DNA from: a virus | Strand: one strand, 5' to 3' | Length of the DNA stretch: 64,000 bases | Virus record (IMG/VR): IMGVR_UViG_3300014911_000001 | Location: 32,001-96,000 of that record | Part shown: one piece after another, positions 1 to 64,000 of the stretch | Numbering within the stretch: the first letter of the stretch is position 1 | How the letters are laid out: each line of letters begins with the position of its first letter | Notes under the pieces: generated by a model | Told to the model about the DNA's origin: nothing | What the model saw: only the letters and a program-made list of their open reading frames with translations | Database searches by the model: none | Position numbers and translations under genes: made by a program

Positions 1-3000
1 CTGAACATTTCCATAAGTTGCGCCCATGTAGGCAACCAAACAGGATGACGCGATGACCATGAGTGCCCATTTATCGGGGAGATACCAACATAAGCCTCGC
101 CCTCATTACCATCGGGGTAGGTAATATGTTGTGGTTTATCGCTAGTAAGGATCCCATAATAACCCTGTGAACACACAACATGATCACCGATGCGCGGCTT
201 CCATCTGTTCTGTATTTCCTTCACATTGCACATCTTATAATACTTGTCATTCACTCTCTATCTCCTCCTTCTCTTTTATAATAAAGCCAATATTATTACC
301 GCTGACAACTAAACCAACAATTTCCTTGGTTTCTTCAACCTTCTTTATGAACTCCTCAATACCATGACATCTATAATATGCAACAGCATCATATGCTTCA
401 CCTTCTTTTGAATTAATAAACCAGTAAACCTTTTCCATTGTTATCTCCTTTCCGTCCATGACTGGGCATAAGCCCATTTCCTTTACCTTGTTACTTCCTT
501 TCCACAGAACCTACATCTATACACATATACCTCCTGTTCATCCCAACCGCCTAATGTGAGAACCTTTTTATAGCGACCAGTGGATTCTTTCCTTTCCCAA
601 AAGTGTATACACCCATCAATAGAGTCCTCATCTATTATACGGACCGTACCATCATTTAGCATCGCTTTAGTAATAAACCAAGGGCGGCCCAATTCATAGC
701 CATCGATTTCATCACTATAAATGACGCGCGCTTTCACCTCATCCGTGTCTTCATCAACCTTAAAATATTCGATCCTACCTTTCAATACTTCATCCTTATG
801 CTTAACTTCTACAGGTGTAAATTTATCAAGACCTGTCTCCTTTTTAAATTTTTCTATCATCTTCTGTTTAAGCTCTGCTAATGTCATACTACACCTCCTT
901 TTCTTCTTTGTTGATATTAAACAATTCCTCCAATGAACATTTTCTCAAGATATTATTCGCTATTTCCAAAAATCCAATGGTCAATCCTATCATTCCACTA
1001 ATAGCTCTTGCTATGAACCAACAAGCTAATCCCAAGCCTGATAGTAATAAGATTCCTATCGCAAAATCCATCATTTCTCCTTATCGGAAAATGCATGATT
1101 TACATCCTCAACCCACGCATGAATAGCTTCCAATGCTTCCTTATATTCCTCATCAGGGATTTCTATATTATAACCCAAGCACTCTTTCAGATCATTGATG
1201 GTCTTAATATTACACAAAGTATCATAAGTATATAGAACCTGTTGGTCCCTATCATGAACCTTTTTGTGCAATATAAATAATAATTGATCATCCTTAGGCA
1301 AGCCATCATTCATGCCGTCCCAATAAATGTACCAGTTCGAATAACTCCACCTAAGATATGCCATACTCCTTTCTCCCTTTAATCTGTATATGGTTCAACA
1401 ATCTTCACATACCAATGAGAGCACTTGCCGGGCTTCCACTTAGGATGTGCTTGTTTTATCATTTCAGTCGTTGGTCCTACTGGTTCGCATACCTCCAATC
1501 TAGTCTCCCACCAACCTTCAAGTGATTCATTAAAATCCTCTACAAATAACTTAGCTAAAGACTTCACCTCTTCCTCCGTTAGATCAGGATAGAAAATGGC
1601 TCCATCAGTTAACATTCCTTCTGTCCTGCATGTTATATAGGCTTCATAAATCGTATCAGCATAACGCTTATTGCTAGTATGAATATCAATTTCTATGATC
1701 CTTTTCATTCTTCTTTTCGTCAATGTTCAACAACTTTCTTAATTCCTCTATGGCCTCTTCTGCAAGTCTCTTCCCAAATAATTCAGGATCCTCTTCGATC
1801 TCCAATTCCTCCTCGTCATCAGGAAGGTATTCATTTTTAAACTCTTCAATAGACTTGAATACCTTCTCCTTTTTCTTTCTTCTTTTCGACATCCTCACCT
1901 CCTTGTCCAAGGACTGTTGACTCTAAACAAGATGGGCGTTCCGAAATTAAGAAAATGAAGTCGCCATGTTCTATGGCATCTTGAAGGTCATAAATGCACC
2001 AAACCTCTTTACCAATTTTAAAGAGTCCTCTTTCCATGGGTACCAATATATGACATTTTGGACACTCTATAACACTCGGCATACCCGGTACATATATAAT
2101 AAGATCATCTGAGGAATCAAAATCAATGGTCTGTGTGTCAGTTGAATCAGATGTGTATGTACCTGTGTCATACCAAACATGGTAGTTAGTACCATCATCA
2201 TTATAACTATTAAAGGGCACATAATCATCAAAAGGTACAAATGGCACAATAGGATATGCTCTTAGTGGAAAAGCTAGCATATGAGAGGGTAATTTAATAT
2301 CTACCTCACCCTCAAAAACATCCCTTGTAAGTAAATATGCAGCAAATCCATTTTTATACCTATCAAGCGCATTCCGTAGTGAATGCACAAATACAGACAC
2401 ATGCTCTCTGAAGCGGCATGTGAATTCTCGCATTAAGCCGCGCAGTTCAGGAACATTAGTATCAATAATTGCTATATGCTCTCTGGAAGGCGAGTCTTTA
2501 TTATAACCAATTATCACATAAGGCATAAGCGCGTCATCACTTTGCATGTTTACCTCCCTTTGTTAGTAATCTCCTATTTCAAGGTAATATGTTTGCCAGT
2601 GGTAATTAATGGTGTCATTATAATCATTAATGAATTTTTTAATGGTGATATTAAGCCCGCCGGCTTCACTTTTCTTAACATCTGATACAAATATATACGG
2701 CGGGTATATAATATTATCCGGTATCGAATGCTGATTTGAGAAAGCACTAAGCGCGTGCTTAAAATAATTTCTTGCTACATTCGGCGTGACAATACCACCA
2801 GCATCTTTATAAGATGTAGGATGAGCATAATTTACATAGTCATATCCAAAATACATCATCTCTGATTCTATCTGTACTCTATAAGCGAGATCTAATAGAA
2901 CCATGTTTTCATAAAAGATGCTCATAAGATAGATGACATCATTCACAAAATTCCCCTTATGATATGTTTCTATATGATGATCATGTATATCTGGTGGTAA

Positions 3001-4361
3001 TTCCAGTTCATACCGCCAGCCCATAACACCACCAGCTATGATCCTTAACGACGGTAATACAGATTCATCAATTAGGTATTCAATTACCTCCTTACCAAAG
3101 TTAACATCCTCTATTTCAGGTGGGTAGAAGACAATACATTCCGAGTAGGAAGAAAAAGGACTTTCCTTCATTTCCACATCTATAGAATGGGGTCGGATTT
3201 CCTCTCCCTTGGATGTAGTAACTGATTCTATAATGAAGCACCTCTTTTCTTTATTTATAGGAATCATAATATTCATTCACCCTCCTTTGTATTTTGTTGA
3301 AGCATTCTCTTTACATCGCCCAGTGTCAAGTTTTCAGAGATCCAGCGCACCCTCTTTCCTTTATTTATTAAATGAATCATTTCGGTTTTGTCAAGTAGAA
3401 GAAGCCGCGGCTTCTTCCCCTTCTCATACAAAATAGCCCAGCGCATGCCTTTGCGAAAAAACATTAGCGTCTCTACCTCCTAAATAGTCTTGCTATTGAT
3501 AAAGCACGACTAACCTTTCTTACTGTACTTGGCATATAGTTATAGCGTCCGATATTCGTCAAACCTATGTTAATAAGCACCGCACCGAAAAATATCAATA
3601 AGTAATCGAGAGGTTTTATTTTCATCGAATTATTACTACTTTGCCTGACTTTATAATAAGGCTTATACCTTCTTAATTCTCCCATTTCTCCTCCTTTTTT
3701 TATAGTTGTATCAAGAGTATTAATAAGCCACTCCCTTCAAACTGACATATAACTTCCTATAAATAATTGTATATCATCAGGTAAATTTTCGATCGCATTC
3801 CACCGTATATCGGCCGCGCTACCACTTTCAGGCACATAAACAATGTAGTTGTTATCAACCCATATTTCTGGCAAGATTTCCTTACCATATGTGAAGTCGG
3901 TTGCAAGTCGTTCAACGGCTTCAGGGATTTCACCATCATCGAGATCCTTTGTTAGCTGAGTCTTAACTTCATACATCACAAGGGCAATAAGATCTGAAAA
4001 ATCGTTCATTGTGCACCTCCTATGATATCAATCTCTTTGATCATATCCTTTTTAATTCTCATATAACCTCTTGTTGGTTCTCCATTAATACGACCATTTT
4101 CAACAATTGCATATGTCAATTTTCGTTCCGGATGTGAATCATATGGCTCAATAACATAATCTTCAAACTCGCAACATGCATTTTCCTCAATGGTCTGGAT
4201 GAGATCATTTGCATCTACTTCACATTCCTTAGTATAATATTCAATGTCTTCATCATCGGTTTCCATTATGGCATATCTAGCTTCCTCTATTACCCATTCA
4301 ATCTTATCTGTCTCGATTATTGCACCATTATTTAACATGATTCTAATCATAATTACCTCCT

Positions 4362-4706
4362 TTACCTTTTTAATGATTTAAATTCATTAGGATCTGGCTT
4401 CTCAAATGTTATCGTCCATCCTTTTCGTGGTTTAATATTAGGCCAGCGCTTCCTATCAAGAACATGGATCCTCTTATGCACGAAATCAATAAATGCTATC
4501 CAGTTTCTCCTGTAACCAAGATCTTCAAACAACCATACGATATCCTTCGACTGAACTACACCAGCCCGCACAAGTGAAGCCCATATTGATCTTGTAAAAG
4601 GATTCTGCCGCGCAACAATCATTCTGCCATTCCTGACGGAGAGCTTCTTTGTATCGGTCCTAACCTCCTTTATGGCCTTTCTTATCCACTCCGTTAATGA
4701 TAACAT
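4362..4706 (-). CDS. Hypothetical protein, paralog of 35727-36095
   Basis: Shared MLSLT..., QNxxTxSxW, IxWxF, RRxWIA, V(L/M)DR, KGW/NGW pattern. Confidence 0.75.
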   Translation of the reverse strand: MLSLTEWIRKAIKEVRTDTKKLSVRNGRMIVARQNPFTRSIWASLVRAGVVQSKDIVWLFEDLGYRRNWIAFIDFVHKRIHVLDRKRWPNIKPRKGWTITFEKPDPNEFKSLKR

Positions 4707-5331
4707 CTTAAACCTCCTTTAGATTAAGCTCTCCCTCTGATTTAACTATGATTATATGATCAGGAGGGTCCAGCCTCTTTAATTGCTTTTTACTCTTTCT
4801 ATAAACAGACAGAGCCTTTGCCTTGGCTTCATTCCCATCCTTTGCTTCTACAGGAATCTCATAAGCATTCCTTACCTCAATTACATACACTATATGCTTT
4901 GACATTTGTTAACCTCACATGTTCCGTAGTGCTCTACAAACAGATATAACAATACCTCTTTCCACATCAACCTTATCAATAGGATTGCGTTTTGCTACTC
5001 CTATAGCCGATGCATTTCGACCTCGCCTCTTAAGCCGCGCCACAGTAAAGTTACCTTGAATGTTGATCTCGCAGCTGCTATAATTACTTAGTTTCTTAAG
5101 CAGGCGGCTCCTCTTATGCTGTTTTCTTACCCTCTCTTGGATAAGTCTCTTGACATCATCGACTGAAAGGATTACTCTTGTTACCTTCATAATCCCTCCT
5201 TTCTCTTTTGTTTTTTGTTCATTAAATTGACTATTTATACCTATTTATCCTCTCTTACCATCTTTCATCACAATATGACAACCTTTTGCTAACTTCATCA
5301 AAGAAAGTAAAGCATCCATTAAATTCTATTT

Positions 5332-5646
5332 TCATGTCATTGTAACAAGTGTGTATTTAGCTTCATAGGGACAAAGAAATGTACTTGGAAGTGGAATGAG
5401 AATTCGCTTGATATCTATCACTTTGGTATCATTCCAACCCTGCATATCACCCCATTTCTCTGTACTACTGTCCTCAATAATTCTGATTTTGGTTTTCTCA
5501 CTGTGAAGCAATTCCATCAATTTATTCCAACATGGAGCGCGCAATTCCGGATACTTGAATCCCATTATTAACTCATGCAGGCTAAAAGCAATAAATTCAT
5601 TATCAACATTAATAAAGAATTTCAATTCATATGGATTAATGTACAT
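5332..5646 (-). CDS. Hypothetical protein, tandem paralog of 5688-5870
   Basis: Both begin MYIxP and share FIxFSxxELIxG...PExR...WNxLxELLH. Confidence 0.75.
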   Translation of the reverse strand: MYINPYELKFFINVDNEFIAFSLHELIMGFKYPELRAPCWNKLMELLHSEKTKIRIIEDSSTEKWGDMQGWNDTKVIDIKRILIPLPSTFLCPYEAKYTLVTMT

Positions 5647-6224
5647 TGTTATACCTCCGTTTCAGATTTCCATAACTATTATACCCATCAACAAGAATAA
5701 ATCAACTTAATTTCTGTGTTATCATTATGCAATAATTCTATTAATTCATTCCAATAATCTGGACGTGATTCTGGGTCTTCATATCCTTGTATTAATTCTT
5801 TAAAGCTAAAACCGATAAAACCTGTATTAGTAGCAACAAGAAACACCATGTCATCAGGTTTGATATACATTACTACCTCCCGTATTATTGTTTAACGCTC
5901 ACTAATTTCTTACAATCTTTTGGTAGCATTATGATTAGGGGATATTTGAAGCCCGCGCCTCTTACTGTACCCCTCAACACTTTGCATTCATATGAATTAT
6001 CAGACATGATTATGGAACACACCATGAGCTCGGTACCCTTTTTCAGCTCTATGAATCCTGAAGCGGAACCACCAATATCAAATTTTAATTTATCTTTTAA
6101 CACAAGATGGGTACCTATATCGATAGGCGCCGGCTTCTTCCTACTAGCCTTCTTTACTGTTTCTACTATATAAGTTGTTCTTTTCTTTGCTTTTGCCTTC
6201 TTTGGACGCCTCATTTAACCTCCT

Positions 6225-6563
6225 CTATTGTCTATGTTTATTATCTTCTGCCCGTTCGTCTTTCTTGGCCTCCTCACATGCAATATGGTATGTATAACTC
6301 ACCATGTGCTCCCACAAGTCGTGCCACATATCACTAAGAAGCCGCGCTGCTATATGCCTAAGGAACATATCTGTTTCCTTATCTGTTAGCTCTCTATCAA
6401 GAAGACTATTGCTATTTAATTCATCCTTACCGATGGCAAGAAGATTAACAACATGACCGCCGCGCTTCAATATAGCACATTCATACTTATTACCATTAAC
6501 ATCTTCAAGTTCAAATTTCGTACCACTCCTCCATTTTATTTTGACAACATTCCATCCATTCAT
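6225..6563 (-). CDS. Hypothetical protein, tandem paralog of 6569-6913
   Basis: Shared WxxVKIK...F...CxI(L/I)KRxG pattern. Confidence 0.7.
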   Translation of the reverse strand: MNGWNVVKIKWRSGTKFELEDVNGNKYECAILKRGGHVVNLLAIGKDELNSNSLLDRELTDKETDMFLRHIAARLLSDMWHDLWEHMVSYTYHIACEEAKKDERAEDNKHRQ

Positions 6564-7582
6564 TTTGGTTACCTCGGTAGTTCAATATTATATTTTTCTG
6601 CAGCATCTTCAATGCCTGCCCATAACATTTCCTCTAAATTTCTATATATTGGATTTAATATGTCATCCAATATATCACCAACATATTCCAATACATAATC
6701 AGTAAAATCATCACTAATATCCATCCCTACTGTCTCTCTTACATACTCCTTATTAACAAGTGTTAAACCTATAGTCCTGCCATTACGTTTGATTATTTGA
6801 CACAGACACTCCTCACCATCGATGAATTCTATCCTGAATACCGTATCAGAAACTTTTTTTATTTTTACTATCTTCCACTCATCCATTTTAATCCTCCACC
6901 TTCTCAGGTTCACCTATGGCAATATGAGCGAAGAGCCAATCAGTTGCCTGCTCTATGGCTAACATTTCGTCGGCGGCTTCAACCTCTAAATATCCCTTTA
7001 TTTCAATATCATCTATTGCATTTGTAGCTATACCCCAAGGAATCTTAAACTTCATGACTCACCTCCTTAAATTTTGATTCAAGCCATTTGAGACATTTCT
7101 GAGAATGAAAATAATCCCATACATAATTAGGAATTCTATCAAATTGAGTTGTTGGTTCTAAACTTATAATCTTATGCTCTGGGTTGTACCATATAAGAAA
7201 GATTTCACGATTAAGAAGTTTCCATATGCGTTTATCAATTTTTCTATTGCTGCTTTCTAACTTATCATAAAACAATCCATTAACAAGGTAATAGTAATCA
7301 TTCCCATCTTTTACCTTCATCATTATACTTCTCCTCCTTTTTATCCAGCTCTTCAATACAAAAAACTGCCGCCGAACCAAGTACGAAAATAAGCGTTGCT
7401 ATATTGTGAAGCTTCTGCATGTCAACTTTATTTTTATCTTTTTTATCACGAATATAATTATCCAAGGCAACAAATAGTGCTTCCATCGGTTCAACATTAT
7501 TGCGGCAGGCTTCCTTAAATAGATCAACAGAAGGATTATCTAAATAACGCTCCCAATCTCTCCATGACATAATATCCTCCTT

Positions 7583-8074
7583 TTAAACAGTTACGAATTG
7601 TGAAACCAACTCTTTTAATGATCCCTCTTCTATTATATATCCATTATAATTAGCAACTATGACATACCAATTCATAGGATCATTCTGATCATGTGATCGA
7701 TATACGAAATATAAATACTCTACATCCCCATGTAAATACGGTTCCAACTTCTCAAGTGGTATATACTTTGAACCATCACCATCAGAAATCGGTGAATCAA
7801 TATCGAAATCAAAAACAACACCCGAGAATCCATATCCTAATGTTAATCCCGATCCTTTTTCCTTCTGTCTTTTGCACCAGTAAACCCAATTTGCTGACAT
7901 GTACTCAGCATCAAATCGCATACCCCAATATTTATCCTCTCTTAGCCATTTATTGAATCGAACAAGCCGCGCCAGTATACCAGCATCTGTATCAGGATAT
8001 CCATCTGAATGCACATATGTTATATAGGCACCATAATCATCAACAAAGATCACATGACATCTCGTGGACATCAT
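7583..8074 (-). CDS. Phage hypothetical protein (MSTR...YVHSDGYP type); start trimmed to 8074
   Basis: GGAGG directly upstream of ATG at 8074; the upstream extension of the ORF runs through GC-rich hairpins. Confidence 0.7.
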   Translation of the reverse strand: MMSTRCHVIFVDDYGAYITYVHSDGYPDTDAGILARLVRFNKWLREDKYWGMRFDAEYMSANWVYWCKRQKEKGSGLTLGYGFSGVVFDFDIDSPISDGDGSKYIPLEKLEPYLHGDVEYLYFVYRSHDQNDPMNWYVIVANYNGYIIEEGSLKELVSQFVTV

Positions 8075-8224
8075 TACCTCCTTTTTCTGATGGGGCAGCC
8101 CCGAAGGACTGCCCCGTTGAAAGGAGCCATCATGAGGACGGACACTTTCACCTCCTTCGAAGCCTGCTGAGGTGACCCACGAAGGGCCACCCCAGCACGA
8201 GAAAGGAGCTGCCATGAGGAGTGC

Positions 8225-8770
8225 TTAGAAGCCTACATCATCATCCATATCCTTCGGGAAGGGAGGCTCTTCATCAAATTCCTCTTCGTCCTCCTCACCT
8301 ACAGGAAGCTCATCCTCCTCTTCATCCTCGATATCCTCATCTGCACTCGCGCTTGTACGCCCATCATACGGTCTCTCACGGATAAGATCCCTTATCGTCT
8401 CATCGAGATACAAATAGAGTAGATAGAGTTCGTGTGAATCAAGAGGGAAGGCCAGCTTCCTTGCTTTCTTCTTCCCTGTTTTCTTGCTAATCGTCAGGAA
8501 GAAGGTATCCTTATAGAGACCGAAGGATAGTACGCTACTTCCCTTACCGCCAGCAAGAGATGCATCGTGTATGAAGCGGACCTTCTTACCTTTTCGGACG
8601 CCAAGAGCCAGCTGGGCGGCTTCCGTTAACCCAAGCTTCATCGTTAATCCGTCATCCATGTTGAAGCCGTCGCCCTCCTCATCAGCAGGATACAGAGAGA
8701 GGTAAATACTGCGGTCCTCCACTCTAGCATTGGCTCTGAGATACACAGACTTTTTGAAAAGACTCAACAT
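8225..8770 (-). CDS. Single-stranded DNA-binding protein, Whirly/PC4-like fold with acidic tail
   Basis: By-eye match to the Whirly pattern (LSLFK..., KLGLTEAAQL, RFIHD, FFLTIS, FPLDSHELYLL); long D/E tail ending DDDVGF. Confidence 0.6.
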   Translation of the reverse strand: MLSLFKKSVYLRANARVEDRSIYLSLYPADEEGDGFNMDDGLTMKLGLTEAAQLALGVRKGKKVRFIHDASLAGGKGSSVLSFGLYKDTFFLTISKKTGKKKARKLAFPLDSHELYLLYLYLDETIRDLIRERPYDGRTSASADEDIEDEEEDELPVGEEDEEEFDEEPPFPKDMDDDVGF

Positions 8771-8788
8771 AATAACACCTCCTTTAGG

Positions 8789-9199
8789 TTAATTATTATT
8801 CTTTTGATTCAAAAATGCAAGTGCTTTTTCCTCTGTTTCTGCTATTGTTCTTCCACAATATGGACATACCCATTTATTCAATCCGCCTGTGGAAGTGATA
8901 TCATATGGCCAATCATCATATGTTCCATCTGGATTAAGTTTCCAGCTTACAAAACACTTTTGGACATTCTCTAAATATCTTATTTCCTTATTGCAATGTG
9001 GGCATATTGGATAATTCTCCTCTTTGTAAGCGCGAAGTTCAATACGGCAATTGTATCCTTGCCTTTTCAATTCTGCTATGATATCTTCATATTCCCTTAG
9101 CCTTTCTATTACTTCATCTTTATCAACCTCATGAATGTTTGCCAACAATCGATTAACCATATTCATCAACTTGGTATCTGACATATCCTTAAGATTCAT
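8789..9199 (-). CDS. Zn-ribbon protein
   Basis: CPHC...CPYC; RBS present. Confidence 0.65.
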   Translation of the reverse strand: MNLKDMSDTKLMNMVNRLLANIHEVDKDEVIERLREYEDIIAELKRQGYNCRIELRAYKEENYPICPHCNKEIRYLENVQKCFVSWKLNPDGTYDDWPYDITSTGGLNKWVCPYCGRTIAETEEKALAFLNQKNNN

Positions 9200-9211
9200 G
9201 TTTGACCTCCT

Positions 9212-9796
9212 TTATTCAATATAAATTGTAACACGAGGCCGCGGCCTCATTATCTTCTCTATAACCTTCTTCGTAAGTTCTTTACCAACAACATATTCAA
9301 AATATTTACGATCGCTAAACAGTTTACTTTCCGGTGGAATGGTACCATCAGTAAGAGCTTGATATGCATCAAGTTTAGGACTAAGATCCATACCACAACC
9401 ACCTAGTGCAAGGAAAAACCGACTGTTATACTCAAACGGTATGAGATCGCATTCTATAGCCGCATTTACATCCTCTCTATGTGGTTCATAATATACTATC
9501 CAATATGAAAGATCCTCTTTTAATTGCTCAATTGCCTGCCATTTCCTTTCATCCTCATCCTCATACTCATACTTTTCCTTATACAATTCTATAATTTCAT
9601 CAGGAAATTCCACTTTCATTATATAATCATCATCATAATCGCTTAATCGAACTTCGTCATAAAAGGACTCAAACGGCCGCGTGCGCACTCTTTCGATCAC
9701 AGCCCTTATATGTGTATTATCATTAGCCACAAGTCTATTAAACATATATGTTATAGCATCATCATGTTCGATTGTTTCTATTAGTTTCTCATTCAT
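9212..9796 (-). CDS. Phage hypothetical protein
   Basis: 194 aa ORF with GGAGG; LALGGCGMDLS motif. Confidence 0.7.
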   Translation of the reverse strand: MNEKLIETIEHDDAITYMFNRLVANDNTHIRAVIERVRTRPFESFYDEVRLSDYDDDYIMKVEFPDEIIELYKEKYEYEDEDERKWQAIEQLKEDLSYWIVYYEPHREDVNAAIECDLIPFEYNSRFFLALGGCGMDLSPKLDAYQALTDGTIPPESKLFSDRKYFEYVVGKELTKKVIEKIMRPRPRVTIYIE

Positions 9797-11480
9797 TAGT
9801 TACCTCCTGTAGTTACCTCCTGTGAGCTGACTTTTATAAGAAGCCCGCCGTTCTCCTGCAACTCCTCTGGATCGAATTCTTCAACCTCCATGGTATGACC
9901 GCAAGCAAATGTTATCTTCCTCACATTCTTAACATAGTCGTCGGGATCCGTCATATAGAGAAAAACAGCACCGTCTTCAATAAGCGCATGCACAATGACC
10001 TGATTCTTATCATTGTAACACTTTATTTCATTACTTATTTCTCCGCATTCTGGACAGAGCCATCCCTTGTACATGGAGTAACCTCCTTTCTCGTAAATGG
10101 GTTTATGAACCTCTCAAACTTCTCTCTTATAAGAAGCTCGGCGCATCTTTTACATAAAGGGTAATTTGCTTTGAGGATTTCCATGAGGGCATATGAAGGC
10201 GAGGCTTCCTTTATCTCCTTTCCGCATATCACACAACGCATAATAACCTCCTTTTTACCGTATTATTATTTCACCAGAATCAATCGCGGATAATGTCTCC
10301 TCCATTTCATAAAGCTTTGTTTCTAAGAACTTTCTGCTCTCTTCACTTAGTTTATCACCATACTCCTCAAGGATCCTACTCAACATTCTCCTCCATTCCT
10401 TTAAATCCTCATAGTCACTTCTATGTATTACCATTTATTTCCTCCTTTTCAAAACACAACTCAAGATGTGACCTATAACCTCTACTCTCCAGTTCATCCA
10501 TTATAAGTGAGAATTCATCCCACTCATCATCAGAGATATTGGCATCACGAACCATAATAGCATAATGCAATTCCTTCGCCCTCTTTATGAGATCCTCATC
10601 TGTTGCTCTTATGATACTTGCAATCTTCATTCTTCTTACCTCCTTTACCTTTAATAATATTTCTTATTTTTGATTAATCAATAATTTTTTGTCCATTAAA
10701 TTGACTTTTGTAGTTGTCGTCATCTGACACAGCTAATGGTAAAACGCTTATGTGGCCTTTGTTAGCCTCCTTACATTTATCTAGGAATGAGAGAAATGAA
10801 TATTCATCCATTATGAGGTGGAAGCCGGCGGCCTCATCACTTGCTCGTACTGTTCTGAAAAAGACAAATAACTCACCATTATCAACACTAAAGTTAATTC
10901 CTATCATTGTTGCTCTCCTTTTCAAGTAACTTAGCAATCAATCTCTTTATATTCTCTATTTCTCTTTGCAGATCATATACCTGCTTCGTTACTATGCTGA
11001 GGCATATTTCTAGATCTTTCAGTCTGCTCATATCGTTTCCTAGTTTTGATTTTATAGACCATACCAAACTTGTAATTCTCTGGATCGATCCATCCATGAA
11101 AGTGTTTTGGTAGAACTCTACGACCCTTGCGTTTGTAGAATGCTACCTTCTTTCTCTGCTCCTTCATCACCAAACCTCCTTCACAGGGAAAGAGGTGAGA
11201 CCCGGTTACTTGAAAGGGGGTTGTTTTATGGATTATGGACCGCGCTAGGTATGCTACGCGGAGGAAGGCCGGGCCTCACCATACCTCTTATGTCTCCCTC
11301 AATAATCTTTCCTTTACATAGACCTCGAGAAGCGATCTGAATACCTTACTACTACAGAAATGCTTATCCATTACAAACACATGATCTCCTTCGGTCCTTA
11401 CTCGCTTGTCCCATGTGTGGCCGGCTTCAAGAATACTAAACACATCATCATCAGAGAGGCGGACCTCACTACCATTATCA

Positions 11481-12680
11481 TCAGTCCTCAAAACAAACGC
11501 ATCGGGTGTGATTCTTATTAACATAATCACCTCCTTTTAGGTTTATATCTACTAATAAACGATTTGTCTCCTCAAATTTCTCTCCATATTCTATTCCCAT
11601 AATATCTGCATATTCCTGTATCAGTATTGGTGCAAAGAAATAAAGACGCTTATAATGTCTATCATTTTTCCTATATCTATGTTTGACAGACAGGTATAAA
11701 GAAGTAAGTAATTTCGCATGACCTCTTGTTATCAGCAAGTCATATAAGTTGTCATTTATAACAAGATAAGTTTCATCAGAGGAAAACAATTTTGGGAAAA
11801 TTTCGGATTCAGAATGATATACTGATGCATAACGGTAATAATATTTATCACTCATGACGATCCATGGCATATCAACTGGCATCTTCACAAGACTAACATT
11901 ATGATATGGCTTATGCTCGTGACCTGTATCCAACTTCACTTCTACACTACTGTTAAACAGCGACTTCATTGTTTGGATAAGGAATAATCCACCTATGTCT
12001 ATCACATTCACTCCATCAGATGGCAAAGATTTCTTAATAGTATCAGCATCCTTATAGACTGTAGTTAATAATCCATCCGGCACTCTGATCATATAGTTGA
12101 TTGATTCACCTTGGATAACCAGCTCATTATCTGCATCTGCAAATCCTTCCGCGTCGTTTGAACTAATATACTTTTTCCATCTACCAATATAATTTCCATA
12201 AAAACCATATGGTTTATTCCGATCAGCTGACCACTTACCATACAACATTATATTGCCTAGTGATATAGGATCATTAACATCAAAGTGCAATAAAAGAATG
12301 GGCATGTCGTATTTAGCTGAAGCTGTATAAATATGCCCTATATGCGCCGTTGTAGTTGTACTATAGTGGAGATAGTATGACCTTATGAAGCACACGGACC
12401 TCTGGTAATCAGATTTACCGCTACGGCGATCATACTTGTATTCATGGAAAACATATCCAATACCAGAACTATAGGAACAGATTCTCAGTCCAACAACTCT
12501 TTTGCAAGAGTTATAATTCCTACAAAATATCCTATCATAATATTGATGAAACCAGAAAGATCCTTTGTGATTACTACACCCATCATAACGCGAGAGGTCA
12601 AAATGGGGGTTAAGCGCGGCTTCCGCTACATCATGATTCTTCATACGCTTCAGACGGATGTTTCTTACTGAAGAAGACAT
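11481..12680 (-). CDS. Hypothetical protein (399 aa)
   Basis: Long ORF with AGGAGG RBS. Confidence 0.7.
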   Translation of the reverse strand: MSSSVRNIRLKRMKNHDVAEAALNPHFDLSRYDGCSNHKGSFWFHQYYDRIFCRNYNSCKRVVGLRICSYSSGIGYVFHEYKYDRRSGKSDYQRSVCFIRSYYLHYSTTTTAHIGHIYTASAKYDMPILLLHFDVNDPISLGNIMLYGKWSADRNKPYGFYGNYIGRWKKYISSNDAEGFADADNELVIQGESINYMIRVPDGLLTTVYKDADTIKKSLPSDGVNVIDIGGLFLIQTMKSLFNSSVEVKLDTGHEHKPYHNVSLVKMPVDMPWIVMSDKYYYRYASVYHSESEIFPKLFSSDETYLVINDNLYDLLITRGHAKLLTSLYLSVKHRYRKNDRHYKRLYFFAPILIQEYADIMGIEYGEKFEETNRLLVDINLKGGDYVNKNHTRCVCFED

Positions 12681-12698
12681 CAGAAACCTCCTTTCTCC

Positions 12699-13445
12699 CT
12701 ATATATCCTTTTGCTCCCAAGATCTCCTTATGTCAATACAATTATTAATAAAATATTCCTCAAACTCATCTTTTGTTTCATCAACGAGCGTAAACATGTC
12801 ATTAATATCCTTTGCTTTCAGCGTATCCATAAGAATTTTATACCGGTGCCGCGCCTTCTTCTCATCACCCTGCTTAATAAGGTTTATAACAAACTTCTTT
12901 ACCTCCTCTACTAGCTCCTTATTCCTTTTCACGGCCTCATATAAATCCTTAACCTTTATCGTAAACTCAGTATCATTGTCATCTATCTGTACTACATCAT
13001 TAAGCTCACCTTTATACAGAAGCTCCATAAATACTATTTCGGCAACCATTTCCTTATATGCATTATCAATAATCATCTGCCTCTTTTTCCTGCACAACAC
13101 ATCACCATAGAATCTACCTATATCGCGAGCCGGCATGTAAATGATCTTATTTGATACAAGAAATGGTGCTATCGCCAATGCATTGAACTGATGGAGATTC
13201 ATCACCTCAACAGCTACGAATGGTTCATTGCTGAACAAACCACGGCAGTAGCCATTCCAATGCAACCTGATGAACTTATAATAGGTTATCTTTGCGTCTC
13301 TATTTTCCTCTATATCTCTATCGATATCGATGTCATCCTCCAGCAGGTATTCGTCATTATGGATTATAAGAATATACTTTGTCACATCCTTATCTGTCAT
13401 GCTTTCAACACCTTTTATGAGCTTCTCCTTATCAAATGTAAACAT
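12699..13445 (-). CDS. Hypothetical protein (248 aa)
   Basis: Long ORF, GGAGG RBS, TAATG coupling to upstream ORF. Confidence 0.7.
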   Translation of the reverse strand: MFTFDKEKLIKGVESMTDKDVTKYILIIHNDEYLLEDDIDIDRDIEENRDAKITYYKFIRLHWNGYCRGLFSNEPFVAVEVMNLHQFNALAIAPFLVSNKIIYMPARDIGRFYGDVLCRKKRQMIIDNAYKEMVAEIVFMELLYKGELNDVVQIDDNDTEFTIKVKDLYEAVKRNKELVEEVKKFVINLIKQGDEKKARHRYKILMDTLKAKDINDMFTLVDETKDEFEEYFINNCIDIRRSWEQKDI

Positions 13446-13684
13446 TATGCACCTCCCTCCTCCAACATTTCCTCTATTGCATCTAAATCATTGTCCCATA
13501 ATTCGATTGCTTCCTTGTATATGTCCCCAACCTCTTTAATTACTTCATACTCAAAGTATTCACCTAATATCTTAGCAACCTTTCCTTTACCATACTTTTT
13601 AATCAATTCTTCTAATCTTTTATCAACTATCACCCTTGACGGAATTTTGATTTTTAGTGTTTCCACTTGATACCTCCTTTTTTC

Positions 13685-14753
13685 TTAGTTACTTCTTAAG
13701 TCAAGCAATAATGTAGTTATGTAGTATTTTCCGATATCATTATTATGCAATCTACTATTCACATTATTGACCTTCAGATAGACACATGGATAATTACGCG
13801 TATAAAAATATGTAGATCTGATATTTGATATGTGAAAACCTTTCAATCTATAGCACATCTTTGGTGTTAATATAAGCGTTCGCATTTTCTCATTTATAAT
13901 ATATTTAAATATCTCCTTTCTTATTCTGTTCATGAAGTCGCAACGGAAAAGAACTGGTACATAATCACTCATATACACATAGACAATTTTCTCTATGTCA
14001 CTCATATTACACTCATAACTTTCACATAGGAAATTATACAACTCTGTTCCATATGCAGTTATATTGAAATTATTAAACCTCTTCTTTGTACCTGAGATTG
14101 TTATGAAGCCCGCCTTTATTTTCTTTGTTATAGTTGAGATAGCATAAGTTGGCGTCTCCTCAATCCTCACCTCCTTCTTAGGAACTAGTGCATAAACAAT
14201 TAGTTTCATGACTCCTCCTTGATTAGGTCTCAAGCTATGTTACCAATAATACTGTTATCCAATACTTGCCGATATCACTTTCATGAAGTAATTCATTAAC
14301 ATTGTTAACCTTAACATATACACAATTATAAACAACATCATCCCAATAGAGAGTAACATTATAATTATGAGAAATATGAGGATGATACCTTACATACCAA
14401 TATGACCTCCTTGTTAATGGAAGCGAAATGCACCTTCCAATAAGCCATTCGTATATTTCCATCTTTACCCTGCGACAATAGGATACTTCTGATGCACCAT
14501 ACATCACACTTATAAGATTTCTAATGTCTTCACAGACATTAGGCATCACACCCTCATAAAATATCGTAAACATCCTGCAAAGCTCATTCTTATCTATTTT
14601 TATATTGATCTGCTTGTACTTGCGTTTTACTCTGTGGACAGTTATGAAGCCCGCCTTCAACTTCTTCTCCAATATTTCCTTAACATACGCATGTACTTCA
14701 CCGAATTCTACTCTCCCTTTTGGGACAAGTGCATACACCAGAATACCATCCAT
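13685..14753 (-). other. Tandem paralog pair 13685-14233 and 14235-14753
   Basis: Shared VYALVPK, KAGFIT, CVY(L/V)KVNNVN, DIGKY(Y/W)IT. Confidence 0.75.
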
Positions 14754-14771
14754 GTTAAACCACCTTTATAC

Positions 14772-16064
14772 CTAATCAATCAATCCCTTTATCTTGTATA
14801 CTTTGAATCCATCGAATAATCTTATATTCTTTTCATCCGATAGAGCAAACACCCATGTTCTATCTCCTTTTATCATCTCCAAGCTATCCTGATCACATGG
14901 ATATCCATCAGTAGCCATGATTTTAACGTCATACTGCTTCCTAGCCGCCTCCTTAAATACCGGACGATAGAGAGTACCTCCCGACTTTATATCCATCACC
15001 TCAGGTACTTTCTCATTACCACTTATCCGCAACCATATGTCATCAGAGAAGAATACGATATCCAAGTTGCATCTGTTCTTTAGCGGCTTTAGCATGCTGA
15101 TGAAATACCTAACTTCCTCGTCCGTTATAGATAGAGATGTATCTACAGCAATGAATACAGATAGGATGAGCTTCTTGCTTTTCTTTATGAAGCCACGCCT
15201 ATCCTCTCTATTTAGCCGTATTTTCCTTGTGAACTTCAAGCTATTCATGCCGATAAGATATTTTATCAAGTGAACCAGATCCCATTTTTCATCAAGATCA
15301 AATGCACCTCTGTTCAATAGATTTCCCACTAAGCCGGCGCCTCTTGACGCCTGGCTCTTAATAATCTCTCTATCAGATTTACCTATGCCCGCTTTAGGAC
15401 AGGATCTGTAGGTATAAGGATAGAGCACAACCGCAGCCGGCCACTCAAAGACGATGTATCTATCAGACACAACAGCTATTTTATCTTCTATCACATCTAT
15501 ACCAACACTAAATAACCGCTTACCCGATGAAAGAAGATCTTTAAACTTCTTCTGATCGCTATCCTTGTTCAGATCAAGCACATAACGATCCTTTAGACTG
15601 TCAATTAATTCCTTTGCAACAGTCTTATATTCAATATTATAATCAGGTATCCCGAATGAATCAGCATTCACCCCTATCTGCTTATAGTATAATCCGACAT
15701 AGTAATTAACAACCACATCGAAGACGATATTCCTGAATGCTTGAGCCTCCACTTTATCCTTCAATCCTGATATCTCATCAACCTTTGCCGCTATCATTGA
15801 ATCGAAATGTCCCAGCAAGATGTGCAGTAATTCGTGCACTAATATTGATGCAATATAATCAGGATCCTTCGACTCTACCGTAACAGGATTCAATACGATT
15901 TTCATCTCATCGGTAGCAAACCCTTCGTACCCTATAATGAGATCTCCTTTTTCGCGACTGCTTGATACCACAATAGGATACTTAGCAAGAAGCATAAGGA
16001 GCGCGGGATCCCGGCTCCCTATGCTCATACGCGCATAAGTTAATTTTTTATTTTTATCTATCAT
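14772..16064 (-). CDS. VWA-like domain protein with N-terminal HExxH metallopeptidase-like domain (DUF2201 type)
   Basis: HELLH; MIDAS-like DTSLS, GGT, ATDGY; coupled to upstream AAA gene. Confidence 0.8.
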   Translation of the reverse strand: MIDKNKKLTYARMSIGSRDPALLMLLAKYPIVVSSSREKGDLIIGYEGFATDEMKIVLNPVTVESKDPDYIASILVHELLHILLGHFDSMIAAKVDEISGLKDKVEAQAFRNIVFDVVVNYYVGLYYKQIGVNADSFGIPDYNIEYKTVAKELIDSLKDRYVLDLNKDSDQKKFKDLLSSGKRLFSVGIDVIEDKIAVVSDRYIVFEWPAAVVLYPYTYRSCPKAGIGKSDREIIKSQASRGAGLVGNLLNRGAFDLDEKWDLVHLIKYLIGMNSLKFTRKIRLNREDRRGFIKKSKKLILSVFIAVDTSLSITDEEVRYFISMLKPLKNRCNLDIVFFSDDIWLRISGNEKVPEVMDIKSGGTLYRPVFKEAARKQYDVKIMATDGYPCDQDSLEMIKGDRTWVFALSDEKNIRLFDGFKVYKIKGLID

Positions 16065-17119
16065 TATGACCTCTTTTGTTTACGAGATGACTTTCTATAC
16101 TCCTCGACGACCTCTTTTATTACCTCAAAGTTATCCGGATCCTCCTTCTTAAACCGTGAGAGGAAGTTATGTATATCAACATTATCGTGCATTGCTAGAG
16201 TTCCCGTGAAAATATCCGGGAACTTATCAGCAAGAAATGCTGCCATGTGCCCAGCGAGAGGGTGATATGTCTGCTTATCCATGCATTCACTTATGATTCT
16301 TGATGTATAGAAGTATAGGAGACCATACTGATCCTTGGGCAACTGTTTCACAAGCGTCGGATTCTTCTTCAGCTCATCATACTTCGGGATTTTCTTGTAA
16401 TCCGACTCGACGAAGCCCTTGATGGCCGCCGCTACCTCAGCACCTACATAGACATCTATGTGGTCGATAGGAAGCCCCGCCTTCATCATCTCGGAGCAAT
16501 CCTCTATAGCTCTTGGAGGCACACCCATCGTATCCGCATCAAGTTTCATGTGCTGGTTATAGATCGAGAAGAACATAAGGAGCCTTTCATCCCAGCCTTG
16601 TTTAACTCCATATTCAAGGACCTCTTCTACTTTCGGTACCAGCTTTACCTTCGCGCTCCTCTCTATGAATGCGTCATCCATCTCTATAACGATATAATTA
16701 TCTTTGCCCTCCTGGATATTAGCCGTCATAACGATAAACGTGCCTTTAGGAAGCGGGCGTCCATTGAATGTCTTATACTGTATAACTTCAAATAATGCCT
16801 GCTGTATGAACGGATTACACCTATTTACCTCGTCAATAAGAAACACTGTATTTTCTTTCTCAGGAAACCAATCAGTATATGTGAATTGAGATTTACCATC
16901 TTTCACAATGATTTTTCCGAGCAGATCACCAACATCCTCCATATCGCCGGGCTTAAACTTCTTAAATGGCAGGCCGTGCTCATCAGCAAATTCTTTAACT
17001 ATGGCAGTCTTGCCGACTCCTGTTGCGCCGACAATAAGCACCGGCTTCCCTGCCTTTCTCGCAGCAGGTAGAATCGTATCTTTTACTTCCTTTATGTTCT
17101 TTACTGCATATTCTACCAT
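16064..17119 (-). CDS. MoxR-like AAA+ ATPase
   Basis: Walker A GATGVGKT, Walker B FLIDEVNR, TAN sensor, DDAFIER. Confidence 0.85.
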   Translation of the reverse strand: MVEYAVKNIKEVKDTILPAARKAGKPVLIVGATGVGKTAIVKEFADEHGLPFKKFKPGDMEDVGDLLGKIIVKDGKSQFTYTDWFPEKENTVFLIDEVNRCNPFIQQALFEVIQYKTFNGRPLPKGTFIVMTANIQEGKDNYIVIEMDDAFIERSAKVKLVPKVEEVLEYGVKQGWDERLLMFFSIYNQHMKLDADTMGVPPRAIEDCSEMMKAGLPIDHIDVYVGAEVAAAIKGFVESDYKKIPKYDELKKNPTLVKQLPKDQYGLLYFYTSRIISECMDKQTYHPLAGHMAAFLADKFPDIFTGTLAMHDNVDIHNFLSRFKKEDPDNFEVIKEVVEEYRKSSRKQKRS

Positions 17120-17140
17120 CTTGACCTCCTTTTTGTTTAA

Positions 17141-17737
17141 TTAATAATGACAATCAAAATAGACAACCCAATAATTATTGATGTCCCTTTCACTTAATGG
17201 TTTGTCATCGTACTTGATATATTCACCTCCCTCAGGCATGCGCTTATGATATATGCAACCTGCACTCATTAAGTCTTCATATAAACTTTTACTCAGATTA
17301 TGGACAACAATGTGATTATATACATTTTGCCATTCACCATAATTATTTGTGTGGGGATAAAACTGTTCATTTTCATACATCAACATAAATTTGATGAACT
17401 TTTTTATATTCTTATTAAATGCAAGTATAAGCGCTTCGTACCATATCCTCATTGAGTACACATATTCATTGATAGCATCAGATAGCTTTAATATCGTTCT
17501 GCTAACATGGAGCATCTGATAAGGATAATGTGGGGAATCATAGATGAGGTCATTGAATGCCATGTCGATGAATCGGCCGCACGGTAAGCAATAGTCAAAT
17601 CCTAATTCCTCAATATCAACATCATTATACATGAAATCATCAGCTTTATGCAGCGCTTCTGCCCTTGTCTTTGCTACCTCTTTTGGTACAAGAACATGTA
17701 ACAGCGTGTGCATGGTATCACCTCCTTTACATGTCAT
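17141..17737 (-). CDS. Hypothetical protein
   Basis: HVLVPK N-terminus and WVVYFDCHY C-terminus; RBS before second Met. Confidence 0.65.
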   Translation of the reverse strand: MTCKGGDTMHTLLHVLVPKEVAKTRAEALHKADDFMYNDVDIEELGFDYCLPCGRFIDMAFNDLIYDSPHYPYQMLHVSRTILKLSDAINEYVYSMRIWYEALILAFNKNIKKFIKFMLMYENEQFYPHTNNYGEWQNVYNHIVVHNLSKSLYEDLMSAGCIYHKRMPEGGEYIKYDDKPLSERDINNYWVVYFDCHY

Positions 17738-19292
17738 CCTCCTTTTCCATATTTATTATAGCTTGTTCAACAAAAATCGCAATAATATCCTCCGGAAAGT
17801 AGTCATATGGAATTGACTCATCGTATTCTTTAGTAAGCGCGCCGCCCAATGTCAGAGCCTCCACAGTAACGCTATCAGTATTGCCATAAGGATCCTTTAC
17901 CACTAATGGAACATCGAGATAGACTTCGCCAAATTTGCACTGTCCCAAAACTGCCAACAACTGCAACCTTTGCATTGTCATTTTTAACTCCTTATGATTG
18001 TTCTACTATTAATTGTAATTCTAATTATCATAAGTTTTTATGTGCCAATAAATTGACTTTATCATAAGGAAAGGTAAACAGTTACAAGAATAGGCAGAAA
18101 TAGGGCAAAGCCCGCCGGCCTCTCCATTCCCAAAAAGTGTTGCTAACTCATTGATTTTCAAAGAGCTAATGAGGCCTGCCGCGGGCTTCCCCATCAACCC
18201 TAATAATAGTCCCATCACCACTTGCCCTTTCTCATCATATGAAATGTTACACCAACCATTATAATATATAATATTGCGATTACAAAAGCACCTGGGTCTG
18301 TATTCATTTCTCTACTCCCCCCCCCACATTAGTACTTATTAACAATCATTATATACTGTTATTGTATTGCCAGTAATTTCGTTCTCTATGACAACACGAC
18401 ATGGTAAAAGAAGACGATATTTTCGTAGCAATTCTGCCAACTCATCTTCCAGTATTTCAGCCCATTCCTTATTTCTGGCATCAACAAATAACGATTTGAT
18501 GGTAAAAACCGTCCTCATAATATCCTCCTTTATTCATTCTTTCCCAACCCACTTTCTTCCGTCTGTTTTATTTTACATTTGATGCTGAGATACTTTTCAA
18601 CATTCCTATACAATATATTATAAAACTCCACATGCAAGTCATAATTAACTAGGTTAGATATACGCTTAAGTTCTCTTTTATCCAGATTCTTAATCATGCG
18701 ATACAATTCTTTATCTACATTATGGCCCGAGATTTTCTTATACCAGAAAGCAACTGCTATAAGTTCATGTGTCAATTTAAATTTAAATTTGGGGGGCTTA
18801 GCTTTTGCTCTACTAGAATCAACTAATATTAATTTCATAATATCCTCCGTTGTGCCTTCTTTAATTTTTTGATAATCCATTTCTTCAAACTATCTGGCAC
18901 CTCTTCCCATGTAACTCGCCGCCCTAATGACGACATATGAATATCAGATTTCTCACCGATATAATATAGAACACCAAGAGGATGCTCTGGATCTTTCGAA
19001 GCACCATATACATCCCTATTGTTTATTACCACTGTGTAACAATCTATAACGCCGGGATTATAATAGATTTTCACCTCAGATGGCTTTGGCCATGTTTTAC
19101 ACATCAATAAGTTGACTTTCTTACCCATTATCTTCATAAAATGTTGCAGAGATGAACTCACTTCCTACTATTTTACCACAGAACTCACACTCCACATCAA
19201 ATGGTGGTAAACCGACAACATTAATATCAACCTCGAATATCGTTCCGCAATATGGGCATTTTAATTCATAACCAGTGATTTTTTCATTCATA

Positions 19293-19820
19293 TTATCCCT
19301 CCTTTTCCTTACTTAATGCTTTCATATATAGATATGAAAGCCGATCCATATTAAGCTTTGCGCAATGCTCACATACTGGAATGGGATTACAAAGATATCT
19401 TGATTCGCTATGTATTACTAGCTTCTCATCGTAATATGAGGTGCCTATGTACATGTTTCTGGTAAGGATCCTACCACAAATACCACACCTTTTTTGCTCC
19501 TCAGGCGGTTTTCTCAAAGTATCGATCACATCAGCTAATTCACAGAGGCGGGCTTCAATTGCTTTGATACTTTTCTCAAGTTCTTTCTGCATTTTATTAT
19601 GATATTCATTGTGGTCAATTTTGTATTCCCTCATATTGCCAAATAATACGTCAATTCTCATTTCAACATTTTCCCGCATGTTGTTAAGATCCTCTTTTAG
19701 CTTTCCAAGGTCTAATTCTAATGTACGGATCCAATTATCTATCATTGAAATACGACTTTCCATTTCCTTCTTTTTCTTTCTACTGAACATTTTATACCTC
19801 CTTTGTTTTTTGTTCATCAA
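19293..19820 (-). CDS. Coiled-coil plus Zn-finger protein
   Basis: Heptad-rich N-terminus; CGIC...CEHC. Confidence 0.6.
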   Translation of the reverse strand: MMNKKQRRYKMFSRKKKKEMESRISMIDNWIRTLELDLGKLKEDLNNMRENVEMRIDVLFGNMREYKIDHNEYHNKMQKELEKSIKAIEARLCELADVIDTLRKPPEEQKRCGICGRILTRNMYIGTSYYDEKLVIHSESRYLCNPIPVCEHCAKLNMDRLSYLYMKALSKEKEG

Positions 19821-19825
19821 ATTGA

Positions 19826-21216
19826 CTACAAATCATTGGATTCAAGAAACTGGCGGACCTCTTCCACTATCCGCTTTATTATATCGTACCTCCTTATCGA
19901 ATTTAACGATATTACTTCATCACGGGTTAAATATTGTCCATATAATTTCTCTACATGTCCATTTTCAAACCTATAACCATACATTGATCCGTCCTCAGCA
20001 ATGAATTCAACCTGTGCTTTCTCAAGGTAAGGCGAGAGGGCTTCAAGCAGAACATCAAAATCATCCCACCTATCAAAATAATCGCAATCCTCGATCATCA
20101 GGAAATTATGGCCAGTAGACTCATTACGGATAACAGATACACTACAACCTTGCAAAATCCGTGCGGATCCGGATATAGACGCAGCCTTCTTTATAGCCTC
20201 CTTTATATCGTGGGTTGTAACACCATCCTTCACAGCAATAATATAGAAGCTGAGTGTGCTATACTGGGACATCCCTATCCTCCCTGTTTATTATTATGCT
20301 CATCATTTCTTTTATCAACCGTTTTGATAATTCATCGAAGAACCCTCCAAACACAGCAACCAGCATATCCGCGTCTTCTAATGGCACAAATATTCCCTTT
20401 GTTTCAATAAGCCGGCCGTTTTCCACACGGTACCCATGTAGTGTAGCATCATCCTCAAACAATTCTATCTCAGCAAAATCAACAATATCCTTTATAGCAT
20501 TCATTATTCTTTCTACATCCTTGACAGGTACTAATGCATCCATACTAAACCTTGAAAGCCACATACGCGGGCGGTCAAGTGTGAGTCTCGTAAATCCTGT
20601 TTTGAGCATATAGCGAGCAGCTTCATTATCAATCTTTTTTATTACTCTAAGGATGTTGTCAAATTTTTTCTCATCAGCGTATATGTCAAAACTAATTATT
20701 ATAGCTCTTCTTTCAGTCCTGAGTTCTTTACATATGTTATCCATCATATCCTCCCTATTGAAAAATATCACTTGTGTTCTATTCCTAATCCTTCATCATG
20801 GAAGCCACTTCCTTTATTAACCTCCTTGCTATCTTTCCAGACTTGTTTCCAAATAGTGCACTTATTAGTTGCGCGTCGTCTACTGGTACAAATATGCCTC
20901 TTGTCTCTATAATCTGCCCATCCTCTACCCAATACCCTACGAGGTTATCATCATCACGAAGCATTTCAATACTTGCAAGATCAACCTTATCCTTGATAGT
21001 ATCTAGTATCTCCTTTACATCTTCTATAGGAAGCCACATATCAGGATCAAATCTTGCAAGGTGTGCGTAATCATCATCTCTACTAGTTATAAAGCACGCA
21101 TAAATCATGTAGCGGGCGGCCTCATTATCAATTCCCTTTATAACATCAATAATCTCACCAACTTTCCCTTTATCTACAGAGAATTCGAAATTTAGTAGTA
21201 TAGCTTTATCACCCAT
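19826..21216 (-). other. Three tandem paralogs (19826-20272, 20259-20771, 20785-21216)
   Basis: Shared IDNEAARYM (last two) and GY(R/W)(F/V)E(N/D)G motifs. Confidence 0.7.
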
Positions 21217-21511
21217 CTTTATTACTCTCCTTTCTTGGAGGCGGCGGCTTCACCCCTGCATGCAATGCTAGAATGAACCATCGTCTCCTAGCTTCTTCTA
21301 AGCCGGCCAGCGCGGCCTCTCTTGTCTCTCCCATACTCATGCATCCGGGCAGATCCTCTATCTCTGCAACCCATTCATCATTCCACTTCCATACCTTAAT
21401 CGCATAGCTGCGCTTCATATACTTTTCTATTTCATCCTTATATTTCCTTTCTACCTCTGCAAGTTCATCGTTACTTATGAACCTTCCCATGCCATTATCC
21501 TCCTTTAACAT
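21209..21511 (-). CDS. hicB: HicB-family antitoxin-like protein
   Basis: WVAEIEDLPGCMSMGETREAAL...LEEA...PPP is the HicB N-terminal signature. Confidence 0.8.
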   Translation of the reverse strand: MLKEDNGMGRFISNDELAEVERKYKDEIEKYMKRSYAIKVWKWNDEWVAEIEDLPGCMSMGETREAALAGLEEARRRWFILALHAGVKPPPPRKESNKDG

Positions 21512-21909
21512 TTACCGCCTCCATATAACTCTTTCAAATCCTTTTCCATTTCCTCAAGGCATTTTTCACATCTATCACATCTTTGTGGGAACCATCTTTT
21601 GTGTTTCTTACACCATTCGAGACCCGGTTCCCACAAGGGGCATTGGTGGTCTTCATCTGTTCCTACCTCTCCATTGATACCGAGTCTTTCAAGCTCTTCC
21701 TCTTTCATACAACCAGCATCTAACATACTGCCACCGGATAATGCTACACCCGACGGGGACGGATCGAACCATTCTTCATAATAATGCTTACATGTTTTAC
21801 ATATACCTACCTCTATATTCATGTAGGACCTCCTTATCATTAATAAATGACAACCATAATGACAATAAAAATGACAATGAAGCCGCGGCTTCACCCATAA
21901 CCCTTTTAT

Positions 21910-22018
21910 AGGCGGCGGTTTTTACGGGTCTGCACCTCGACCCTATTAAACTACCGACCTGACAGCCCGGTGCGAGGCCTTCAACGGTCGGGTGGGATTG
22001 ATACCCACATCGCCGCCT
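21910..22018 (-). ncRNA. Candidate structured RNA, multi-stem junction with complementary loops
   Basis: Closing stem AGGCGGCG/CGCCGCCU, three inner hairpins, loops GCACC and GGUGC; intergenic. Confidence 0.55.
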
Positions 22019-22325
22019 GCTTATAATATCACTCATCCTTTTGTTTTGTTGCCTTATAATTGACAATAACTTATTCGTCAATCAAGGAAGCGCGTCTTCC
22101 TTCTTCAAGAAAGCGCGGCTCCTTTCCTAAAAACACTACCCTTACAAGATCCATAAATGCATCTACATAGATTCTACCTCTTACCTTCCATGGTAGTGAG
22201 CTCCACCTCTCATCATATTCTAACCTGCCTATCAATGACATTGCACAACATGAGAATATAATCCTGTACAAAAGACCATCAATAAAATTATTAAACCTCT
22301 GCTCCATTCTTCGCATTAATCTCAT

Positions 22326-23180
22326 TTATGTAATATGTTTTTGTATTCCATCTACCCACACCTCTAACCCATTTTGGTAGACAGTGTGGGTAGAACCATC
22401 ATTTAACGTGACACAAGCATATATAGTATTATATTCATCTTTACAGATTCTAATAGATTTTATCCCATAGGATTTAAATTCCTCATATCCTCGGAGACAT
22501 AGCCATGGGTAATAATAACATCTATCTTCTATTTCAACCCCTTCGGCTTCACTTATTTCTCTTATTCTCTGCCGAAGGGGTTCAAGTGATTCTTCGACCA
22601 GCTCCTCCAGCCTTCGTCGGAGCCGGTCGCAATAAATATCTCCCCTCTCGTCTCTCCCACTTTCACATTGCCCATTATAAAAATATGGGCAATCTTCGCA
22701 ATTCTGAACCCTCATCAACTCTTCCTCTATAGAAGAGTATTCATCTGTTTTCACTAACATGCCTTTCCTCACCCATATATAAATCTTCGCCAATAACTCA
22801 GCGAGGCTGCCGGCTTCATACATCACCACATAACTAATGCTGTCCCATCCATGGTCGATATAACCACCACATAACTTACTACCATCTAATCCTTCTATAC
22901 CAAGACATACTCTTATCTTACCACCTACTTCTATTTCATCATCTACCATAACACAATGAGGACACTCAGAGATTATTTCATCAGCAACAGGTGCCTTAAT
23001 AGCCACACCTTGCATAATAAGCCGCCGTAGTTCTGCATTATTAAAGTGGTACTCGAGCTCCCATTTATCGCCCTTATGTTTCCGCCAGTAGAAGCCGCCG
23101 CCTCCCTGAGGGAAGCCGGCTTCCTTCAACTTCCTACATAACTCCAAACTAGGAACAAGCTTTCTTATGTTACACATCAT
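22326..23180 (-). CDS. Hypothetical protein; N-domain paralogous to 23170-23553
   Basis: Shared LVPSxxLCxxL...YW...AP motif. Confidence 0.7.
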   Translation of the reverse strand: MMCNIRKLVPSLELCRKLKEAGFPQGGGGFYWRKHKGDKWELEYHFNNAELRRLIMQGVAIKAPVADEIISECPHCVMVDDEIEVGGKIRVCLGIEGLDGSKLCGGYIDHGWDSISYVVMYEAGSLAELLAKIYIWVRKGMLVKTDEYSSIEEELMRVQNCEDCPYFYNGQCESGRDERGDIYCDRLRRRLEELVEESLEPLRQRIREISEAEGVEIEDRCYYYPWLCLRGYEEFKSYGIKSIRICKDEYNTIYACVTLNDGSTHTVYQNGLEVWVDGIQKHIT

Positions 23181-23813
23181 CCGCCTCCTTTTTCTTTATT
23201 TCTATTAACTGCTCCGCCACCTTATTTGTAAGCAACCCTATTACCTCTCTTACAAAATCACTCCTCTCCATTAGTACATACAACAGGCGACATATGAGCA
23301 CATCAAGGGTCGGGGCTTCATACATACACACAACCCTATCATGTTCAATAAAATTCCTATGAATCAGATGAAATGCATCTCTTATATCTGCTGTATAATC
23401 AGGACAAATGCTATGGTCCTTACTACTATCATCCTCATATAGCACCCAATAATATTCAGTATCCCTATGATGAATTCCCAGCTTCTCAAGTTGCATACAT
23501 AGGTCAACACTTGGTACAAGACACTCAAATTTTGGTGATAAACCTTCGAACATTATTTACCTCCTTAATTTAAAGAATATGCTACCTTCTTGCAAGAACC
23601 GCCCTTATACATTATACAAGGCTTAGATTTCCCATATTCATCAGTCCTCCATACAACAACATACATATCCGGCGCCGCCTTCCTACAAATTTTGCGGGCT
23701 TCTCTCCTCGCCCGCTTAAACTTCCTGTACTCACCTACTATCGTAATCCCGCCGGCTTCACATAAAATAACAGTATATCTGTCCACACGAAATTCTTCAT
23801 TCCCTGTCCGCAT

Positions 23814-24248
23814 TTATTCCTCCTTAACATCGGATTTAACCATTCTATAATCCTCAAAAACCTTCCATTCTTTTCGCTCATCATCCCATACCTTCCTATA
23901 TTTCATCCACATTACGAACGCAAGCCAAAGTTGCTCAAAGGACTCAAATCCCTTCACATCACCAGTAAGCCAGTTGCCCTTCTGCTCGCGTATCCACTCG
24001 TCAAACAACACATGCTTCCACGCCAATCCATCAGGGATCATCTCCTGCAATTGATCCTGTCGAGGAAGCCAAATTTGTAAATAGGAAGGATCCAACCCCT
24101 TGGACTTATGAAAGACCGCTATACCCACGAGAATATCTTTTTTCATTCCTGCAAATTCTGCATAAAAATCTCCCTCGCGGGGCTCCCATTCACTCCGTAA
24201 TTCCTCCGCCTTAACACACATCTCAATATATTTAGATGACAAATCCAT
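23814..24248 (-). CDS. Phage hypothetical protein
   Basis: Well-formed ORF with RBS; WLPRQDQLQEM, SFEQLWLAFVM. Confidence 0.7.
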   Translation of the reverse strand: MDLSSKYIEMCVKAEELRSEWEPREGDFYAEFAGMKKDILVGIAVFHKSKGLDPSYLQIWLPRQDQLQEMIPDGLAWKHVLFDEWIREQKGNWLTGDVKGFESFEQLWLAFVMWMKYRKVWDDERKEWKVFEDYRMVKSDVKEE

Positions 24249-25299
24249 TCAGGATACCTCCTTATCCACATCAAACAAATCCTAAAGGGCGCGGGCTTCA
24301 CAACAAATACTCCCGCTTAATCCTCCCTATCTCTGCATTAATCTCTTCTATCCGCCGCCTCACTCTCCTTAACCTATCCCAGTCCTCACCCGATACCAAA
24401 AAATCATCCAAAACAACCGCCTCACTCCAAGGAGTAGACGAAGCCTCACGCGGTAACGCACGAACCTCCACAGGCTCATTAGATAAACGCCACCTCTCCT
24501 CAGCTAACCTCCTCACCTTCTCCCTCATCTGCTCCCTCACATATAAAAACCCCTTTGCAATGTTTATAATATGCCTCAATCTGAATAAATCAACCTCACT
24601 CCGCACCTCCAACGGTATCTCCTCAACAAGAGACCCAGCTACCTTCCCGCCATGTTCACGACGCACCCTATCCACCAAACTCATTATAACATCCGACGTC
24701 ACATTAGCAAACGATAACGACTCAAATTCCTTCTCCACATCACGCGATATCGAAGCTATACGCCTCGCATTGATCAACGACTTAAATAATGCCATACTTA
24801 CACCTCCTTGTATGTTTTCCTCTCACATAACATCTTCCCTATCAATAACATCTAAGGCATACCGCGCGGCTTCCTCTATATCACCAAACTCCTTATACCT
24901 AACATTCCACTTCGACGGCTTCCTCCCATATCCACCAACCTCTCTCCCCGTCCCCGCATCTACCACAATAATCTCACCAGGAATAAAAACATCCCTCATA
25001 ATACGATGAATATGCCACCTCCTTCCCTCATGCTCAATATCAAACTCATGAAGCTGCGAAAACAACACCTTCTCACCAGCACAAGAATCAACAAACATAT
25101 ACCCATCATCCGTCAACGATATACACGTATCCGCACAACAACGCTCACCATGCTCAGATGTAGGATCCGAAATTACACCCTCAATAACAATAAACTTCAA
25201 ATCCATGTTATTACCTCCTGTTAATGTTGTTAATACCCCCGTTACATCCAATGCATAACCTCTATGTCAATCCATTACCCAACCATAACCAAGCCAAAC

Positions 25300-25470
25300 C
25301 ATGCAGGCCAGCACTGAGTCTACGAAGTCCACCAAGGTCCACCAACCCTCCACAAACCCTCTACAAACTACTCTACTTCTACAAATGGTTCTACAAAGTC
25401 TACAAGCGGTCCTACAAACGGTCCTATACATGGCCCTACACATGGTCCTACAACGGTCCTACAAACTGAA
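25300..25470. repeat. Degenerate tandem repeat (about 9-12 nt unit, GGTCCTACAA-like) in non-coding gap at a strand-skew switch
   Basis: ggttctacaaa, gtctacaag, cggtcctacaaa, cggtcctataca, tggccctacaca, tggtcctacaa, cggtcctacaaa. Confidence 0.7.
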
Positions 25471-25632
25471 GAGGCCTATGGCGCCTGCTGGCTTCGTCGG
25501 GCCTCGCTCGACCTCTGATGGGTTTCGTTGGGTGTCCTGACCTCGCTGGCTGGTTTTCGGCGGAAATTTGGCGTTGTTTGGGCATTTTGACCTCCTTTGT
25601 TTGATATTTGTTTTTATGCCAGTAGATTGACT

Positions 25633-26619
25633 TTATTTTAGTATGCGCTCTATGGCTCTTCTGAAGTTTTTTAGTGTTTGTTCTTTTGAGTGTTTGATTA
25701 TTTTTTTGGCTTCGTTCATGGTTATAGGGCGGGCTTCGATATTATTGTTTACGGCGTAGTGGTATGGTACGAACAGGGTTTTATTGGTTTTTATTATTTT
25801 GAGGTATAAACCGCGGCATCCTATGTCGAAGTCCTTTTTCATATCCCTATCTACGATCATAGCCTCGCTGAGGTAGGTATCTGGTATTGTTTCGAGGGTT
25901 AGTGGGTTGGTGAAGCCGCGGCTCCTCCTTACGAAGTAGTACTTGCAGTGGATGCAGTGAAGCCCGCACTTTTTTACTTTAGTGTTAAGTTCCATGTCAT
26001 CTGAGATCCACCTACCCTTCTCCTCGAATGTATCATATTTATAGCAATATACGGTGTTTGTTCCTATATCATATATGGTTTGTATATGATTATCTTCGGG
26101 CAGTAAGATGCACATCGCGACCTCGCGTTGGTGGTGTATTTTTATATCCTTATTACCGAGCAACAATCTTGTAATCTTGTTTTCATATTGTTCATATATT
26201 TTATCTATATCAGCGCAGATATATATTTCATCGCCTTTTGATAGGAGCTTTTTTATTGCTTCGGTGCAGAGTGTTATTGAGTTGCCTATCTTGATGGCTT
26301 TTAGTGGTATTTCGAGGTGTTTGCAGATGCTACATGTAGGCATGCTGGAGTGTTCACTTGGTTCTGCGTATGATATTTTATAGAAGAGGAATGGGAATGC
26401 TTGGAGTGAAGCCGGCGCCCATGGTGGGGAAGAAGCCGCGGCCTCCTTATGTTCTCTTGATACTATATAGGCTGAAGCCGCGCCGCCTAATGTATCAACG
26501 ATAAAATTAAGATGAAACACCATCTGCTCCACAGAATATTCTCCTTTGACATCAGGATCCGATTCCACTACATAAACCTTACCATCCTTCATTCCATAGA
26601 TAGCATATATCATCCCCAT
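25633..26619 (-). CDS. Hypothetical Cys-containing protein
   Basis: 328 aa ORF with RBS; shares PPWxPAxxxxFPFxFYxI with next gene. Confidence 0.65.
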   Translation of the reverse strand: MGMIYAIYGMKDGKVYVVESDPDVKGEYSVEQMVFHLNFIVDTLGGAASAYIVSREHKEAAASSPPWAPASLQAFPFLFYKISYAEPSEHSSMPTCSICKHLEIPLKAIKIGNSITLCTEAIKKLLSKGDEIYICADIDKIYEQYENKITRLLLGNKDIKIHHQREVAMCILLPEDNHIQTIYDIGTNTVYCYKYDTFEEKGRWISDDMELNTKVKKCGLHCIHCKYYFVRRSRGFTNPLTLETIPDTYLSEAMIVDRDMKKDFDIGCRGLYLKIIKTNKTLFVPYHYAVNNNIEARPITMNEAKKIIKHSKEQTLKNFRRAIERILK

Positions 26620-27152
26620 CTACTCCTCCCTTCTCGTATAAACTCCCTCAGTCTTATGGGTTTATCATGTAGTATAAGAACGCTCGCGTTGTTGCGTGCT
26701 ATGATATCGACCCAGAACTCATCTGGTGTGACATATGTATTGCTTATTACGATGATGCCTTTGATTTGAGCTACCTTCATCCATAGAGGAATATGTTGCT
26801 GGACATACAGACATGGTACATCCTGTGGTGCTATTATGCTACAAATACGGTAGAAGGAGAAGGGGAAGCCGGCGACCTCTGCTGGTAGCCATGGTGGTTC
26901 ATCAGGTTCGTTGTTGGTTGGAGGTGGTTGGTCCATGTGTGATGGTAGAGGTATTTCATTGCGAGAGAAGATGTATGAAGCCCCGCCCTCTTTATATATA
27001 TCATATAAATTACTAATAACATCACTTTTATTAAATATATAATTCCACACGAGCAGATTATCTTGGTTCGTGAATGTTGGTTCTAAATACAACTTAGGAG
27101 GGATACCTATTTTGATTGGACTGAGTATGACATAGTAGTAATCGTCTGTCAT
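26610..27152 (-). CDS. Hypothetical protein; start trimmed to 27152
   Basis: AAAGGAGG upstream of ATG 27152; the 27260 ATG abuts a -10 box. Confidence 0.6.
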   Translation of the reverse strand: MTDDYYYVILSPIKIGIPPKLYLEPTFTNQDNLLVWNYIFNKSDVISNLYDIYKEGGASYIFSRNEIPLPSHMDQPPPTNNEPDEPPWLPAEVAGFPFSFYRICSIIAPQDVPCLYVQQHIPLWMKVAQIKGIIVISNTYVTPDEFWVDIIARNNASVLILHDKPIRLREFIREGRSRWG

Positions 27153-27260
27153 GAAGCCCGCGCCTCCTTTTTTTATCACCTCTCTTTTTCTTCGCCGCCC
27201 CTCCCTTGCCCCACCGCCCCGCCTCATTGCCCTGCCTACGGTTATGACATATTTTACCAT

Positions 27261-27288
27261 ATTATAATGAAAATTTTATTATTTTCAA
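27261..27288 (-). promoter_or_regulatory. sigma70-type promoter TTGAAA-16-TATAAT
   Basis: Read directly. Confidence 0.6.
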
Positions 27289-27371
27289 GATCTTTCCCTT
27301 CCTTTTTTCCTCATTGCGATGCCGACAGTTATGGTTTAGTTACCGCAAAATTGACCAAAAAAATTTACGGT

Positions 27372-29354
27372 CTACTTATTAGGCCGCCAGCCTGACGCTG
27401 TCTTGAATGCGTAGAACAAGCTCTTCGCCTCCTCTTTACTTATACCGTTCTTTATCGCGATCTGCTCGATGACCAGATCCTCATTAGCAGGAAGAGGAAC
27501 GATATCAATCTCGGATGGATCCTTATCGTCTCTGAATCTGATGAAGCGCGGCGCCCTGAGAGCTTCTTTTCCTAGATCCATCGCGCGGACTTCGATGACT
27601 CTTCCTTTATATTTCTCAGGATGGAGCCACATGTCATCTCTTATTTCGTCTGTGAAGCCGGAACCGACCATCGCGACTACTTTACCCGTAGCATCAGCTG
27701 CTGCTACCTTCCCTGCGGAGTTGGATAACCTTCCTGTACCGGGCAGAATATCAACGATCTTCAAATCATAGGTATCAAATCTTTTTACCTTATACCACTT
27801 ATCCTCTCTTGGCAATCCGTTGGGATCCTTTATAATGATACCTTCGCCCAGTGGCAGATCGTCATCGATCATGTCGCGGAAGAAGTCGGCGGCCTTATCA
27901 GGATCACTGGACTTGAAGTGTATCATCTTTGGCACCGTGAACATCCTCTTGGTCGCGGCTTCAGGTATTTGGTATTTACCATAATAACTCTCATTAAGAA
28001 GCCCGACGATATCCTCGTATATGGTTCTTCTTTCCATGTATGAAGCCGGCGCTGGTATCAGTACTCCGTCCTCTGTGGCCCATCCGATCCAGTCGAATAC
28101 CATTAGTCGGATTAAGCCGCGCTCCTTCTGTGCAAGGACGGCATTCTCGGGACTCGCGTTGAGCATCCCGCTGAGGACATTAGCTCCATCAGGATGCCAC
28201 AGCTCGCCCCGCAGGACCATCCCCACCGCCCGCTCCGGTAGCCATAAGCCCGCGCTCATATGAGGAACATTACCCTCTCTGTGGATCGGATATCCCTCAA
28301 CGGAATACCTTCTACTTACTACAGTAAGAGTAACAGGCACTCCATCAGGCAGATAACCCTCATATTTGAGGAAGGCGCGCTTCAGTGCGTTAATCGCGGC
28401 TCTATCTAAGACTGGTTTGACTATAGCTGGCTGACTCACCTTGAACGACGGACCGGGGTCCTGGCTTTTCTTGGCAGCGGTGAAGACCTTGAGGACCCCA
28501 CCGATGGTCCCCACCGCCCGCCCCGCTTCTTCCCGCGGGCTTACTATGATTTGATCCTCTGTCTTAAGAATCTCATATTCTCCTGTCTCGAAGAACGGTG
28601 CGTTTATTCTTATTATGAAGTTGGCACCATCGACCTTCCGCTCTGCGATAAGCTCCTTACCTTCCTCGACTCTCTTGGTGACATCCTCCGCTGTTTCGAG
28701 GGCTTCATACACTCGCCTCGGGAACCATAATTCCGTAAATCCAGAATGACGGATCGCGATATAATTTTTATCTGTCACCTTAATGAACTCCCACCATCCG
28801 GACCACGGCTCATCTATTTTATACGGTGTGAATACCTCAACAGATTTCAGGTTGGATCTTACTACGCCCGGACTTTGGTATTCGATGGTCATTAAGCCGG
28901 CGCCGTATTGCCCTTCGGGGATTTCACCTTCGAAGTCCTCTGCTAGGATTTTATGATCCTGGGATCTTATCACATTTGTTTTCCATCCGCTTGGTTTCTT
29001 AGGATTATCGTCAGCATGAAGCGGCGGCTTCTTCTTGAACACGAACGATATCAGTCTTTCGCTAGCACTTTTGAGGAGGCGCTGGCTCCGTGTCACAGGA
29101 TATCTGAACCGGAAGTCCCAGTGAAGCCCCGCCGCCCGCGCCTCATGCCTATGCACCGTCACCCTAGTAGGATATGGTTTCAGAGGTCTTAGCTCCATGT
29201 TCTTCTTATAGAGCGCCCGCTTCGTGGATCCCTTAATAACACGCTTTGCGGCTATCTGTGTATACGCTTTAATGAGACCGTTAGTAACAGCCTTATGCAG
29301 GAGAGCACCGGTTATCTTCGTACCAAGGGTTGCTGCTATGTGCCACATTTGCAC
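27372..29354 (-). CDS. ATP-dependent DNA ligase with N-terminal LigD-type 3'-phosphoesterase domain
   Basis: HxA...LHWDFR and DH...FEGEIPEGQYGAG (PE domain); ERKVDG, GE, FD, EGIIIK, WYKVK; OB domain VGSGFT, LRAPRF. Confidence 0.85.
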   Translation of the reverse strand: MQMWHIAATLGTKITGALLHKAVTNGLIKAYTQIAAKRVIKGSTKRALYKKNMELRPLKPYPTRVTVHRHEARAAGLHWDFRFRYPVTRSQRLLKSASERLISFVFKKKPPLHADDNPKKPSGWKTNVIRSQDHKILAEDFEGEIPEGQYGAGLMTIEYQSPGVVRSNLKSVEVFTPYKIDEPWSGWWEFIKVTDKNYIAIRHSGFTELWFPRRVYEALETAEDVTKRVEEGKELIAERKVDGANFIIRINAPFFETGEYEILKTEDQIIVSPREEAGRAVGTIGGVLKVFTAAKKSQDPGPSFKVSQPAIVKPVLDRAAINALKRAFLKYEGYLPDGVPVTLTVVSRRYSVEGYPIHREGNVPHMSAGLWLPERAVGMVLRGELWHPDGANVLSGMLNASPENAVLAQKERGLIRLMVFDWIGWATEDGVLIPAPASYMERRTIYEDIVGLLNESYYGKYQIPEAATKRMFTVPKMIHFKSSDPDKAADFFRDMIDDDLPLGEGIIIKDPNGLPREDKWYKVKRFDTYDLKIVDILPGTGRLSNSAGKVAAADATGKVVAMVGSGFTDEIRDDMWLHPEKYKGRVIEVRAMDLGKEALRAPRFIRFRDDKDPSEIDIVPLPANEDLVIEQIAIKNGISKEEAKSLFYAFKTASGWRPNK

Positions 29355-31680
29355 CTCCTTATATAACCTTTTTCACATTGAATTTTTCTACGAGGGCATC
29401 AGCCATCTTCGCAGCACATTTTATACAGTATGGCCCGAAGGTTTTCTCCTTCTGGAACGCTCGGTAATCATCCTCATTATTACTGGTTTTTCTTATATTA
29501 CCAGCAATGATGAGGAATGCGAGGTCCTTCGGACCATAATTTTTACCACATATTTTACATGTCCACTTTTTACTTTTTCTGAATAGCATATCTCTACTCC
29601 TTTTGATGTTGTTTACTCTTGAGTTCTTCGTGAAATTCAGCAACAGCTTCTTCTACCTTAGTGGAAGGCGTGATAAACAGAGTAATACCATTGAACTCTA
29701 GATCGATATACACACCAAGCCGCTTTGAGGTTTCAATAGCCTCTTCAACGGCATTCACTATGTGTGTACCGGGTAATGGTTTCATGGTGACTACCAATTT
29801 CATCCTGTCCTCCTTGTTGATGTGAGGCCCCGCTCCTGCCCCACCCCGCCGCCCCCATCAACTTATTAAGCTTCTTGGGCGGCCTTCTTCATCGCATAAA
29901 ATTCCTTGAGCTCTTTTGCGCTCAAGCCCAGCTTGACAGCACCAGTCATAATAACAGGCACCGATACCACAGGTGGCGCCATCGTTGCGATGATAGCACC
30001 AGTTATAGCTCTTCCTACATTCAGCATGGATTTCAGCGTGTAATGTTTTATGTCTTTACACTCCTCAGGTCTTATATCCTTGGTTAACGCCGTACTTCCG
30101 AGGACGACCTTGGCAACGGGCCCAACGATCGGCAGCAATGTCAGGCCAGCGCCAATAGCCATGGTTGGCTTATCGGCCTCTATGATCGCGTTTCTTGCCG
30201 TTTGATACTTCTCTCTTATGAAGCCGCGGCTTCTTTCTGCTATATCCTTTATCTTTTCGCGCGGCTTCACCTTCTTTACTTTCATAGCGAGTTTCTTTAC
30301 CACATTACACCTCCTTGCTTCTGATTTTTATTAGCTCCTCCTCTATTTTTATATCAGGATCCATCACAAAGAAGATGAGGCGCGCATACCTGTTAACAGG
30401 ATAATCAGGATAACCACCGATTGTTTCCCATGTGTGCAGACATATTATATATGTATCGCTTTTATACACGACCTCAAGCTCATCATATGTGCAACAGTCT
30501 CTTAGCATGTTACCAGAATTAGCTATCCATCTCTGTCCTACTTCTGCTTTTTCTAGGTCACTCCATGTAATCGTGATCTCGTCGCCCTCTCCATTATAGT
30601 CGAGGGCCGCGAGTCTGAATGCAATGTTCTGCTGCACTGTTTCTACCATCCTAATACCTCCTTGTTTGTTTTAGTTACCACTAAATTGACACCCGCCGGG
30701 CTTCACTCCTCCTCATATTCCTCCTTGTAATATTTTTCCTGATGCGGTAATAACTCCACTAGTGTCCCGCAGTATACGCATTCATATGGAGGATTGTCAA
30801 CCCTGGCGTTCTTTCCTGTCCACATTCCACACACAGGACATATCACATTGCCTGTAACGCTTACATCACCAATAACGGTGACTTTTTCACACATGTTTAC
30901 CTCCTTCCTGCTTTTTTTCCTTACTATTAAACATTATCCTGCGGGCTTCCGCCCCCACCGCCCGCCCCTCAAAGGCGGCGGCTTCTTATATCCTCCGCCG
31001 ATATGATACACAATATAAACGAGGCTAATAGTGGTAACACAGCTAGTAGCATCTTAATTATCCTCCTTTGTGTAAGATTTGCGTCAGATGTGTCAGATTT
31101 GCGTCAGATTAGCTCTTCTTCTTACTGAGTAATGCGCTCATTTGGATGTATACACTTATAAGAACACTTGCCAGCAATCCTACTATCATGCCGGTTACCC
31201 CGACGAACAGGGTAACCCCAACAGCCACCAGAATGCAGCTGATCGCAAAATCGCGCAGGTAGTGATTGCCTCGCAATCCTCTGATCAGCCCTTTCTCCTT
31301 TATTCTCTTCATGCCACGGGTCAGACTTATATACATCCATACTAAGCCCGCGGCCGCCACTAGGTATAGCAACATAATACACCTCCTTGTTTATTCGCCA
31401 TTTGATTGACTAGGCGGTTATGACATCATGGCCGCCAATGCTTCGGTGGCTTCCGGCGGCCCTTCTTCTTCCTCTTTTTGTTTTCAAACGCCTGTCCCGG
31501 CTTGATTGGTCCTATCACTTCTCTTGATAGGTATTTGATCACCTTTGATATTTCGCTGCCGGGCTTCTTCTTCCTTTTGCGGCGCTTCTTGCCCACTCCT
31601 ACTCCTCCTTGGATATGTTTATGCATAATATAGCTATCAATGCGAAGAAGGCTGTATACAACATACTAACCACCTTTGCG

Positions 31681-31720
31681 AAAAGGGGGAGGAGGCCCCA
31701 AACATCAGGACCTCCTCCCT
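31681..31720 (-). terminator. Intrinsic terminator after 31744-32121
   Basis: GGGAGGAGG...CCUCCUCCC followed by a U tract on the minus strand. Confidence 0.6.
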
Positions 31721-31743
31721 GCTCTGGCTACCCTCAGCTATTC

Positions 31744-32121
31744 TTAAAATGGTGCTTCGTTGTCGTCCTCCTCCTCAACTGGTGTGGATGCAGGCCTGCT
31801 CCGACGCCAGCTTGGACGCATAAACTCACCGATCGCTATTTTACATAGCATTTGGAATGTCGGAAGACTGCAGATCTTGGTCTTGCCGAGCCTTACAACC
31901 TTACCGTCGGATATGAGAGTCTTCGTAGTGCCATCATTTCTCTCGTGCGTAATTTTCCACTCAGGTTTCGCTGCGCACATGGCAACCTCGGTGCCATTCA
32001 GGCTGATCGAGTTTCTGATGGCATTGTTGCTTGTCGAACGGAGCATGATGAAGAGTCTATTAGGACGCCTTTGAACACTGATACCACAATATGTCTTATC
32101 GGTAATGCGGAAGGTAAACAC
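31744..32121 (-). CDS. Putative second SSB-like protein
   Basis: Acidic tail EEEDDNEAPF; ISLNGTEVA...ITHE resembles 8225-8770. Confidence 0.45.
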   Translation of the reverse strand: MFTFRITDKTYCGISVQRRPNRLFIMLRSTSNNAIRNSISLNGTEVAMCAAKPEWKITHERNDGTTKTLISDGKVVRLGKTKICSLPTFQMLCKIAIGEFMRPSWRRSRPASTPVEEEDDNEAPF

Positions 32122-33401
32122 GGTATCACCTCCTTTTTGTTTGGTTTTTTACATCACCAAATTGACCTTTCAGATATAGTGGCAATGTTATCAGTCCAGC
32201 AATGAAGCCGCCGCATTGAGCAGCCGTCACATTACCAGTTAGTGCTGCAATAAGGAACGATACAGGGAACGCGGCCATGAAGCCGACGGCTGCTCCCTTT
32301 AATGATGCCTTTAATGTGTTTCTCATCTCTTTCCTATTCCTCCTTTCCACTGTTGATGAAAGAGCGCACCTTCTCAACCAGCTTCTCCTTCACCTCCTCG
32401 GCGCGCTCTGTAAGTTCCTTCCCCATCTTCCTCAGTTTCAGAAATCTGAAGAATCCAATTATTCCAACTGCTGCGAGGATGCTTCCCACTATTCCTCCTA
32501 ATAACAAGGCGAGAATCGCGGTTACCCAGCATGCGAAATCGGGTTCGTCGCTGATTATGTATGGTGCGAAGTATGATGCGGCTGCTAGTATTATTCTGCT
32601 CATTCTTTACCTCCCTCTGTCGAAAACATTTTTGATAATATAACTCCTAATATAAACCCTATTATAAATGGTATGTAGTCAATTACTCCAAACATTGGTT
32701 CAAACATTTTTTGACCTCCTTTCTCCATTTTCTTTCCTTCAGCATAAGTTTTACTGACCTTACCATGATGTATATGCCAGCAACAATTGCAGTAAGGCCA
32801 GCAACTACCAGTGATGACCTTATGAATATTTCACTTAATGTTATAAACATTTCTCCTCCTTTGTTGACCCTCCTCCCCTCCTTGATATGGCGGGGCTTAT
32901 GGTGGGACAAGGGGAGAGGCCTAATTGAGGGAAACACTTGGATCAAGGTGGGAGAGGGGAGGAGAGCCCTTTGATTTAATCTTCGTATTGTGTGTACCAC
33001 TTGTTCTCTCTGGCGTTATACCATATGTAAATCTGTAAATCGCCGAAGTCTATATGTATGTATGGCATCCCGTCCGACCAGTGCCACCTGAAGGTCATCC
33101 AACCGATTGGTTCTGTTAGGATCTCCAATTTCGGTTCGTCCTTCTTTGGATTGAATGCCCATGCATATAGATCGAGTCTCTTCTTGTATGCGTACGGTGC
33201 ATCCGGGTGTCTGCATACTATGTAGACTGGAACAAGCTCCGCCTCGGGGCCTATGGGAGAGGATACAATGTTGCCATCTTCATCTATCGCGACGGGGAAT
33301 TCTACATGCGCCTTTGCTGTGTATCCCACAGGATACACAATGTGCGCATGATATTTGTTATTCATTCTAACTGATTTCCACATAATAACCTCCTTGTTAA
33401 T

Positions 33402-33749
33402 TTAGAATTTTATTATGATTACTTTCTTGCCTTTCTCTCTCATAACTCGTATCATATGCCGCGTCCCGGGGCTCTTTCCGTCCCAGAACGCGACAAGCAT
33501 GTCGGCTATCCGTGCCATTTTTTCATTCCTGCGATATCCTGCAGATTTCCCAAAGCGCTCCCAGTCCGCCGGATACACCTCCAACCTGAAGCCGCGCTCC
33601 CTCGCATACTTCTCGCCTAACCTGTCGGCTCCGCGAGCACCTCCTGATACTATGGTTATACCCGGGATGTTTCCAAGGATCTTGTCCAGCTCCTTCTTAA
33701 GCAGATTGTAATCGCTAAATGTCCTAGAGCCTGCGATTATTACCTTCAA
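33402..33749 (-). CDS. SLOG/YspA-like (DUF2493) protein
   Basis: IIAGSRTF, VSGGARGAD, ADW...GKSAG.RRN, AFWDGKSPGT. Confidence 0.85.
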   Translation of the reverse strand: MKVIIAGSRTFSDYNLLKKELDKILGNIPGITIVSGGARGADRLGEKYARERGFRLEVYPADWERFGKSAGYRRNEKMARIADMLVAFWDGKSPGTRHMIRVMREKGKKVIIIKF

Positions 33750-34030
33750 AATCCTGACCTCCTTATCTATTATAGTAGATTTTTATCTTTGCACTCCGTC
33801 CATATCTCCACCTCAATCTCCGCTTTAGCTCGTTTATATCCGCAGCAAAAATCTCATGGAGGCCGTCAGTTCTGACAAACCTCCATGATTTTATATTCCC
33901 CACGTAGGTTGGCTTTCCATTAGGGGCATATGTATGTAGTTTCTCCTTTGTCCTTACTGTTATAACATCAATGTCCTTCAGTAACGGGTAAAATTTCAAC
34001 GACATAAAACACCTCCTTTTTTAATGTGAA

Positions 34031-34081
34031 GCCCGCCATTAAATCGAAGCGCGCAACCCGGCGGGCTTAGGTCGCGCGCTT
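34031..34081 (-). promoter_or_regulatory. 5' leader H-type pseudoknot (PK-h)
   Basis: Stem AAGCGCGCGACC/GGUUGCGCGCUU; loop UAA-GCCCGCC pairs with downstream GGCGGGC; RBS of 34005 follows. Confidence 0.7.
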
Positions 34082-34088
34082 ACTTTTT

Positions 34089-34760
34089 TTATTCCACTTT
34101 ATTGACCCAGTCGGCTTTGGCATACGGCTTGCCGTTTATATACCACCTCTTCTCGGACGTTATGAGCACGGTTTCATAGCGCTCAAGTAGGTAATCGTTA
34201 CGCTCCCTTACCACGACAGCTTTAGGCTCAGGGATGATGGCATCGGTACCATGTGGAGGTGTGGGAGGGAAAATTGAAACGAGCTGACGTGGAAGGATGA
34301 CAAGAGAAAGGTGTTTGCCTTTCTGTTTGATGCGACTCCTGATGGTCTTCTCGAGACCCTTCTCGACGATTACGTAGCCATACGAATCCGCAGCCTCCTG
34401 GGCGAGTGTGTTCGCCATTTTATTCCCTGTTCTGGCTGTGTGTTTTACAATAACCTCCTTATGCTGGTTATCAGCGTAGTACCTAGCCAGCTCATATAAT
34501 TCCATAAGCTCAGGCTTCTTAATATCATATTCTTGGTTAAACTGCTTCACCACTAACTGTGAGTCGCTGTGTATTGTGGTATCACCCTGGATGTACTGGC
34601 TAATGTATGTCGCAAGAACTAGTGCTGCCCATTCAGCCTCGTTGTTTGTTGCCTCCCCAATGGGTATTGATAGTGATATACCAACCTCCGGAATATATAT
34701 CCCAATCCCAGCGGGACCGGGATTGCCTTTTGATGAGCCATCAATGTAAATGTTAGTCAT
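34089..34760 (-). CDS. rnhA: Ribonuclease HI family protein with C-terminal extension
   Basis: [36 protein letters not shown]. Confidence 0.85.
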
Positions 34761-34774
34761 AATACCTCCTTTAT

Positions 34775-35197
34775 TTATGGTTTAACTTTTCGTAAGCCGA
34801 GGCAACCTATCGGTCGTATGCTTCCACTGCTGGTCTTTTCATATACAGGATGAGCAATCGTGTATAACTTGTCTACGTTAGGTAGGTTGAGAGCAACTGC
34901 TGCAGAAGCATATTGATTACTAACAATTATTATATCAGCATCATCAGGGATGGGATCAATATCCTGTATCCTCTGTGTTATAACTGGGATCATAACCTCA
35001 CCGTTCACTGGACATTCGTAAAGGATGCTCGGAAGGAATTCGGTTTCATGGTGGACATTCAGAAGGATTCCGGAGGGTGGAATTATGGTAACTAGCTTGG
35101 TTTTTTCAGGCTCTATGAAGTATTTCCTGTGCTCACTTATGTAAACGGCGTCCTCAAAAATACATATCTCGTGAGGAGTGCAGTTTAAGATTTTCAT
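34775..35197 (-). CDS. Phage hypothetical protein (NxTPH type)
   Basis: [24 protein letters not shown]. Confidence 0.7.
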
Positions 35198-35219
35198 TAC
35201 ATACCTCCTTTTATTAGGC

Positions 35220-35279
35220 GGGCCTCATTACACCACCATGCAGAGCAGCAGGGCGAGGCCCTTAACCCTGAAGCTCTGC
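35220..35279 (-). promoter_or_regulatory. 5' leader pseudoknot (PK-g)
   Basis: Loop UAA-GGGCCUC pairs with GAGGCCC; RBS of 35197 follows. Confidence 0.7.
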
Positions 35280-35294
35280 GAAGAAAGAGAGCTA

Positions 35295-35627
35295 TTAGGA
35301 CAAGCGTTCTGCTTCCTGTCTAATCCGAACGGCATCCCTTACTACCTCTAACAGCGAAGGCGGTATAACCCTATTGTTCGAGGTTTTCCCAGTGCGCAAA
35401 TCAACTGCGACAGCACAATCATGCTCGTAAAAGTATACTATATCCCCATCCGGGAAGAATGTTCCATTAGCAGTAGCAACATTATAAATCAGATCGTTGG
35501 TGTATTCGCCGGGATCGCGATATGGTGTATAATGATCCTGAGCGTCCGGTGTTTCACAACCGGTAGTGCTTCTCACACATACATCACACCTGCCACTTCT
35601 ACACAGACGGCACTTATCAAATAACAT
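35295..35627 (-). CDS. Cys-rich hypothetical protein
   Basis: CxxC...CxxC N-terminus; RBS. Confidence 0.65.
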   Translation of the reverse strand: MLFDKCRLCRSGRCDVCVRSTTGCETPDAQDHYTPYRDPGEYTNDLIYNVATANGTFFPDGDIVYFYEHDCAVAVDLRTGKTSNNRVIPPSLLEVVRDAVRIRQEAERLS

Positions 35628-35654
35628 GATAACCTCCTTATTTTAATGTTTTAT

Positions 35655-35706
35655 GCCCGCCATTAACCAAGCCAGCAAGGACCGGCGGGCTTAGCCCTCA
35701 CTGACT
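35655..35706 (-). promoter_or_regulatory. 5' leader pseudoknot (PK-f)
   Basis: Loop UAA-GCCCGCC pairs with GGCGGGC; RBS of 35627 follows. Confidence 0.7.
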
Positions 35707-35726
35707 ATTAATTTCCAACTAATTGA

Positions 35727-36095
35727 CTACACAAGTGACGGGCCGAGGGCATCCTCTATTTTGGGACGCCCATACTCAACCTTCCACCCATTTTTAGGCG
35801 GAAGGTTGCGGACCCACCAGTCATACCACTGGCGGTCCATCACCTTTATAAGTTTGGATCGCTTGAAAAACACAGCGATCCACTTCCTTCTTCCCCCAGA
35901 ACGAGGGGAGAAAAACCATATAATCTCATTGGGTCGCACCTTGCCTGTTTTAACAAGATGCGACCACTGCGACCCAGTATTCACATTCTGGGCCGCTAAA
36001 ATAAACTCGTAATGGTTGCGCCACCTTTCGATGGCGCTCTCCCCGGATAACAACTTGGGGAGGTTGATTCTCAAGAAGTTAGTTAATGATAACAT
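35727..36095 (-). CDS. Hypothetical protein, paralog of 4362-4706; start trimmed to 36095
   Basis: GAGGAGG before ATG 36095; N-terminus matches paralog. Confidence 0.75.
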   Translation of the reverse strand: MLSLTNFLRINLPKLLSGESAIERWRNHYEFILAAQNVNTGSQWSHLVKTGKVRPNEIIWFFSPRSGGRRKWIAVFFKRSKLIKVMDRQWYDWWVRNLPPKNGWKVEYGRPKIEDALGPSLV

Positions 36096-36119
36096 AATAC
36101 ACCTCCTCTTTTGGAGGTT

Positions 36120-36175
36120 GCCTGCCACTTTTACCCACAGATAAGGCGAGGCCGGCAGGCTTAACCCCGCCTTAT
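36120..36175 (-). promoter_or_regulatory. 5' leader pseudoknot (PK-e)
   Basis: Stem AUAAGGCGGGGU/GCCUCGCCUUAU; loop UAA-GCCUGCC pairs with GGCAGGC. Confidence 0.7.
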
Positions 36176-36285
36176 CTTACTACTCCAGCTCATTGACTCC
36201 ATCACGAGCCAACAAGCCGGCCAAACCCTCCGTCACCCTCGCGGCACCGCTCCTCGCAGGCCGCACACAGGGGAGGAGGGCTTGG

Positions 36286-36353
36286 GGAGGCCTCTTAGAC
36301 CCTCTGTCGAGGGAGCTCCAGCGCCACGCCAAGGCGGGCCTCCAGTGCTGGAG
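36286..36353 (-). ncRNA. HDV-like ribozyme variant Rz1
   Basis: P1 CUCCAGC/GCUGGAG, P2 GGAGGCC/GGCCUCC, P3 GCC/GGC, L3 UUGGCGU, P4 CCCUC/GAGGG, J4/2 UCUAA. Confidence 0.8.
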
Positions 36354-36457
36354 TAGCCCCCGGCACGGGGGCTTCATTCTTTTTTCTCTCCACCTCCTTT
36401 CTAGCGGGATGAGCTAGCCCGGCCACCTAGCCCATCCCGCGGTTTAAGGTTTAACCT

Positions 36458-38857
36458 TTAATCGAGCTTCCAGAAGTTGAGCCAAAATTCGCGATCGGCA
36501 TTAGCAAGAGGATGAAGACCAGCAGGAGTTGTAATCCTAAGAAGCCGCGCGATTTCCCAGTTTCGCTTCCGACCAGTATGAAGTTCCACAAGAAATCTCA
36601 CATGAGATTCAAGTTCAGATTCGGTACCAGCAACAATTGCAAGGAAGTCGTTCTCAGCAACGGTAAGAGATTTCCAAGTGGTAAGAATTGCCTGAGGTTC
36701 AAACGCAGCAAGAAGTTTACGGAATCGCCGGTTGAGTCTCCGGAAGTTCCTAGTAAGAAGTATACGTAGCTCAGCAATCCTGCTGTTGAGGAAGCGCCTA
36801 CGCCGATCCAGTTCCCGTCTCCTATTTTTGAGGGTAGCCAGAGCATCGGATAGGGTATTAAGCCTAGGTAGCAGCCACTTTTCCATTTTCTGCCTCAGAA
36901 CTTCGTTTCTGATCCCAGATACTAGGAACCTGACTTTAGTTTCAGGTTTCGCATTAGCGAAGAGTCTCCGGCTCCGATTAACTACCGTATCAACCGCCGT
37001 CACTTTCTCCGCAAGAGCATTCACTTCATTTTCTATCTTCCGTATCCGAGAGAGCATCCGTCCAAACATGCGCCTCCTTATGCGATCCCACTTGAGGAAC
37101 AATGCCTTAACTTCTGGATCAATGGTGCCATCAGGAATAAGATCCTTAAGAGACCTAACTTCTGGCTCAGCAAACTTAACTTCAGGAATAAATTCAGCAA
37201 GAGGACCTGTCGGAGTTATGGCTGCTGGATCAGCTTTCGCGGTTCGGTTAGTGATCATTTGAGTAATAGTATCAAGCCTGGCAGTCGTACTCGCGAGTAG
37301 ATGCAGTCCCGCTTCTACCTCATGACGAAGCTCCGGTTCTTTACCATTAGCAAGATTCACCGCAGCTTGGAATAGCGCTCCAGCTTTCGCAATAAGATCC
37401 ACATTAATCTCAGTATCAGAAAGAAGCATCCTAGTGAAGCCAGCATCTGCCCGTGCGATCATCTCCTTCCCTAGCTCAATATTTTCCACTTCAGTACTAG
37501 GATCCATTCTCCACTTCCCGAAAGAGATTTCTTTTATCTTGCTTCGTATGCTATCGAAGAATTCCTTAGCAACAAGAGGCTCCTTGAAGACCTTGGATGC
37601 CGCGGCGAGAGCCACTTTGTCGCCATCGGCATCCCATCCGCTAGGCATATCTGCAGGGTGTACCAGAATCGCATGCGCACGATGGTCAACAATAATAGGA
37701 AGGATAAGAGTATCACCAGGCAAGATGGGCGACTTCTGTATGAGTAGGAGTTCTCCATCTTTCAGACCAAGCATACGTGCAATCACAGGAGGAATAACAG
37801 CAGTGCCGGGATGTGCATTCTGAAATCCCAGATAGAAGCCCGGGCCTAGTCTCAACTTCCGAAGTGCGATCTTTAAGTGGTCCAGAAGCACTCTCCGCAG
37901 GAAGCCTGCCTCCTTTATGAGGCCGAATTTCCGCAGAATATCAGCAGTCAGAGTCAGCACTGCACTAGGTTCATTGATCGGATCAGCGTTTTTAACAAGG
38001 ATATCAGCCGCTACCTCAGGATCAGAAAAACCATTAATAGCTTCAGCAATCTGCTCCTGAATCCGTTCAACAAACTCAGGCGCTGGATTAACATTCCATC
38101 CGAGTTTCCTTGGCAGAAGGAACCAGCGCGGCAGAGCTTGGCTGAGACTGATGCCACCCGCGAATACGGCACCAACCTCATGCAGCATGATGGTTCGCCC
38201 GAGTTCGAGTACGAAGCGCCGCCTCTTGATGAGTTTTGCGGTGTCAGCATCAGCGACGATATCAGTCCCTGTCTCTATCTCAGTAAGAACTTTATCAGCA
38301 AGAACCTCATCTCCCAGATACAACATCAGCCTCTGGAACCCGACTCTGCCGGGAAGAACTGGTACCGCTATCCCTTTCAGTCCAATAGCTGTAATCTTAA
38401 AACCACGTTTAATAAGAGCACGAGTTACCGCAGGGATATCAGCTTCTGTAGGAGCATGAGCACGCGCAACCAGCTCTGTAAACCTCTCGGACACGAAGAA
38501 AATTCCGTCTACACCCATTTTAGCATCGAGCTTGAGGCCGCGAACATCCACATTAGCCACTCGCTCAGGTTTAAAGTGCCAGCCCTTATTTGGGATCTCC
38601 GGAGTTGTCATCATCTGAATTCGCTTACCAGGAAGAGTTCTCAGATCAAATCCGTGATCGCCGAGGATATCTGCAATCACCTTATTAACCTTATCAATAG
38701 CAGAAGCAGGAACTACTCTAAAGACCCGACAATCAGGAACCATGGTTGGTTTCATTGGAAGATCAGAGTTCAGATCAGGATCAAATGCGAAGAAGACACT
38801 AGCACCAGCTTCAGCGAATAGAATAGCAAGAGGAGACTTCGGTATTCTTTCCATCAT
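36458..38857 (-). CDS. Putative single-subunit double-psi beta-barrel RNA polymerase (YonO / cellular RdRP-like architecture)
   Basis: Ordered motifs DGIFFVS, GLKG, QKSP, WDADGD; AAAGGAGGT before ATG at 38857/38854. Confidence 0.6.
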   Translation of the reverse strand: MMERIPKSPLAILFAEAGASVFFAFDPDLNSDLPMKPTMVPDCRVFRVVPASAIDKVNKVIADILGDHGFDLRTLPGKRIQMMTTPEIPNKGWHFKPERVANVDVRGLKLDAKMGVDGIFFVSERFTELVARAHAPTEADIPAVTRALIKRGFKITAIGLKGIAVPVLPGRVGFQRLMLYLGDEVLADKVLTEIETGTDIVADADTAKLIKRRRFVLELGRTIMLHEVGAVFAGGISLSQALPRWFLLPRKLGWNVNPAPEFVERIQEQIAEAINGFSDPEVAADILVKNADPINEPSAVLTLTADILRKFGLIKEAGFLRRVLLDHLKIALRKLRLGPGFYLGFQNAHPGTAVIPPVIARMLGLKDGELLLIQKSPILPGDTLILPIIVDHRAHAILVHPADMPSGWDADGDKVALAAASKVFKEPLVAKEFFDSIRSKIKEISFGKWRMDPSTEVENIELGKEMIARADAGFTRMLLSDTEINVDLIAKAGALFQAAVNLANGKEPELRHEVEAGLHLLASTTARLDTITQMITNRTAKADPAAITPTGPLAEFIPEVKFAEPEVRSLKDLIPDGTIDPEVKALFLKWDRIRRRMFGRMLSRIRKIENEVNALAEKVTAVDTVVNRSRRLFANAKPETKVRFLVSGIRNEVLRQKMEKWLLPRLNTLSDALATLKNRRRELDRRRRFLNSRIAELRILLTRNFRRLNRRFRKLLAAFEPQAILTTWKSLTVAENDFLAIVAGTESELESHVRFLVELHTGRKRNWEIARLLRITTPAGLHPLANADREFWLNFWKLD

Positions 38858-39018
38858 ATCACCTCCTTTCCGCCGCGGATTTCGTTGCCCTCGGTGCGGC
38901 ACTCCGAGGGTCGCCGGGCTTCGAGCGTCATTGGTGCCAAGGCTGGCCATAGAATGAAGCCCGGAAATTCCATGGCCATGGCCGGGCGCCTCAGCACCTC
39001 TGCCCTCTTTTTATCCAT
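38854..39018 (-). CDS. Putative 54-aa leader ORF coupled to the polymerase gene
   Basis: AAAGGAGGT before ATG 39018; its TGA overlaps the polymerase ATGATG. Confidence 0.4.
   Translation of the reverse strand: MDKKRAEVLRRPAMAMEFPGFILWPALAPMTLEARRPSECRTEGNEIRGGKEVI
38872..38910 (-). promoter_or_regulatory. 5' leader pseudoknot (PK-d) before polymerase RBS
   Basis: Stem CCCUCGG/CCGAGGG; loop GCCGC pairs with GCGGC next to the RBS. Confidence 0.55.
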
Positions 39019-39042
39019 TCTTTCTTACCTCCTTTATAAATA

Positions 39043-39121
39043 GAGGGACTCTTAGGCCCTTAGGCTATTGACCTAAGGGAGCCCCGGCGCCACGACAAGG
39101 CGGTCCCTCAAAAAGCCGGGG
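39043..39121 (-). ncRNA. HDV-like ribozyme variant Rz2
   Basis: P1 CCCCGGC/GCCGGGG, P2 GAGGGAC/GUCCCUC, P3 GCC/GGC, L3 UUGUCGU, P4 CCCUUAGG/CCUAAGGG, J4/2 CCUAA. Confidence 0.8.
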
Positions 39122-39589
39122 TTAACTCAATTTGACATCATTATTATCCTTCTCTTTCTTTATCCACTCTATCAATTCATCCACTAGGCGCTCCACATTA
39201 TAATCATCAATAATAAGAAGCGCCCTCCTGACCTTGTAGCCGAGCACCTCATGCGCTTTTAGCACATGCCTCGGCATCCAAGGCCAGGTCTCATTGTATC
39301 CCCCATTATATTTGATTTGGAGAAGGATTACCTCCTTCTTATGGGGGATACCAATGCTGACGTCGATTTTAAATACGACGTCAGCTTTACTCCCGATAGG
39401 ATAGTCTATTAATTTCCATCCCGCCGGAAGCTTGGAGGATAGTTCTTCAATGAATCTATCCTCCGCTTCGAAGCCAGCTCTATGCGCCTCATGTGCGATA
39501 GAGCTAACCTCGAAATCCGGGCGGATTATTTCATGACATTCCGCCCAGAATTTTCGCGCTATAGTGCGGGCATGCGTTTCCATATCCAT
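39122..39589 (-). CDS. Putative PD-(D/E)xK-fold nuclease
   Basis: GFEAE...KIDV...LLQIK spacing resembles the E...D...QxK variant. Confidence 0.4.
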   Translation of the reverse strand: MDMETHARTIARKFWAECHEIIRPDFEVSSIAHEAHRAGFEAEDRFIEELSSKLPAGWKLIDYPIGSKADVVFKIDVSIGIPHKKEVILLQIKYNGGYNETWPWMPRHVLKAHEVLGYKVRRALLIIDDYNVERLVDELIEWIKKEKDNNDVKLS

Positions 39590-39601
39590 GGTTGCCTCCT
39601 T

Positions 39602-40177
39602 TTACTCGACAAGAACATGATATATTCCATTTATTTTCTTTACTTTCCTTACTCTAAATAAACATTTATCCACAATTACTTCCTCTTCTTCACAATAAGG
39701 TTGCAAATTCAACAATCTCCCCTCTGCTTTAGTCATAAATACAACAGGAACTACATCAGGAAAATTATATCCTTCCCACAAATCCGGGTCATCAAACTCG
39801 TTATCATAACTTCTCTTTTTTCAAATTGCGAAGCGCTTTGCAACTGCATAACGCCTCGTCCAACTCATATTGATAGATATTTTCCTCCCTATCTGAGGGA
39901 TAGCATATACAACATCCCCTCTGAATAATAGTGATCTTACCTTAGGACACCCTAATAACGATATTTTTAAGGCGAGCTTAGAAATATAGATACCTCTCCC
40001 CTTCCACATTCTCAGCAAAGCGATCCTATTGTCTTTTGAAAATATCCCGCACAAAATTCTCAGCTTTTTCAATAACAGCTTGTATTTCATTTGGAGATGG
40101 TTCAGCTTTATTTCCCAACTCCTGTAAAAAACATTCCTTTTAGGATCTTTAATGAATAACGAAATGACCCACCACAT
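39602..40177 (-). pseudogene. ADP-ribosyltransferase-like gene interrupted by in-frame TGA at 39821-39823
   Basis: LFRG and SWT before the stop; frame stays open 72 more codons containing EEEVIV. Confidence 0.6.
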
Positions 40178-40192
40178 TGTTACACCTCCTTT

Positions 40193-40251
40193 TGCCCGTA
40201 TTAGTTTACCAAGGGCACCATCTGACCTGCGGGCATTGATCAGACGGTGCC
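40193..40251 (-). promoter_or_regulatory. 5' leader pseudoknot (PK-c)
   Basis: Stem GGCACCGUCUGAUC/GGUCAGAUGGUGCC; loop UGCCCG pairs with CGGGCA next to the RBS of 40177. Confidence 0.6.
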
Positions 40252-40320
40252 TATGTTACAAAACGGGCACCGTATAGTCATGGTAACAATACGGTGCCCT
40301 CACAACATCCCCTTTTATTA

Positions 40321-40396
40321 GGGTGCTCTTAGACCCTTAGGGATTGGACCTAAGGGAGCCCCTCCACCACGTCAAGGTGGCACCCTATCGGAGGGG
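40321..40396 (-). ncRNA. HDV-like ribozyme variant Rz3
   Basis: P1 CCCCUCC/GGAGGGG, P2 GGGUGC/GCACCC, P3 ACC/GGU, L3 UUGACGU, P4 CCCUUAGG/CCUAAGGG, J4/2 UCUAA. Confidence 0.8.
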
Positions 40397-40449
40397 TAGC
40401 AAGGCCATCATGTGAGGCCTTGCTTTGGCTTGGGCGGCACCTCATCATC

Positions 40450-40746
40450 TTACACATAAAAGCGATCCAACCCCTCAATATGAGGGGTTGTTTTGCTCTC
40501 CCTATCAACGATGTACAAGTTAGTCCCTATCCGAAATATGTCATGATACTTACACGCCTCCGGCTCCACAATAAGCTCTGCATCCTCAGGTATATATCCA
40601 ACCCATCCTTTGTACAAGCACCTCCGCACTAAGACATGAGTAAAACAGCTGGAATCAACAAGTGTAAGTCTATCATCATCATCATCGTAAATTCCGATAT
40701 ACCAGTAGTTATCTCTCACCAAGACTTTAATGACTTTTACCGCCAC
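40450..40746 (-). CDS. Hypothetical protein; GTG start at 40746
   Basis: AAAGGAGG upstream of GTG; the longer ORF start lies within RNA structure. Confidence 0.65.
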   Translation of the reverse strand: MAVKVIKVLVRDNYWYIGIYDDDDDRLTLVDSSCFTHVLVRRCLYKGWVGYIPEDAELIVEPEACKYHDIFRIGTNLYIVDRESKTTPHIEGLDRFYV

Positions 40747-40761
40747 GATAAACCTCCTTTC

Positions 40762-40820
40762 GCCGCACCTCAGTTCAGCCCCCGACACGCATGCGGTGCG
40801 GCATTTACATACGTGTCGGG
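40762..40820 (-). promoter_or_regulatory. 5' leader pseudoknot (PK-b)
   Basis: 14-bp stem; loop AAAU-GCCGCACC pairs with GGUGCGGC abutting the RBS. Confidence 0.7.
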
Positions 40821-40836
40821 ATGCCGCCCAAGCCAT

Positions 40837-40907
40837 CGGACGCTCTTAGACCTAGCCACAAGGCTAGGAGCCCCTCCACCACGTCAAGGTGGCGTCCGTC
40901 GGAGGGG
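40837..40907 (-). ncRNA. HDV-like ribozyme variant Rz4
   Basis: P1 CCCCUCC/GGAGGGG, P2 CGGACGC/GCGUCCG, P3 ACC/GGU, L3 UUGACGU, P4 CCUAGC/GCUAGG, J4/2 UCUAA. Confidence 0.8.
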
Positions 40908-40956
40908 TAGCAAGGCCATGCGAGACCTTGCTTTGTCTGCGGGGGCACCATGAATA

Positions 40957-41190
40957 TTATAACTCTGATGGACGGGGCCTCTGTAACGATTCAAAATATA
41001 GCGATAAAGCCTCCATGAATGTCACAGGAATCCCTTTTTTCTTATACTGGAATGGAGGCGCCGGAACATTACCCAGCACCTCCTTTGTTATTTTTATTGC
41101 AATGTAACCTCTAAGTTCCTTAAACCGGTATGTCTTGATTTCACCATTATTATAAATGGTGATAGCATTCACGTTTTTTGACATCCTCAT
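40957..41190 (-). CDS. Small hypothetical protein
   Basis: GGAGG RBS; sits inside RNA cassette. Confidence 0.65.
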   Translation of the reverse strand: MRMSKNVNAITIYNNGEIKTYRFKELRGYIAIKITKEVLGNVPAPPFQYKKKGIPVTFMEALSLYFESLQRPRPSEL

Positions 41191-41206
41191 TTTATCCTCC
41201 TTTTTC

Positions 41207-41266
41207 GCCGCGCCTTGGTTCTACGCCCAGCATGTACGCGGCGCGGCATTTACGCACATGCTGGGC
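41207..41266 (-). promoter_or_regulatory. 5' leader pseudoknot (PK-a)
   Basis: 15-bp stem; loop AAAU-GCCGCGCC pairs with GGCGCGGC next to the RBS. Confidence 0.7.
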
Positions 41267-41759
41267 TGGCGCCCCCGCAATCCCCTATTAGCCGAGGAAG
41301 CAAATCAAAAATCAAGGGGGCAGGGGGGTCGAAATACAATCCGACCCCCTCAAAATCCACAATAGAGACCTCCTGAATTTTTTGCCGATTTCTTGACCCT
41401 TATGGACCTCCCTGTAGACTCATTCCGACGGGGTACCTTGCGGCATAGGGAGGTGTTCTATGAGGTTGTTGGTTGGACTGGATATGGGCTTGTGATGGTT
41501 ATTGTGTTAGGGTCTGGGGGGTGTGGGACCTCTTGTGGGCTTGTTTGTGACTATGTGGGTTGGTGTGGGCTACCCCTTTTCGACCCTATGGGTCTGCTCT
41601 CTATAAGGCTTCCTGCTTCAGCGAGGGATAGCTAGGCTTATGTGAAGCCCCCGCCAGAGCCCTCTCCACAGGCATAAGTTCGGGCCGCCCCGGCCCTACC
41701 ACCCGTGAGGTGGGTGAGCCCATTTTTTGTGATGTATGTTGTGTGTATGTTAGCATTTT

Positions 41760-42203
41760 TTATATACCTGTGCTACCGAATCCATTTTGGTTGCGTGTTG
41801 TGGGTGTTACATCATTGACAGGTTCGAATTCGCATGGATGTATTCGTGATATTATTATTTGGGCTATTCTATCGCCGTCTTTTATGGTAATGTTTTTGTT
41901 ACCGAGGTTGATGAGGATGACCATTATTTCGCCTCTGTAGTCGCTATCTATGGTTCCTGGTGAGTTAAGGACCGTTAGTCCGTGTCTGAGTGCTAGTCCA
42001 CTTCTTGGGCGGATTTGTGCTTCGTAGTTGTTGGGTAGTTCTAGTATGAAGCCGGCCGGTATGGCTTTATATTCACCCGGGTGTAGTGTTATGGGTTTTT
42101 GGAGTCTTGCGAAGATGTCGTAGCCTGCTGAACCCGGGGTCATTTTTCTTGGCATTGTACCGCCGGGCAGAAGTTTTAGTTTGATTTTATTAGTGTTACT
42201 CAT
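41760..42203 (-). CDS. dut: Trimeric dUTPase (probable start MSNTNK)
   Basis: AGYD, RSG, GTIDSDYRGE, RIAQ, RNQNGFGSTG. Confidence 0.93.
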   Translation of the reverse strand: MSNTNKIKLKLLPGGTMPRKMTPGSAGYDIFARLQKPITLHPGEYKAIPAGFILELPNNYEAQIRPRSGLALRHGLTVLNSPGTIDSDYRGEIMVILINLGNKNITIKDGDRIAQIIISRIHPCEFEPVNDVTPTTRNQNGFGSTGI

Positions 42204-42428
42204 GGCTACTGGATTTAATTTGTTCGTTCTTACTGTTACTAATAGGTTTGATACCCAGTACCCATTGGGCACCGCATTCACATATTAGTGTCATCCTTTT
42301 ATACCCTTGCGTATCGGATGCTGTGAATACGATGGACACAGATTGACCGTCTTTTAGGTTCCATCCTTCTATTATGTTTGTTTTACCGCATACGGGGCAT
42401 GTGAAGAAGCCCGCCCATTTTTGTTCCT

Positions 42429-42824
42429 TCATTTTATCTCCTTATTGTTTTTATCGTTGAAATATGTTTTTCTAAATTCCTCTAGGATAGGTTCATCACC
42501 TGTACCATAGAGGACGGCGTGCATCCATTCAGTTACTTGATCTGCTGTATGGTGTGGAAATACATCCTTCATGCATCCGAAGTATTTTTGCCAGTTGGTT
42601 GGTTTAGGTTTTTTATGTTCTTTTATAGTCCATTTTTTGGTAGCTGTGGCGGATCCGTAGGTTGTGAGGATGAGGCCTATAATTATTATTATTATGGTGT
42701 ATGTAGTGGGATTATTGGTGTAGTGGTGGAGGAGGAAGCCGGCCGCAGTGGTAAGGAGGCCCCAGAATCGTTTGCTTTTCCAGAAGGGTTTGGTGTTATT
42801 ATTGTTATTATCGTGTGTGCTCAT
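42429..42824 (-). CDS. Holin-like two-TM membrane protein
   Basis: KPFWKSKRFWG followed by two hydrophobic helices. Confidence 0.45.
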   Translation of the reverse strand: MSTHDNNNNNTKPFWKSKRFWGLLTTAAGFLLHHYTNNPTTYTIIIIIIGLILTTYGSATATKKWTIKEHKKPKPTNWQKYFGCMKDVFPHHTADQVTEWMHAVLYGTGDEPILEEFRKTYFNDKNNKEIK

Positions 42825-44052
42825 TTTGGATCTCCTTTATGTTATGAAGCCCGCGCTTCAGTATATTAATACTTGCATTATAATCTCTATCGAGGGTTGC
42901 ACCACAGAACGGACATTTATGTATACGATCGTGGAGTGATTTGGGTACCTTATGTCCACATGAGGAGCATGTCTGCGTAGTATATGCTGGGTTAACCTTG
43001 ATGACCTGTGAGCCGTGAAGCCGCGCCTTGTAGGATGTTAGATTGATAAGTGTGTTCCATCCTGCATCGTAGATGTATTTAGAGAGGTGAAGCCGGCGGC
43101 GCTTGCTTACAAGATCACGTATTTTTATATCCTCGAATATAATAATATCATAGTTAGTAGCAAGCTGGTGTGAGATATGATGGAGGAAGCCGCGCCGCAT
43201 GTTAGCTAATCGTTCATGGAGTCTGGCTAGTTTACGCCTCTGTTTCATATAATTAGCACTCCCTCGCTGCTTGCGCGAGAGCTGTTTTTGTACACGCTTT
43301 ATACGTTTTTCGAGTTTGGTGATGAAGCGCGGGTTAGATACAATATTACCATCACTTGATACGATGAGATTCGTAAGCCCGAGATCTATACCGATGATGC
43401 GCTGCTTATTATTAGTATCGATAACGATAGTAGCGTCATTATTATTGGGTACTTCAACTGTTACATATACATACCATCTACCGCTGGGATGTCTTTTTAT
43501 AGTAACATTTTTGGCTTTAGTCCAGTCGATGGGTCGGTGAAGGCGGATTTTTAAGCCGCCGAGTTTGGGTAAATGAATATATGCGAACTTATCATTCAGT
43601 TTCTCAAATTTAATGACAGGATACCCATCCGGATAGTTTTTATGAGTCATCCAAACTTGTGGATATGTAAGTGATAGATATTGATCAGGTTTTTTGGGTT
43701 TAGGCGGACTTATATGTCCTTCTTTATTCCTGATGGCTACAAAGAAACGCTTATATGCCCAGTCAATCTTATCAATTATAGCCTTTAAGACACCTGAATA
43801 AACGAGCCTTAAGGCAGGTTCCTCTCTTTTAAATGCGGTTAGGTTACGTTGCCTCTCAAATTTTGTAGGGGTTCTATGTTCTTCATCCCATATACGTCTG
43901 TATTCATTTATTTCGTAATTATAGAACCAGCAGAGGATGGACAGCCAGTTTTCTAGTTTGTATTCTTGTAGTGTTGTTGGATAGGCTCTGAATTTGTAGG
44001 TGAGGTAGGAAGCCGCCGCCTTATCAGTATTTTTTGATCCCTGTTTATTCAT
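42808..44052 (-). CDS. tnpB: IS200/IS605-family TnpB RNA-guided endonuclease
   Basis: YKFRAYPT, GIDLG, FEDI, YTTQTCSSCG, CPFCG, DRDYNASINI. Confidence 0.92.
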   Translation of the reverse strand: MNKQGSKNTDKAAASYLTYKFRAYPTTLQEYKLENWLSILCWFYNYEINEYRRIWDEEHRTPTKFERQRNLTAFKREEPALRLVYSGVLKAIIDKIDWAYKRFFVAIRNKEGHISPPKPKKPDQYLSLTYPQVWMTHKNYPDGYPVIKFEKLNDKFAYIHLPKLGGLKIRLHRPIDWTKAKNVTIKRHPSGRWYVYVTVEVPNNNDATIVIDTNNKQRIIGIDLGLTNLIVSSDGNIVSNPRFITKLEKRIKRVQKQLSRKQRGSANYMKQRRKLARLHERLANMRRGFLHHISHQLATNYDIIIFEDIKIRDLVSKRRRLHLSKYIYDAGWNTLINLTSYKARLHGSQVIKVNPAYTTQTCSSCGHKVPKSLHDRIHKCPFCGATLDRDYNASINILKRGLHNIKEIQNEHTR

Positions 44053-44391
44053 TTCATTATGTTACTATATGATGGAACATTTTATATTGGATATGTTACA
44101 CTATGGTATAACATCTCTCTCCTCTGTCTCTATGGACATATTGATCATATCTATTATGTCCTCAGGTAGGGAGTGAAGAATCTCTCTGAACTCGTCCTCA
44201 CCATCGAATACATAAACAGATAAGCGCCCGCATTTTTCATAGTCACCACACGGATGAATGCGTCTTATATCCCATGCGACCTTATCTTTTGATGTTATCA
44301 CCTTTATGTTGAACTCAGCATTGACTATCGTTGACTCTCCCTTCCATATGTTAACGCAAGGATTAACGCAATAGTTAACGCATAGGTACAT

Positions 44392-44844
44392 TCATGCATC
44401 TCCAAACCGTTGCATCAACCGTTCCATGCTTTTTCTAAAGAGCTTCACCGATGCGTACAATAGATTGGCAGCAATAGCAAGATAAAGCACACCTATAGGA
44501 GGCTTTGAGAGGAACGGTACGACACTTGATACAATAAATGCAATACTCATGTTAGCAGCAAACTGATGATAACGAAAATAATGATTCAGTATTCCTTCGT
44601 AGACACTAACATCATCACTTGATAGATTTTCAAATGTTATGTGAGTTTTTGATGAAATACCACATATGAAATTATAACGAATCGTATCAATAATAAGCCC
44701 CAGCATGAAGGATGATACAGCAAATGCACATGCCCATAAGCCCCACGGTATAGTTGGACCAAAAAGTCCTATCTTATATATATGGAGAAGAAGGAAGAAG
44801 CCCGGCAGAAAATGAGCAATAAAAACACCATATAAGAAACTCAT
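44392..44844 (-). CDS. Four-TM membrane protein
   Basis: Hydrophobic segments; RBS. Confidence 0.65.
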   Translation of the reverse strand: MSFLYGVFIAHFLPGFFLLLHIYKIGLFGPTIPWGLWACAFAVSSFMLGLIIDTIRYNFICGISSKTHITFENLSSDDVSVYEGILNHYFRYHQFAANMSIAFIVSSVVPFLSKPPIGVLYLAIAANLLYASVKLFRKSMERLMQRFGDA

Positions 44845-44870
44845 TAAGGTCCCTCCTTATTTTGATAACC

Positions 44871-45413
44871 TTAGAATAAACTGAATCCTACATAAAGATC
44901 CCAACCACGATCAAATGATTCATTAGAATTAACGAACTGGCTATTATCGTAGGAAGCCCCGACATAGAAGGTGGGTGATAATATAATAATGCCCTGACAG
45001 AATGATTCAGAAAGAAGAAACGGATTCATAAGCGCCACAATGATTGATAGATCTATACCTACAGACCCAGAAAGACGCATGTTGGTGTAGTCGAAGCCGC
45101 CGCCCCTTCCGTAGCCAAGCCGGCCGCCTAAACGTATGAAGGATAACTCCTTAATAAGTGGTATATCAACATCCATTGATGCAAAAAGACCATTACCAGA
45201 TCCCTTGGGGGTTCTTATGTGTTCATACCCGAGGCCGGCGTAAAGAAGTGGATATGATTCCTCATCATGGTTGAGTAGATATTTGAAGCCCCCGCTCCAG
45301 TCCTTGTTGTAAACATTTTTGTCAATTTCAATATTGATCGGGAGGATATGAGGCAGGGCATTTGATATAGCAAGAGCGGAGAGAATTAATAAAACAGTAA
45401 ATATTTTACGCAT
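44871..45413 (-). CDS. Outer-membrane beta-barrel-like protein
   Basis: Signal peptide, alternating Gly/aromatic strands, C-terminal ...YVGFSLF. Confidence 0.6.
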   Translation of the reverse strand: MRKIFTVLLILSALAISNALPHILPINIEIDKNVYNKDWSGGFKYLLNHDEESYPLLYAGLGYEHIRTPKGSGNGLFASMDVDIPLIKELSFIRLGGRLGYGRGGGFDYTNMRLSGSVGIDLSIIVALMNPFLLSESFCQGIIILSPTFYVGASYDNSQFVNSNESFDRGWDLYVGFSLF

Positions 45414-45443
45414 GTATCACCTCCTTTAATAGTATGTTACAGT

Positions 45444-45471
45444 ATTATATGTATGGTCATATTATAGTCAA
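45444..45471 (-). promoter_or_regulatory. Promoter TTGACT-16-TATAAT
   Basis: Read directly, upstream of 45413. Confidence 0.65.
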
Positions 45472-45774
45472 GCAGAAATTTTTGGGATAAATCGTTCTGT
45501 ATATAGAACAATTTTTAGGTAATTTTGTTCTGCAGACATTACAAAAAACCCAATTTTTGATGTGATTATTCAGTAAGAATATCTTCTCTTTTTTCTAATA
45601 CCCATTCTAATGCTTCGATTTTACCAAGGTGATTATAGTATGCTGGCAGAAAATCAAATCCTCTATCTTCAGTCATTTCCCATAGCTCACTTGCCTGCTC
45701 ATTCAACTCTTCTAAAGCTGTCTTAATTTCCTTTTTACTTCTCATGTTAACCTCCCTTTTAATAATATGCAACT

Positions 45775-45802
45775 ATTATATTGATAGATACTGCTGTGTC
45801 AA
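45775..45802 (-). promoter_or_regulatory. Promoter TTGACA-16-TATAAT
   Basis: Read directly. Confidence 0.7.
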
Positions 45803-45943
45803 GTCCAAAATGAAGCCGGCGGGGCTAAAGAAGAACCCGCCGTGCCAATCCTAGATCCTTATAGGCCTAGGGGGACGGCGGGGAGCTTAATTATACGGTG
45901 CGAAGCGGCGCGCCTTACGGACCCATACCTCACACCATTTAAG

Positions 45944-45971
45944 AATATACCATAATAATAAATCATGTCAA
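45944..45971 (-). promoter_or_regulatory. Promoter TTGACA-16-TATATT
   Basis: Read directly; precedes ORF-less GC-rich hairpins. Confidence 0.55.
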
Positions 45972-46137
45972 GAAATTAATCGTATGGTAGGGATAATCAG
46001 TCAACCATAATGATCAAACAGTAGGGATAATTCATCAAGTTGACGGATATGTTGACGATAAAGTTGACGGAACCAACTGCTCTGGAGGATGCTGATGGTA
46101 TGATAAGAGAAGCAAACCCAACCAATGGAGACTCCAG

Positions 46138-47070
46138 ATGAGCAAAAAACACAAGAATGGCCGTTCATTCTATTCCATCACAATCCCGACATCTCTTAAG
46201 GTTAACTGGGACATTATGTCCAAGTTCATCGAAGATGAGTTCAACATAGTACTTAAGGTCGAGGATGATACACTTTACTTATCGGGACGTAACAAAAAAC
46301 TTATGAAGGAGGTTGGTAATGTCATTATAGAACTATCCTTATCAGGAGTTACATATAAGAGCGTCGAGGAGCTGGCGGCTATATGGGGAGATTATCTAAG
46401 CGCGCGCCATATAATAACATATGATAAAGCCGGCCGGCCTATAACACCTCTATCAGAGAACCAGAAGCACTTTATCAAAGCTGTGCAGGAAAATGATATT
46501 ACATTTGTGATAGGCCCCGCCGGAACCGGTAAGACATATCTTGCTGTTGCACAGGCTGTAGGAATGTTAAGAAGCCGCCAAATAAATAAGATTGTAATAA
46601 CGAGGCCTCTCGTTGAGGTTAATGAAAAGTTGGGATTCCTGCCAGGGGACATAAAGAACAAGGTAATGCCATTCCTTATACCAATATATGATGTACTTGG
46701 GGAACTCTTCACCAAAAGCGAGCTTGAAAATTTAGAGAAAAATGGAGTTATTGAGATCATTCCCATCGCGTTCATGCGTGGGAGGACTATAAAAAATAGC
46801 ATCGTTATTGCTGATGAGGCACAAAACCTTACGATTTCACAGATGAAAATGTTGCTTACTAGGATTGGGTTGGGTACAAAATATATTATTATAGGAGATA
46901 TAACACAGAGTGACATACATAATGGCAAAAAGAATGGACTTCTTTATGTTGTTGAGCGCATAAAGAGGGTGGGAAGCCGCGGCTTCGGTATCGTTAAGAT
47001 GACAGATGCCGACATAAGGCGGCATCCTATTATAACGGAGGTGCTCAAATTGTTTGATAATTTGACTTGA
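46138..47070 (+). CDS. phoH: PhoH-family ATPase
   Basis: GPAGTGKTYLA, LGFLPGD, FMRGRT, DEAQN, GDITQSD, RHP. Confidence 0.95.
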   Translation: MSKKHKNGRSFYSITIPTSLKVNWDIMSKFIEDEFNIVLKVEDDTLYLSGRNKKLMKEVGNVIIELSLSGVTYKSVEELAAIWGDYLSARHIITYDKAGRPITPLSENQKHFIKAVQENDITFVIGPAGTGKTYLAVAQAVGMLRSRQINKIVITRPLVEVNEKLGFLPGDIKNKVMPFLIPIYDVLGELFTKSELENLEKNGVIEIIPIAFMRGRTIKNSIVIADEAQNLTISQMKMLLTRIGLGTKYIIIGDITQSDIHNGKKNGLLYVVERIKRVGSRGFGIVKMTDADIRRHPIITEVLKLFDNLT

Positions 47071-47105
47071 CAGTAGAGATGTATAATTAATATAATAAAA
47101 TTTTT

Positions 47106-47177
47106 ACCGGGGTGGCGGAAACGGCGCAGGGGACCCCGGGACGAGTGTCCGTGTGGGTTCGAGTCCTGCTCCCGGTA
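47106..47177 (+). tRNA. tRNA-like element (class II shape) lacking a normal anticodon arm
   Basis: Acceptor ACCGGG/CCCGGT, TGGCGGAA D-region, variable arm GGAC/GTCC, GGTTCGAGTCC; TTGACA-18-TATAAT at 47067-47096. Confidence 0.6.
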
Positions 47178-47609
47178 TCTATTCTGCAAGCCACCACCAG
47201 AACATAAGATGTACAAACACAAAAATTAAAGTGAAAATTAATACTGCACCAAAAATACATAGAAACATATCCCAAATACCAACAAAAGGTATGAACCACC
47301 CGATATAAGGTGGTATAAAGGATACACAACTTAGAATGATCACAGAAAGACCCATAATGAATAGTGTCAACTTAATAATTGACATCAATATTTCCTCATT
47401 ATATTCACAACAGACCTTACTCACTAGCCTTTAATTCACATGGATATTCCTCCTCCACACGGAATATATCTATGATTGGATACTTAAGTACTTTCTCTTT
47501 CCTCAATAGACAGTAAACCCCGCTTTCACATATGTCTGTGAGACATTTTCATAAACGATCGGATATGATGTACCTTTTAACCACAGTACAACCTTCATAA
47601 ATACCTCCG

Positions 47610-48158
47610 TCACAATATAAATTGTTTCAATATGGTGCCCTTCGGTACATGTATTATGTAATGGTGAATGGTTGGTTCACCAATAGCAACTAATTTCCAC
47701 TTAGGAAATCGCGGCCTCATTTTATAAACACACACGTTACCATAATATGTGCTATCCTCTAGAATAATAGATTTGGATGCCGGGATGTATACCAATTGAA
47801 ATTCATCTCCAACCTTTTTATAAGCTACATATATCATCTTTTCCTCGATATGACCTACACCTAAGAAAAACTCTCCCCGCATGTGTTGAGATGAATTAAT
47901 CGATACGATAGTATACTCATCATCCTTATATACCTCCTTACTCAGCGACTCATATGCAAGCATCCCAAAAAGAATGGTCCCCGCATATGATGTTATCATT
48001 ACAAGTATGGAAATAATAATACTACGTGTACGCAATAAGATATACAACATAATCAATATTGGTAAAATAAACCAAATCATAGCATCCTCCATATCAACAA
48101 TGTTAAACCTTTTGTTACGATTCCCCTGAATCCTTTCTAATATACTTATAGAAAACAA
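47610..48158 (-). CDS. Membrane-anchored hypothetical protein
   Basis: Two N-terminal TM segments; C-terminal YIIHVPKGTI. Confidence 0.6.
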   Translation of the reverse strand: MFSISILERIQGNRNKRFNIVDMEDAMIWFILPILIMLYILLRTRSIIISILVMITSYAGTILFGMLAYESLSKEVYKDDEYTIVSINSSQHMRGEFFLGVGHIEEKMIYVAYKKVGDEFQLVYIPASKSIILEDSTYYGNVCVYKMRPRFPKWKLVAIGEPTIHHYIIHVPKGTILKQFIL

Positions 48159-48201
48159 ATCCTAATATAAGCCCCACAACAAACCAGAAGAATCCCATAG
48201 T

Positions 48202-48813
48202 TCACCTCCTTATTTTTATTATTACATCACCTTGAATTTCAAAGTCAAAGAAACAGTTAGGCGCGCGCTCCTTGAGAACCTTTAAGATATCAATAAATAC
48301 CTGCCTTATTTCCCATTGTGCTGAAGCCGCGCCCCTTAACTCTATCATATGTCTCCATTGACGGAAATTAGCGGTTACAACAATTTGCGATGCACACGCA
48401 TTAGGTAAAACGAATCTCGCATCCTCTTTAGGAATACCTAATGTCAGAAGAACGCTATATAATTTCTGTAAATATCGCATTGTTTCTTCATATAGAAGGC
48501 GGGCTTCCTCATTACCTTCTATTGAAGGAGGTACTATATAAGTGAAGCCGGCCTCCTTCACATATCTTTGCGATCGTTGCGTATAGGAACATAACCTGTG
48601 CCTAACAAGCTGATGAGTTGCTGCACGGGATATATTCTTAATAAGGAAGGTAGCAGATGCATGCTCTAATACTGATAGATGACCCCACTTTATAAGCTTA
48701 CGTATGAGTTCACCAGGTTGACCTTTGGGTTCCGATGCATGTGATACTCTACCAGCCTGCTCTATAAGCTCCTCAGCATTAGGGGTTATTGATAATAATA
48801 TTATATCAGCCAA
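48202..48813 (-). CDS. thyX: FAD-dependent thymidylate synthase
   Basis: GHLSVLEH, RHR...SQRY, EDARFVLP, AQWEIR. Confidence 0.95.
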   Translation of the reverse strand: MADIILLSITPNAEELIEQAGRVSHASEPKGQPGELIRKLIKWGHLSVLEHASATFLIKNISRAATHQLVRHRLCSYTQRSQRYVKEAGFTYIVPPSIEGNEEARLLYEETMRYLQKLYSVLLTLGIPKEDARFVLPNACASQIVVTANFRQWRHMIELRGAASAQWEIRQVFIDILKVLKERAPNCFFDFEIQGDVIIKIRR

Positions 48814-49140
48814 CTGCTCCTCCTTTTAATGAATACATTATCATCATCTCTTGCAATCTTGTCAAGATTCTAACAATTCCTCATCAAATATTTTTATTAA
48901 CCGCTGCCTGCAGTCATTCCAGCCACTAAAATAAGCCTGCAATTCTCTCTCTGATTCTGATGGAATGTTTTCTTGCCGTAATCTTGCAAGCACAAAATTT
49001 TTAATGTCTTTAACCAACTCCTTCACAAACCTCTCATAGATAACTCTCTCATAATAATCATGGGATAATAACATATCCACCTCCTTTTTTTCCCACTATA
49101 ATATGCATAGAAGCCTAAATGTCAAGGTATAATTTCAAAG

Positions 49141-49830
49141 ATGAAACGAATACAACACATACTTTTACTAATAATAGTATTAATAATTATCGCTATAGGA
49201 CATCCCTTCCGTCCATTTTATGTTTTCTTCCAAGAAGGCTATAATGACACAGCATATGTGGACACTACAGATGCATGCATCCCTTGTTCAACATCATATA
49301 ATGTAACGATCTGCACAACGGCTGTCATATTATCGCTACCTATTGACACAACAGACGACACACTATGGCATGGTTACTTATTAAAGCTGTGGATAAAAGA
49401 CACTTCAGGATACACAAGCGATACATTTTATGTGAATGATACATGCTTCAGAACACTATATCAAGTAGCGCCTTGCAACATAGCGCCTACATGTTCATTG
49501 GTATGGGGGTATCATTTCTGGGTCATAAATTTAGATTGCATTAATCTACAATATGGCATCTATATAGGCGATGGTGATAGCATATGTGTCTACATCAGCA
49601 AAGATATGCAACATGGCCAGAAATGCATAGCGATAAATAGCAGCACATCAATACATCAACTAAGAGTGATAGCCGGAGATACAACACCTGTTTACATAAG
49701 TGAATTCCCTGTCATCTCACATCCAGCTTATTCAGATACATACTGGTATGACATACGTGGAAGAAGGACACTACCGTATAGAAGTGGAGTTTATCTACAT
49801 AAAAGACGGGTTATCGTAATAATAAAGTAA
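49141..49830 (+). CDS. Secreted Cys-rich protein with T9SS-CTD-like tail
   Basis: Signal peptide; YDIRGRR...SGVYL...VIIK; paralog of convergent neighbour. Confidence 0.6.
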   Translation: MKRIQHILLLIIVLIIIAIGHPFRPFYVFFQEGYNDTAYVDTTDACIPCSTSYNVTICTTAVILSLPIDTTDDTLWHGYLLKLWIKDTSGYTSDTFYVNDTCFRTLYQVAPCNIAPTCSLVWGYHFWVINLDCINLQYGIYIGDGDSICVYISKDMQHGQKCIAINSSTSIHQLRVIAGDTTPVYISEFPVISHPAYSDTYWYDIRGRRTLPYRSGVYLHKRRVIVIIK

Positions 49831-50538
49831 TCATTTGAGGCGTACCTTCACTTTACCATCCTCTATATAAACAGTAGGTAGGGTCCCTTGAAGCCGGCGC
49901 CCTCTAAGATCAAATCTCCCTTTTAGGTAGCGAAGCCGCGGCTTCCCCTTATATTTATCATCCTCTATAATAAGACTACTTGTATCGGGCAGAACAATCC
50001 TCATAATTTGATAAAGCGCTAGATCATCATATGCGATACATTTGCGTCCCCAAATACTGCCCTTCGTTATATAAACGCATAATGAATCGCCATCTGTTAG
50101 ACTGGGAAAAGCACTATCTCCGATGTCAATGATCCAGAGATGATAACCCCAAACAGTACTACATGTTGGAGCAAGATGATCTATACAAGGCTGCACCCTC
50201 CACAAAGGTATAGATGCTGATGGACATGAATGTATGTCGCAGCTATCCCAGATGGTATCAGCAGAGCTATCATAGATGAAAAACCTGAGGGAAAAACCAT
50301 ACCATACATCATCAGTGCTATCTGTATCGGTACCCAATGATGAGATTACCTGTAGTGTACATAGATTGCGATTGAAGGAAGCCGCGCACTTCGAACAGAT
50401 ATCCATCGTATCAACATAAGCTGTATCATTATATCCTAACTGGAATAGAACAAAGAACCACCGAGGCGGCGGAGGTGGGTCAGCAGCAACCAATGATATC
50501 GCGATCGCTAATAGTATGACAATACTAATTTTCTTCAT
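49831..50538 (-). CDS. Secreted Cys-rich protein with T9SS-CTD-like tail
   Basis: Shared GYNDTAYVDT, APTCSxVWGYHxW; FDLRGRR...VYIEDGKVKVRLK. Confidence 0.6.
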   Translation of the reverse strand: MKKISIVILLAIAISLVAADPPPPPRWFFVLFQLGYNDTAYVDTMDICSKCAASFNRNLCTLQVISSLGTDTDSTDDVWYGFSLRFFIYDSSADTIWDSCDIHSCPSASIPLWRVQPCIDHLAPTCSTVWGYHLWIIDIGDSAFPSLTDGDSLCVYITKGSIWGRKCIAYDDLALYQIMRIVLPDTSSLIIEDDKYKGKPRLRYLKGRFDLRGRRLQGTLPTVYIEDGKVKVRLK

Positions 50539-50753
50539 CTTTATCTTTTTTAGATGGCATAAGCAATTTAGCTATAAGTACAATCACACCTACAATTACA
50601 ACACCAATTATGCCAAATGTCCCTATCAGTGCCAATGCATCCATTTCAGGACCTGTGAATGGATCCTGAGCAAAAGCGATGTTAAAGATACCAAGCGCCC
50701 ACAATATGTAATATAGTCTTGCCATCATTCAATAATACCTTAATCAAAACCTA

Positions 50754-50781
50754 TTGAAAATTCCCGGAAATACGGTATAAT
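50754..50781 (+). promoter_or_regulatory. Promoter TTGAAA-16-TATAAT
   Basis: Read directly, upstream of glycosyltransferase. Confidence 0.65.
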
Positions 50782-50804
50782 CAGACCAAAAGAAAGGAGT
50801 ATCT

Positions 50805-52709
50805 ATGATTATAAAAGTCTCACGCAGACAAGACACAAAAACTGTTTCACAAAAGGGCTATCCTATTATAGCGGTAATATCCGGTAATACACACTTTTAC
50901 TCCGGTGGGCATTATTATATGTATGAAATAGCTGTTGCATTATCTGAACTAGGAGCCGAGGTGCATTTCATTACGAATGTGCGTCCAAGACATTTTGAAA
51001 AGGATTTCAAAGATTATGATCTCAGTAAAATTCATTGGCATGTTGACAGAAACTATAAAGCCGACCTACCTCCCTTAGATGCTGTTATTGGTTCTCCTAT
51101 CCATACAGCCCTCATAGCCGTTGATCTTGCGGGCCTACATTCATGCCCTTCAATTATTGTTGTCTATGAAACACCTAACTGGTACGCGGAATATGAGGAG
51201 GATGAACATAAATATATGCCACGAAAACCACCATTTGAGATGTTCAAGCAAGCCTTAATAGAGTGTGATCGTATTATAGCAATAAGCCATGAAGGCGCTA
51301 AATACATCCCTCAATGGGATAGCAGGATTCCACCAGATAAAATTAGTGTTATAAGACCTGCTATAAATCATAAATGTGCTAATAGATATAAAAATAAATC
51401 CGCAAGAGAACGTAGTGTTACATACATAGGTAGATTAGTATTTAACAAGCAATTTTGGGAGCTCTATGATGTTATAATGAATGATCCTGAACCATACGTA
51501 TTTCATGTTGTTACATCAACGATATCAGAAGCCGAGCGCAGAGCACACATGGGAAATGAAAAACATCCTGTCCAGTGGCATCTTAAGGTTGGTGATGATA
51601 AAAAATTCGAGATCCTATCGAAAACATCAGCCTTAATTTTACCAACCAAATTTGAGGGTTACGGTATGCCTCCACAGGAATCATTATATCTGAATACACA
51701 TACAATTGTTATGGATCTACCGGTTTTCCATAATGGGCACGCAATAAAGGATGATGCGCATTTTGTTAAGGACATGAAAGAAATTCCAAGTGTAGTACAC
51801 AAGGTACTTGGTAAGACATGTACACCTAAGGGGCACATACCGACGATGGAAGATATGAAAAGAGAGCTTCTGCAGGTTAAGGAGATACCATTTAAGTGGC
51901 GTTCCGAAGACGATATCCTCATAAGCTTTTCATGCTGCGTCTTTAACAACGCTAAACATATAAGAGAATGCATTGAAGCAATTTATGATCACGCGTATGA
52001 GATAATCATTGTTGAAGGCGCCACCGATTGGTGGGCTAACTACTTTAATAGTCCTACAGGTATTAGCACCGATGGAACACATGAAATAATTATGGACCTT
52101 GTAAAAAATGATAGCAAGGGGATTATAAAATATTATGGTCCCCTGCGTTTCCCTCATAAGGTACAGATGAGGCGTTATGCGGTAAATAAAATTGATAAAG
52201 AAGCTGTGAGAAGCGGGCGCCTCGTCTATTGGATCGTAGATGCTGATGAAATCTATACTGATGAAAGCATTAAAGCGATGAAGCGCGCCATCCTAACGCA
52301 CCAAAAAGGAATTGTTTTTCAACCAACATACAGACATCACTGGATTGATCCACGGTATGTCATAGAAGGCGGGCCATGGAGTGCACCTCATACAAGAGTC
52401 GTCGTGTGGAATAGGAAATACGGCTATCATAAGCGTGATCAATATTATGTACAGAGACATAATGAACCACTAGATGAACAAGGCATAGGGCTTAATATAA
52501 TGAGGCCAAAGTATTATGTAAGCCGCGGCTTAGGTGTATTGGTTCCCGACTGCATTGTTGACCACTATGCATATGATTACAACTTAGAGGCCAAAATGCA
52601 ATTCTATAAAGAACGCGGCGACAATGCATATAAATTAATGGTTGCTGTTATGCAATGGAAGCCTGGCAAACCATTACCAAAAGGTATTACGATCAAGCGC
52701 ATAAATTAA
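50805..52709 (+). CDS. Two-domain glycosyltransferase (GT4/GT-B plus GT2/GT-A)
   Basis: SGG, IGRL, FEGYGMPPQES; then FNNA, STDGT, VDADE. Confidence 0.85.
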   Translation: MIIKVSRRQDTKTVSQKGYPIIAVISGNTHFYSGGHYYMYEIAVALSELGAEVHFITNVRPRHFEKDFKDYDLSKIHWHVDRNYKADLPPLDAVIGSPIHTALIAVDLAGLHSCPSIIVVYETPNWYAEYEEDEHKYMPRKPPFEMFKQALIECDRIIAISHEGAKYIPQWDSRIPPDKISVIRPAINHKCANRYKNKSARERSVTYIGRLVFNKQFWELYDVIMNDPEPYVFHVVTSTISEAERRAHMGNEKHPVQWHLKVGDDKKFEILSKTSALILPTKFEGYGMPPQESLYLNTHTIVMDLPVFHNGHAIKDDAHFVKDMKEIPSVVHKVLGKTCTPKGHIPTMEDMKRELLQVKEIPFKWRSEDDILISFSCCVFNNAKHIRECIEAIYDHAYEIIIVEGATDWWANYFNSPTGISTDGTHEIIMDLVKNDSKGIIKYYGPLRFPHKVQMRRYAVNKIDKEAVRSGRLVYWIVDADEIYTDESIKAMKRAILTHQKGIVFQPTYRHHWIDPRYVIEGGPWSAPHTRVVVWNRKYGYHKRDQYYVQRHNEPLDEQGIGLNIMRPKYYVSRGLGVLVPDCIVDHYAYDYNLEAKMQFYKERGDNAYKLMVAVMQWKPGKPLPKGITIKRIN

Positions 52710-53104
52710 ACATGCCGTTCAAAATGGGGTACATCCTTGAATGTCTTAAAGTTGCCACCCCATCTATTCTTCTTATTAAGACTCTCCCAGTACTCACCAA
52801 ACGGTTTAATATCATTATAGTCCCATGTTAAAACATAATATCTCCCATCCACAATAACAATCGTCTGCTCATACTTATATTTTTCACCCTCCTGTATCGG
52901 CTTAAAGAAATTAAGGTCAATAGCGAGCCGCTTCAAATGATATGAGTTCATTGTCTTACTGCGTCCTGTTTCCACATATATCCGTTGTGTCTCAGGAGAG
53001 CGCCAGAGCTCTCCCCCTGTAACAATCCAGCCTTTTTCTTCGACATACTTAATCAGTTTCACTACATCCTTCAGAAATTCCCACTGTTCCTTCACTAATG
53101 ACAT
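52706..53104 (-). CDS. M15-family peptidase, probable endolysin
   Basis: SYHLKRLAIDL, WGGNF, DVPHFE. Confidence 0.88.
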   Translation of the reverse strand: MSLVKEQWEFLKDVVKLIKYVEEKGWIVTGGELWRSPETQRIYVETGRSKTMNSYHLKRLAIDLNFFKPIQEGEKYKYEQTIVIVDGRYYVLTWDYNDIKPFGEYWESLNKKNRWGGNFKTFKDVPHFERHV

Positions 53105-53391
53105 CTTCCTGAACCTCCTCTTCTTTTGGTTTCTCCTTTGACCCTTGGAAAATAAGACGATGCCCTTCGTCTTTGCTTATTAATGCGATAGTGCCTCCAA
53201 AGTCAATCTTACCAATATAATTTTCATCTTCATATTCAATATATACCCATCCAGTATGCTGCCCACTGGTGTCTACAATTTTACCATCCTCTTCGATATA
53301 GAATGCTGGATCACCACGTTGTGTAATAAGACACGCTTTATAGTTACCATAATCATAATAAAATTTGTGGAAGAATAACATATGCACCTCC

Positions 53392-54105
53392 TTATGTTAT
53401 AATTCCTTGTTTCACCTTTGACAAATATTCTAATAAATATCGTTCTTTTTCCCCATCTCTATTTTCTTTTGTTATTATGGGCCAGCCGCGCTTCTTACAG
53501 CTATTATTAATCCATGAGCGACGGTGGAAAATAGTAAGCCCGCGGCTTCTCATCTCATTAATAGCCTGCCTACTAAATCCACCACTGTATTTATATCCAA
53601 ACAACTCAACGAACATTCTCCGGAATTCATCATAGACATATCGTGCAATGATACTTGCCGCCGCTATTGAATAATGCGTCTCATCACCACCATAAATGCC
53701 AAATTGGGGAACACTTAATCCATCAATATCATAATAATCCACGAATACAACCGCATTACCATTATCCTTAGTGATTCGATCTACCATATTCTTAATAACA
53801 TCTAATTCGTGCTTACGATAATTGCCACCACCATCTACAATATGGAAATCACAGTAATCAACATAAACAGGAAACCTTTCCATAAGTGATAATGCCACCT
53901 TCTTGCGTTCCTTTACCGTAAGTACCTTGCAATCAGCAACAGGTATTAATGGATACTTAATAGGCGGAACAATTTTAACTGCACCCACAATAATAGGTTG
54001 CAGAGAAGAAAAGACATTTACCTCATCAAATCCAATGATAGTCATACCTTCATCAAGGTATTGTTTCTCATCAGGATCAAAATCTGTTAACCAATGCTTT
54101 TCCAT
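53392..54105 (-). CDS. rnhB: Ribonuclease HII-like protein
   Basis: IGFDEV, DCK, FVD, GD...SIAAASIIAR, HRRSW. Confidence 0.8.
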   Translation of the reverse strand: MEKHWLTDFDPDEKQYLDEGMTIIGFDEVNVFSSLQPIIVGAVKIVPPIKYPLIPVADCKVLTVKERKKVALSLMERFPVYVDYCDFHIVDGGGNYRKHELDVIKNMVDRITKDNGNAVVFVDYYDIDGLSVPQFGIYGGDETHYSIAAASIIARYVYDEFRRMFVELFGYKYSGGFSRQAINEMRSRGLTIFHRRSWINNSCKKRGWPIITKENRDGEKERYLLEYLSKVKQGIIT

Positions 54106-54572
54106 TATTCCTCATAGACATTTTGTGTTGCCCAATACCCTAAACAAATAGCATCCGCTATATTATGGTTATCTATCTCCTGTCCTGCCAGCTCAGATGC
54201 AAGCCTCATAGAATAACGCTTGCGATCAATACGTTTCGTCTGTGACGAACATTGCAATATATTTGTCTGCCATGTCTGGGGTTGCACAACCACAGGAATC
54301 CATCCATTACACTCAAAGATTGTTGCAATAGAAGCCCGCACCTCAACCAATCTTTCAAAAGTTAAAACATTCCTCTTACTTGCCCGGGGATGAAGCCACT
54401 GACCCTCTATAACAAGCACCCGCGTACCTTTATCATATGTTGTGGATAGCTTGTGCATTTTATCCAGAAATTCTTCATCTCTATCAATCAAACCCCAGCT
54501 TTTCAAATGCCCATTCTCCCATATGCTATAACCAATGCGTTTCGTATCGGGATCAATAGCTATAATAATCAT
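54105..54572 (-). CDS. RuvC-like Holliday junction resolvase
   Basis: IAIDPD, VIEGQ, PxTWQ, ADAICLG. Confidence 0.8.
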   Translation of the reverse strand: MIIIAIDPDTKRIGYSIWENGHLKSWGLIDRDEEFLDKMHKLSTTYDKGTRVLVIEGQWLHPRASKRNVLTFERLVEVRASIATIFECNGWIPVVVQPQTWQTNILQCSSQTKRIDRKRYSMRLASELAGQEIDNHNIADAICLGYWATQNVYEE

Positions 54573-55504
54573 TTCTTAAGCCTGCTTTCTATGAATTCCT
54601 TTAGGTTATCTTTATTCTGGTAAATTTCTAATGGGTAAATACCATTCTCAAGCAACCGATCAATCGAATATTTCTTACCATCAATCTTTATGGAATTACC
54701 TTCCATAGGTATACCAAAATCTGAAGCCGGCGCCAAATCAGACCACATATCAATCAAACCAATATTCGGCTCAACCAACAAAATGTGATTCTTGCCCTCA
54801 ATGATACTTGATGTTTTAGTTTTGACAATCGTAATCTTCACTGTGTCAAACTTGTATTTACCACTTATACGGTGGAAAAATAGTTTCAAATGATAAAGAT
54901 GCTTTAACAAGTAAGGACCCGGCTCCCTATAACTCATATAAGCTTTGGTATATCTAGTAACCTGTCCACCTATGAGATCCCTTATCTGGTTTATAATAAT
55001 CGCAAGAATTTCCTTTTCACCTATTGCTGGGGCCCATACTTTAAGCTCGCGGCTTAGTAAGCGCGCCAGCTCTGATACCTTCTGCTCCTGCGGCTTTGCT
55101 CTCTTCTCAAATTCAGTACTCATAGCAACAGCACTATCAAAGACAAACCCAACAATATCATCCAGATGTTTGGCATAAACATCACGTATATCTTCAAATA
55201 TCTCCTCAGCTGTTGAACCACGTATAACAATCATTTCATCAAGCTTGCAACCTTGGATCTCAGCCCATCTCCCATCAAACATGCGCTCTGCATCAACATA
55301 GACAGTAAGCCCGCCCTTCTTCTGTTCCTGCAGAAGACCTACTAAAGCAAGAGCCAATGTTGTCTTACCAGTAGAAGGACCACCCCAAAATCCTATGAAC
55401 CTGCCTAACGGTATGCCATATAACGCTTTCGCCATAAAGGGGAAACGGGCTGATAAATCTAAGTACTTAGTACTTGATAGTTCAGTCGCTTTTATTATTG
55501 CCAT
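54569..55504 (-). CDS. RecA/UvsX-like recombinase
   Basis: GGPSTGKTT, YVDAE, FDSA, INQIR. Confidence 0.88.
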   Translation of the reverse strand: MAIIKATELSSTKYLDLSARFPFMAKALYGIPLGRFIGFWGGPSTGKTTLALALVGLLQEQKKGGLTVYVDAERMFDGRWAEIQGCKLDEMIVIRGSTAEEIFEDIRDVYAKHLDDIVGFVFDSAVAMSTEFEKRAKPQEQKVSELARLLSRELKVWAPAIGEKEILAIIINQIRDLIGGQVTRYTKAYMSYREPGPYLLKHLYHLKLFFHRISGKYKFDTVKITIVKTKTSSIIEGKNHILLVEPNIGLIDMWSDLAPASDFGIPMEGNSIKIDGKKYSIDRLLENGIYPLEIYQNKDNLKEFIESRLKK

Positions 55505-55519
55505 CTTAAACCCCCTTTA

Positions 55520-57895
55520 TCAATCACACTTCCCACCATACCCACACTTTGGACATGGGTTATTACAATCAAACGCATATTCAACACCTCTAGTTATAAT
55601 TTTATAACCACACATGGGGCATACATTTATTATAGCATCATCGGGTACCTCACCATCTGGTAGAGCACCATTATACATATTTGACGCTTCCTGCACAGCC
55701 TTCTTGCGTTGCTCATATTCCTCCTCAGGTGTAATACCACGCAGGAAATATTTTAGTGCTAATCCCCAGAATCCCACAGGAGATGCAATCTTGTGTCCTT
55801 TATACCATGTCATACCATCAGCAGATTTTATGCTTGCAAACTCATTAATAATACGATCAACGACACGATGATATAATTCTTCATCTCCAAGGGCATAAAT
55901 CTGCTTAAGGAATATCGATGTGATCACATCTAGAGCAATAATAAAATCCGAATGTGGTATATCCTTACTACCCAAGAAGATTTCCAGTGGTTTACCCTCA
56001 ACACCCGCTACGATAAGATAATAGTTTTGGTCCCTATAAGGGAACTTATAAGCCTTTGCATCAAGTGTATCAGGCCTCTTCCAATCAGATAAAAAGAGGA
56101 ACTTGCTCTTCTTCTTACCACTCCTTATTACAGCCTGCCGGCTTCCTTCTCTGAACACAGTTATACCCTTTACCCCATTTTTCCAAGCATCAATAAAGAA
56201 GCGCGACAGATCATCCGTTGTCCATTGAGCTGGTATCGTATATGTATTGCTAATAGCATTATCGATATGTTTCTGTATTGCCGCATGGATGGCTAATTTA
56301 TCATAAGGATCAACATCATGCGCTGTAACCATATATGGTGCATTCACATCATAACCATCAGTATTTTCTACCCATTCATATATAGGTTGCTTAAATTTCA
56401 TCATCTTATTGAAGCTCTCGCTCCACCGTTCGATCTCAAAATAAAAAATTGGCTCAAATGCTGCATTAACCCCTGTCAATAATGATATCGACCCCGTCGG
56501 CGGCACAGTTAACAACGCAACATTCCTTATACCATGTTCAGCTACCTGCATCATAAAGTCCTTATTAAAATGCTTTTTGATAAATAGCGCCTGCTCAACA
56601 TAATCCTCGTATGAACCATCCTTTTTAAACTGTTCAACAGCAGGCGCAGGGCCTAACTGCTGGGCGAGCTTAACAGATTCATCATATGCTATATTACATA
56701 TAAATTCAGCTATGCGCTCGGCTTCCCTAACAGACTTAAGGGTACCATATTTAATGCGCTTAATAATAAAATAATCAGCCAGTCCCATAAACCCTATACC
56801 AACCCGCCTCTCAAATTGAGCCTGCTCCTTTACCTTATCTATAGGATAATATGCCCTGTCAATAATAGCATCACCTAATCTAACGGCAAATCGCACCGTT
56901 TGTTCCAACTTTTTCCAATCCATACGGCGGGTAGACAGATCCACATGAGCAACAAGATTGACGCTTAAGAGGTTACAAACGGAATAAGCCGGCAGCATCT
57001 GTTCCCCACACGGATTGCTTGTAGCAATCTTTGCATAGCCTGATGAATTTGATGTGCGTTCGACATTGTCTATAAAAATAAGCCCCGGCTCCGCTGACTC
57101 CCATGCAGTCCTTACAATCGTATCCCATAACTTCTTCGCCCTTATACTACGCTGGACCTTCACAACATCATTTTTGAATGATAGAGTGAAGTCATCATCA
57201 GAAATCATAGCATCCATAAACTCATCTGTTACCTTAACAGATATGTTAGCATAGCGTACCTGAAGCCGGCTTAATATATACCTCACAAAATCGGCCTCCT
57301 CATCATCAACATTCAGAAGAGTAAAATAACTCTCCATCGCATTGTTTAAATCACACTTCATTTTTACGAATCGCTCGATATCAGGATGTGTTATGTCAAG
57401 ACTTATCAACAGAGCTCCACGACGCCCGCTCTGACCAACCAATCCCGTAACAGCAGAATATAACTCAGCCCAGCTCCATGCACCCGTAGAGACCTTCGCA
57501 GATCCTGTATGAACCTTTGCACCCTCAGGACGTAGCGTTGATATATCTATACCACATCCACCACCTGATTTATAAACGATTGCCAATTCCTTCGCCGTAT
57601 CAAAAATGCCCTCCATGCTATCCTCTGGTGATGCTATGACATAACAGTTAAATGGCGTTATACGTTGTTCAACACTCCTTCCAGCCGCATACAAAACACG
57701 ACCGCCAGGAACAAGCCGCCAGCTTAAGTTACCATCATCATCAAAAAAGATGTTATCTGTCTCTATAGGATATGGTTTAAGGAAATAATCATATACACGC
57801 TGAAAGATTGACTCGATTGGTTCATCAGGTTCTGCCTGATATTTTTTGGCTATCGTATCTCTTATGGTCTTATACTCATCAGATATTGGAATCAT
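55520..57895 (-). CDS. nrdJ: Class II (B12-dependent) ribonucleotide reductase
   Basis: NCY, GGGCG, RRGA, NPCGEQ, CNL, PPTG, FREGSR, C-terminal Cys pairs; no beta subunit adjacent. Confidence 0.9.
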   Translation of the reverse strand: MIPISDEYKTIRDTIAKKYQAEPDEPIESIFQRVYDYFLKPYPIETDNIFFDDDGNLSWRLVPGGRVLYAAGRSVEQRITPFNCYVIASPEDSMEGIFDTAKELAIVYKSGGGCGIDISTLRPEGAKVHTGSAKVSTGAWSWAELYSAVTGLVGQSGRRGALLISLDITHPDIERFVKMKCDLNNAMESYFTLLNVDDEEADFVRYILSRLQVRYANISVKVTDEFMDAMISDDDFTLSFKNDVVKVQRSIRAKKLWDTIVRTAWESAEPGLIFIDNVERTSNSSGYAKIATSNPCGEQMLPAYSVCNLLSVNLVAHVDLSTRRMDWKKLEQTVRFAVRLGDAIIDRAYYPIDKVKEQAQFERRVGIGFMGLADYFIIKRIKYGTLKSVREAERIAEFICNIAYDESVKLAQQLGPAPAVEQFKKDGSYEDYVEQALFIKKHFNKDFMMQVAEHGIRNVALLTVPPTGSISLLTGVNAAFEPIFYFEIERWSESFNKMMKFKQPIYEWVENTDGYDVNAPYMVTAHDVDPYDKLAIHAAIQKHIDNAISNTYTIPAQWTTDDLSRFFIDAWKNGVKGITVFREGSRQAVIRSGKKKSKFLFLSDWKRPDTLDAKAYKFPYRDQNYYLIVAGVEGKPLEIFLGSKDIPHSDFIIALDVITSIFLKQIYALGDEELYHRVVDRIINEFASIKSADGMTWYKGHKIASPVGFWGLALKYFLRGITPEEEYEQRKKAVQEASNMYNGALPDGEVPDDAIINVCPMCGYKIITRGVEYAFDCNNPCPKCGYGGKCD

Positions 57896-58611
57896 GTGCC
57901 ACTCCTTTCGCTACATGCCTCCCTGCTTCTTAACAATAATGACACACGCTTTATAAATGCATAAAATAACCCGAGATATACTAGATAGTCTCTAACAGCA
58001 TCCTCATAGGAATCGTTTTCGACTAATAGTTCACCCTTTTTATTAAATGTTATCATCCTGCTGACCTTATCAGCCATGCGCCATATGAAGCCGAGGCCTA
58101 TATCATAAAAATCCTCCCATTCATTGTATTCCCGGGGAAGCCGCGGCTTCATCACAGCAACAAACATAAAATTAGCCAACGCATCACCACCCAACCCCGT
58201 TGCATAATCATGGTTCTTTTTTGTATGGAGCTCCTTTATCGATGCGATAATATTATCTAATGGCTGGCGCTTCACAGATGTATAGTAGTTAAGCAATTTA
58301 GCGCCTTCTATAATGATAATTGACAACATTAAATCCAACCCTTGGCGGCGGACCTCATCACAGTTGCACTTAGGATGCGCAATGATCTTTACTAAATTAC
58401 GCAGCTGCGCTAGTGATCTTACTCTATCTGATATATCCAACTTATCAAGGTGTATGCCTCTCTTCGATATGAGATCTAAATATTCCAAAAACAGACGGTC
58501 ACCTCTAAACCCATCCTTCTCAATAATAAAATCATCGCGATAAAAATAACACAAGGTAGGGTCAATAACAACATCGGATGGACTTGAACCCATATCCACC
58601 TCCTTTGTCAT
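57892..58611 (-). CDS. DUF1599-like (nucleotide-modification-associated) domain protein
   Basis: KNHDY...NF...RMADKVSR...DSYEDAVRDYLVY. Confidence 0.65.
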   Translation of the reverse strand: MTKEVDMGSSPSDVVIDPTLCYFYRDDFIIEKDGFRGDRLFLEYLDLISKRGIHLDKLDISDRVRSLAQLRNLVKIIAHPKCNCDEVRRQGLDLMLSIIIIEGAKLLNYYTSVKRQPLDNIIASIKELHTKKNHDYATGLGGDALANFMFVAVMKPRLPREYNEWEDFYDIGLGFIWRMADKVSRMITFNKKGELLVENDSYEDAVRDYLVYLGLFYAFIKRVSLLLRSREACSERSGT

Positions 58612-59062
58612 ACATTATAATTATTTATTATATGTTTTAATATAAGTGATGGCGTATGGCATTGCGGAAGATTTTGGCAGGTAGTCCCATCAAGGACCTC
58701 ATAACCCTGTTGAGCAAACCGCGTCTTGTTATCCTTCCTATCTGCCACTTCTTGCTCCTCATCAGATTCATCACAAATGTATCGATGCGCTTCGATGCTG
58801 TCAAGTGATTTTTTAATATAGGTATCGGTTGATCTATCTTCCTTACCATCTCAGGCGCCTTGGATAGAGCCGCAAGACGTGTCCCAACCTGCGATATCTC
58901 CCACTTTAATCCTGCATATCGTGCCGGCATGCGCAACAGGGATGGTTTGATACGTAATGGTAGGTCTACATAACGAGGAGACCATAACCTTTTGGTATAA
59001 CGATTCGTATCCTTTATATTACGACCCAGTTCTAATAACCTGTGATTTAACTTAAACATCTC

Positions 59063-60754
59063 TCACTGTGTGTCGGCCCCGAACCATCTCCGCTGTCGGA
59101 CATCCTCGGGGTCCCCACCTCCACACGGAGGTGAGTTTATCCGCACGGGGCCTGAAACTTTTTTTGTTCCCCTCACTGTCCCACCATGAAGCCCCGCCAA
59201 GGGCTCATTGTCTATGTTAATTATACCACCTATCGATTTTACATATCCATGCTTTTGCAACAGATACAGAAGAGATGTGTGTATATAGACCAAACGACTT
59301 GTGTTCCTACATTCAAGTCTACCGAACTCCTTATAAGTTCCGATAGGTAATCCTATCTTCTCAGCTACGTTATATAGGTACCTTACAGCATCGACGAGTA
59401 ATTTGTACTTGAACGTATAACGGTTGCGGTCCCTAAGGACTCTTATCTTACCGTCAGGTATGTCGATATCCGTCAGTTCCAACGGTTGATTACGCATGTA
59501 CCGTATGTATAGATCAATGATGTGATCAATGTCATTTTTTATAAGTATGTTATCTAATAGATATTGATGTGATGATAGGATCTTATGTAAGCATCTTGCT
59601 ATTATATGTAGCAACGGTTGCCTTCGTAGGGATTTCATGTTGGTAAGTCGTCTGGGTGTTATGTGCCGTATCTGTAGGTTATGTATGGCCTGTGCTATAG
59701 GTTTGTAGTGATGAGCAAGCTGATGTATGTGTCGTTGGCGTATGTACTTTAATGACTGTAGTTTCTTATCGAACGTAGCGTTTAGTGACCATGTTGATGC
59801 ATATGAGTAGTCAGGTGATGTTGATGGTCGTATGTTATAGACTGATATGTATGCTTCATTAGATGGTGATGCATCCTTATACTTACTATGTATAATGTGC
59901 TTTTTGTAATATTTACGTATCTTAATAGCATGATTAGTCTGTTCCGTGGTTCGCTTGTAGGATCTGATGTGACGGATGGTTAGAGGTAGTGCATACCACT
60001 CGGACTGAGGTAGACTGTAGACCTTAATATCTTTATGAGGAATGTATCTATATGCAGATGGTTGATATGCGATCTGTGGGTTGATGGGATCGTTGCGATA
60101 GTAGGTACCTTTATTAGTATGTTTTTTCTTTATGAAATGATATGTTGGTATAAGGCGGAGAAATTTATGTTTTTTAAGGTATGTTATGTGCCGCCTTATG
60201 GTTGGTATGGATAGCTGGAGAAGTGAGGATATGAAATCCTGTGACTTGGGCATGTGCTTGGGGTCGGCGGCAAGGAATGCAAGAAGTGTTATTATCTGTG
60301 TCTGTATATGTGCTGGAAGCGAGCTTATGTAGTTATGTATTGACTCAGGCATGTAGACAAGCTTGAGAGGCCAGCCCTCTGGTGCGAGAAGCCGCGGGTT
60401 TATGTCCTTTAGGTCCTTGAGAGAAAATGAAAATGATGCGTATGATGTATTAGTATCTTTATCATATTTTATCTTGAAGCCGATGGTTCTTATTATGTTG
60501 TAAACCTGTGTGTAGTGCTTTTTTAAGGCCGGCAGGTTCTGCCTGACATATGATTTGAAATCATCGTAGGGGATAAGCCCGCCGTTGTGCCATATGTAAA
60601 GAAGTGCGTTGAGTGTTTCGTAGAGAAGCCGCGGCTTCAAAGGACTACGAGGTGCATAATAATTCGATAGAGCATCACCTACATACCTGAGAACGCCGCC
60701 TAATGTGCTCACTATAATACAGTCATGTATGTCATCAGTGTAATGCTTCATCAA
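59063..60754 (-). CDS. Large basic protein with HTH-like segment, possible replication initiator
   Basis: SQDFISSLLQLSIPTIRRHITYL; K/H/Y-rich; own promoter. Confidence 0.4.
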   Translation of the reverse strand: MMKHYTDDIHDCIIVSTLGGVLRYVGDALSNYYAPRSPLKPRLLYETLNALLYIWHNGGLIPYDDFKSYVRQNLPALKKHYTQVYNIIRTIGFKIKYDKDTNTSYASFSFSLKDLKDINPRLLAPEGWPLKLVYMPESIHNYISSLPAHIQTQIITLLAFLAADPKHMPKSQDFISSLLQLSIPTIRRHITYLKKHKFLRLIPTYHFIKKKHTNKGTYYRNDPINPQIAYQPSAYRYIPHKDIKVYSLPQSEWYALPLTIRHIRSYKRTTEQTNHAIKIRKYYKKHIIHSKYKDASPSNEAYISVYNIRPSTSPDYSYASTWSLNATFDKKLQSLKYIRQRHIHQLAHHYKPIAQAIHNLQIRHITPRRLTNMKSLRRQPLLHIIARCLHKILSSHQYLLDNILIKNDIDHIIDLYIRYMRNQPLELTDIDIPDGKIRVLRDRNRYTFKYKLLVDAVRYLYNVAEKIGLPIGTYKEFGRLECRNTSRLVYIHTSLLYLLQKHGYVKSIGGIINIDNEPLAGLHGGTVRGTKKVSGPVRINSPPCGGGDPEDVRQRRWFGADTQ

Positions 60755-60775
60755 CCTCTATCATTGTTTTGTGTG

Positions 60776-60803
60776 ATTATAATCATAATGTAAATGGTGT
60801 CAA
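60776..60803 (-). promoter_or_regulatory. Promoter TTGACA-16-TATAAT (divergent TTGACA at 60818 for groES)
   Basis: Read directly. Confidence 0.7.
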
Positions 60804-60875
60804 GAGAAAAAAAGTTGTTGACAAGATTTATTTGATGAATATATAGTAGTTGAAACCTATATCAGGAGGTAATCC

Positions 60876-61148
60876 TTGATAAAAATGATTGGTGATCATG
60901 TTCTTTTGAAGCCGCGCAAAAAGGAACAGGTGGGTGGGATATATCTCCCCGAAGCAAAGGTTGAATTTTTTGAGGTTGTTGATGTCGGTGATGGTATACC
61001 GCTCCCTAATGGTACATATGCACCAGTTGATGTCCATGTTGGTGATATCGTTTTGGTACCAGAACATGTAGGTGTTGAATATGAAGATGGTGATACTACA
61101 TATGTTATTGCCCGCCTATCCGATATTGATGCCGTTGTAGAGGAATAA
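60876..61148 (+). CDS. groES: GroES-like co-chaperonin
   Basis: GDHVLL, GGIYLPE, VVDVGDG, VHVGDIVL, SDIDAVVE. Confidence 0.9.
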   Translation: MIKMIGDHVLLKPRKKEQVGGIYLPEAKVEFFEVVDVGDGIPLPNGTYAPVDVHVGDIVLVPEHVGVEYEDGDTTYVIARLSDIDAVVEE

Positions 61149-61614
61149 GAGGAGGATGGAGGCTTGCGCATCAAACGGTCTGACAAGGTCCTTCTATTTT
61201 CATCAGACAAGCAGTTGAAATTACATCTATCCGAGCGGTATAAGGTTGTAACTCCGGAATCTAATCGATTACCATTGTTTATTATATTGGATGCTGTTTC
61301 ACGGTATCAGCACCTCGATGTCTTTTCATTATTAACATATATGTTTGGTTACTTATATTTTAAGTTAGGTGAGTATGCGCGTCATAAGCAGCATTGTTAT
61401 CTGGTTGTGTTGATGAAGCCGCGTGTTTTGAAGGTTTCGTTGCTTGAAAAGAGATTAGTCAACCCCTTGAGCCGGTTGTTTAAGACCAAAAGATTTATAC
61501 GCCAGACATCAGTTCAATCCGTGCGGTCGTTATCACAGCTTATATCCCACCTTGGTGATTATTATAATGATAAAGGTTCATATAAGGTTGCTATTTATCG
61601 GATAGGAGGATTCC

Positions 61615-62223
61615 ATGAACATTGATATTACAGCAAAGAGGGTTGTTGATGATTATTTGGACAAGGCTGGTATCGTTAGTTCAATAGAAACACCAGACGA
61701 TTTAGCTCTTTATATATTGAGGTATGGTCACCGTTATCCGTCTTTACTGGTTGATGCAGTACAGAGGGTATGGAATGAAAAGATTGATCATTATGATGAC
61801 ATCATATATGTAACGGCAGATAAGTTTGCGCAGTCATATTTGAAGGAATTTGAGGGGATTGTATATGATTATAGGAAGCCCGCCGGGCTTATTGATACGT
61901 ATCTCCATTTATTGGATGTAGCCCCGGCTTCAACACTAATGTTCGGTTACTACTTTTACATACATTCATCAGAGCTTATATTGGTGGCGCCCCTCGATTA
62001 TTATAATATGGTAAAAGGTGCTTATGAATCATATTTCTGGGATTTTGAACCTAATTTAACGATTTTTGATCTTATAACATATGCATTTTTTGCCAAGGCC
62101 TTAAACATGGGTGTTGCAATTTTAGAGGGTAGTGATATATCACTTAGTGTTGTGAAGAAGTTTATGTATCGCGTTAAATCCTTATATACGACAGAGGAGG
62201 TGATGGATGATTCAAAGGAGTGA
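61615..62223 (+). CDS. Hypothetical protein
   Basis: 202 aa ORF with AGGAGG, overlapping neighbours. Confidence 0.65.
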   Translation: MNIDITAKRVVDDYLDKAGIVSSIETPDDLALYILRYGHRYPSLLVDAVQRVWNEKIDHYDDIIYVTADKFAQSYLKEFEGIVYDYRKPAGLIDTYLHLLDVAPASTLMFGYYFYIHSSELILVAPLDYYNMVKGAYESYFWDFEPNLTIFDLITYAFFAKALNMGVAILEGSDISLSVVKKFMYRVKSLYTTEEVMDDSKE

Positions 62224-63487
62224 ACCTGTTGTTATACCATTACCTGTTAATATTTACACACAGTGGGATGAAATCAAAAGGTTCATTATCGACCACAAAT
62301 ACGATATGGTTAGTATAAATAAGTTACTTCACGATGTTTTTGGTTTGCCTAAGTCGACTGTCTATGCCTTGTTAAAGACATTGGATCTATTTATTGGTAG
62401 CTGGAAGGAATTGGATCGTGTTGATGTTGAGCCGGTATTGGGACAGAAATTATCCGAGCAGGATGTAATGGATTTATGGCCAGAGATTGAGAGTTATAAG
62501 AAGTTGGGGCGCGAGGGCTTCATAAAAACGCTAATGGACAAGTATAGATTGACATATTGGGCAGCGAGTAAATTATATTACCATGAAGGTGGGCATTCTA
62601 AATATGATAAGCGGAAGCACGCGGAGCCTATAGGGAAGGGCTTCAAGTCTGATGAAATATTAGACTGGCGGGCTTACTTGGAGGAAATGGAACATTTTCG
62701 TCATCGTATAAATTATAGCGAAGGCGATGTGAATTATGATTCCGTTTATGAGTGGCATGTACCGTCATCAAAGGTTGGTGTCATTTTTACATCCGACTGG
62801 CATCTTGGTTCCCGATTTACTGACTACAAGCGTCTTAAAGAGCACATAGAGCTTCTTATGGAGAATTTTCATGTATTTCTGGTTGGTGATATGGTTGATA
62901 TGTTTTTATCATTTAAGAATAAGGCTGTTGAGTTTCAGCAGATAGTGCCGCCGACAACGCAGTTGAAGCTATTGTATAGTATATTGTTGGAGTTACAGCA
63001 GAAGGGGCGGCTTCACGTGATTTTATTATCAAGCCAGCGCGTTCATGACTCAGCTGTTAGTGCTGCGGCCGGCTTCGACCCTTACCAGTTTTTTGATGGC
63101 TTAAATACGGTCTATTTCAGAAATAAGGGTATTGTTTATGTACGCATGCCGCGGAGAACATGGGAGGTATTAATTTTACATAAATATGGTCGGAGTTCTT
63201 ATAGGAATCCGTTTAGCAGACATGTTTATGCTATTGATAATGTTTCAGCGACAGCGGATGTGATTGTTATGGCTCATCTACACCGCAGAGATTATGCCAG
63301 CTTCTACTTTGGTGGAAAGCAACGAGTTTGTATAAACCTGCCGGGCTTCAAATATAACGATCCTTATACCCAATCATATTTTGATCAACATGAAGCGCCG
63401 TTCCCCGTTGTTGTGTTTGATGATGATAACAATACGGTTGATGTGTATCCATCACCGGAGGTAGCGCGTTATGTTATTAGCAGTTGA
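62207..63487 (+). CDS. Calcineurin-like metallophosphoesterase
   Basis: SDWHLG, GDMVD, HD, AHLH. Confidence 0.85.
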   Translation: MIQRSEPVVIPLPVNIYTQWDEIKRFIIDHKYDMVSINKLLHDVFGLPKSTVYALLKTLDLFIGSWKELDRVDVEPVLGQKLSEQDVMDLWPEIESYKKLGREGFIKTLMDKYRLTYWAASKLYYHEGGHSKYDKRKHAEPIGKGFKSDEILDWRAYLEEMEHFRHRINYSEGDVNYDSVYEWHVPSSKVGVIFTSDWHLGSRFTDYKRLKEHIELLMENFHVFLVGDMVDMFLSFKNKAVEFQQIVPPTTQLKLLYSILLELQQKGRLHVILLSSQRVHDSAVSAAAGFDPYQFFDGLNTVYFRNKGIVYVRMPRRTWEVLILHKYGRSSYRNPFSRHVYAIDNVSATADVIVMAHLHRRDYASFYFGGKQRVCINLPGFKYNDPYTQSYFDQHEAPFPVVVFDDDNNTVDVYPSPEVARYVISS

Positions 63488-63576
63488 TTACAATGTTGTT
63501 CATAAAATTTACAGGTATATGATGCATATAACATTAAATTATAATGAAGATTTACCAATTGAGGATTTGATAGGAG

Positions 63577-63972
63577 GTGTATATGCGAACGAGGCGAGAG
63601 GGCAGGTATCTGTTGATACAGGGTATCGATCCTCCGATAACAAGAGATGATGTATCCGCTGCAATAGCGATTCCATTACGCCGTTTGTGTGATATTATGC
63701 ATGTTACTGATGATGGTCGTTCTGCGAAGATTGATTTAAGGTCTGTTGGGTTGGCTGAGTTGCTTGCTATAACATCATATCTTACCTTGCCGTGGGTTCC
63801 TGTAGCGATTGATTGGTTCCGTGTTAATATGAAGGCGCGATCTACATATGCTGTTGGTGTTATATTAGGCCGCGCGGCTTCATATATCCGTAAACAATTA
63901 GGCATAACATTAGAGGGGACAGATGAAGAAGATACAGTACAATCTGAAGAAACGGTTGAGGCCAATCAGTGA
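63577..63972 (+). CDS. Hypothetical protein
   Basis: AGGAGGTG RBS; 131 aa. Confidence 0.6.
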   Translation: MYMRTRREGRYLLIQGIDPPITRDDVSAAIAIPLRRLCDIMHVTDDGRSAKIDLRSVGLAELLAITSYLTLPWVPVAIDWFRVNMKARSTYAVGVILGRAASYIRKQLGITLEGTDEEDTVQSEETVEANQ

Positions 63973-64000
63973 GGGTACGGCTGTTGTTGTTGATCTGCTT

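Follow-up and report, generated by a model that had tools for sequence, protein, structure and literature searches.

HIP1 (GCGATCGC) of cyanobacteria is an exact 8-bp palindrome of cellular genomes that has been linked to methyltransferases. We found a word resembling it in a 176-kb uncultured phage genome, of which a 64,000-nt stretch of the record (1..64000) is called the window here. Both are short and GC-rich, recur about once per kb within coding DNA and in all frames, exceed codon-aware nulls and lack an agreed function, but the phage word is one-sided, with a degenerate G/C run of variable length. Chi (E. coli GCTGGTGG; AddAB-type AGCGG/GAAGCGG), KOPS and DUS/USS are likewise frequent, selected, GC-rich and located inside genes; these are fixed sequences and properties of host genomes, mostly strand-polarised with replication, whereas the phage word is degenerate, phage-borne and unpolarised after correction for coding potential. 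GC-rich islands in AT-rich DNA, sometimes intragenic, are also formed by mobile mini-elements (Rickettsia RPE, yeast mitochondrial GC clusters, REP), but these are insertions of 30–150 nt with conserved flanks, whereas the word is 10–13 nt long, born by substitution and set in unrelated flanks.

A further likeness is to the start sites of primases. The T4 gp61 site is 5′-GCT/GTT. T7 gp4 uses 5′-(G/T)GGTC, copying 5′-GGGTC into pppACCC (PMC11109968), bacterial DnaG primases initiate within d(CTA), d(TTA) or d(CTG), on the central T (PMC2978363), and the Aquifex primase, which uses d(CCC), prefers G/C triplets, a trait that its authors read as thermal adaptation (PMC2532735). Such sites share with the word a fixed 3–4-nt end with a central T, an uncopied 3′ base and a primer template on the 5′ side. 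The core GCTT(C/A) contains the triplets GCT, CTT and TTA/TTC, and a primase-helicase of the cognate type is encoded by the phage (Table 1). No lagging-strand bias is seen for the word once coding potential is accounted for, and we know of no primase site that is extended into a selected 8–11-nt GC run or that is more than ten-fold enriched genome-wide at the cost of protein sequence.

Anatomy of the word and of its palindromic pairs

What recurs is a one-sided word, 5′-(RRG)-S5–9 ending in GC-TT-(C/A), sharply bounded at its 3′ end and blurred at its 5′ end. The position profile is S-only from −5 to 0, followed by an invariant TT and then by C (59%) or A (29%); composition is back at background immediately 3′ of TT(C/A) and within ~8 nt overall. 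The G/C run is 5–11 nt long (mode 7–8), mixed rather than homopolymeric, and preceded by purine-rich sequence. Counts were made with a strict form (SSSGGCTT), a relaxed form (S4-GCTT) and, as control, the reversed, non-complemented word. The window holds 139 strict copies, against 6 of the reversed control (2 on +, 4 on −), and 170 relaxed ones; the whole genome holds 336 and ~510, respectively, and reversed words were near zero in further counts as well. This amounts to about one word per 500 bp; either strand may carry it, in any frame. All eight possible SSS triplets precede GGCTT, and the core occurs genome-wide as GGCTT (336) or CGCTT (106). At the S positions it thus appears to matter how strongly a base pairs rather than which base it is, and a Chi-type single fixed sequence of 5–8 nt was rejected on the grounds of these triplets, the two cores and the variable run.

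The initial annotation had described a 14-letter palindrome, GAAGCCGCGGCTTC, present in seven exact copies in several frames of unrelated genes, together with many half-perfect variants. All seven are where it had placed them (Table 1), in seven different ORFs, read as KPRL in five and as SRGF in two, and their number is indeed beyond chance: none occurred in 100 dinucleotide-preserving shuffles and 0.11 in synonymous shuffles of the window ORFs. Nine exact copies are present in the whole genome, and two further GAAGC-SSSS-GCTTC variants lie in the window. The copy at 21879 may stand just upstream of the true start of its ORF. The half-perfect variants are also real (GAAGCCG, 44 on + and 34 on −; GAAGCCC, 24 and 18; strict word, Table 1), and the motif does account for many of the GC runs, as had been claimed, since 153 of the 328 G/C-only runs of at least 6 nt in the window terminate in GC|TT on one strand.

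The palindrome did not hold up as the unit of the signal. Only 27 head-to-head overlaps were found among the 336 strict copies, with a spacer varying from 0 to 7 nt, and composition is at background directly 3′ of TT(C/A); a HIP1-type exact palindrome was rejected on the same overlap and spacer counts. The 14-letter palindrome is two opposite-strand copies of the word placed head-to-head with one G/C run in common. Such pairs number 27 against ~1 expected, while a single tail-to-tail pair was seen, and their spacer tracks the run-length distribution of single sites. Such sharing is expected if sites are selected independently on each strand and the GC run is what costs most, a point in favour of the priming reading discussed below.

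The excess of pairs also bears on the proposal that a phage protein with a role in the nucleoid, packaging, segregation or self-marking binds the word on duplex DNA. Copies are spread over the whole genome at much the same density, whichever the gene, frame or strand, and most phage genes belong to no recognisable family, leaving room for such a protein. However, a protein that recognises specific bases in duplex DNA would not usually accept degenerate S positions and a run of varying length, and a half-site spacer that follows run length speaks against a fixed-geometry dimer. The periodicity check suggested earlier revealed no regular spacing; intervals are Poisson-like on each strand and long gaps are not avoided. 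A duplex-binding protein of fixed geometry is not favoured by these features, and we consider a duplex binder of any kind, as initially proposed, improbable.

Table 1. Features and their coordinates, in window positions unless the genome is named
Feature	Coordinates	Strand or gene	Remarks
Word field	1..64000	both strands	139 strict copies: GGCTT on + 55, on − 84
Exact GAAGCCGCGGCTTC	3401..3414	small ORF 3273-3464 (−)	KPRL; two opposite copies, common run GCCGCGGC
Exact GAAGCCGCGGCTTC	21879..21892	extreme 5′ end of ORF 21505-21894 (−)	KPRL
Variant GAAGCGGCGGCTTC	29018..29031	in ligase/LigD-phosphoesterase gene 27372-29354 (−)	KPPL
Exact GAAGCCGCGGCTTC	30220..30233	ORF 29866-30303 (−)	SRGF
Variant GAAGCCCGCGCTTC	42846..42859	adjoins 3′ end of IS200/605-type transposase gene 42808-44052 (−)	CGCTT form on one side
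Exact GAAGCCGCGGCTTC	46973..46986	PhoH-like gene 46138-47070 (+)	SRGF
Exact GAAGCCGCGGCTTC	49932..49945	ORF 49831-50538 (−)	KPRL
Class II ribonucleotide reductase gene	55520..57895	−	6 word copies
Exact GAAGCCGCGGCTTC	58137..58150	ORF 57892-58611 (−)	KPRL
Exact GAAGCCGCGGCTTC	60625..60638	ORF 59063-60754 (−)	KPRL
Primase-helicase, 781 aa	genome 15069-17414	outside window	DnaG core (DNAG_N) + Toprim + DnaB_C fusion

Selection on the DNA and origin of the copies

When the window ORFs were compared with 300 shuffles preserving amino acids and codon usage, 74 sense copies were observed against 8.5 ± 3.0 and 47 antisense copies against 10.0 ± 2.6. Genome-wide, the values were 211 against 18.5 ± 4 for sense and 98 against 18 ± 3.6 for antisense copies, so that, as for HIP1, abundance in every frame exceeds the codon-aware expectation. 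The fixed core GGCTTC is itself four-fold enriched (169 versus 44). Third codon positions gave a concordant picture. Relative to genomes of 82% identity, their divergence is 14% within the word and 44% in flanking sequence (p 7e-6), and at 94% identity the figures are 1.2% and 9.6%; the word thus changes about three times more slowly than adjacent synonymous sites, indicating purifying selection or an equivalent drive. Between this genome and an 82% relative, 20 copies are shared, and each genome also has copies of its own (6 in one, 7 in the second). We also found that the protein sequence is shifted by the word: word-compatible peptides exceed amino-acid shuffles in three comparisons (186 versus 101, 318 versus 216 and 54 versus 34). 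The enrichment therefore survives the codon- and amino-acid-preserving null that could have removed it, and the slow third positions agree with the original view of a DNA-level signal that is not a by-product of protein sequence or codon usage. We conclude that selection at the DNA level very probably maintains the word.

The copies were written into the genome by base substitutions, both synonymous and amino-acid-changing. In the ribonucleotide reductase gene, alignment with 1xje showed no gaps at word sites, and the residues were conserved or tolerant (PGL in both, LPAY versus LSDY, GSR versus GSL), indicating that copies arise by substitution and not by insertion. Relatives likewise differ at copies by substitutions without indels, new copies appearing as clustered changes of 1–5 bases. 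A mobile GC-rich mini-insertion (RPE, GC cluster, REP/MITE) was rejected given the ungapped alignment and the unrelated flanks.

Clustered changes of this kind, relative to the state in relatives, are also what a functionless footprint of biased repair or conversion would leave, whether similar to VSP repair or to the methylase-linked origin proposed for HIP1, if it outpaced mutation. Such a drive would slow synonymous change and override amino-acid choice too, and a one-sided GC tract of less than 10 nt beside a fixed end may resemble a very short repair patch. However, it would have to create the enriched core as well, and we know of no repair system with such specificity. Searches of the phage genome with PF00145, PF01555, PF02086 and Vsr (PF03852) gave no match; neither a methylase of the C5, N4/N6 or Dam type nor a Vsr was found in the phage, which speaks against this explanation and against the HIP1-like modification site suggested at the outset, although a host enzyme might supply the activity. 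We give biased repair little credence.

Copies in genes use all three frames and both orientations. In raw counts the sense strand is favoured 2:1, an excess that an RNA-level element (stem arms, or a ribosome or RNase signal) would explain, and the word occurs in the loops of three intergenic hairpins. The sense bias disappears, however, when counts are taken per amino-acid-compatible position, where the two orientations are filled equally (0.29 versus 0.30), and antisense copies are 5-fold enriched. Copies are uniform along genes, with no link to gene ends; nearby opposite copies are no more complementary than distant ones, and hairpin loops are not preferred (1.2% versus 0.7%). The mini-insertion alternative meets the lack of indels at copies, both against PDB homologues and between relatives, and flanks that reach background within a few nucleotides. 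These two readings are already largely refuted, and we consider it most improbable that either is correct.

Candidate readers of the word

We tentatively propose that the T7-gp4/DnaG-type primase-helicase encoded by the phage itself uses the word to start primers. The enzyme would read the word as a single-stranded template, with the invariant CTT/TT(C/A) end as the initiation triplet carrying a cryptic 3′ base, and would copy the G/C run into RNA, giving a GC-rich primer of 8–11 nt, pppA(A)GCC-S.... A primer of this kind could remain annealed although the genome is otherwise 38–40% GC and the phage is probably thermophilic, and sites would be needed on both strands if forks move bidirectionally, as in recombination-dependent replication. 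The word has a fixed TT followed by C or A in 88% of copies, with the S run on its 5′ side, which at the level of sequence is compatible with the d(CTA)/d(TTA) logic of bacterial primases (PMC2978363). The N-terminus of the primase-helicase (residues 29–58) carries a divergent zinc-ribbon motif, CP-x5-H ... C-x2-C, on which the Pfam Zn_ribbon_DnaG model gave no score. RNase HII, RNase HI and a ligase with a LigD 3′-phosphoesterase domain are encoded as well, a set that suits the removal of stable RNA primers.

Other observations count against priming. A strict lagging-strand-template signal was not seen: the raw sense bias would fit such a preference but is gone after normalisation for coding potential, and no replichore-like strand switch was found in any genome region. 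Spacing is Poisson-like and long gaps are not avoided. The nearest primase relatives outside the clade (25–30% identity) lie on contigs without the word, and no relatives intermediate between these and the clade were found. Moreover, T7-type gp4 enzymes synthesise primers of 4–5 nt, shorter than the G/C run of the word. That the phage recoded its whole genome, proteins included, by planting GC-rich primase starts about every 500 nt on both strands is a wider claim that we regard as doubtful.

The phage is judged probably thermophilic from an IVYWREL fraction of 0.43 in its proteome, which by the formula linking this fraction to growth temperature suggests growth near 68 °C. This, together with the sensitivity of the S positions to G/C content alone, would also suit a purely physical role as GC clamps, which would restrict the melting of AT-rich duplex DNA in the heat or near nicks, with no sequence-specific reader. 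G/C runs of at least 5 nt are 3.5 times denser than in the Thermus phage phiYS40 (7.7 versus 2.2 per kb). Clamps, however, leave the invariant GCTT(C/A) end and its sharp 3′ boundary unexplained, and spacing is irregular. In addition, phiYS40 is AT-rich and encodes a DnaG primase yet has no comparable word, showing that thermophily and AT-richness do not require one; this weighs against both clamps and priming. We see only a slim chance that clamps are the answer.

A Chi-like, nuclease-attenuating signal was considered as well, in which 5′-GAAGC(C/G)-S... would be read by a host AddAB/RecBCD-type enzyme or a phage exonuclease and would protect linear phage DNA or direct recombination-dependent replication. 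The word is short, GC-rich, very frequent and maintained by selection on both strands; its minor form GAAGCG-S overlaps AddAB Chi sequences (GAAGCGG in S. aureus, AGCGG in B. subtilis), and a RecA-like protein and an SbcCD-like exonuclease are among the phage gene products. Chi sites are fixed, however, whereas the word accepts G or C at five or more positions in a run of 5–11, and strand polarity is absent once normalised. Furthermore, homology breakpoints between relatives avoid the word: 0 of 25 fall within 25 nt of a copy, a distance at which 13% of random positions lie. As clues to the host, a search of the phage for tRNAs found none, and its transposase has only 28% identity to any genome. 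A Chi-like role, in either form, appears unlikely.

Meaning for the phage clade

In cells, words selected across the whole genome are familiar, Chi, USS/DUS, KOPS and HIP1 among them, and every one of them has led to a machine that handles DNA. A phage-borne counterpart is unusual, here with a fixed end, a GC run defined by strength only, and hundreds of codons and amino acids altered. The word is confined to one isolated clade and can serve as a sharp fingerprint of that clade in metagenomes. If it were a nuclease stop or a self-mark, it would represent a new counter-defence device. If the primase reading is true, this would be the first case of replication priming visibly shaping coding sequence, probably as an adaptation for priming an AT-rich genome at high temperature, and the sites would provide a direct handle on lagging-strand organisation in a thermophilic phage, together with a testable rule of primer stability.

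The repeated unit

The seven exact copies of the palindrome GAAGC-SSSS-GCTTC (GAAGCCGCGGCTTC; S, G or C) reported in the initial annotation were all found where it had placed them, with 0 in 100 dinucleotide-preserving shuffles. Two more variants lay at window positions 29018 and 42846, and the exact 14-mer occurred nine times in the whole phage record (175,796 bp, 40.2% G+C, the window being bases 32001-96000). Unbiased k-mer statistics revealed, however, that the palindrome, which had been taken for the unit, makes up just a small part of a wider signal. Under an order-2 Markov model, GAAGCCG/CGGCTTC was observed 169 times on both strands versus 11.7 expected, and GCGGCTTC 98 times versus 3.3; the majority of listed sites were one-sided, ggcgcGGGCTTca and tgAAGCCGgcgcc being examples. 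In a position profile anchored on SGGCTT (n=437 sites), positions -5 to 0 were exclusively G/C with neither letter favoured, and the sequence further 5′ was purine-rich and faded out. The core GGCTT was invariant, the next base was C in 59% and A in 29% of sites, and background composition resumed directly after it.

The strict form of this word, SSSGGCTT, was present 336 times in the genome and 139 times in the window, where a control with its letters reversed but not complemented gave 6. The minor core CGCTT had 106 copies versus 336. Runs ending GGC/TT were 5-11 nt long (mode 7-8), and the triplets before GGCTT (CGC 81, GCG 72, GCC 65 and GGC 49 versus GGG 8 and CCC 12) revealed that mixed runs were favoured over homopolymers. 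The ending GGC/TT, on one strand, was seen in about 27% of the G/C runs of at least 5 nt and in about half of those of at least 7 nt; of window runs of at least 6 nt, 153/328 ended GC/TT. Furthermore, AAGCC-S(0-7)-GGCTT occurred head-to-head 27 times versus about 1 expected from site density, and tail-to-tail once. The palindromes are head-to-head copies of the word with one G/C run in common. Their favoured spacer, GC, yields CCGCGG, an 8-nt run without homopolymers, in agreement with the single-site preferences. Palindromic G/C runs were only slightly preferred (164 versus 133 ± 8). The duplex-binding site proposed in the initial annotation seems unlikely. An extended repeat element was ruled out, as the flanks of the copies were unrelated and their composition was back to background.

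Coding sequence and relatives

A crude ORF map (n=211, 93% of the genome) placed 211 copies in sense and 98 in antisense orientation and left 27 outside ORFs; every frame and both orientations were used, with no intergenic enrichment genome-wide. The proposal of a DNA-level signal was examined with the null set beforehand as its refutation, in which synonymous codons were shuffled within each gene while protein sequence and codon usage were kept, and the enrichment persisted. Sense and antisense counts were 211 versus 18.5 ± 4.1 and 98 versus 18.1 ± 3.6 genome-wide, and 74 versus 8.5 and 47 versus 10.0 in the window, where the 14-mer stood at 7 versus 0.11. The proteins too are altered by the word, since word-compatible peptides exceeded amino-acid shuffles: [AGPR]-G-[FL], 186 versus 101; x-[GR]-L, 318 versus 216; K-P-[AGPR], 54 versus 34.

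Copies in the ribonucleotide reductase gene fell on conserved or substituted residues and matched Thermotoga NrdJ with zero gaps (PGL-PGL, LPAY-LSDY, GSR-GSL). Where relatives differed at word positions, they did so by substitutions of one to five bases. Together these findings indicated that copies arise by substitution and not by insertion. A mobile mini-insert was ruled out by zero indels against the PDB ribonucleotide reductase or between relatives, and the mobile-element reading is largely refuted. An IS200/605-type transposase gene, whose best genome match (Runella) had only 28% identity, carried at least five sense copies, so that the re-writing extends even to the gene of a mobile element.

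The word was dense (1.4-2.4 copies per kb, reversed controls near zero) in all the relatives compared, namely a 147-kb IMG/VR contig (90-97% identity), two more IMG/VR fragments (95%) and four Logan contigs (82% identity; third-position identity 61%). We compared third codon positions inside the 8-mer with those 6-45 nt away, and found that they differed by 14% inside versus 44% outside at 82% identity (p = 7e-6), and by 1.2% versus 9.6% at 94% identity (p = 0.004). This genome and the 82% relative had 20 copies in common, with 6 and 7 private; retention under neutral change was estimated at about 18%. The slow third-position change and the sharing above the neutral estimate showed that the word is kept by purifying selection or an equivalent drive, with some turnover. 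The footprint of biased repair appears improbable. The phage genome was without a C5, N4/N6 or Dam-type methylase, Vsr, type IB topoisomerase or Prim-Pol.

Scanning IMG/VR for the 14-mer revealed dense carriage only in fragments of the same clade; megablast and tblastn returned no cultured relatives, and literature searches turned up neither a description of this word nor a publication in which the samples are named. One unrelated viral contig (IMGVR_UViG_3300026522_001171, 7335-14260; 52% GC) contained 9 SSSGGCTT versus 0 reversed controls in 6.9 kb and may be mildly and independently enriched.

Strand, spacing and RNA structure

The word filled nearly equal shares of amino-acid-compatible positions (sense 0.29, antisense 0.30), so the raw 2:1 sense bias was explained by coding potential, and strand polarity was dropped. 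No strand switch appeared in any genome region. Spacing was Poisson-like overall (CV 0.89 versus 0.99 ± 0.055) and on each strand, with neither regular spacing nor gap avoidance. Copies spread uniformly along genes, without association with gene starts, ends or Shine-Dalgarno sequences. A marker of mosaic or recombination junctions was ruled out, as copies were not at homology breakpoints between relatives. HIP1, Chi, USS/DUS and KOPS are of the same known kind, that is, selected and highly iterated DNA words, but the phage word fails the defining features of each where testable. It is not HIP1, being no palindrome and having no methylase, and not Chi, being neither fixed in sequence nor polarised; a Chi-like nuclease or recombination signal has, in our estimate, little probability.

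RNA stems between copies were ruled out because opposite neighbours were no more complementary than distant pairs. Long inverted repeats seldom involved the word. Three intergenic hairpins displayed it in their loops, but across the genome it showed no preference for loops; an RNA-level reading is largely refuted. Those three hairpins, with the word in a 10-11-nt loop, had folding z-scores of only about -2. A GC-richer island of the window held the gene for the 830-aa product, the ligase/LigD-phosphoesterase gene and the RNase HI gene.

Features of the phage genome considered with the word
Feature	Coordinates	Strand	Details
T7-gp4-like primase-helicase	genome 15069-17414	minus	781 aa; DnaG core, Toprim, DnaB_C
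RNA-DNA junction enzymes, an unusual set	window 27372-29354, 34089-34760, 53392-54105	minus	ATP-dependent ligase fused to LigD-type 3′-phosphoesterase domain; RNase HI; RNase HII
IS200/605-type transposase gene	window 42808-44052	minus	PHROG 506, E 8e-99
830-aa gene	window 36458-38950	minus	no match in Pfam or PHROG
GC-richer island	window 24000-42000		45-50% versus 36-41% elsewhere; weaker GC skew
Hairpin	window 34010-34090 / 38935-39000	minus	12-bp stem, loop TAAGCCCGCCG
Hairpin	window 34010-34090 / 38935-39000	minus	7-bp stem, loop GCGGGCTTCA
Hairpin	window 34010-34090 / 38935-39000	minus	~16-bp stem, loop TTCCGGGCTTC; 3′ arm over ATG of 830-aa gene

A putative primase start site

Besides its primase-helicase, the phage encodes a family-B DNA polymerase, an SF2 helicase, a RecA-like protein, RNase HII, PhoH, RNase HI, ThyX, a class II ribonucleotide reductase and an SbcCD-like exonuclease. 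No tRNAs, sought as a clue to the host, were found in it. The IVYWREL fraction of its amino acids, 0.43, points to a growth temperature of about 68 °C. That the word is a thermal clamp of a purely physical kind is doubtful.

The word might be a start site for the phage primase, the likeliest of the readings considered but one that we advance tentatively. The fixed GCTT(C/A) end with its sharp 3′ boundary fits base-specific recognition by a protein, and the adjoining stretch, of variable length and with G/C content alone counting, fits base-pairing strength. Used as template, the word would yield the primer pppA(A)GCC-S(5-8), and a primase start site has exactly this two-part anatomy. In bacterial DnaG the start lies at the central T of the triplet d(CTA), d(TTA) or d(CTG), and the 3′ base is left uncopied (PMC2978363), T7 primase makes pppACCC from 5′-GGGTC (PMC11109968), and the Aquifex primase favours G/C triplets, a thermal adaptation according to its authors (PMC2532735). 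The N-terminus of the phage primase-helicase contained a CP-x5-H ... C-x2-C motif that the Pfam zinc-ribbon model left unscored. The AT-rich Thermus phage phiYS40 has a DnaG primase and no such word, and the closest outside primase relatives (25-30% identity) were on contigs without it. We hold the primase reading below an even chance because of these cases, the lack of normalised strand bias and the unregulated spacing. The contigs of these outside relatives, L012 (Logan SRR26089416) and L013, in which the zinc ribbon of the primase-helicase was unscored too, showed a mild excess of GTCTTT/TTGTCTTT and GACTTA, with the T7-type GTC triplet inside; both are too small for a firm conclusion.

What is new in this phage is a word that joins a fixed end to a G/C run in which only strength counts, and that is dense enough to re-write proteins.

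Follow-up and report, generated by a model that had tools for sequence, protein, structure and literature searches.

HDV-like ribozymes cut at their own 5' edge, leaving a ribozyme with a 5'-OH and an upstream RNA with a 2',3'-cyclic phosphate. In synthetic insulators such as RiboJ, which consists of a ribozyme plus a hairpin, the upstream context is removed and the adjacent structure presents the ribosome binding site (RBS), as may occur at the locus described here. In the Tornado design, flanking ribozymes and a stem bring the 5'-OH and 2',3'-cyclic-phosphate ends together. Both designs are engineered, whereas the phage arrangement is natural and conserved. Among natural systems, theta ribozymes are minimal HDV-like ribozymes of gut phages, with a short P4, found at tRNA 3' ends (Kienbeck et al. 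2024, PMC10879173). Clustered hammerhead ribozymes flank prophage genes and cleave in vitro; the role proposed for them is to turn a long RNA into mRNAs the length of a gene (Perreault et al. 2011, PMC3088659). Ribozyme clusters flanking phage genes have thus been known since 2011, and the first-pass annotation, which knew of no described phage system with the present combination, overlooked them.

Here, a 64,000-nucleotide window (the whole stretch of viral DNA analyzed) was found to carry four HDV-like nested double pseudoknots on the minus strand. In a structural parse, their P1 helices begin at 40907, 40396, 39121, and 36353, which are the cut sites already predicted in the first-pass annotation. 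The core pattern gave four matches, with none expected by chance. A covariance model run without filters scored the four copies at 67 to 100 bits, with the next-best match in the window at 9 bits, and the same four copies were the sole matches in the whole 175,796-bp genome of this uncultured phage. Fold A lies at 40837..40907 (P1 CCCCTCC/GGAGGGG, P2 CGGACGC/GCGTCCG; 82 bits), fold B at 40320..40396 (P2 UAGGGUG/CACCCUA; 100 bits), fold C at 39043..39121 (P1 CCCCGGC/GCCGGGG, P2 GAGGGAC/GTCCCUC; 67 bits), and fold D at 36286..36353 (P1 CUCCAGC/GCUGGAG, P2 GGAGGCC/GGCCUCC; 81 bits), all on the minus strand.

These folds share with HDV-like ribozymes (HDV, CPEB3, and drz) the nested double pseudoknot, in which P1 crosses P2, P3 lies within, and P4 comes after P1, together with a 7-bp P1, a P2, a 3-bp P3 (RCC/GGY), a variable P4, a 7-nt L3 with a U and a G five positions apart, and a J4/2 of the form C-N-A-A. 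A putative P1.1 of 1 to 2 bp would include a U:U, like that of the Ackermannviridae ribozyme (PMC13635239, which also gives a Caenorhabditis briggsae structure). They differ in an invariant C-G first P1 pair, a flipped P1.1, and a conserved bulged A in P2. Across 34 distinct sequences, P1, P2, P3, and P4 were paired in 97.0% of cells, compared with 41 to 51% when the partners were slid, and 22 of the 27 pairs had changed on both sides in a compensatory manner. P2 was 94.7% paired even though it had been left out of the covariance model, and two C-G pairs of P3 were invariant. L3 read U-U-G-N-C-G-U in nearly all copies, the exceptions being one metagenome copy with C5 replaced by U and another with U7 replaced by C. 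This order places U at position 1 and G at position 6, five positions apart, and resembles the essential U20 and G25, which form the metal-site reverse wobble. J4/2, which in HDV-like ribozymes opens with the catalytic cytosine followed by N-R-A, read C-(U/C/G)-A-A, with its first C invariant in the 34 sequences. HDV ribozymes whose structures were solved recently need both G25 and the J4/2 C, and they tolerate U:U in P1.1 (PMC13635239).

Two features depart from the classical core. The first P1 pair was C-G in all 33 scorable sequences, and the G1·U37 wobble, which in HDV and CPEB3 lies next to the scissile phosphate, was absent. P1.1 can form between G at L3 position 3 and the first J1/4 C in all 34 sequences, an orientation flipped relative to HDV, but because these bases never vary, P1.1 receives no support from covariation. 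In addition, the Rfam HDV-type families (HDV_ribozyme, CPEB3, HDV-F-prausnitzii, and the drz families) gave no match that reached the gathering threshold, either in the window or in eight related loci, and none at E<=10 even when a single copy was searched alone. The first-pass identification of an HDV-like fold thus stands for the topology and the invariant core, with the first pair, the flipped P1.1, and the missing Rfam match as its exceptions. As judged from the alignment, the repeated fold is an HDV-like topology with an invariant catalytic-type core. Like theta ribozymes, these are HDV-type folds of tailed phages and would act in cis on phage transcripts (PMC10879173). Theta ribozymes are defined by a P4 reduced to a minimum and by lying no more than about 5 nt from the 3' end of a tRNA; here P4 has 5 to 8 bp plus a loop and the copies lie between protein-coding genes with no tRNA nearby, so that theta identity was ruled out by the full P4 and the protein-coding neighbors.

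The four folds are most likely variant HDV-like ribozymes, each of which would cleave at its own 5' edge. The C-G first pair bears on the alternative that the folds are real but non-cleaving, serving as exonuclease blocks, phage-protein binding sites, or translation spacers on a transcript that stays polycistronic or is cut by the host. In CPEB3, Watson-Crick replacement of the wobble is strongly deleterious, and G1A lowers cleavage from 92% to 3% (PMC8233481); the failure of curated HDV-type models to recognize the elements points the same way. However, the unpaired bases that never vary coincide exactly with the HDV active site (C and the A's in J4/2, U and G in L3), while the helices vary freely, and pure scaffolds rarely fix single-stranded core bases across phages as different as the GC-rich L028, L084, L265, and L266 and the AT-rich L001 and L097. 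The GC-rich hairpin immediately before the predicted cut site also suits a 3'-end protector. On this evidence, a non-cleaving role is unlikely, though it keeps an appreciable share of the probability. A largely mismatched or chimeric P2 in one copy of the related phage L010 and the L3 C-to-U change in the metagenome copy indicate that some copies need not be active.

Around the putative ribozymes, the genes are arranged in units, as the first-pass annotation had described on this strand. Two small cassettes each repeat the full order of clamp arm, pseudoknot, RBS, ORF, clamp arm, hairpin, and HDV-like fold. The 118-aa and 155-aa ORFs lie between 40396 and 39121, the 799-aa ORF lies between 39121 and 36353, and four pseudoknot-led genes follow ribozyme D. 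As in the hammerhead clusters (PMC3088659), one gene or a short run of genes on a phage transcript is enclosed by several motifs lying within a few kilobases. The ribozyme class is different, and the present units add a covarying clamp, a pre-cut hairpin, and a leader pseudoknot, elements that have not been described for those clusters. A GC-rich hairpin at 40910..40931 (minus strand) stands directly 5' of ribozyme A, with UA separating it from the predicted cut site, and it forms in the predicted fold of the cassette 1 RNA. A second lies at 40399..40423 (minus strand), upstream of ribozyme B. Hairpins of differing sequence stand before copies A, B, and D and before the copy in L001. At ribozyme C, the predicted cut would end the upstream message exactly at a stop codon, without a 3' hairpin.

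Both clamp stems of the first-pass annotation were present. In cassette 1, the 5' arm UUGCGGGGGCGCCA (41267..41280, minus strand) forms a 14-bp duplex, with two G-U pairs, with the 3' arm at 40937..40950 (minus strand), which begins 6 nt past the stop codon. In cassette 2, the 5' arm (40820..40835, minus strand) begins 1 nt past ribozyme A and forms a 16-bp duplex with the 3' arm at 40426..40441 (minus strand). For both cassette RNAs, the minimum-free-energy and centroid folds are closed by the clamp (z-scores -7.1 and -6.8). The clamps around small ORFs, 12 to 16 bp long, are conserved with compensatory changes: the cassette 1 clamp is kept with changes in L002, L007, and L010, and the cassette 2 clamp appears in L010 as the compensated variant GGCTTGGTCCTGCCTT/AAGGCAGGGCCAAGCC. 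Their G-U pairs work on the coding strand only. The same search in two non-cassette units gave only 5 to 9 bp.

Seven H-type leader pseudoknots, all on the minus strand, stand 1 to 16 nt upstream of GGAGG, again where the first-pass annotation had placed them. Leader 1 (41207..41266) consists of a 15-bp hairpin and a second pairing, of its loop GCCGCGCC with GGCGCGGC 10 nt downstream; the Shine-Dalgarno sequence (SD) lies 5 nt further on. In leader 2 (40762..40821), the loop GCCGCACC pairs with GGTGCGGC and the SD follows 3 nt later; in leader 3 (40193..40251), the loop UGCCCG pairs with CGGGCA and the SD follows 2 nt later. Leader 4 (36120..36177; GCCUGCC/GGCAGGC; 75 bits) precedes a 122-aa ORF at 36095-35727, and leader 5 (35655..35706; GCCCGCC/GGCGGGC; 86 bits) precedes a 110-aa ORF at 35627-35295. 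Leader 6 (about 35215..35279; GGGCCUC/GAGGCCC), with orthologues in L007 and L010, precedes a 140-aa ORF at 35197-34775, and leader 7 (34029..34081; AAGCCCGCC/GGCGGGCUU; 50 bits) precedes an 80-aa ORF at 34005-33763. Across the alignment, the leader hairpin was 98.5% paired, and the pseudoknot, which was absent from the search model, was paired throughout (100%), and 3 of its 7 pairs had changed on both sides. In leader 1 orthologues, the pairing is kept and the stem and loop sequences differ.

Classical RNase III substrates are built by long-range pairing between the two flanks of a gene, as in the stems around rRNA, and the enzyme also has sites in T7 early mRNA. The clamps, perhaps with the stacked leader hairpin, could likewise be host RNase III sites, so that maturation would depend on the ribozymes together with a host enzyme and would not, as the first-pass annotation had it, proceed without RNase III. 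In predicted folds, the 14- to 16-bp clamp stacks on the 14- to 15-bp leader hairpin to give a near-continuous helix of about 30 bp, as this reading would have it. Nevertheless, the clamps are short for this enzyme and occur in the small cassettes only, and we consider its involvement improbable.

As far as can be read from the sequence, the layout agrees with a polycistronic transcript that processes itself into units whose ends are structured. We lean toward the view that the minus-strand block is one transcript that would cut and organize itself through its own RNA structure. The structures and their conservation are observed; for cleavage, end protection, and a role in translation, the following course may be proposed. 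A single long phage transcript would cover the block, which runs from about 41.3 to 33.7 kb, and on it the four variant ribozymes would fold during RNA synthesis and cut immediately 5' of C40907, C40396, C39121, and C36353. The downstream pieces would start with a compact ribozyme bearing a 5'-OH, and a 2',3'-cyclic phosphate would terminate the upstream pieces, in most cases right behind a GC-rich hairpin. Within the small cassettes, a 12- to 16-bp clamp would join the first bases past one ribozyme to bases past the stop codon, closing the message as a panhandle and shielding the ribozymes from the intervening ORF. The H-type pseudoknot before most RBSs would set the local leader fold and may be an insulator, or else an operator recognized by one common RNA-binding factor. 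The outcome would be gene-sized mRNAs with protected ends, whose stability and translation are set individually. Promoter-like and terminator-like sites in the block interior were not above those of shuffled sequences.

The proteins framed by these elements are mostly unfamiliar to family models; Pfam and PHROGs recognized only the RNase H gene in the block (34760-34089, minus strand), which follows the 140-aa ORF without a leader. The 77-aa ORF of cassette 1 (40957..41190, minus strand) had no Pfam or PHROG match and a homologue in L010 only, at 46% identity. The 98-aa ORF of cassette 2 (40450..40746, minus strand; GTG start) had homologues in L007 (67% identity) and L010 (48%). The 118-aa ORF between ribozymes B and C (39821..40177, minus strand) had no homologue in related loci and no Pfam match even at E<=5, and its earlier label of ART-like is unsupported. 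The 155-aa ORF (39122..39589, minus strand) ends with a stop codon adjoining the predicted cut site of ribozyme C. Its AlphaFold2 model (pLDDT 89.7) had Hjc resolvases and other PD-(D/E)xK nucleases as its best Foldseek matches, which were weak (E about 0.03), and E43, D70, D76, and Q91-x-K93 were invariant. The protein is probably a PD-(D/E)xK-fold nuclease according to this model, in line with its annotation as a nuclease, for which the fold support is weak.

Upstream of the 799-aa ORF lies a 54-codon ORF (38854..39018, minus strand) with a strong SD and a stop that overlaps the polymerase start (ATGA). It contains a further hairpin and pseudoknot (38978-38914) and is open in four relatives at 80 to 98% identity. 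The 799-aa ORF (36458..38857, minus strand) encodes the putative polymerase. Two-barrel polymerases of the YonO and cellular RdRP-like kind (PF05183) are recognized by a DxDGD metal motif preceded by (K/R)xPxxxPGD, together with a family-model match. In this protein, QKSPxLPGDT and GWDxDGDKV are invariant, and ESM-atlas features matched PF05183 RdRP clusters at 0.94 to 0.95. There was no Pfam match (including the PF05183 model), PDB-profile match, or PHROG match, and the AlphaFold2 model was poor and unfit for a fold search. The motifs and the language model thus speak for the first-pass call of a phage RNA polymerase, which the family and structure profiles did not bear out; the protein is probably a single-chain two-barrel RNA polymerase, YonO/RdRP-like. 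Behind ribozyme D lies a highly conserved non-coding tail (36180..36285, minus strand), and the region 36470-36180 is 91% identical among five phages, with frame-shifting indels.

In the related phages L002, L003, L007, and L010, ribozyme copies occupy the same gene boundaries, and L002 and L010 carry five ribozymes and one extra cassette. In L001 and L097, phage contigs that are unrelated, single genes are flanked by two copies, likewise intergenic and co-oriented with the genes; this position and orientation hold for every copy. The fold, the clamps, and the leaders were conserved and covarying in related phages, for which the first-pass annotation had proposed covariance models. Its suggestion that the elements co-occur with the polymerase holds in close relatives but does not extend further: the ribozyme was absent from the distant polymerase loci L246-L249, and phage records with the ribozyme, among them a complete genome of 166.8 kb, had no polymerase homologue.

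In relatives, the ORFs of 77, 98, and 118 aa are either missing or poorly conserved, and the framing elements stay. In T4-type phages, repeats of a promoter plus a stem-loop have been proposed as homology patches for swapping. The modules here might similarly act mainly as DNA patches for the exchange of small-ORF cassettes, with the RNA folds secondary. Cassette content does vary among close relatives while the framing elements remain (the extra cassette in L002 and L010), and the chimeric P2 in one L010 copy is what recombination between copies would give. Compensatory changes, strand-specific G-U pairs, and a conserved single-stranded core nevertheless indicate selection on RNA, and patching complements an RNA function instead of replacing it; as the main role, it is quite unlikely. 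A self-processing transcript built of repeated RNA modules would itself let phages exchange ORF cassettes.

It is very improbable that the small cassettes go on to become circular mRNAs, for which cleavage by two flanking ribozymes would supply the 5'-OH and 2',3'-cyclic phosphate, the clamp would keep the 3' end (hairpin and CUA) next to the 5' end of the ribozyme belonging to the same cassette, in the geometry of the original junction, and a host RtcB-type ligase or the reverse ribozyme reaction would seal them. If true, the cassettes would be a natural equivalent of the engineered Tornado RNAs. RtcB is not encoded in the phage genome, which does encode a conserved ligase of 660 aa carrying a LigD-type 3'-phosphoesterase domain.

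Four copies of an HDV-like fold were found on the minus strand, with P1 starting at 40907, 40396, 39121, and 36353 (copies A, B, C, and D), exactly the cut positions predicted in the first-pass annotation. The conserved-core pattern gave four matches with none expected by chance, and the starts were set by a parse of P1, P2, P3, and P4. P1 and P2 were perfectly complementary in all four copies despite their differing sequences. A covariance model of nine sequences, which included P1, P3, and P4 only and was run without filters, scored the four copies at 67 to 100 bits and the rest of the window at ≤9 bits; searched against the whole genome, it returned the same four copies and no others. The fold was also present in the loci around three close homologues of the large protein (L002 to L010), in other virus contigs (L001, L028, L084, L086, and L097), and in 17 metagenome stretches. 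A loose DNA pattern produced a flood of matches in both collections, of which structural filtering left only L028, L084, and L097 as real. MAFFT alignments misregistered P1 and the leader stems, and model-based alignments were used instead. For the combined set (52 matches, 34 distinct sequences), standard pairs occupied 97.0% of cells, compared with 41 to 51% when the 3′ partners were slid by 1 to 3 columns, and both-sided changes were seen in 22 of 27 pairs. P2, which crosses P1 and lies outside the model, was 94.7% paired, with seven of eight pairs doubly changed. By this covariation, that of the unmodelled P2 included, the nested double pseudoknot exists and is maintained by selection at the RNA level. 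One copy in a close relative (L010:2782-2858) combined a 5′ P2 strand of one type with a 3′ P2 strand of another; six of seven positions were paired, three as G-U wobbles, and the copy looks like a recombinant between neighbouring copies.

The elements share their topology and helix lengths with HDV-type ribozymes, including a 7-bp P1 and a 3-bp P3 with two invariant C-G pairs. L3 is a 7-nt U-U-G-N-C-G-U loop with U and G five positions apart, as are U20 and G25, and in J4/2 (C-N-A-A) the C is invariant. HDV ribozymes solved recently require both G25 and the J4/2 cytosine, and one of them, from an Ackermannviridae phage, carries a U:U pair within P1.1 (PMC13635239), which would also form in the present copies. 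However, the first P1 pair was C-G in every sequence, in contrast to the G·U wobble of the HDV type. In addition, the sole Watson-Crick pair of P1.1 was flipped (its G lies in L3 and its C follows P1), and P2 contained a conserved bulged A. For the CPEB3 ribozyme, the change of G1 to A, which turns the wobble into a Watson-Crick pair, lowered cleavage from 92% to 3% (PMC8233481). No Rfam family was matched at gathering thresholds in the window and eight loci, and at E ≤ 10 no model detected the elements in the 33.5- to 42-kb region or in a single copy supplied as the only input; the only notable match, a sub-threshold RAGATH-18, lies outside the finding. Because of these likenesses and departures and the lack of an Rfam match, the elements were filed as a new variant with HDV-like architecture. 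Self-cleavage by the predicted ribozymes is likely, since the helices drift but the single-stranded bases that never vary are those of the active site. The main rival explanation, a structural role of the folds without cleavage, has the CPEB3 result on one side and the conserved active-site bases on the other, and it seems to us rather unlikely. If the copies are active, an HDV-type active site can function despite a flipped P1.1 and a scissile position occupied by a Watson-Crick C-G pair, and wider search patterns would be available for finding such ribozymes.

For the two small-ORF cassettes (77 and 98 aa), bases from 0 to 2 nt after the upstream element paired with bases from 6 to 8 nt after the stop codon. 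The resulting duplexes of 14 and 16 bp correspond to the clamp arms that had been proposed to enclose these ORFs. The same search on the nuclease and polymerase units, used as an internal control, gave only 5 to 9 bp, mostly G-U. When single cassettes were folded, the clamp was the closing helix in the minimum-energy and centroid structures of both, with z-scores of −7.06 and −6.77 against 100 shuffles. The clamps were kept in relatives with compensatory changes (e.g., GGCTTGGGCGGCATC/GGTGCCGCCCAAGCC in the window versus GGCTTGGTCCTGCCTT/AAGGCAGGGCCAAGCC in L010), and a third clamped cassette was found in L002 and L010 (AGGCCGGCCGGT/ACCGGCCGGCCT). A GC-rich hairpin and then UA stood directly before P1 in copies A, B, and D and in one L001 copy, with differing sequences; copy C abutted the stop codon of the 155-aa ORF instead. 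The small cassette ORFs were poorly conserved or absent in relatives, and the RNA framing persisted.

RNase III processing at the clamps is a partial rival for which the long duplexes of the two cassettes would be the substrate, while the control units offer only short, G-U-rich pairings; we regard it as unlikely. Since the clamps contain G-U pairs, the pairing works on the coding strand only, which ruled out an explanation of the clamps by inverted repeats or a cruciform in the DNA. The other partial rival, a part in cassette exchange at the level of DNA, can be set beside the recombinant-looking copy and the inconstant ORFs on the one hand and this strand-specific pairing on the other, and it appears quite improbable.

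A scan for hairpins with a loop complementary to sequence further downstream identified seven to eight leaders in the window, with stems of 13 to 15 bp, loop pairings of 6 to 9 nt, and GGAGG 1 to 16 nt later. Background matches of the scan had stems of 7 to 9 bp and 6-nt pairings without such context. Loop and partner covaried between copies (GCCGCGCC/GGCGCGGC, GCCGCACC/GGTGCGGC, GCCGCGG/CCGCGGC, GCCUGCC/GGCAGGC, GCCCGCC/GGCGGGC, and GGGCCUC/GAGGCCC). Across the 24 distinct sequences of a hairpin-only model, the unmodelled pseudoknot was 100% paired and three of seven pairs were doubly changed, which bears out the leader pseudoknots of the first-pass annotation. Two such leaders were found in L246, a locus without ribozymes whose polymerase relative is only 37% identical. 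Thus, the leaders are spread more widely than the ribozymes in this phage group.

The most economical reading is that a polycistronic transcript would process itself into gene-sized units with structured ends, in which the clamps and leaders would keep the variable ORFs from interfering with ribozyme folding and with ribosome-binding sites. The boldest reading, that the clamped cassettes are circularised, is highly improbable; the closing helices would bring the ends together, and no RtcB is encoded in the phage genome. For self-processing, clustered hammerheads flanking prophage genes are a direct precedent for the arrangement (PMC3088659), and theta ribozymes, which are located at tRNAs, are HDV-type ribozymes already known from phages (PMC10879173). 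The earlier remark that no phage system with this combination was known passed over the hammerhead clusters; the novelty of the present locus lies in the ribozyme variant and in the clamps, cut-site hairpins, and leader pseudoknots that are conserved together with it. Since 2011, it has been an open question why self-cleaving ribozymes occur in clusters in phages and bacteria. The locus is a compact test system, with four copies of one class and partners (hairpin at the cut site, clamp, and leader pseudoknot) that covary across related phages, so that break-and-restore mutations can be designed directly for each pairing. The modular framing of fast-evolving small ORFs also makes it a natural model for RNA-level gene insulation.

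The expected co-occurrence of ribozymes and polymerase held only in part. Close relatives carried ribozymes at the same gene boundaries, with five copies each in L002 and L010. The distant polymerase loci had no ribozymes, and the ribozyme-bearing phage records, including a complete 166.8-kb genome, had no polymerase; in L001 and L097, two copies flanked single genes. Thus, on this distribution, the predicted ribozyme is mobile among phage operons and is not tied to this polymerase as a partner.

The large ORF (36458..38857, minus strand) truly starts at the ATG at 38857, behind AAAGGAGGTGAT, and encodes 799 aa. Its invariant motifs QKSPxLPGDT and GWDxDGDKV resemble the (K/R)NPxLHPGD and DxDGD motifs of two-barrel RNA polymerases (e.g., cellular RdRPs and YonO), and an ESM-atlas feature search returned PF05183 clusters at 0.94 to 0.95. 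However, the protein had no Pfam, PHROG, or PDB match (PDB sequence and profile searches), with nothing relevant in Pfam at E ≤ 10, and its AF2 model was unusable (pLDDT 44). The PF05183 model had no match on the phage genome and missed the protein, tblastn against phage records gave nothing, and a profile search of the protein collection gave no new relatives. The label of phage RNA polymerase is therefore reasonable but unproven. Among billions of proteins, three close and two distant relatives were found; of the two distant ones (L246:6497-9826 and L247:6943-10102), one is an RNase H fusion and the other is directly preceded by an RNase H gene. The window has its RNase H gene 1.7 kb downstream of the polymerase-like gene, and these arrangements are a hint that the two proteins are functionally connected. 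An ORF of 54 codons behind a strong SD (38854-39018, minus strand) precedes the polymerase gene and is open in four relatives; its stop overlaps the start of the large ORF (ATGA), and a hairpin-pseudoknot leader lies inside it (38978-38914). The arrangement suggests either translational coupling or an upstream ORF with a regulatory role.

For the 155-aa ORF, a good AF2-type model (pLDDT 89.7) best matched Hjc resolvases and other PD-(D/E)xK nucleases, which favours the nuclease label, but the matches were weak (E about 0.03). The 118-aa ORF had no family match and no homologue in relatives, and its ART-like label found no support. The 290 nt from the polymerase stop to the next leader (36180-36470, minus strand) were 91% identical in five phages, higher than the flanking coding DNA. 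This stretch is non-coding because indels between relatives shift the frame, by which a 65-codon ORF (36377-36180) was ruled out as a gene. It contains a long hairpin, an SD-like AGGAGG and an ATG immediately ahead of ribozyme D, and, behind the ribozyme, ~105 nt of conserved tail. The last bases of the tail, GCUGGAG, repeat the 7-mer that forms the 3′ strand of P1 in ribozyme D, and this repeat could give an alternative pairing.

The IMG/VR virus record (175,796 bp), of which the window covers bases 32001 to 96000, was rated complete by CheckV, and the minus-strand gene block has a G+C content of 45 to 50%, versus 36 to 41% in most of the window. Upstream of the block (higher coordinates, same strand) are genes for TnpB and dUTPase and two small ORFs, along with ~470 nt of non-coding DNA; downstream come the RNase H gene, a large number of small ORFs, and the gene of a 660-aa ligase. 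The operon promoter is probably at 41315-41285, although no sigma-70 site could be clearly matched. A terminator-like hairpin (41345-41318, minus strand) is followed by a T-rich run. Within the block, promoter-like and terminator-like sites were no commoner than in shuffled sequence, which fits one long transcript as weak evidence. About 200 nt of C/A-rich, G-poor, non-coding DNA (41400-41600, minus strand), a short way upstream of the first cassette, separate the terminator-like hairpin from the RAGATH-18-like element (41610-41672, minus strand; 29.3 bits versus a gathering score of 44.9; E = 0.027). This element lies ~1.1 kb downstream of the TnpB gene (OrfB_IS605 and Cas12f1-like TNB; 42808-44052, minus strand), with the two small ORFs and the dUTPase gene between them. 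IS607-type TnpB nucleases are guided by RAGATH-18-derived RNAs (PMC11061315); in the present genome, the scaffold of the guide RNA would lie apart from the gene of its nuclease. TnpB also adjoins dUTPase in L003, L004, and L007. The 660-aa protein (27372-29354, minus strand) has a LigD-type 3′-phosphoesterase domain and a ligase OB domain and is kept in every close relative; that a phage with predicted 2′,3′-cyclic-phosphate transcript ends has an end-healing ligase may be coincidence or relevant. Further down the same strand, a conserved GC-rich hairpin with a loop-to-downstream pairing (GCGGGC/GCCCGC; 30941-30978, minus strand; L010:11088-11125) stands 35 nt before an SD and differs in type from the leaders above.

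Follow-up and report, generated by a model that had tools for sequence, protein, structure and literature searches.

The question raised by this locus is why about ten genes near an RNA-polymerase-like gene of a virus each start with the same type of pseudoknot, placed before the ribosome-binding site. The window, that is, the whole stretch of DNA analysed here, comprises 64,000 nt (positions 32,001 to 96,000 of IMG/VR record IMGVR_UViG_3300014911_000001). A preliminary description had listed eight such elements; all of them were found where it had placed them, on the minus strand, which is the sense strand, and the pairings that it gave between loop and downstream sequence, GCCCGCC/GGCGGGC, GCCUGCC/GGCAGGC and GGGCCUC/GAGGCCC among them, were correct. 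We added a ninth element (38914-38978), and the segment at 32755-32814 is a possible tenth only. They are given below, with S1 for the hairpin stem, S2 for the helix between the loop and downstream sequence, L1 for the start of the loop and L3 for the linker.

41206-41266, minus strand: pseudoknot E1; S1 15 bp (41252-41266 with 41225-41239), S2 9 bp (41240-41248 with 41206-41214), L3 10 nt; GGAGG at 41200 and ATG at 41190, minus strand
40761-40821, minus strand: pseudoknot E2; S1 15 bp, S2 9 bp (40795-40803 with 40761-40769); GGAGG 3 nt 3' of E2 and GTG at 40746, minus strand
40193-40251, minus strand: pseudoknot E3; S1 14 bp, S2 6 bp, L3 15 nt, z -4.6; GGAGG 3 nt downstream
38914-38978, minus strand: pseudoknot E4b, tandem partner of E4, within a 54-codon uORF; S1 12 bp, S2 9 bp, L3 21 nt
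38871-38910, minus strand: short-form pseudoknot E4; S1 7 bp, S2 6 bp, one pair being U-G; GGAGG at 38866 and start of the 799-aa polymerase-like gene at 38857, minus strand
36120-36177, minus strand: pseudoknot E5; S1 14 bp, S2 8 bp, L3 11 nt; followed by a small hairpin (36101-36118) that sequesters the ribosome-binding site
35655-35706, minus strand: pseudoknot E6; S1 13 bp, S2 8 bp, L3 7 nt; GGAGG 17 nt downstream
35220-35279, minus strand: pseudoknot E7; S1 7+5 bp, split by a 2x2 internal loop, S2 7 bp, L3 13 nt, z -2.9
34029-34081, minus strand: pseudoknot E8; S1 12 bp, S2 9-10 bp, L3 8 nt; GGAGG 12 nt downstream
32755-32814, minus strand: possible tenth member, AT-richer, overlapping a possible ORF and identical in the related contig L039; S1 14 bp (G-U rich), S2 10 bp; GGAGG 28 nt downstream

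All nine elements of the region have the interleaved helix order S1a-S2a-S1b-S2b with the loop pairing downstream, which is the arrangement of an H-type pseudoknot. S1 is 12-15 bp long, the exceptions being 38871-38910 and 35220-35279, and its hairpin loop of 9-12 nt begins with an A-rich L1 of 1-4 nt. S2 consists of 6-10 G+C-rich base pairs in perfect complementarity, apart from the U-G in E4, and L3 measures 7-15 nt in the eight elements listed earlier, the 21 nt of E4b lying outside that range. After S2 come an A-rich spacer, a GGAGG at 3-17 nt (only 3-5 nt in four copies) and the start codon. As read from the sequence, the modules hold a fixed position directly 5' of an A-rich spacer and a strong ribosome-binding site.

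The arrangement is rarely matched by chance. The entire genome of 175,796 bp was scanned for perfectly paired hairpins with stems of 10 bp or more and loops of 8-16 nt (n=205), and a pseudoknot was scored when the loop had a downstream complement of 6 nt or more that included no fewer than 4 G-C pairs. Genome-wide, 10 of the 85 minus-strand hairpins satisfied this definition, and seven of them lie within the 7.2 kb at 34029-41266, while none of the 120 plus-strand hairpins did so. The mirrored geometry used as a control was found for 1 of the 205 hairpins, and the mirrored scan revealed none on the antisense strand. When the downstream 34 nt were shuffled, the observed S2 length was matched in 0-6% of trials per element. 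The earlier statement that such elements are absent outside the region was nearly right, its exceptions being the candidate at 32.8 kb and, at 22.6 kb and 8.2 kb of the window, two further candidates that are weak. The claim that G-U pairs favour the minus strand also held: the S1 helices of 30 distinct copies contain 339 Watson-Crick pairs, 67 G-U, 3 A-C and 4 other pairs, and G-U pairs occur in S2 as well, in the related contigs L036 and L035. The excess of G-U over A-C (67 to 3) indicates that it is the sense strand on which the structure is read, RNA being the simplest form for it.

The same architecture was found in six related contigs, and the pairing was retained while the sequences diverged. 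Changes in S1 of E1 are compensated in L009, L032 and L039, as are those in S1 of E6 in L009, L032, L036, L039, L089 and L092; the E2 copies of L009 and L039 differ at many S1 positions, all of which are still paired. S2 of E3 reaches 8 bp in L009 and L039, S1 of E7 has 14 bp including G-U pairs in L039, and the E8 copies of L032 and L036 have other S1 sequences, with a G-U pair in S2 in L036. Covariation is unavailable for E4 because its sequence is identical in the relatives, and likewise for the possible tenth member, which is identical in L039. A gapless alignment of five distinct copies had 100% of 120 cells paired, with two-sided changes at 9 of 24 pairs (8 in S1 and 1 in S2); no shuffle out of 500 equalled this covariation, and slid controls paired at 21-56%. 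Across 28 copies there are 15 distinct S2a/S2b combinations, every one complementary, and exchanging partners between copies lowered pairing to 56% for S1 and 63% for S2. Computed energies at 60 C (S1 -7 to -17, S2 -6 to -13 kcal/mol) would allow the two helices to form together. No significant correlation was found between the lengths of S1 and L3 (rho 0.28, p 0.15), so these lengths do not demonstrate the steric signature expected of a true pseudoknot. Taken as comparative evidence, these data strongly support H-type pseudoknots in the sense-strand RNA, adjoining ribosome-binding sites on their 5' side, and indicate that the fold is real and is maintained by compensating mutations across related phages.

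The genes behind the pseudoknots do not follow them. In the window, L009, L032 and L039, one pseudoknot type stands before unrelated ORFs, and pseudoknots of the E1, E2, E3, E6 and E7 types precede different ORFs in different relatives. The homology between the window and L009 stops 1 nt beyond the ATG that starts the ORF, and it restarts 7 nt after the stop codon. These comparisons show the modules staying in place while ORFs are swapped between relatives, as in a mobile cassette, where a repeated intergenic module flanks variable ORFs and marks the breakpoints of exchange. Because the same type precedes unrelated ORFs, the elements are portable leader modules and not gene-specific switches. 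In L035, whose polymerase-like protein is just 31% identical, the architecture recurs with unrelated sequences, and S2 and L1 are quite different from those of other copies.

The preliminary description had located the elements correctly and lacked their setting: the pseudoknots serve as leaders within conserved cassette frames, whose other components are an HDV-like double-pseudoknot element, a hairpin and paired arms. The nested HDV-like elements of the window, spanning 36286-40907, are as follows.

40837-40907, minus strand: HDV-like double pseudoknot
40319-40396, minus strand: HDV-like double pseudoknot
39043-39121, minus strand: HDV-like double pseudoknot
36286-36353, minus strand: HDV-like double pseudoknot

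Each lies between the upstream stop codon or hairpin and the next pseudoknot leader, and its P1, P2 and P4 vary in sequence among copies with complementarity kept. If active, these elements would leave a 5'-OH on the downstream RNA. The frames surround a probable two-barrel RNA polymerase gene in what is probably an early operon of an uncultured and probably thermophilic phage lineage. The best fold matches of the polymerase-like protein, which are weak, are non-virion RNA polymerases of Thermus phages (P32 gp64 and P74 gp62), and a proteome index predicted about 59 C for this phage (about 70 C for the control, Thermus phage P23-45).

We read the elements as cis-acting H-type RNA pseudoknots that supply the leaders of portable expression frames. 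Tentatively, and at somewhat less than even confidence, we favour for them the role of a heat-stable plug that shields the 5' side of the message and leaves the ribosome site open. The long S1 would stack on the G+C-rich S2, and the A-rich L1 and L3 would occupy the grooves, to give a compact and heat-stable plug. Such a plug could halt 5'-to-3' decay by an RNase J-type exonuclease a few bases ahead of the ribosome site, the enzyme entering at the 5'-OH left by an upstream self-cleaving element or at any endonucleolytic cut. It would also lock up the G+C-rich leader, so that the ribosome site would stay single-stranded whatever ORF or upstream RNA adjoins it. The 5'-OH ends made by the glmS ribozyme are RNase J1 substrates. 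Viral (flaviviral) xrRNAs are reported to stop RNase J1 (MacFadden 2018, PMC5760640). The following points argue against the plug. The need for S2 is unexplained, because a plain 14-bp G+C-rich hairpin might itself stall an exonuclease; a second block looks redundant where an HDV-like fold occupies the 5' end; and, because the gap between S2 and GGAGG is 3-5 nt in four copies, the pseudoknot could hinder 30S binding instead of helping it.

The main rival, which we consider rather unlikely, is a shared translational operator: one phage or host RNA-binding protein would recognise L1, S2 and the L3 ends and cover or expose the ribosome site, so that the whole early gene set is switched together. 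The control exerted by T4 gp32 and RegA is the model for it, and the T4 gene 32 leader likewise has an H-type pseudoknot followed by an unstructured A-rich or A/U-rich stretch with the ribosome site. The recurrence of one module before eight to ten unrelated genes agrees with an operator, as does the finding that S1 drifts freely with compensation while L1, S2 and the L3 ends are more conserved in sequence, a pattern that fits tertiary contacts and fits a bound protein too. A KH-domain protein is encoded inside the array of L032 (5455-6117). Against an operator, no candidate protein other than the polymerase-like and RNase H genes is conserved in all relatives, and the distance to the ribosome site ranges between 3 and 17 nt. 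A single protein would moreover need loose specificity, because S2 and L1 vary among paralogs, most of all in L035. An autogenous operator of the T4 gene 32 type was rejected, since that element is single-copy and bound by its own gene's product, whereas here about ten copies precede unrelated genes, their types shuffled among ORFs.

Alternatively, S2b or the inverted arrangement might be a DNA-level signal, namely a promoter, terminator or pause site for the phage's two-barrel RNA polymerases or a recombination site at which cassettes are exchanged, with the RNA fold incidental; we regard this as improbable. The clustering around the polymerase-like gene favours it, as do the borders of ORF exchange, which fall at the modules, and the loop words of E5, E6 and E8, which belong to a word over-represented genome-wide (268 against 9 sites). 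P23-45 offers a parallel: its gp64 uses G+C-rich promoters, each of its pre-early genes has its own promoter and terminator, and its signals include an 11-nt AT-rich promoter and hairpin-plus-T terminators (PMC10770324). Like the region studied here, the pre-early block of that thermophilic phage has small genes around a non-virion two-barrel RNA polymerase gene and a repeated intergenic signal for each small gene, and a tape-measure-fused RNA polymerase may also be carried. However, the promoter and terminator words of P23-45 are absent from our phage. Although one P23-45 promoter is complementary over 11 nt to an upstream hairpin loop, long (10-11 nt) upstream complements occur at only 2 of the 11 P23-45 motif sites checked, and apart from two isolated loop-promoter complements P23-45 has no conspicuous pseudoknot leaders. 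T4-type promoter-early stem-loops (PeSLs) are reportedly mobile regulatory cassettes, a description attributed to Arbiol et al. in 2010. Our modules resemble them in being repeated intergenic units beside small variable early ORFs that supply homology for ORF exchange, the breakpoints falling at the start codon and shortly past the stop codon; PeSLs, however, are a DNA promoter plus a terminator-like stem-loop, whereas ours are pseudoknotted RNA leaders at which no promoter and no repeated promoter word was detected. There is no T-tract after S1, and sigma-70-type promoters and terminators are not enriched, although the sigma-70 consensus may not be that of the phage polymerases. The interleaved strand order with compensation in both helices is predicted by RNA pairing and not by protein-bound DNA, and the G-U/A-C asymmetry together with the S2 G-U pairs opposes duplex or cruciform DNA.

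It is distinctly improbable that the knot is just a folding helper or insulator, there to prevent mispairing of the coding region with the HDV-like element and the 5'/3' arms and otherwise without a part in decay or translation. Four leaders do lie directly after HDV-like elements (3-100 nt downstream) and two have arms on either side that base-pair across the ORF, and in synthetic RiboJ-type insulators a ribozyme is joined to a hairpin before the ribosome site; but E6, E7 and E8 keep the full pseudoknot with no ribozyme-like element or arms upstream, and L035 has the pseudoknots with no recognisable HDV-like elements.

A search of the window and five related loci against Rfam 15 returned no match at the gathering threshold, the HDV-like elements included, and a search at E up to 10 gave only six chance-level rows, none of them preQ1, SAM-II, fluoride, pistol, xrRNA, int-alpA or HDV. 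Our leaders differ from the int-alpA motif (RF02996) also in their pairing partner, for the loop binds a site of its own instead of the ribosome site, and in serving genes other than nuclease genes. A new class of riboswitch or self-cleaving ribozyme, which the preliminary description had entertained beside an exonuclease block and a protein-binding operator, is very unlikely. It is true that H-type pseudoknots adjoin ribosome sites in several riboswitch classes, and that the pistol ribozyme has in its 5' half a hairpin with a loop that pairs downstream. Our copies, however, share only A-rich L1/L3 ends and a G+C-rich S2, without a conserved core of unpaired bases; S2 and L1 differ from copy to copy and diverge in L035, the ribosome site lies outside S2b, and the modules precede unrelated, exchanged ORFs and not one pathway.

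Returning to the protective plug, viral xrRNAs are among the closest known counterparts. Those of plant viruses (dianthovirus/luteovirus) are stem-loops whose apical loop pairs with downstream sequence, and in them, in flaviviral xrRNAs and in our leaders alike this pairing is placed where a 5'-to-3' exonuclease would meet it ahead of the protected RNA, a likeness of topology. In contrast to xrRNAs, the phage leaders have a much longer S1 (12-15 bp), no conserved internal loop and no sign of a ring around the 5' end, and what they protect would be an mRNA for translation instead of a non-coding RNA. It is conceivable, if on balance unlikely, that they are the first leader RNAs of a bacterial virus to resist exonucleases, set in a portable, protein-free frame for mRNA stability and expression. 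HDV-like ribozymes would then cut the polycistronic early transcript into single-gene messages, each closed by paired 5' and 3' arms and ending in a 3' hairpin, while the heat-stable pseudoknot would guard the ribosome site and stop RNase J-type decay. If this is true, the phage lineage would be swapping accessory genes into a portable, protein-free mRNA frame.

The source virus record is 175,796 bp long and classed as complete, and the window represents its bases 32001-96000. Between 33 and 44 kb of the window, the genes lie on the minus strand and have very strong ribosome-binding sites. The preliminary description had placed eight pseudoknots directly upstream of such sites, and each of them was visible on reading the minus strand. 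An unbiased genome-wide scan for hairpins with a loop complementary to sequence 3-24 nt downstream recovered 6 of the 8 directly; the two outside direct recovery have a hairpin stem (S1) that is interrupted or short. The scan also revealed a ninth element (38914-38978), in tandem with the short element at 38910. S1 is 12-15 bp long, with the exception of leader E4 (7 bp), and closes a loop of 9-12 nt whose first 1-4 residues (L1) are mostly A. The helix between loop and downstream sequence (S2, formed by strands S2a and S2b) is 6-10 bp and G+C-rich, and the linker before S2b (L3) is 7-21 nt, usually with AA at its end. S2b is followed by an A-rich spacer of 3-17 nt, GGAGG and the start codon. 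Downstream of leader E5, a small hairpin (36101-36118, minus strand) carries a CCTCC word that pairs with the next gene's GGAGG, and a base-changed variant is retained in the related contigs L032 and L036. In addition, a 54-codon upstream ORF (38854-39018, minus strand) spans leaders E4b and E4 and terminates at a TGA that shares bases with the ATG of the gene for a polymerase-like protein; gene callers report this ORF in relatives too, and it may represent true translational coupling or an accident of G+C-rich RNA.

For the chance test, every perfect hairpin in the whole genome with a stem ≥10 and a loop of 8-16 was collected (n=205). Of the minus-strand hairpins, 10 of 85 had a complement of ≥6 downstream that included ≥4 G-C pairs, compared with 0 of 120 on the plus strand; when the geometry was mirrored, so that the complement was sought upstream, 1/205 qualified. 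Shuffled downstream sequence matched the observed S2 in 0-6% of trials. The claim that such elements are not found outside this region held for the bulk of the family, since 7 of the 10 positives fall within 7.2 kb, but it has to be amended for a possible member at 32.8 kb and two weak ones. Nested folding recovered S1 every time; because it cannot show S2, the folding z-scores are uneven. No significant relation was detected between the lengths of S1 and L3, which was looked for as a steric signature.

The S1 stems contain 339 Watson-Crick, 67 G-U and 3 A-C pairs, and G-U pairing favours the minus strand, in agreement with the first reading of the sequence. S2 also accepts G-U pairs, as seen in the relatives L036 and L035, and the mirrored scan revealed no such hairpins on the antisense strand. 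The G-U/A-C asymmetry and the interleaved helix order indicate that the structure is read on the sense strand, which points to a transcript as the simplest form of the structure. Computed energies of both S1 and S2 are still favourable at 60-70 C. The growth temperature predicted from the IVYWREL index of the proteome was ~59 C for the phage itself and 51-75 C for its relatives L032, L035 and L036; the same script returned ~70 C for the control, Thermus phage P23-45. Judged from proteome composition, the lineage is probably thermophilic, and thermophilic growth would account for RNA helices so long and G+C-rich in a genome that is itself AT-rich.

Relatives were obtained with the ~800-aa neighbour protein as query, which identified one IMG/VR relative, L009 (90% identity), and four protein clusters with 89, 87, 78 and 31% identity, whose contigs were fetched as L032-L039. 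A megablast search with a 9 kb query matched nothing among 50,697 phage records. The architecture, on the sense strand and ahead of GGAGG, recurs in all of these relatives. In the distant L035 it is seen in three copies whose S1 and S2 sequences are unrelated, and one of the three, an intergenic copy, was picked out by eye. Because a MAFFT alignment of the 28 distinct copies was structurally inconsistent, pairs were counted in five distinct E1/E2-type copies that align without gaps, and family-wide counts come from a structure-anchored tally. In the gapless alignment, 100% of 120 cells were paired, both sides had changed in 9/24 pairs, and this covariation was equalled by 0/500 shuffles; 21-56% of cells paired in slid controls. 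Across the 28 copies, 15 S2a/S2b combinations occurred, all complementary. Since the copies were found by their pairing, a family-wide percentage of paired positions is circular, and the informative part is the permutation of partner strands between copies, which lowered pairing to 56% (S1) and 63% (S2). An exact-pattern scan of viral contigs returned 22 loci, with hairpin context in only two, both from one related record. In metagenome contigs, the loop word of leaders E5, E6 and E8 plus its complement gave at least 122 matches, and S1 was present in only 8 among the matches listed, so that loop word and complement alone are common and meaningless without S1. All 8 belong to the E5, E6 or E8 type, have the A-rich spacer and GGAGG behind them as in the window, and supply further compensated S1 variants.

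The pseudoknots belong to a larger repeated frame, of which they form one layer. An HDV-like element lies upstream of four leaders, and at E1 and E2 flanking arms base-pair with each other over the length of the ORF.

Features of the repeated frame
40837-40907, minus strand, HDV-like element with nested double-pseudoknot order
40319-40396, minus strand, HDV-like element with nested double-pseudoknot order
39043-39121, minus strand, HDV-like element with nested double-pseudoknot order
36286-36353, minus strand, HDV-like element with nested double-pseudoknot order
~41269-41279 with ~40939-40949 of the window, ORF-spanning arms of 11-14 nt, from the pseudoknot 5' edge to just past the stop
~3847-3857 with ~4240-4250 of L032, ORF-spanning arms of 11-14 nt around an unrelated ORF

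The order in the HDV-like elements is P1, P2, P3, a 7-nt L3, P1', J1/4, P4, J4/2 (C then AA) and P2'. The sequences of P1, P2 and P4 vary among copies and relatives with complementarity kept; P1 starts with C, whereas the usual first base is G, and none of the elements matched an Rfam model. A small hairpin precedes each element and would end the upstream RNA if cleavage occurs. The J4/2 word was rejected as a P23-45-type promoter, its structured-context occurrences being limited to these four elements. The arms are kept in L032 despite the different ORF. Between the window and L009, homology stops 1 nt beyond the ATG of the first ORF (41187) and restarts 7 nt past the stop. Leaders of the E1, E2, E3, E6 and E7 types have unrelated ORFs behind them in different relatives, so that they are generic and portable and are tuned to no single gene product. 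In one relative only, a KH-domain (RNA-binding) protein (L032, 5455-6117) lies behind an E3-type pseudoknot and is a candidate RNA-binding partner.

The array region contains no tRNA. An IS605-family TnpB gene (OrfB_IS605, Cas12f1-like TNB; 42808-44052, minus strand) lies just upstream of the array and likewise occurs in L032 and L036; as a host clue it was uninformative, its only hit being to Runella at 28% identity. At the centre of the array lies a 799-aa gene with a DxDGD-type loop. Pfam, PHROGs and PDB sequence searches gave nothing useful for its product, the AlphaFold2 model was poor (pLDDT 46), and the best Foldseek rows, which were weak (E ~0.03), were the non-virion RNAPs of Thermus phages P32 and P74, DPBB domains and plant RDR. 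With such a model and such rows, the gene is graded at most a probable RNA polymerase. Its L035 homologue is an RNase H fusion (P0004, 6497-9826, 1109 aa); the window (34089-34760) and close relatives have a separate RNase H gene a few genes downstream.

Established for the leaders are the fold, the strand, the fixed site ahead of the ribosome site and the portability. Our tentative reading, offered at something short of even confidence, is that the pseudoknot acts as a protective and insulating plug. S1 would stack on S2, with the A-rich L1 and L3 buttressing the stacked helix, and this plug would halt 5'-to-3' decay just ahead of the ribosome site and prevent the G+C-rich leader sequence from pairing elsewhere. 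The 5'-OH ends left by ribozymes are substrates of RNase J1. The topology of the pseudoknot is that of plant-virus xrRNAs. Flaviviral xrRNAs are described as halting RNase J1 (PMC5760640). However, a plain hairpin might be enough for such protection, and the HDV-like fold may protect the end already. The conserved sequence of L1, S2 and L3 is equally expected of a protein site, and a shared translational operator is possible, if on the whole unlikely.

A DNA-level promoter, terminator or recombination signal is improbable, as both the G-U asymmetry and the order of the helices speak against it, but P23-45 offers points in its favour. In that phage, a tape-measure-fused virion RNAP transcribes a small pre-early gene block that includes the non-virion RNAP gene; the pre-early genes have one 11-nt AT-rich promoter and a hairpin-plus-T terminator each, and the promoters of the non-virion RNAP are G+C-rich (PMC10770324). 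The G+C-rich promoter of ORF63 (~35283-35340, minus strand) shares 11 nt of complementarity with the loop of a 10-bp hairpin directly upstream, the same interleaved layout as in the leaders here; of eleven P23-45 sites checked, one other has a similar complement (10 nt), before an intergenic start. The P23-45 promoter words are absent from the present genome, and neither the AT-rich promoter word nor the unique sequence upstream of E1 has repeats in it. There is a single unique upstream region, ahead of E1, and together with the absence of the P23-45 words this fits one long transcript that is later processed. A word K-AAGCC plus at least 4 G/C has 268 occurrences genome-wide, distributed over all three reading frames, compared with 9 of its reversed control. 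In 180 of the 268 the complement (..GGCTT) is in sense orientation relative to the ORF that spans it, in 67 it is on the opposite strand, and 21 are intergenic. The E5, E6 and E8 loop words belong to this word family, whose 3' part resembles the G+C-rich promoter of P23-45 gp64 (PMC10770324 supplement). The idea of trans targets was rejected for the 11-nt loop word of E6/E8: its 13 exact copies are the share expected from this degenerate genome-wide word.

A role as folding helper for the neighbouring RNAs is quite improbable. A riboswitch or ribozyme is very improbable; no Rfam match at gathering thresholds was obtained in the window and five relatives, and a permissive scan (E up to 10; 33.5-41.6 kb) gave chance-level rows only.

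Leader pseudoknots and repeated intergenic cassettes are already known kinds, and our searches of Rfam and the literature revealed no family match to, and no description of, this pseudoknot leader family, which is multi-copy and covarying within an unusually RNA-rich cassette grammar. The ten-copy module is unusual in three respects, being kept by covariation, swapped among genes, and joined with ribozyme-like elements and end-pairing arms, and it is set around a probable two-barrel RNA polymerase gene. Should the pseudoknot prove protective, the range of exonuclease-resistant RNAs would widen from eukaryotic viruses to include phages, and synthetic biologists would gain a compact, heat-stable insulator for expression in bacteria, thermophiles included. 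Should it be an operator, it would represent a translational switch acting across a regulon, in a group of phages about which little is known. Under either reading, this is a small, sharply defined family that is readily tested with compensatory mutants.

Follow-up and report, generated by a model that had tools for sequence, protein, structure and literature searches.

The function of self-cleaving ribozymes in phages and bacteria has long been an open question (PMC6765202), and the locus described here raises it for four short elements lying between protein genes: do they belong to the HDV family with both pairs beside the scissile phosphate reversed, and what would they do for the genes they surround? 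The window, that is the whole stretch of 64,000 nucleotides that was analysed, is part of a phage genome of 175,796 bp (IMG/VR record IMGVR_UViG_3300014911_000001). A first-pass annotation had listed four non-canonical HDV-like ribozymes in it, and the nested double pseudoknot of HDV was confirmed on the minus strand for all of them:

40838..40907, minus strand: ribozyme d, 70 nt; predicted cut between 40908 and 40907, 5' of C1; 69.8 bits, E 7.5e-14; P1 CCCCUCC/GGAGGGG; catalytic-position C at 40849
40320..40396, minus strand: ribozyme c, 77 nt; predicted cut between 40397 and 40396; 98.3 bits; P1 identical to that of ribozyme d, P2 and P4 unlike; catalytic-position C at 40332
39043..39121, minus strand: ribozyme b, 79 nt; 91 bits; P1 CCCCGGC/GCCGGGG; catalytic-position C at 39055; first base directly behind the UAA stop (39124-39122) of a 155-aa ORF, as originally annotated
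36286..36353, minus strand: ribozyme a, 68 nt; predicted cut between 36354 and 36353; 79.7 bits; P1 CUCCAGC/GCUGGAG; catalytic-position C at 36298

The elements follow each other in the order P1 (7 bp), J1/2, P2 (8 bp), P3 (3 bp), L3 (UUGNCGU), P3', P1', CU, P4 (5-8 bp in the window copies), U or C, CUAA, G, A and P2'. This is the HDV order that had been proposed, and the compensatory changes claimed for P1, P2, P3 and P4 were found as well. In the four window copies alone 96% of the cells are paired and 11 pairs show compensatory changes, as compared to 37-56% paired cells and 0-1 compensatory pairs in slid controls. When the covariance model was run over the whole genome only these four copies were matched (E 1e-13 to 1e-20), the next match having E>1. 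Pattern searches in IMG/VR required stricter patterns to recover relatives; among the matches listed for a loose pattern nearly all were due to chance, and no copy turned up in two scans of 185,579 prokaryote genomes. The resulting flipped-core set comprises about 45 distinct sequences, with or without P4, on other phage contigs. In a set of 23 distinct sequences 97.3% of 557 pair cells are paired (37-52% in slid controls) and compensatory changes occur in 20 of 27 pairs, distributed to P1 (6/7), P2 (6/8), P3 (1/3), and P4 (7/8). The 22 distinct relatives lacking P4 are paired in 152 of 154 P1 cells, with 14 different P1 sequences. G-U pairs appear only when the minus strand is read. Three further loci (L131, L132, and L133) were judged to be chance matches because they have no P1/P2 pairing, and a pattern with the canonical P1.1 (UUC...GU) and CUAAGAG yielded one truncated chance match.

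The helices vary in sequence, and the core does not follow the canonical rules. C1 paired to G37, which had been noted in all four copies, extends to the relatives and was found in 22 of 22 distinct sequences of one group and 22 of 22 of the other, at positions left free by the search patterns. The replacement of the canonical C22-G38 by G22-C38 likewise holds in the four copies and in about 45 relatives; the reversed pair can form, with U21 facing U39, and as it never varies the P1.1 pair is not itself proven by covariation. The bulged A described in P2' is present, adjoins the first P2 pair, and extends to the about 45 relatives as well. U20, C24, G25, and the catalytic-position C of J4/2 are constant in the window copies, in agreement with the first-pass annotation, and L3 reads UUGNCGU in all four. 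Beyond the window the catalytic-position C occurs in all 23 and 22 distinct copies and U20 and G25 in every copy, including those found by the covariance model alone, and C24 is changed to U in one relative; the constancy of L3, CU, and CUAAGA among database relatives is partly imposed by the search patterns. A control pattern with A, G, or U in place of the catalytic-position C retrieved one unrelated coding locus in which the helices are absent. The A at position -1 proved to be a property of the four window copies and not a general rule, as relatives have U or C at this position, never G. Both stacked pairs beside the scissile phosphate are thus reversed (G1-Y37 to C1-G37 and C22-G38 to G22-C38), which is probably one coupled change.

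These departures bear on detection. Neither the window nor the remaining 112 kb of the genome yielded an Rfam 15 family at gathering score, and in the ribozyme region the models of the HDV clan gave no match even at E<=10. Published descriptors fix G1-Y and a C-G pair in P1.1 (PMC6326823) and would therefore miss the flipped-core variant, as had been suspected from the sequence; theta ribozyme matches all read G ... T, CC ... GG. No published description of the variant was found in the literature. Censuses based on descriptors and Rfam give too low a count of HDV-like ribozymes in phages. Descriptors hard-code G1 and its wobble pair, which have been treated as belonging to the HDV active site, and here is a natural lineage which departs from them. 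With C1-G37 always accompanied by the reversed P1.1 pair, the about 45 distinct sequences offer a ready-made double-mutant cycle which would probe the real contribution of the pair at the cleavage site.

The surroundings of the four elements show an unusually explicit layout, with ribozymes, hairpins before the predicted cleavage sites, end-joining arms, and leader structures close to the Shine-Dalgarno sequence (SD), enclosing exchangeable genes which include a probable phage RNA polymerase:

41267..41279, minus strand: 5' arm of the cassette (ORF 41190-40957) which lies upstream of ribozyme d; pairs 12 of 13 with 40938-40950
40938..40950, minus strand: 3' arm of this upstream cassette
40910..40931, minus strand: GC hairpin GCAAGG...CCUUGC and UA, ending 2 nt before the ribozyme d cut; no U-tract
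40822..40835, minus strand: 5' arm of cassette D, beginning 2 nt past the end of ribozyme d; pairs 14 of 14 with 40426-40439
40450..40746, minus strand: 98-aa ORFan between ribozymes d and c, GTG start behind AAAGGAGG
40426..40439, minus strand: 3' arm of cassette D, immediately ahead of the hairpin preceding ribozyme c
40399..40423, minus strand: GC hairpin and UA directly before ribozyme c
39122..40177, minus strand: block of three ORFs (118, 59, and 155 aa) bracketed by ribozymes c and b, without a match to any family
38951..38962, minus strand: 5' arm of the cassette with the probable polymerase; pairs 12 of 12 with 36369-36380, 2.6 kb away
36458..38857, minus strand: 799-aa ORF between ribozymes b and a, DADGD at residues 409-413
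36369..36380, minus strand: 3' arm of the cassette with the probable polymerase, sharing bases with the foot of the hairpin in front of ribozyme a
36356..36372, minus strand: GC hairpin GCCCCCG UGC CGGGGGC and UA directly before ribozyme a

The repeated unit consists of ribozyme, 5' arm, leader hairpin, SD, ORF, complementary 3' arm, GC hairpin, UA, and the next ribozyme. It is not uniform, since arms are missing from cassette C and an upstream hairpin from ribozyme b. The GC hairpins lack a U-tract, end 1-2 nt before the cut site, and covary, as do the complementary arms between relatives; the whole of cassette D folds with z=-5.0, with arms, hairpins, and ribozyme P1, P3, and P4 all present. 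Two or more predicted ribozymes of like orientation enclose single genes or short blocks whose content varies: a close relative, 90-99% identical, has different ORFs between these ribozymes and leaders, and the bracketing recurs in an unrelated GC-rich phage (L129). Also in unrelated contigs the ribozymes are always intergenic and in sense orientation, with an ORF following after 13-63 nt. A 65-aa ORF (36180-36377) which would run through ribozyme a was not accepted as a gene because the copy in a relative is 1 nt shorter inside it (67 compared to 68 nt) and its ATG lies within the 3' arm. The 799-aa protein is a probable single-chain two-barrel RNA polymerase; it has no match in Pfam, PHROG, PDB sequences, or GenBank phages, and as its full-length AlphaFold model is poor (pLDDT 46) only residues 337-444 were used. 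The neighbouring ORFs and those beside ribozymes in other phages yielded no shared function, and a scan for promoters and terminators revealed no enrichment.

We consider it fairly probable that the four elements are self-cleaving ribozymes of the HDV fold which act as insulators, processing a polycistronic transcript into cassette mRNAs. By analogy with HDV, the C of CUAA would serve as general acid and a metal would be bound at the conserved G25-U20 reverse wobble. Cutting 5' of C1 would give an upstream RNA ending in a 2',3'-cyclic phosphate and a downstream RNA starting with a 5'-OH; the latter RNA would keep the ribozyme as a cap-like fold at its 5' end. A long minus-strand transcript of the early/middle region would in this way be cut to cassette-length mRNAs. 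By the general rules of bacterial RNA decay, upstream products ending in a GC hairpin and UA with cyclic phosphate should resist 3' exonucleases, and downstream products starting with a folded ribozyme and a 5'-OH should be poor substrates for decay depending on a 5'-monophosphate. In three cassettes a helix of 12-14 bp could join the 5' and 3' ends. The ribozymes may thus be host-independent insulators which define the ends of swappable cassettes, including that of the phage RNA polymerase gene.

The alternative that survives best, which we nevertheless regard as unlikely, is that the fold is real and catalytically dead or very slow, the elements being structural modules of 5' untranslated regions descended from theta-type ribozymes; they might block exonucleases, bind proteins, or enhance translation, as proposed for HDV-like ribozymes of R2 elements. 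A review calls G1 invariant, and G1 with its wobble pair invariant or essential for HDV-like activity (PMC8495972), so that C1 could mean slow cleavage or none; the tolerated C24U and the proposal of HDV-like RNAs as IRES-like elements (PMC6765202) point in the same direction. A purely structural role, however, gives no reason why the unpaired letters of J4/2 and L3 should equal those of active theta ribozymes, or why the catalytic-position C, G25, and U20 should stay in every copy while all helices turned over, and a hairpin placed 1-2 nt before nucleotide 1 is sensible mainly if an end is created there.

It is more doubtful still whether selection acts mainly on the DNA, with blocks of ribozyme and leader as recombination boundaries shuffling ORFan cassettes and RNA cleavage being secondary. 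T4-type phages have cassettes of promoter and stem-loop to which such shuffling can be likened. In favour of such boundaries, the close relative (L130) has ribozymes, leaders, and flanking genes 90-99% identical to those of the window, with unrelated ORFs and one extra cassette between them, and ribozymes c and d have P1, core, and upstream hairpin in common. Plain recombination boxes, on the other hand, need neither compensatory changes in four helices nor conserved catalytic letters, and single copies without a repeat partner occur in unrelated AT-rich and GC-rich phages. A boundary role of the DNA and cleavage of the RNA are compatible and may coexist. A chance similarity, or a simple dispersed repeat lacking any RNA function, has nothing but the absent Rfam match to speak for it; it is refuted by covariation far above shuffled and slid controls and by the same architecture in non-homologous contigs of 40% to 80% GC, and has practically no probability left.

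Returning to the predicted insulator ribozymes, their place among known systems is best explained as a flipped-core branch, hitherto undescribed, within the theta/minimal HDV-like ribozymes of phages. Theta ribozymes are experimentally active minimal HDV-like ribozymes from Caudoviricetes (Kienbeck et al. 2024, PMC10879173), which have in common with the window elements the nested double pseudoknot, the occurrence in phages, the frame RCC-U-NN-NCGU-GGY, and CUAA in J4/2, so that the latter is not a departure from them. They have G1, CC (or UC/AC) in L3 paired to GG (GA/GU), and no P4, and mostly abut the 3' end of a tRNA, whereas the elements described here have C1-G37, UG in L3 with CU after P1, a bulged A atop P2, and a P4 of 5-8 bp; within the theta core RCC-U-CC-NCGU-GGY...GG...CUAA, CC/GG has become UG/CU and G1 has become C1. 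The contrast drawn by the first-pass annotation with tRNA-linked theta ribozymes stands in part: no tRNA gene occurs in the window, in the rest of the genome, or near the P4-less relatives, and no predicted cut lies within +/-5 nt of a tRNA 3' end, but about 42% of theta ribozymes likewise do not adjoin tRNAs and lie isolated in sense orientation near ORFs (PMC10879173), so that the intergenic position is not unique to the flipped-core elements. The L3 word TTGACGT does not occur in the available part of the theta supplementary tables. The minimal theta form, with a short L4 for P4, is not that of the window copies, and P4-less flipped-core relatives exist elsewhere.

The mammalian HDV-like CPEB3 ribozyme has a 7-nt L3 (UUNACGU) and one Watson-Crick P1.1 pair above U-U. 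It shares both of these features, the 7-bp P1, and the 3-bp P3 with the window elements, and is unlike them in its C22-G38 pair, G1-U37 wobble, CGAA in J4/2, and intronic eukaryotic context. Among the general features of HDV-like ribozymes the order of the double pseudoknot, the catalytic C opening J4/2, and U20, C24, and G25 in L3 are all present, and G1-Y37 and a P1.1 of C22(C21)-G38(G39) are not. According to passages of a 2026 paper, fast natural ribozymes of the HDV family tolerate a P1.1 other than C-G, namely U:A over U:U or C:U, one of these ribozymes being from a phage; the same passages mention neither a flipped G-C pair nor C1 (PMC13635239).

Regarding the layout, the cassettes might be natural counterparts of engineered ribozyme-circularised RNAs, a reading to which we attach little probability: two successive HDV-like cuts would release an mRNA with 5'-OH and 2',3'-cyclic phosphate, and joining and sealing of its ends would lead to circular or panhandle mRNAs. 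Synthetic ribozyme insulators and the RNase III sites of T7 achieve intercistronic cleavage to mRNAs with defined, structured ends, and in Tornado RtcB ligates the 5'-OH and 2',3'-cyclic-phosphate ends which ribozymes have generated and a stem keeps together; unlike the present cassettes, these systems are engineered or depend on host enzymes, and we know of no natural phage system of such a design. Circularisation would have the ends joined by the arms of 12-14 bp and the hairpin-UA end re-docked beside a ribozyme with the same P1 (c and d). Sealing could be done by a host ligase of the RtcB type or by the ribozyme itself; the phage genome contains no RtcB gene. The transcripts would come from a terminator-blind two-barrel RNA polymerase of the phage, and the coupled flip to C1-G37 and G22-C38 would have adapted the active site to the cycle.

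The arrangement of genes bracketed by ribozymes is already published for clustered hammerheads in prophages (Perreault et al. 2011, PMC3088659), which flank single genes and are active in cleavage both in vitro and in vivo. These differ in being hammerheads, with an internal cut and no closing arms, pre-site hairpins, or leader pseudoknots described. Processing of long phage transcripts was proposed as their role, with circular products considered, and as in the present phage, nearby ribozymes surround single genes or short blocks of variable identity (PMC3088659).

The four elements lie on the minus strand of a phage record of 175,796 bp that is judged complete and of which the window covers bases 32001-96000. 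Their coordinates cover exactly the span which the first-pass annotation had claimed for four HDV-like copies; its observation is confirmed and its reading supported. The elements are named from the lowest window coordinates upwards:

36353-36286, minus strand: ribozyme a, HDV-like layout
39121-39043, minus strand: ribozyme b, HDV-like layout
40396-40320, minus strand: ribozyme c, HDV-like layout
40907-40838, minus strand: ribozyme d, HDV-like layout

The elements are 68-79 nt long and a single layout is common to all of them. Its 5' part consists of P1 (7 bp), J1/2 (3-5 nt), P2 (8 positions), P3 (RCC) and the L3 loop UUGNCGU, and its 3' part of P3' (GGY), P1', CU, a P4 hairpin of 5-8 bp, one pyrimidine, CUAA, G-A and the P2 3' strand. 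The helices follow and cross one another as in the nested double pseudoknot of HDV. Even at E≤10 ribozymes a-d matched no Rfam family, not even one of the HDV clan, and no other Rfam family was found in the whole genome. A covariance model of the four elements retrieved only these four in a whole-genome search (E 1e-13 to 1e-20), the next match lying above E=1. Within ribozymes a-d alone 96% of the pair cells hold standard pairs and 11 pairs show changes on both sides, as compared to 37-56% paired cells and 0-1 such pairs when the 3' partners were moved by 1-3 columns. Pattern scans in IMG/VR and JGI metagenomes, with the covariance model applied after them, yielded 38 matches with 23 distinct sequences. 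In their alignment 97.3% of 557 cells are paired (37-52% in slid controls), with compensatory changes in 20 of 27 pairs. As P1 and P2 were left free in every search pattern, the covariation within them counts as independent evidence. Only the minus-strand reading contains G-U pairs. Pairing and compensatory change measured against the slid controls, together with this strand bias, therefore show the HDV-like fold to be real.

The related loci, and the copies recovered by the covariance model only, were:

L130 (IMGVR_UViG_3300005098_000017): close relative, five copies, the fifth recovered by the model only
L129: GC-rich 39-kb phage, about 80% GC, two copies, the second recovered by the model only, with CCAA for CUAA and the G-A bulge kept
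L128, L053, L144 and L145: AT-rich contigs, about 40-45% GC
L140: groundwater contig
L134:1015-1091 and L148:845-921: model-only copy of ribozyme c with C24U in L3, otherwise intact

Since the search patterns prescribed L3, CU and CUAAGA(G), invariance of these positions among the database matches is partly circular, and the model-only copies form the less biased sample of conservation. All of them retain the C at the catalytic position, U20 and G25. The C24U copy may have been inactivated, or the change may be tolerated. A control pattern in which A, G or U replaced the catalytic C, and which spans three times the sequence space of the catalytic-C pattern, hit a single coding locus; it was present in four contigs that are nearly identical, and it lacks P1, P2 and P4. 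In 185,579 prokaryote genomes no ribozyme with the flipped core, i.e. C1-G37 and G22-C38 instead of G1-Y37 and C22-G38, was found.

A further pattern, allowing 0-10 nt between CU and CUAAGA, yielded about 55 P4-less loci in IMG/VR (L170-L224, e.g. L204:7075-7106), which correspond to 22 distinct sequences by their -1 nucleotide, P1 and P2. Their core is C1-G37, UUGACGU, CU and CUAA-G-A, with UUGAA, UUAAA or similar as L4. P1 is represented by 14 different helices with 152 of 154 cells paired, C1-G37 is present in all 22 sequences, and position -1 holds A, U or C, with no G among them. Most of these loci are located 15-45 nt upstream of a same-strand ORF, mostly in 80-150-kb phage contigs from one sample series; one ribozyme lies downstream of a major head protein gene, and no tRNA adjoins any of the loci. 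As the flipped core is common to the P4-less loci, ribozymes a-d are P4-bearing members of a wider branch. In every member of this branch C1-G37 occurs together with the reversed P1.1, though the patterns had left P1 free.

Ribozymes a-d are placed between protein genes, rather than next to tRNAs, and the genome contains no tRNA. Almost all genes of the region are on the minus strand and have a strong AAAGGAGG Shine-Dalgarno (SD) sequence upstream. They include:

34092-34760: RNase H, a separate gene
36458-38857, minus strand: 799-aa ORF bracketed by ribozymes b and a
41763-42281: dUTPase
42811-44052, minus strand: TnpB/IS605 OrfB with Cas12f1-like TNB, OrfB_IS605 and HTH domains, two genes upstream of the cassette array

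The 799-aa ORF probably encodes a single-chain two-barrel RNA polymerase. Language-model neighbours of this ORFan are clusters with PF05183 (score 0.95, 193 shared features), and its DADGD motif (residues 409-413) is unchanged in all six relatives. In the AlphaFold model only residues 337-444 are confident; they match the double-psi barrel found in the largest subunits of Pol I, archaeal RNAP, Pol IV and Pol II, and in the phage P23-45 and AR9 polymerases (best barrel match Z 11.7, rmsd 2.9 Å, 107 aligned residues). The family is tiny: 1.8 billion representative proteins include five relatives, of which one, P0004 (1109 aa), carries a fused RNase H domain. ORFans of the region had no Pfam or PHROG match. 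The 570 nt after the dUTPase gene (41191-41759, minus strand) contain no ORF of at least 90 aa, only a 51-aa minus-strand ORF (41601-41756); GC-rich hairpins are followed there by a C/A-rich tract, with no Rfam match.

A GC hairpin without a U-tract precedes three of the four ribozymes and ends 2 nt (UA) before C1. This hairpin covaries among relatives (GCAAGGCC.../GCGGGGUC.../GCCCCCG...), and the unrelated L129 has a hairpin whose end lies 1-2 nt (CA or A) upstream of C1. The start of one ribozyme directly after a UAA stop, pointed out in the first-pass annotation, applies to ribozyme b, which follows a 155-aa ORF, and is conserved in relatives. Complementary arms enclose several units:

40835-40822: 14-nt arm right after ribozyme d, fully complementary to 40439-40426 before the ribozyme c hairpin
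38962-38951 with 36380-36369: arms of the polymerase gene, 12/12 complementary, spanning 2.6 kb

A 12/13 arm pair surrounds the ORF upstream of ribozyme d. In relatives the sequence of the arms differs and the complementarity stays: a GGCCGGCCGG arm has its own complement in L130, L147 and L148, and a GGCUUGGUCCUGCCUU arm is matched by AAGGCAGGGCCAAGCC in L134. Cassette D, the 98-aa ORF unit between ribozymes d and c, folds as a whole with z=-5.0, and its minimum-energy structure contains the pre-site hairpins, P1, P3 and P4 of the ribozyme and the closing arms. No arms were found in cassette C, the three-ORF unit between ribozymes c and b, so the layout is not universal.

Further RNA features were observed around the cassettes. 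Between ribozyme (or arm) and SD the minus strand forms leader hairpins (40750-40837, 41196-41282, 40190-40319, 38860-38930 and 36100-36180) with the loops …AUGCCGCAC…, …AUGCCGCGCC…, …AUGCCCGCA…, …GUGCCGCA… and …GCCUGCC…. The loops are complementary to 6-9 nt just 5' of AAAGGAGG, and this complementarity covaries between leaders, which look like a family of H-type pseudoknots adjoining the SD; Rfam contains no match to them. Just before ribozyme a (36377-36354, minus strand) there are a strong SD and ATG (AAAGGAGGUG-N13-AUGAAGCCC), conserved in L130 and L142; the ATG also belongs to the polymerase cassette's 3' arm. The frame from this ATG would enter ribozyme a and have no stop codon after cleavage. 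In the minimum-energy fold the upstream GGAGG can have the 3' strand of P2 as an alternative partner. A GC-rich 54-aa ORF (38854-39018, minus strand) with its own SD, located between ribozyme b and the start of the polymerase, contains the 5' arm, and its stop overlaps the polymerase start (AUAUGAUG). In relatives SD and ATG are kept at this site and the sequence differs; the ORF may be a leader peptide or RNA structure only. Two long-range complementarities, 39941-39958 with 40315-40332 (15/18; an internal part of the next ORF against J4/2 and P2' of ribozyme c) and 36161-36173 with 39113-39125 (12/13; the leader that follows ribozyme a against the stop codon and P1 of ribozyme b), could be alternative pairings modulating folding, or chance.

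With an HDV-type fold, the catalytic letters of active phage relatives, co-oriented genes and a stable hairpin that reaches up to the predicted cut, ribozymes a-d are likely, as far as can be judged from sequence, to be self-cleaving insulators of the flipped-core branch that process a long transcript. Each would cut 5' of C1, co- or post-transcriptionally, giving the upstream mRNA a hairpin-UA end with a cyclic phosphate and the downstream mRNA a 5'-OH buried in the ribozyme fold, and the arms would tie both ends of single-gene messages. Stability and translation would then be set for each cassette independently of its neighbours, without host RNases or terminators. Intrinsic terminators are ignored by some phage polymerases of the single-chain two-barrel type; if the 799-aa polymerase were terminator-blind as well, ribozymes would be a sensible means of defining RNA ends. 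It is unlikely that the fold is dead or slow and of structural use only, a reading to be set beside the possibly inactivated C24U copy on the one hand and the catalytic C of all model-only copies on the other.

A main selected role as DNA-level recombination boundaries, which would be compatible with a role in RNA, is quite improbable; the comparison to L130 bears on it. L130 is 90-99% identical to window positions 35170-44630 over ribozymes, leaders and flanking genes. Between the ribozymes it carries unrelated ORFs and one extra (fifth) ribozyme cassette, and a 0.5-kb insertion follows its ribozyme b copy. With RNA elements conserved and ORFs swapped, the units therefore behave as exchangeable cassettes, which indicates shuffling with breakpoints in the RNA elements. 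As to the fate of the insulated messages, sealing of cassettes into circles or panhandles via the 5'-OH and cyclic-phosphate ends is doubtful at best; the phage genome contains no RtcB gene. A chance resemblance to HDV ribozymes hardly merits consideration given the compensatory changes.

According to their supplementary tables, theta ribozymes, the phage minimal HDV-like ribozymes (PMC10879173), share P3 RCC/GGY, the L3 frame U-NN-NCGU and J4/2 CUAA with ribozymes a-d. They have CC in L3 and GG after P1, whereas ribozymes a-d have UG and CU, so that C22-G38 becomes G22-C38 and C21-G39 becomes U21 opposite U39. Likewise, theta G1 pairs with Y37, and C1 with G37 in ribozymes a-d. Past CUAA, ribozymes a-d differ in that G pairs with the last C of the P2 5' strand and A is unpaired before the remaining P2, and unlike theta ribozymes they carry a real P4. 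Their CUAA departs from C-R-R-A of the general HDV descriptor (PMC6326823), but being common to theta ribozymes it is no departure from the phage relatives. A review from the Lupták lab regards the cleavage-site G-U wobble as essential and G1 as one of the invariant nucleotides of active HDV-like ribozymes (PMC8495972). In a design study G1-Y35, the two P1.1 C-G pairs, U, C and G of L3 and CRRA were kept fixed (PMC6326823), and the theta paper names the cleavage site G1 (PMC10879173). The word TTGACGT/UUGACGU is absent from the 1.4 million characters covered of the theta supplements (PMC10879173). According to the accessible part of a paper on phage and nematode HDV ribozyme crystal structures, P1.1 can be U:A over U:U or C:U in ribozymes that are still fast, and P1.1 identity is therefore flexible; this part does not mention a reversed G-C or C1 (PMC13635239). 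No paper on the combination of C1-G37 with reversed P1.1 was found in the literature. The reversals at 1-37 and 22-38, which are stacked active-site pairs, look like a coupled change. Clustered hammerheads flanking single prophage genes, for which cleavage was demonstrated, have been interpreted in the same way as insulators here (PMC3088659). By their sequences, ribozymes a-d are assigned to the HDV-like/theta lineage, with a flipped core and in ribozyme-flanked cassettes hitherto known for hammerheads.
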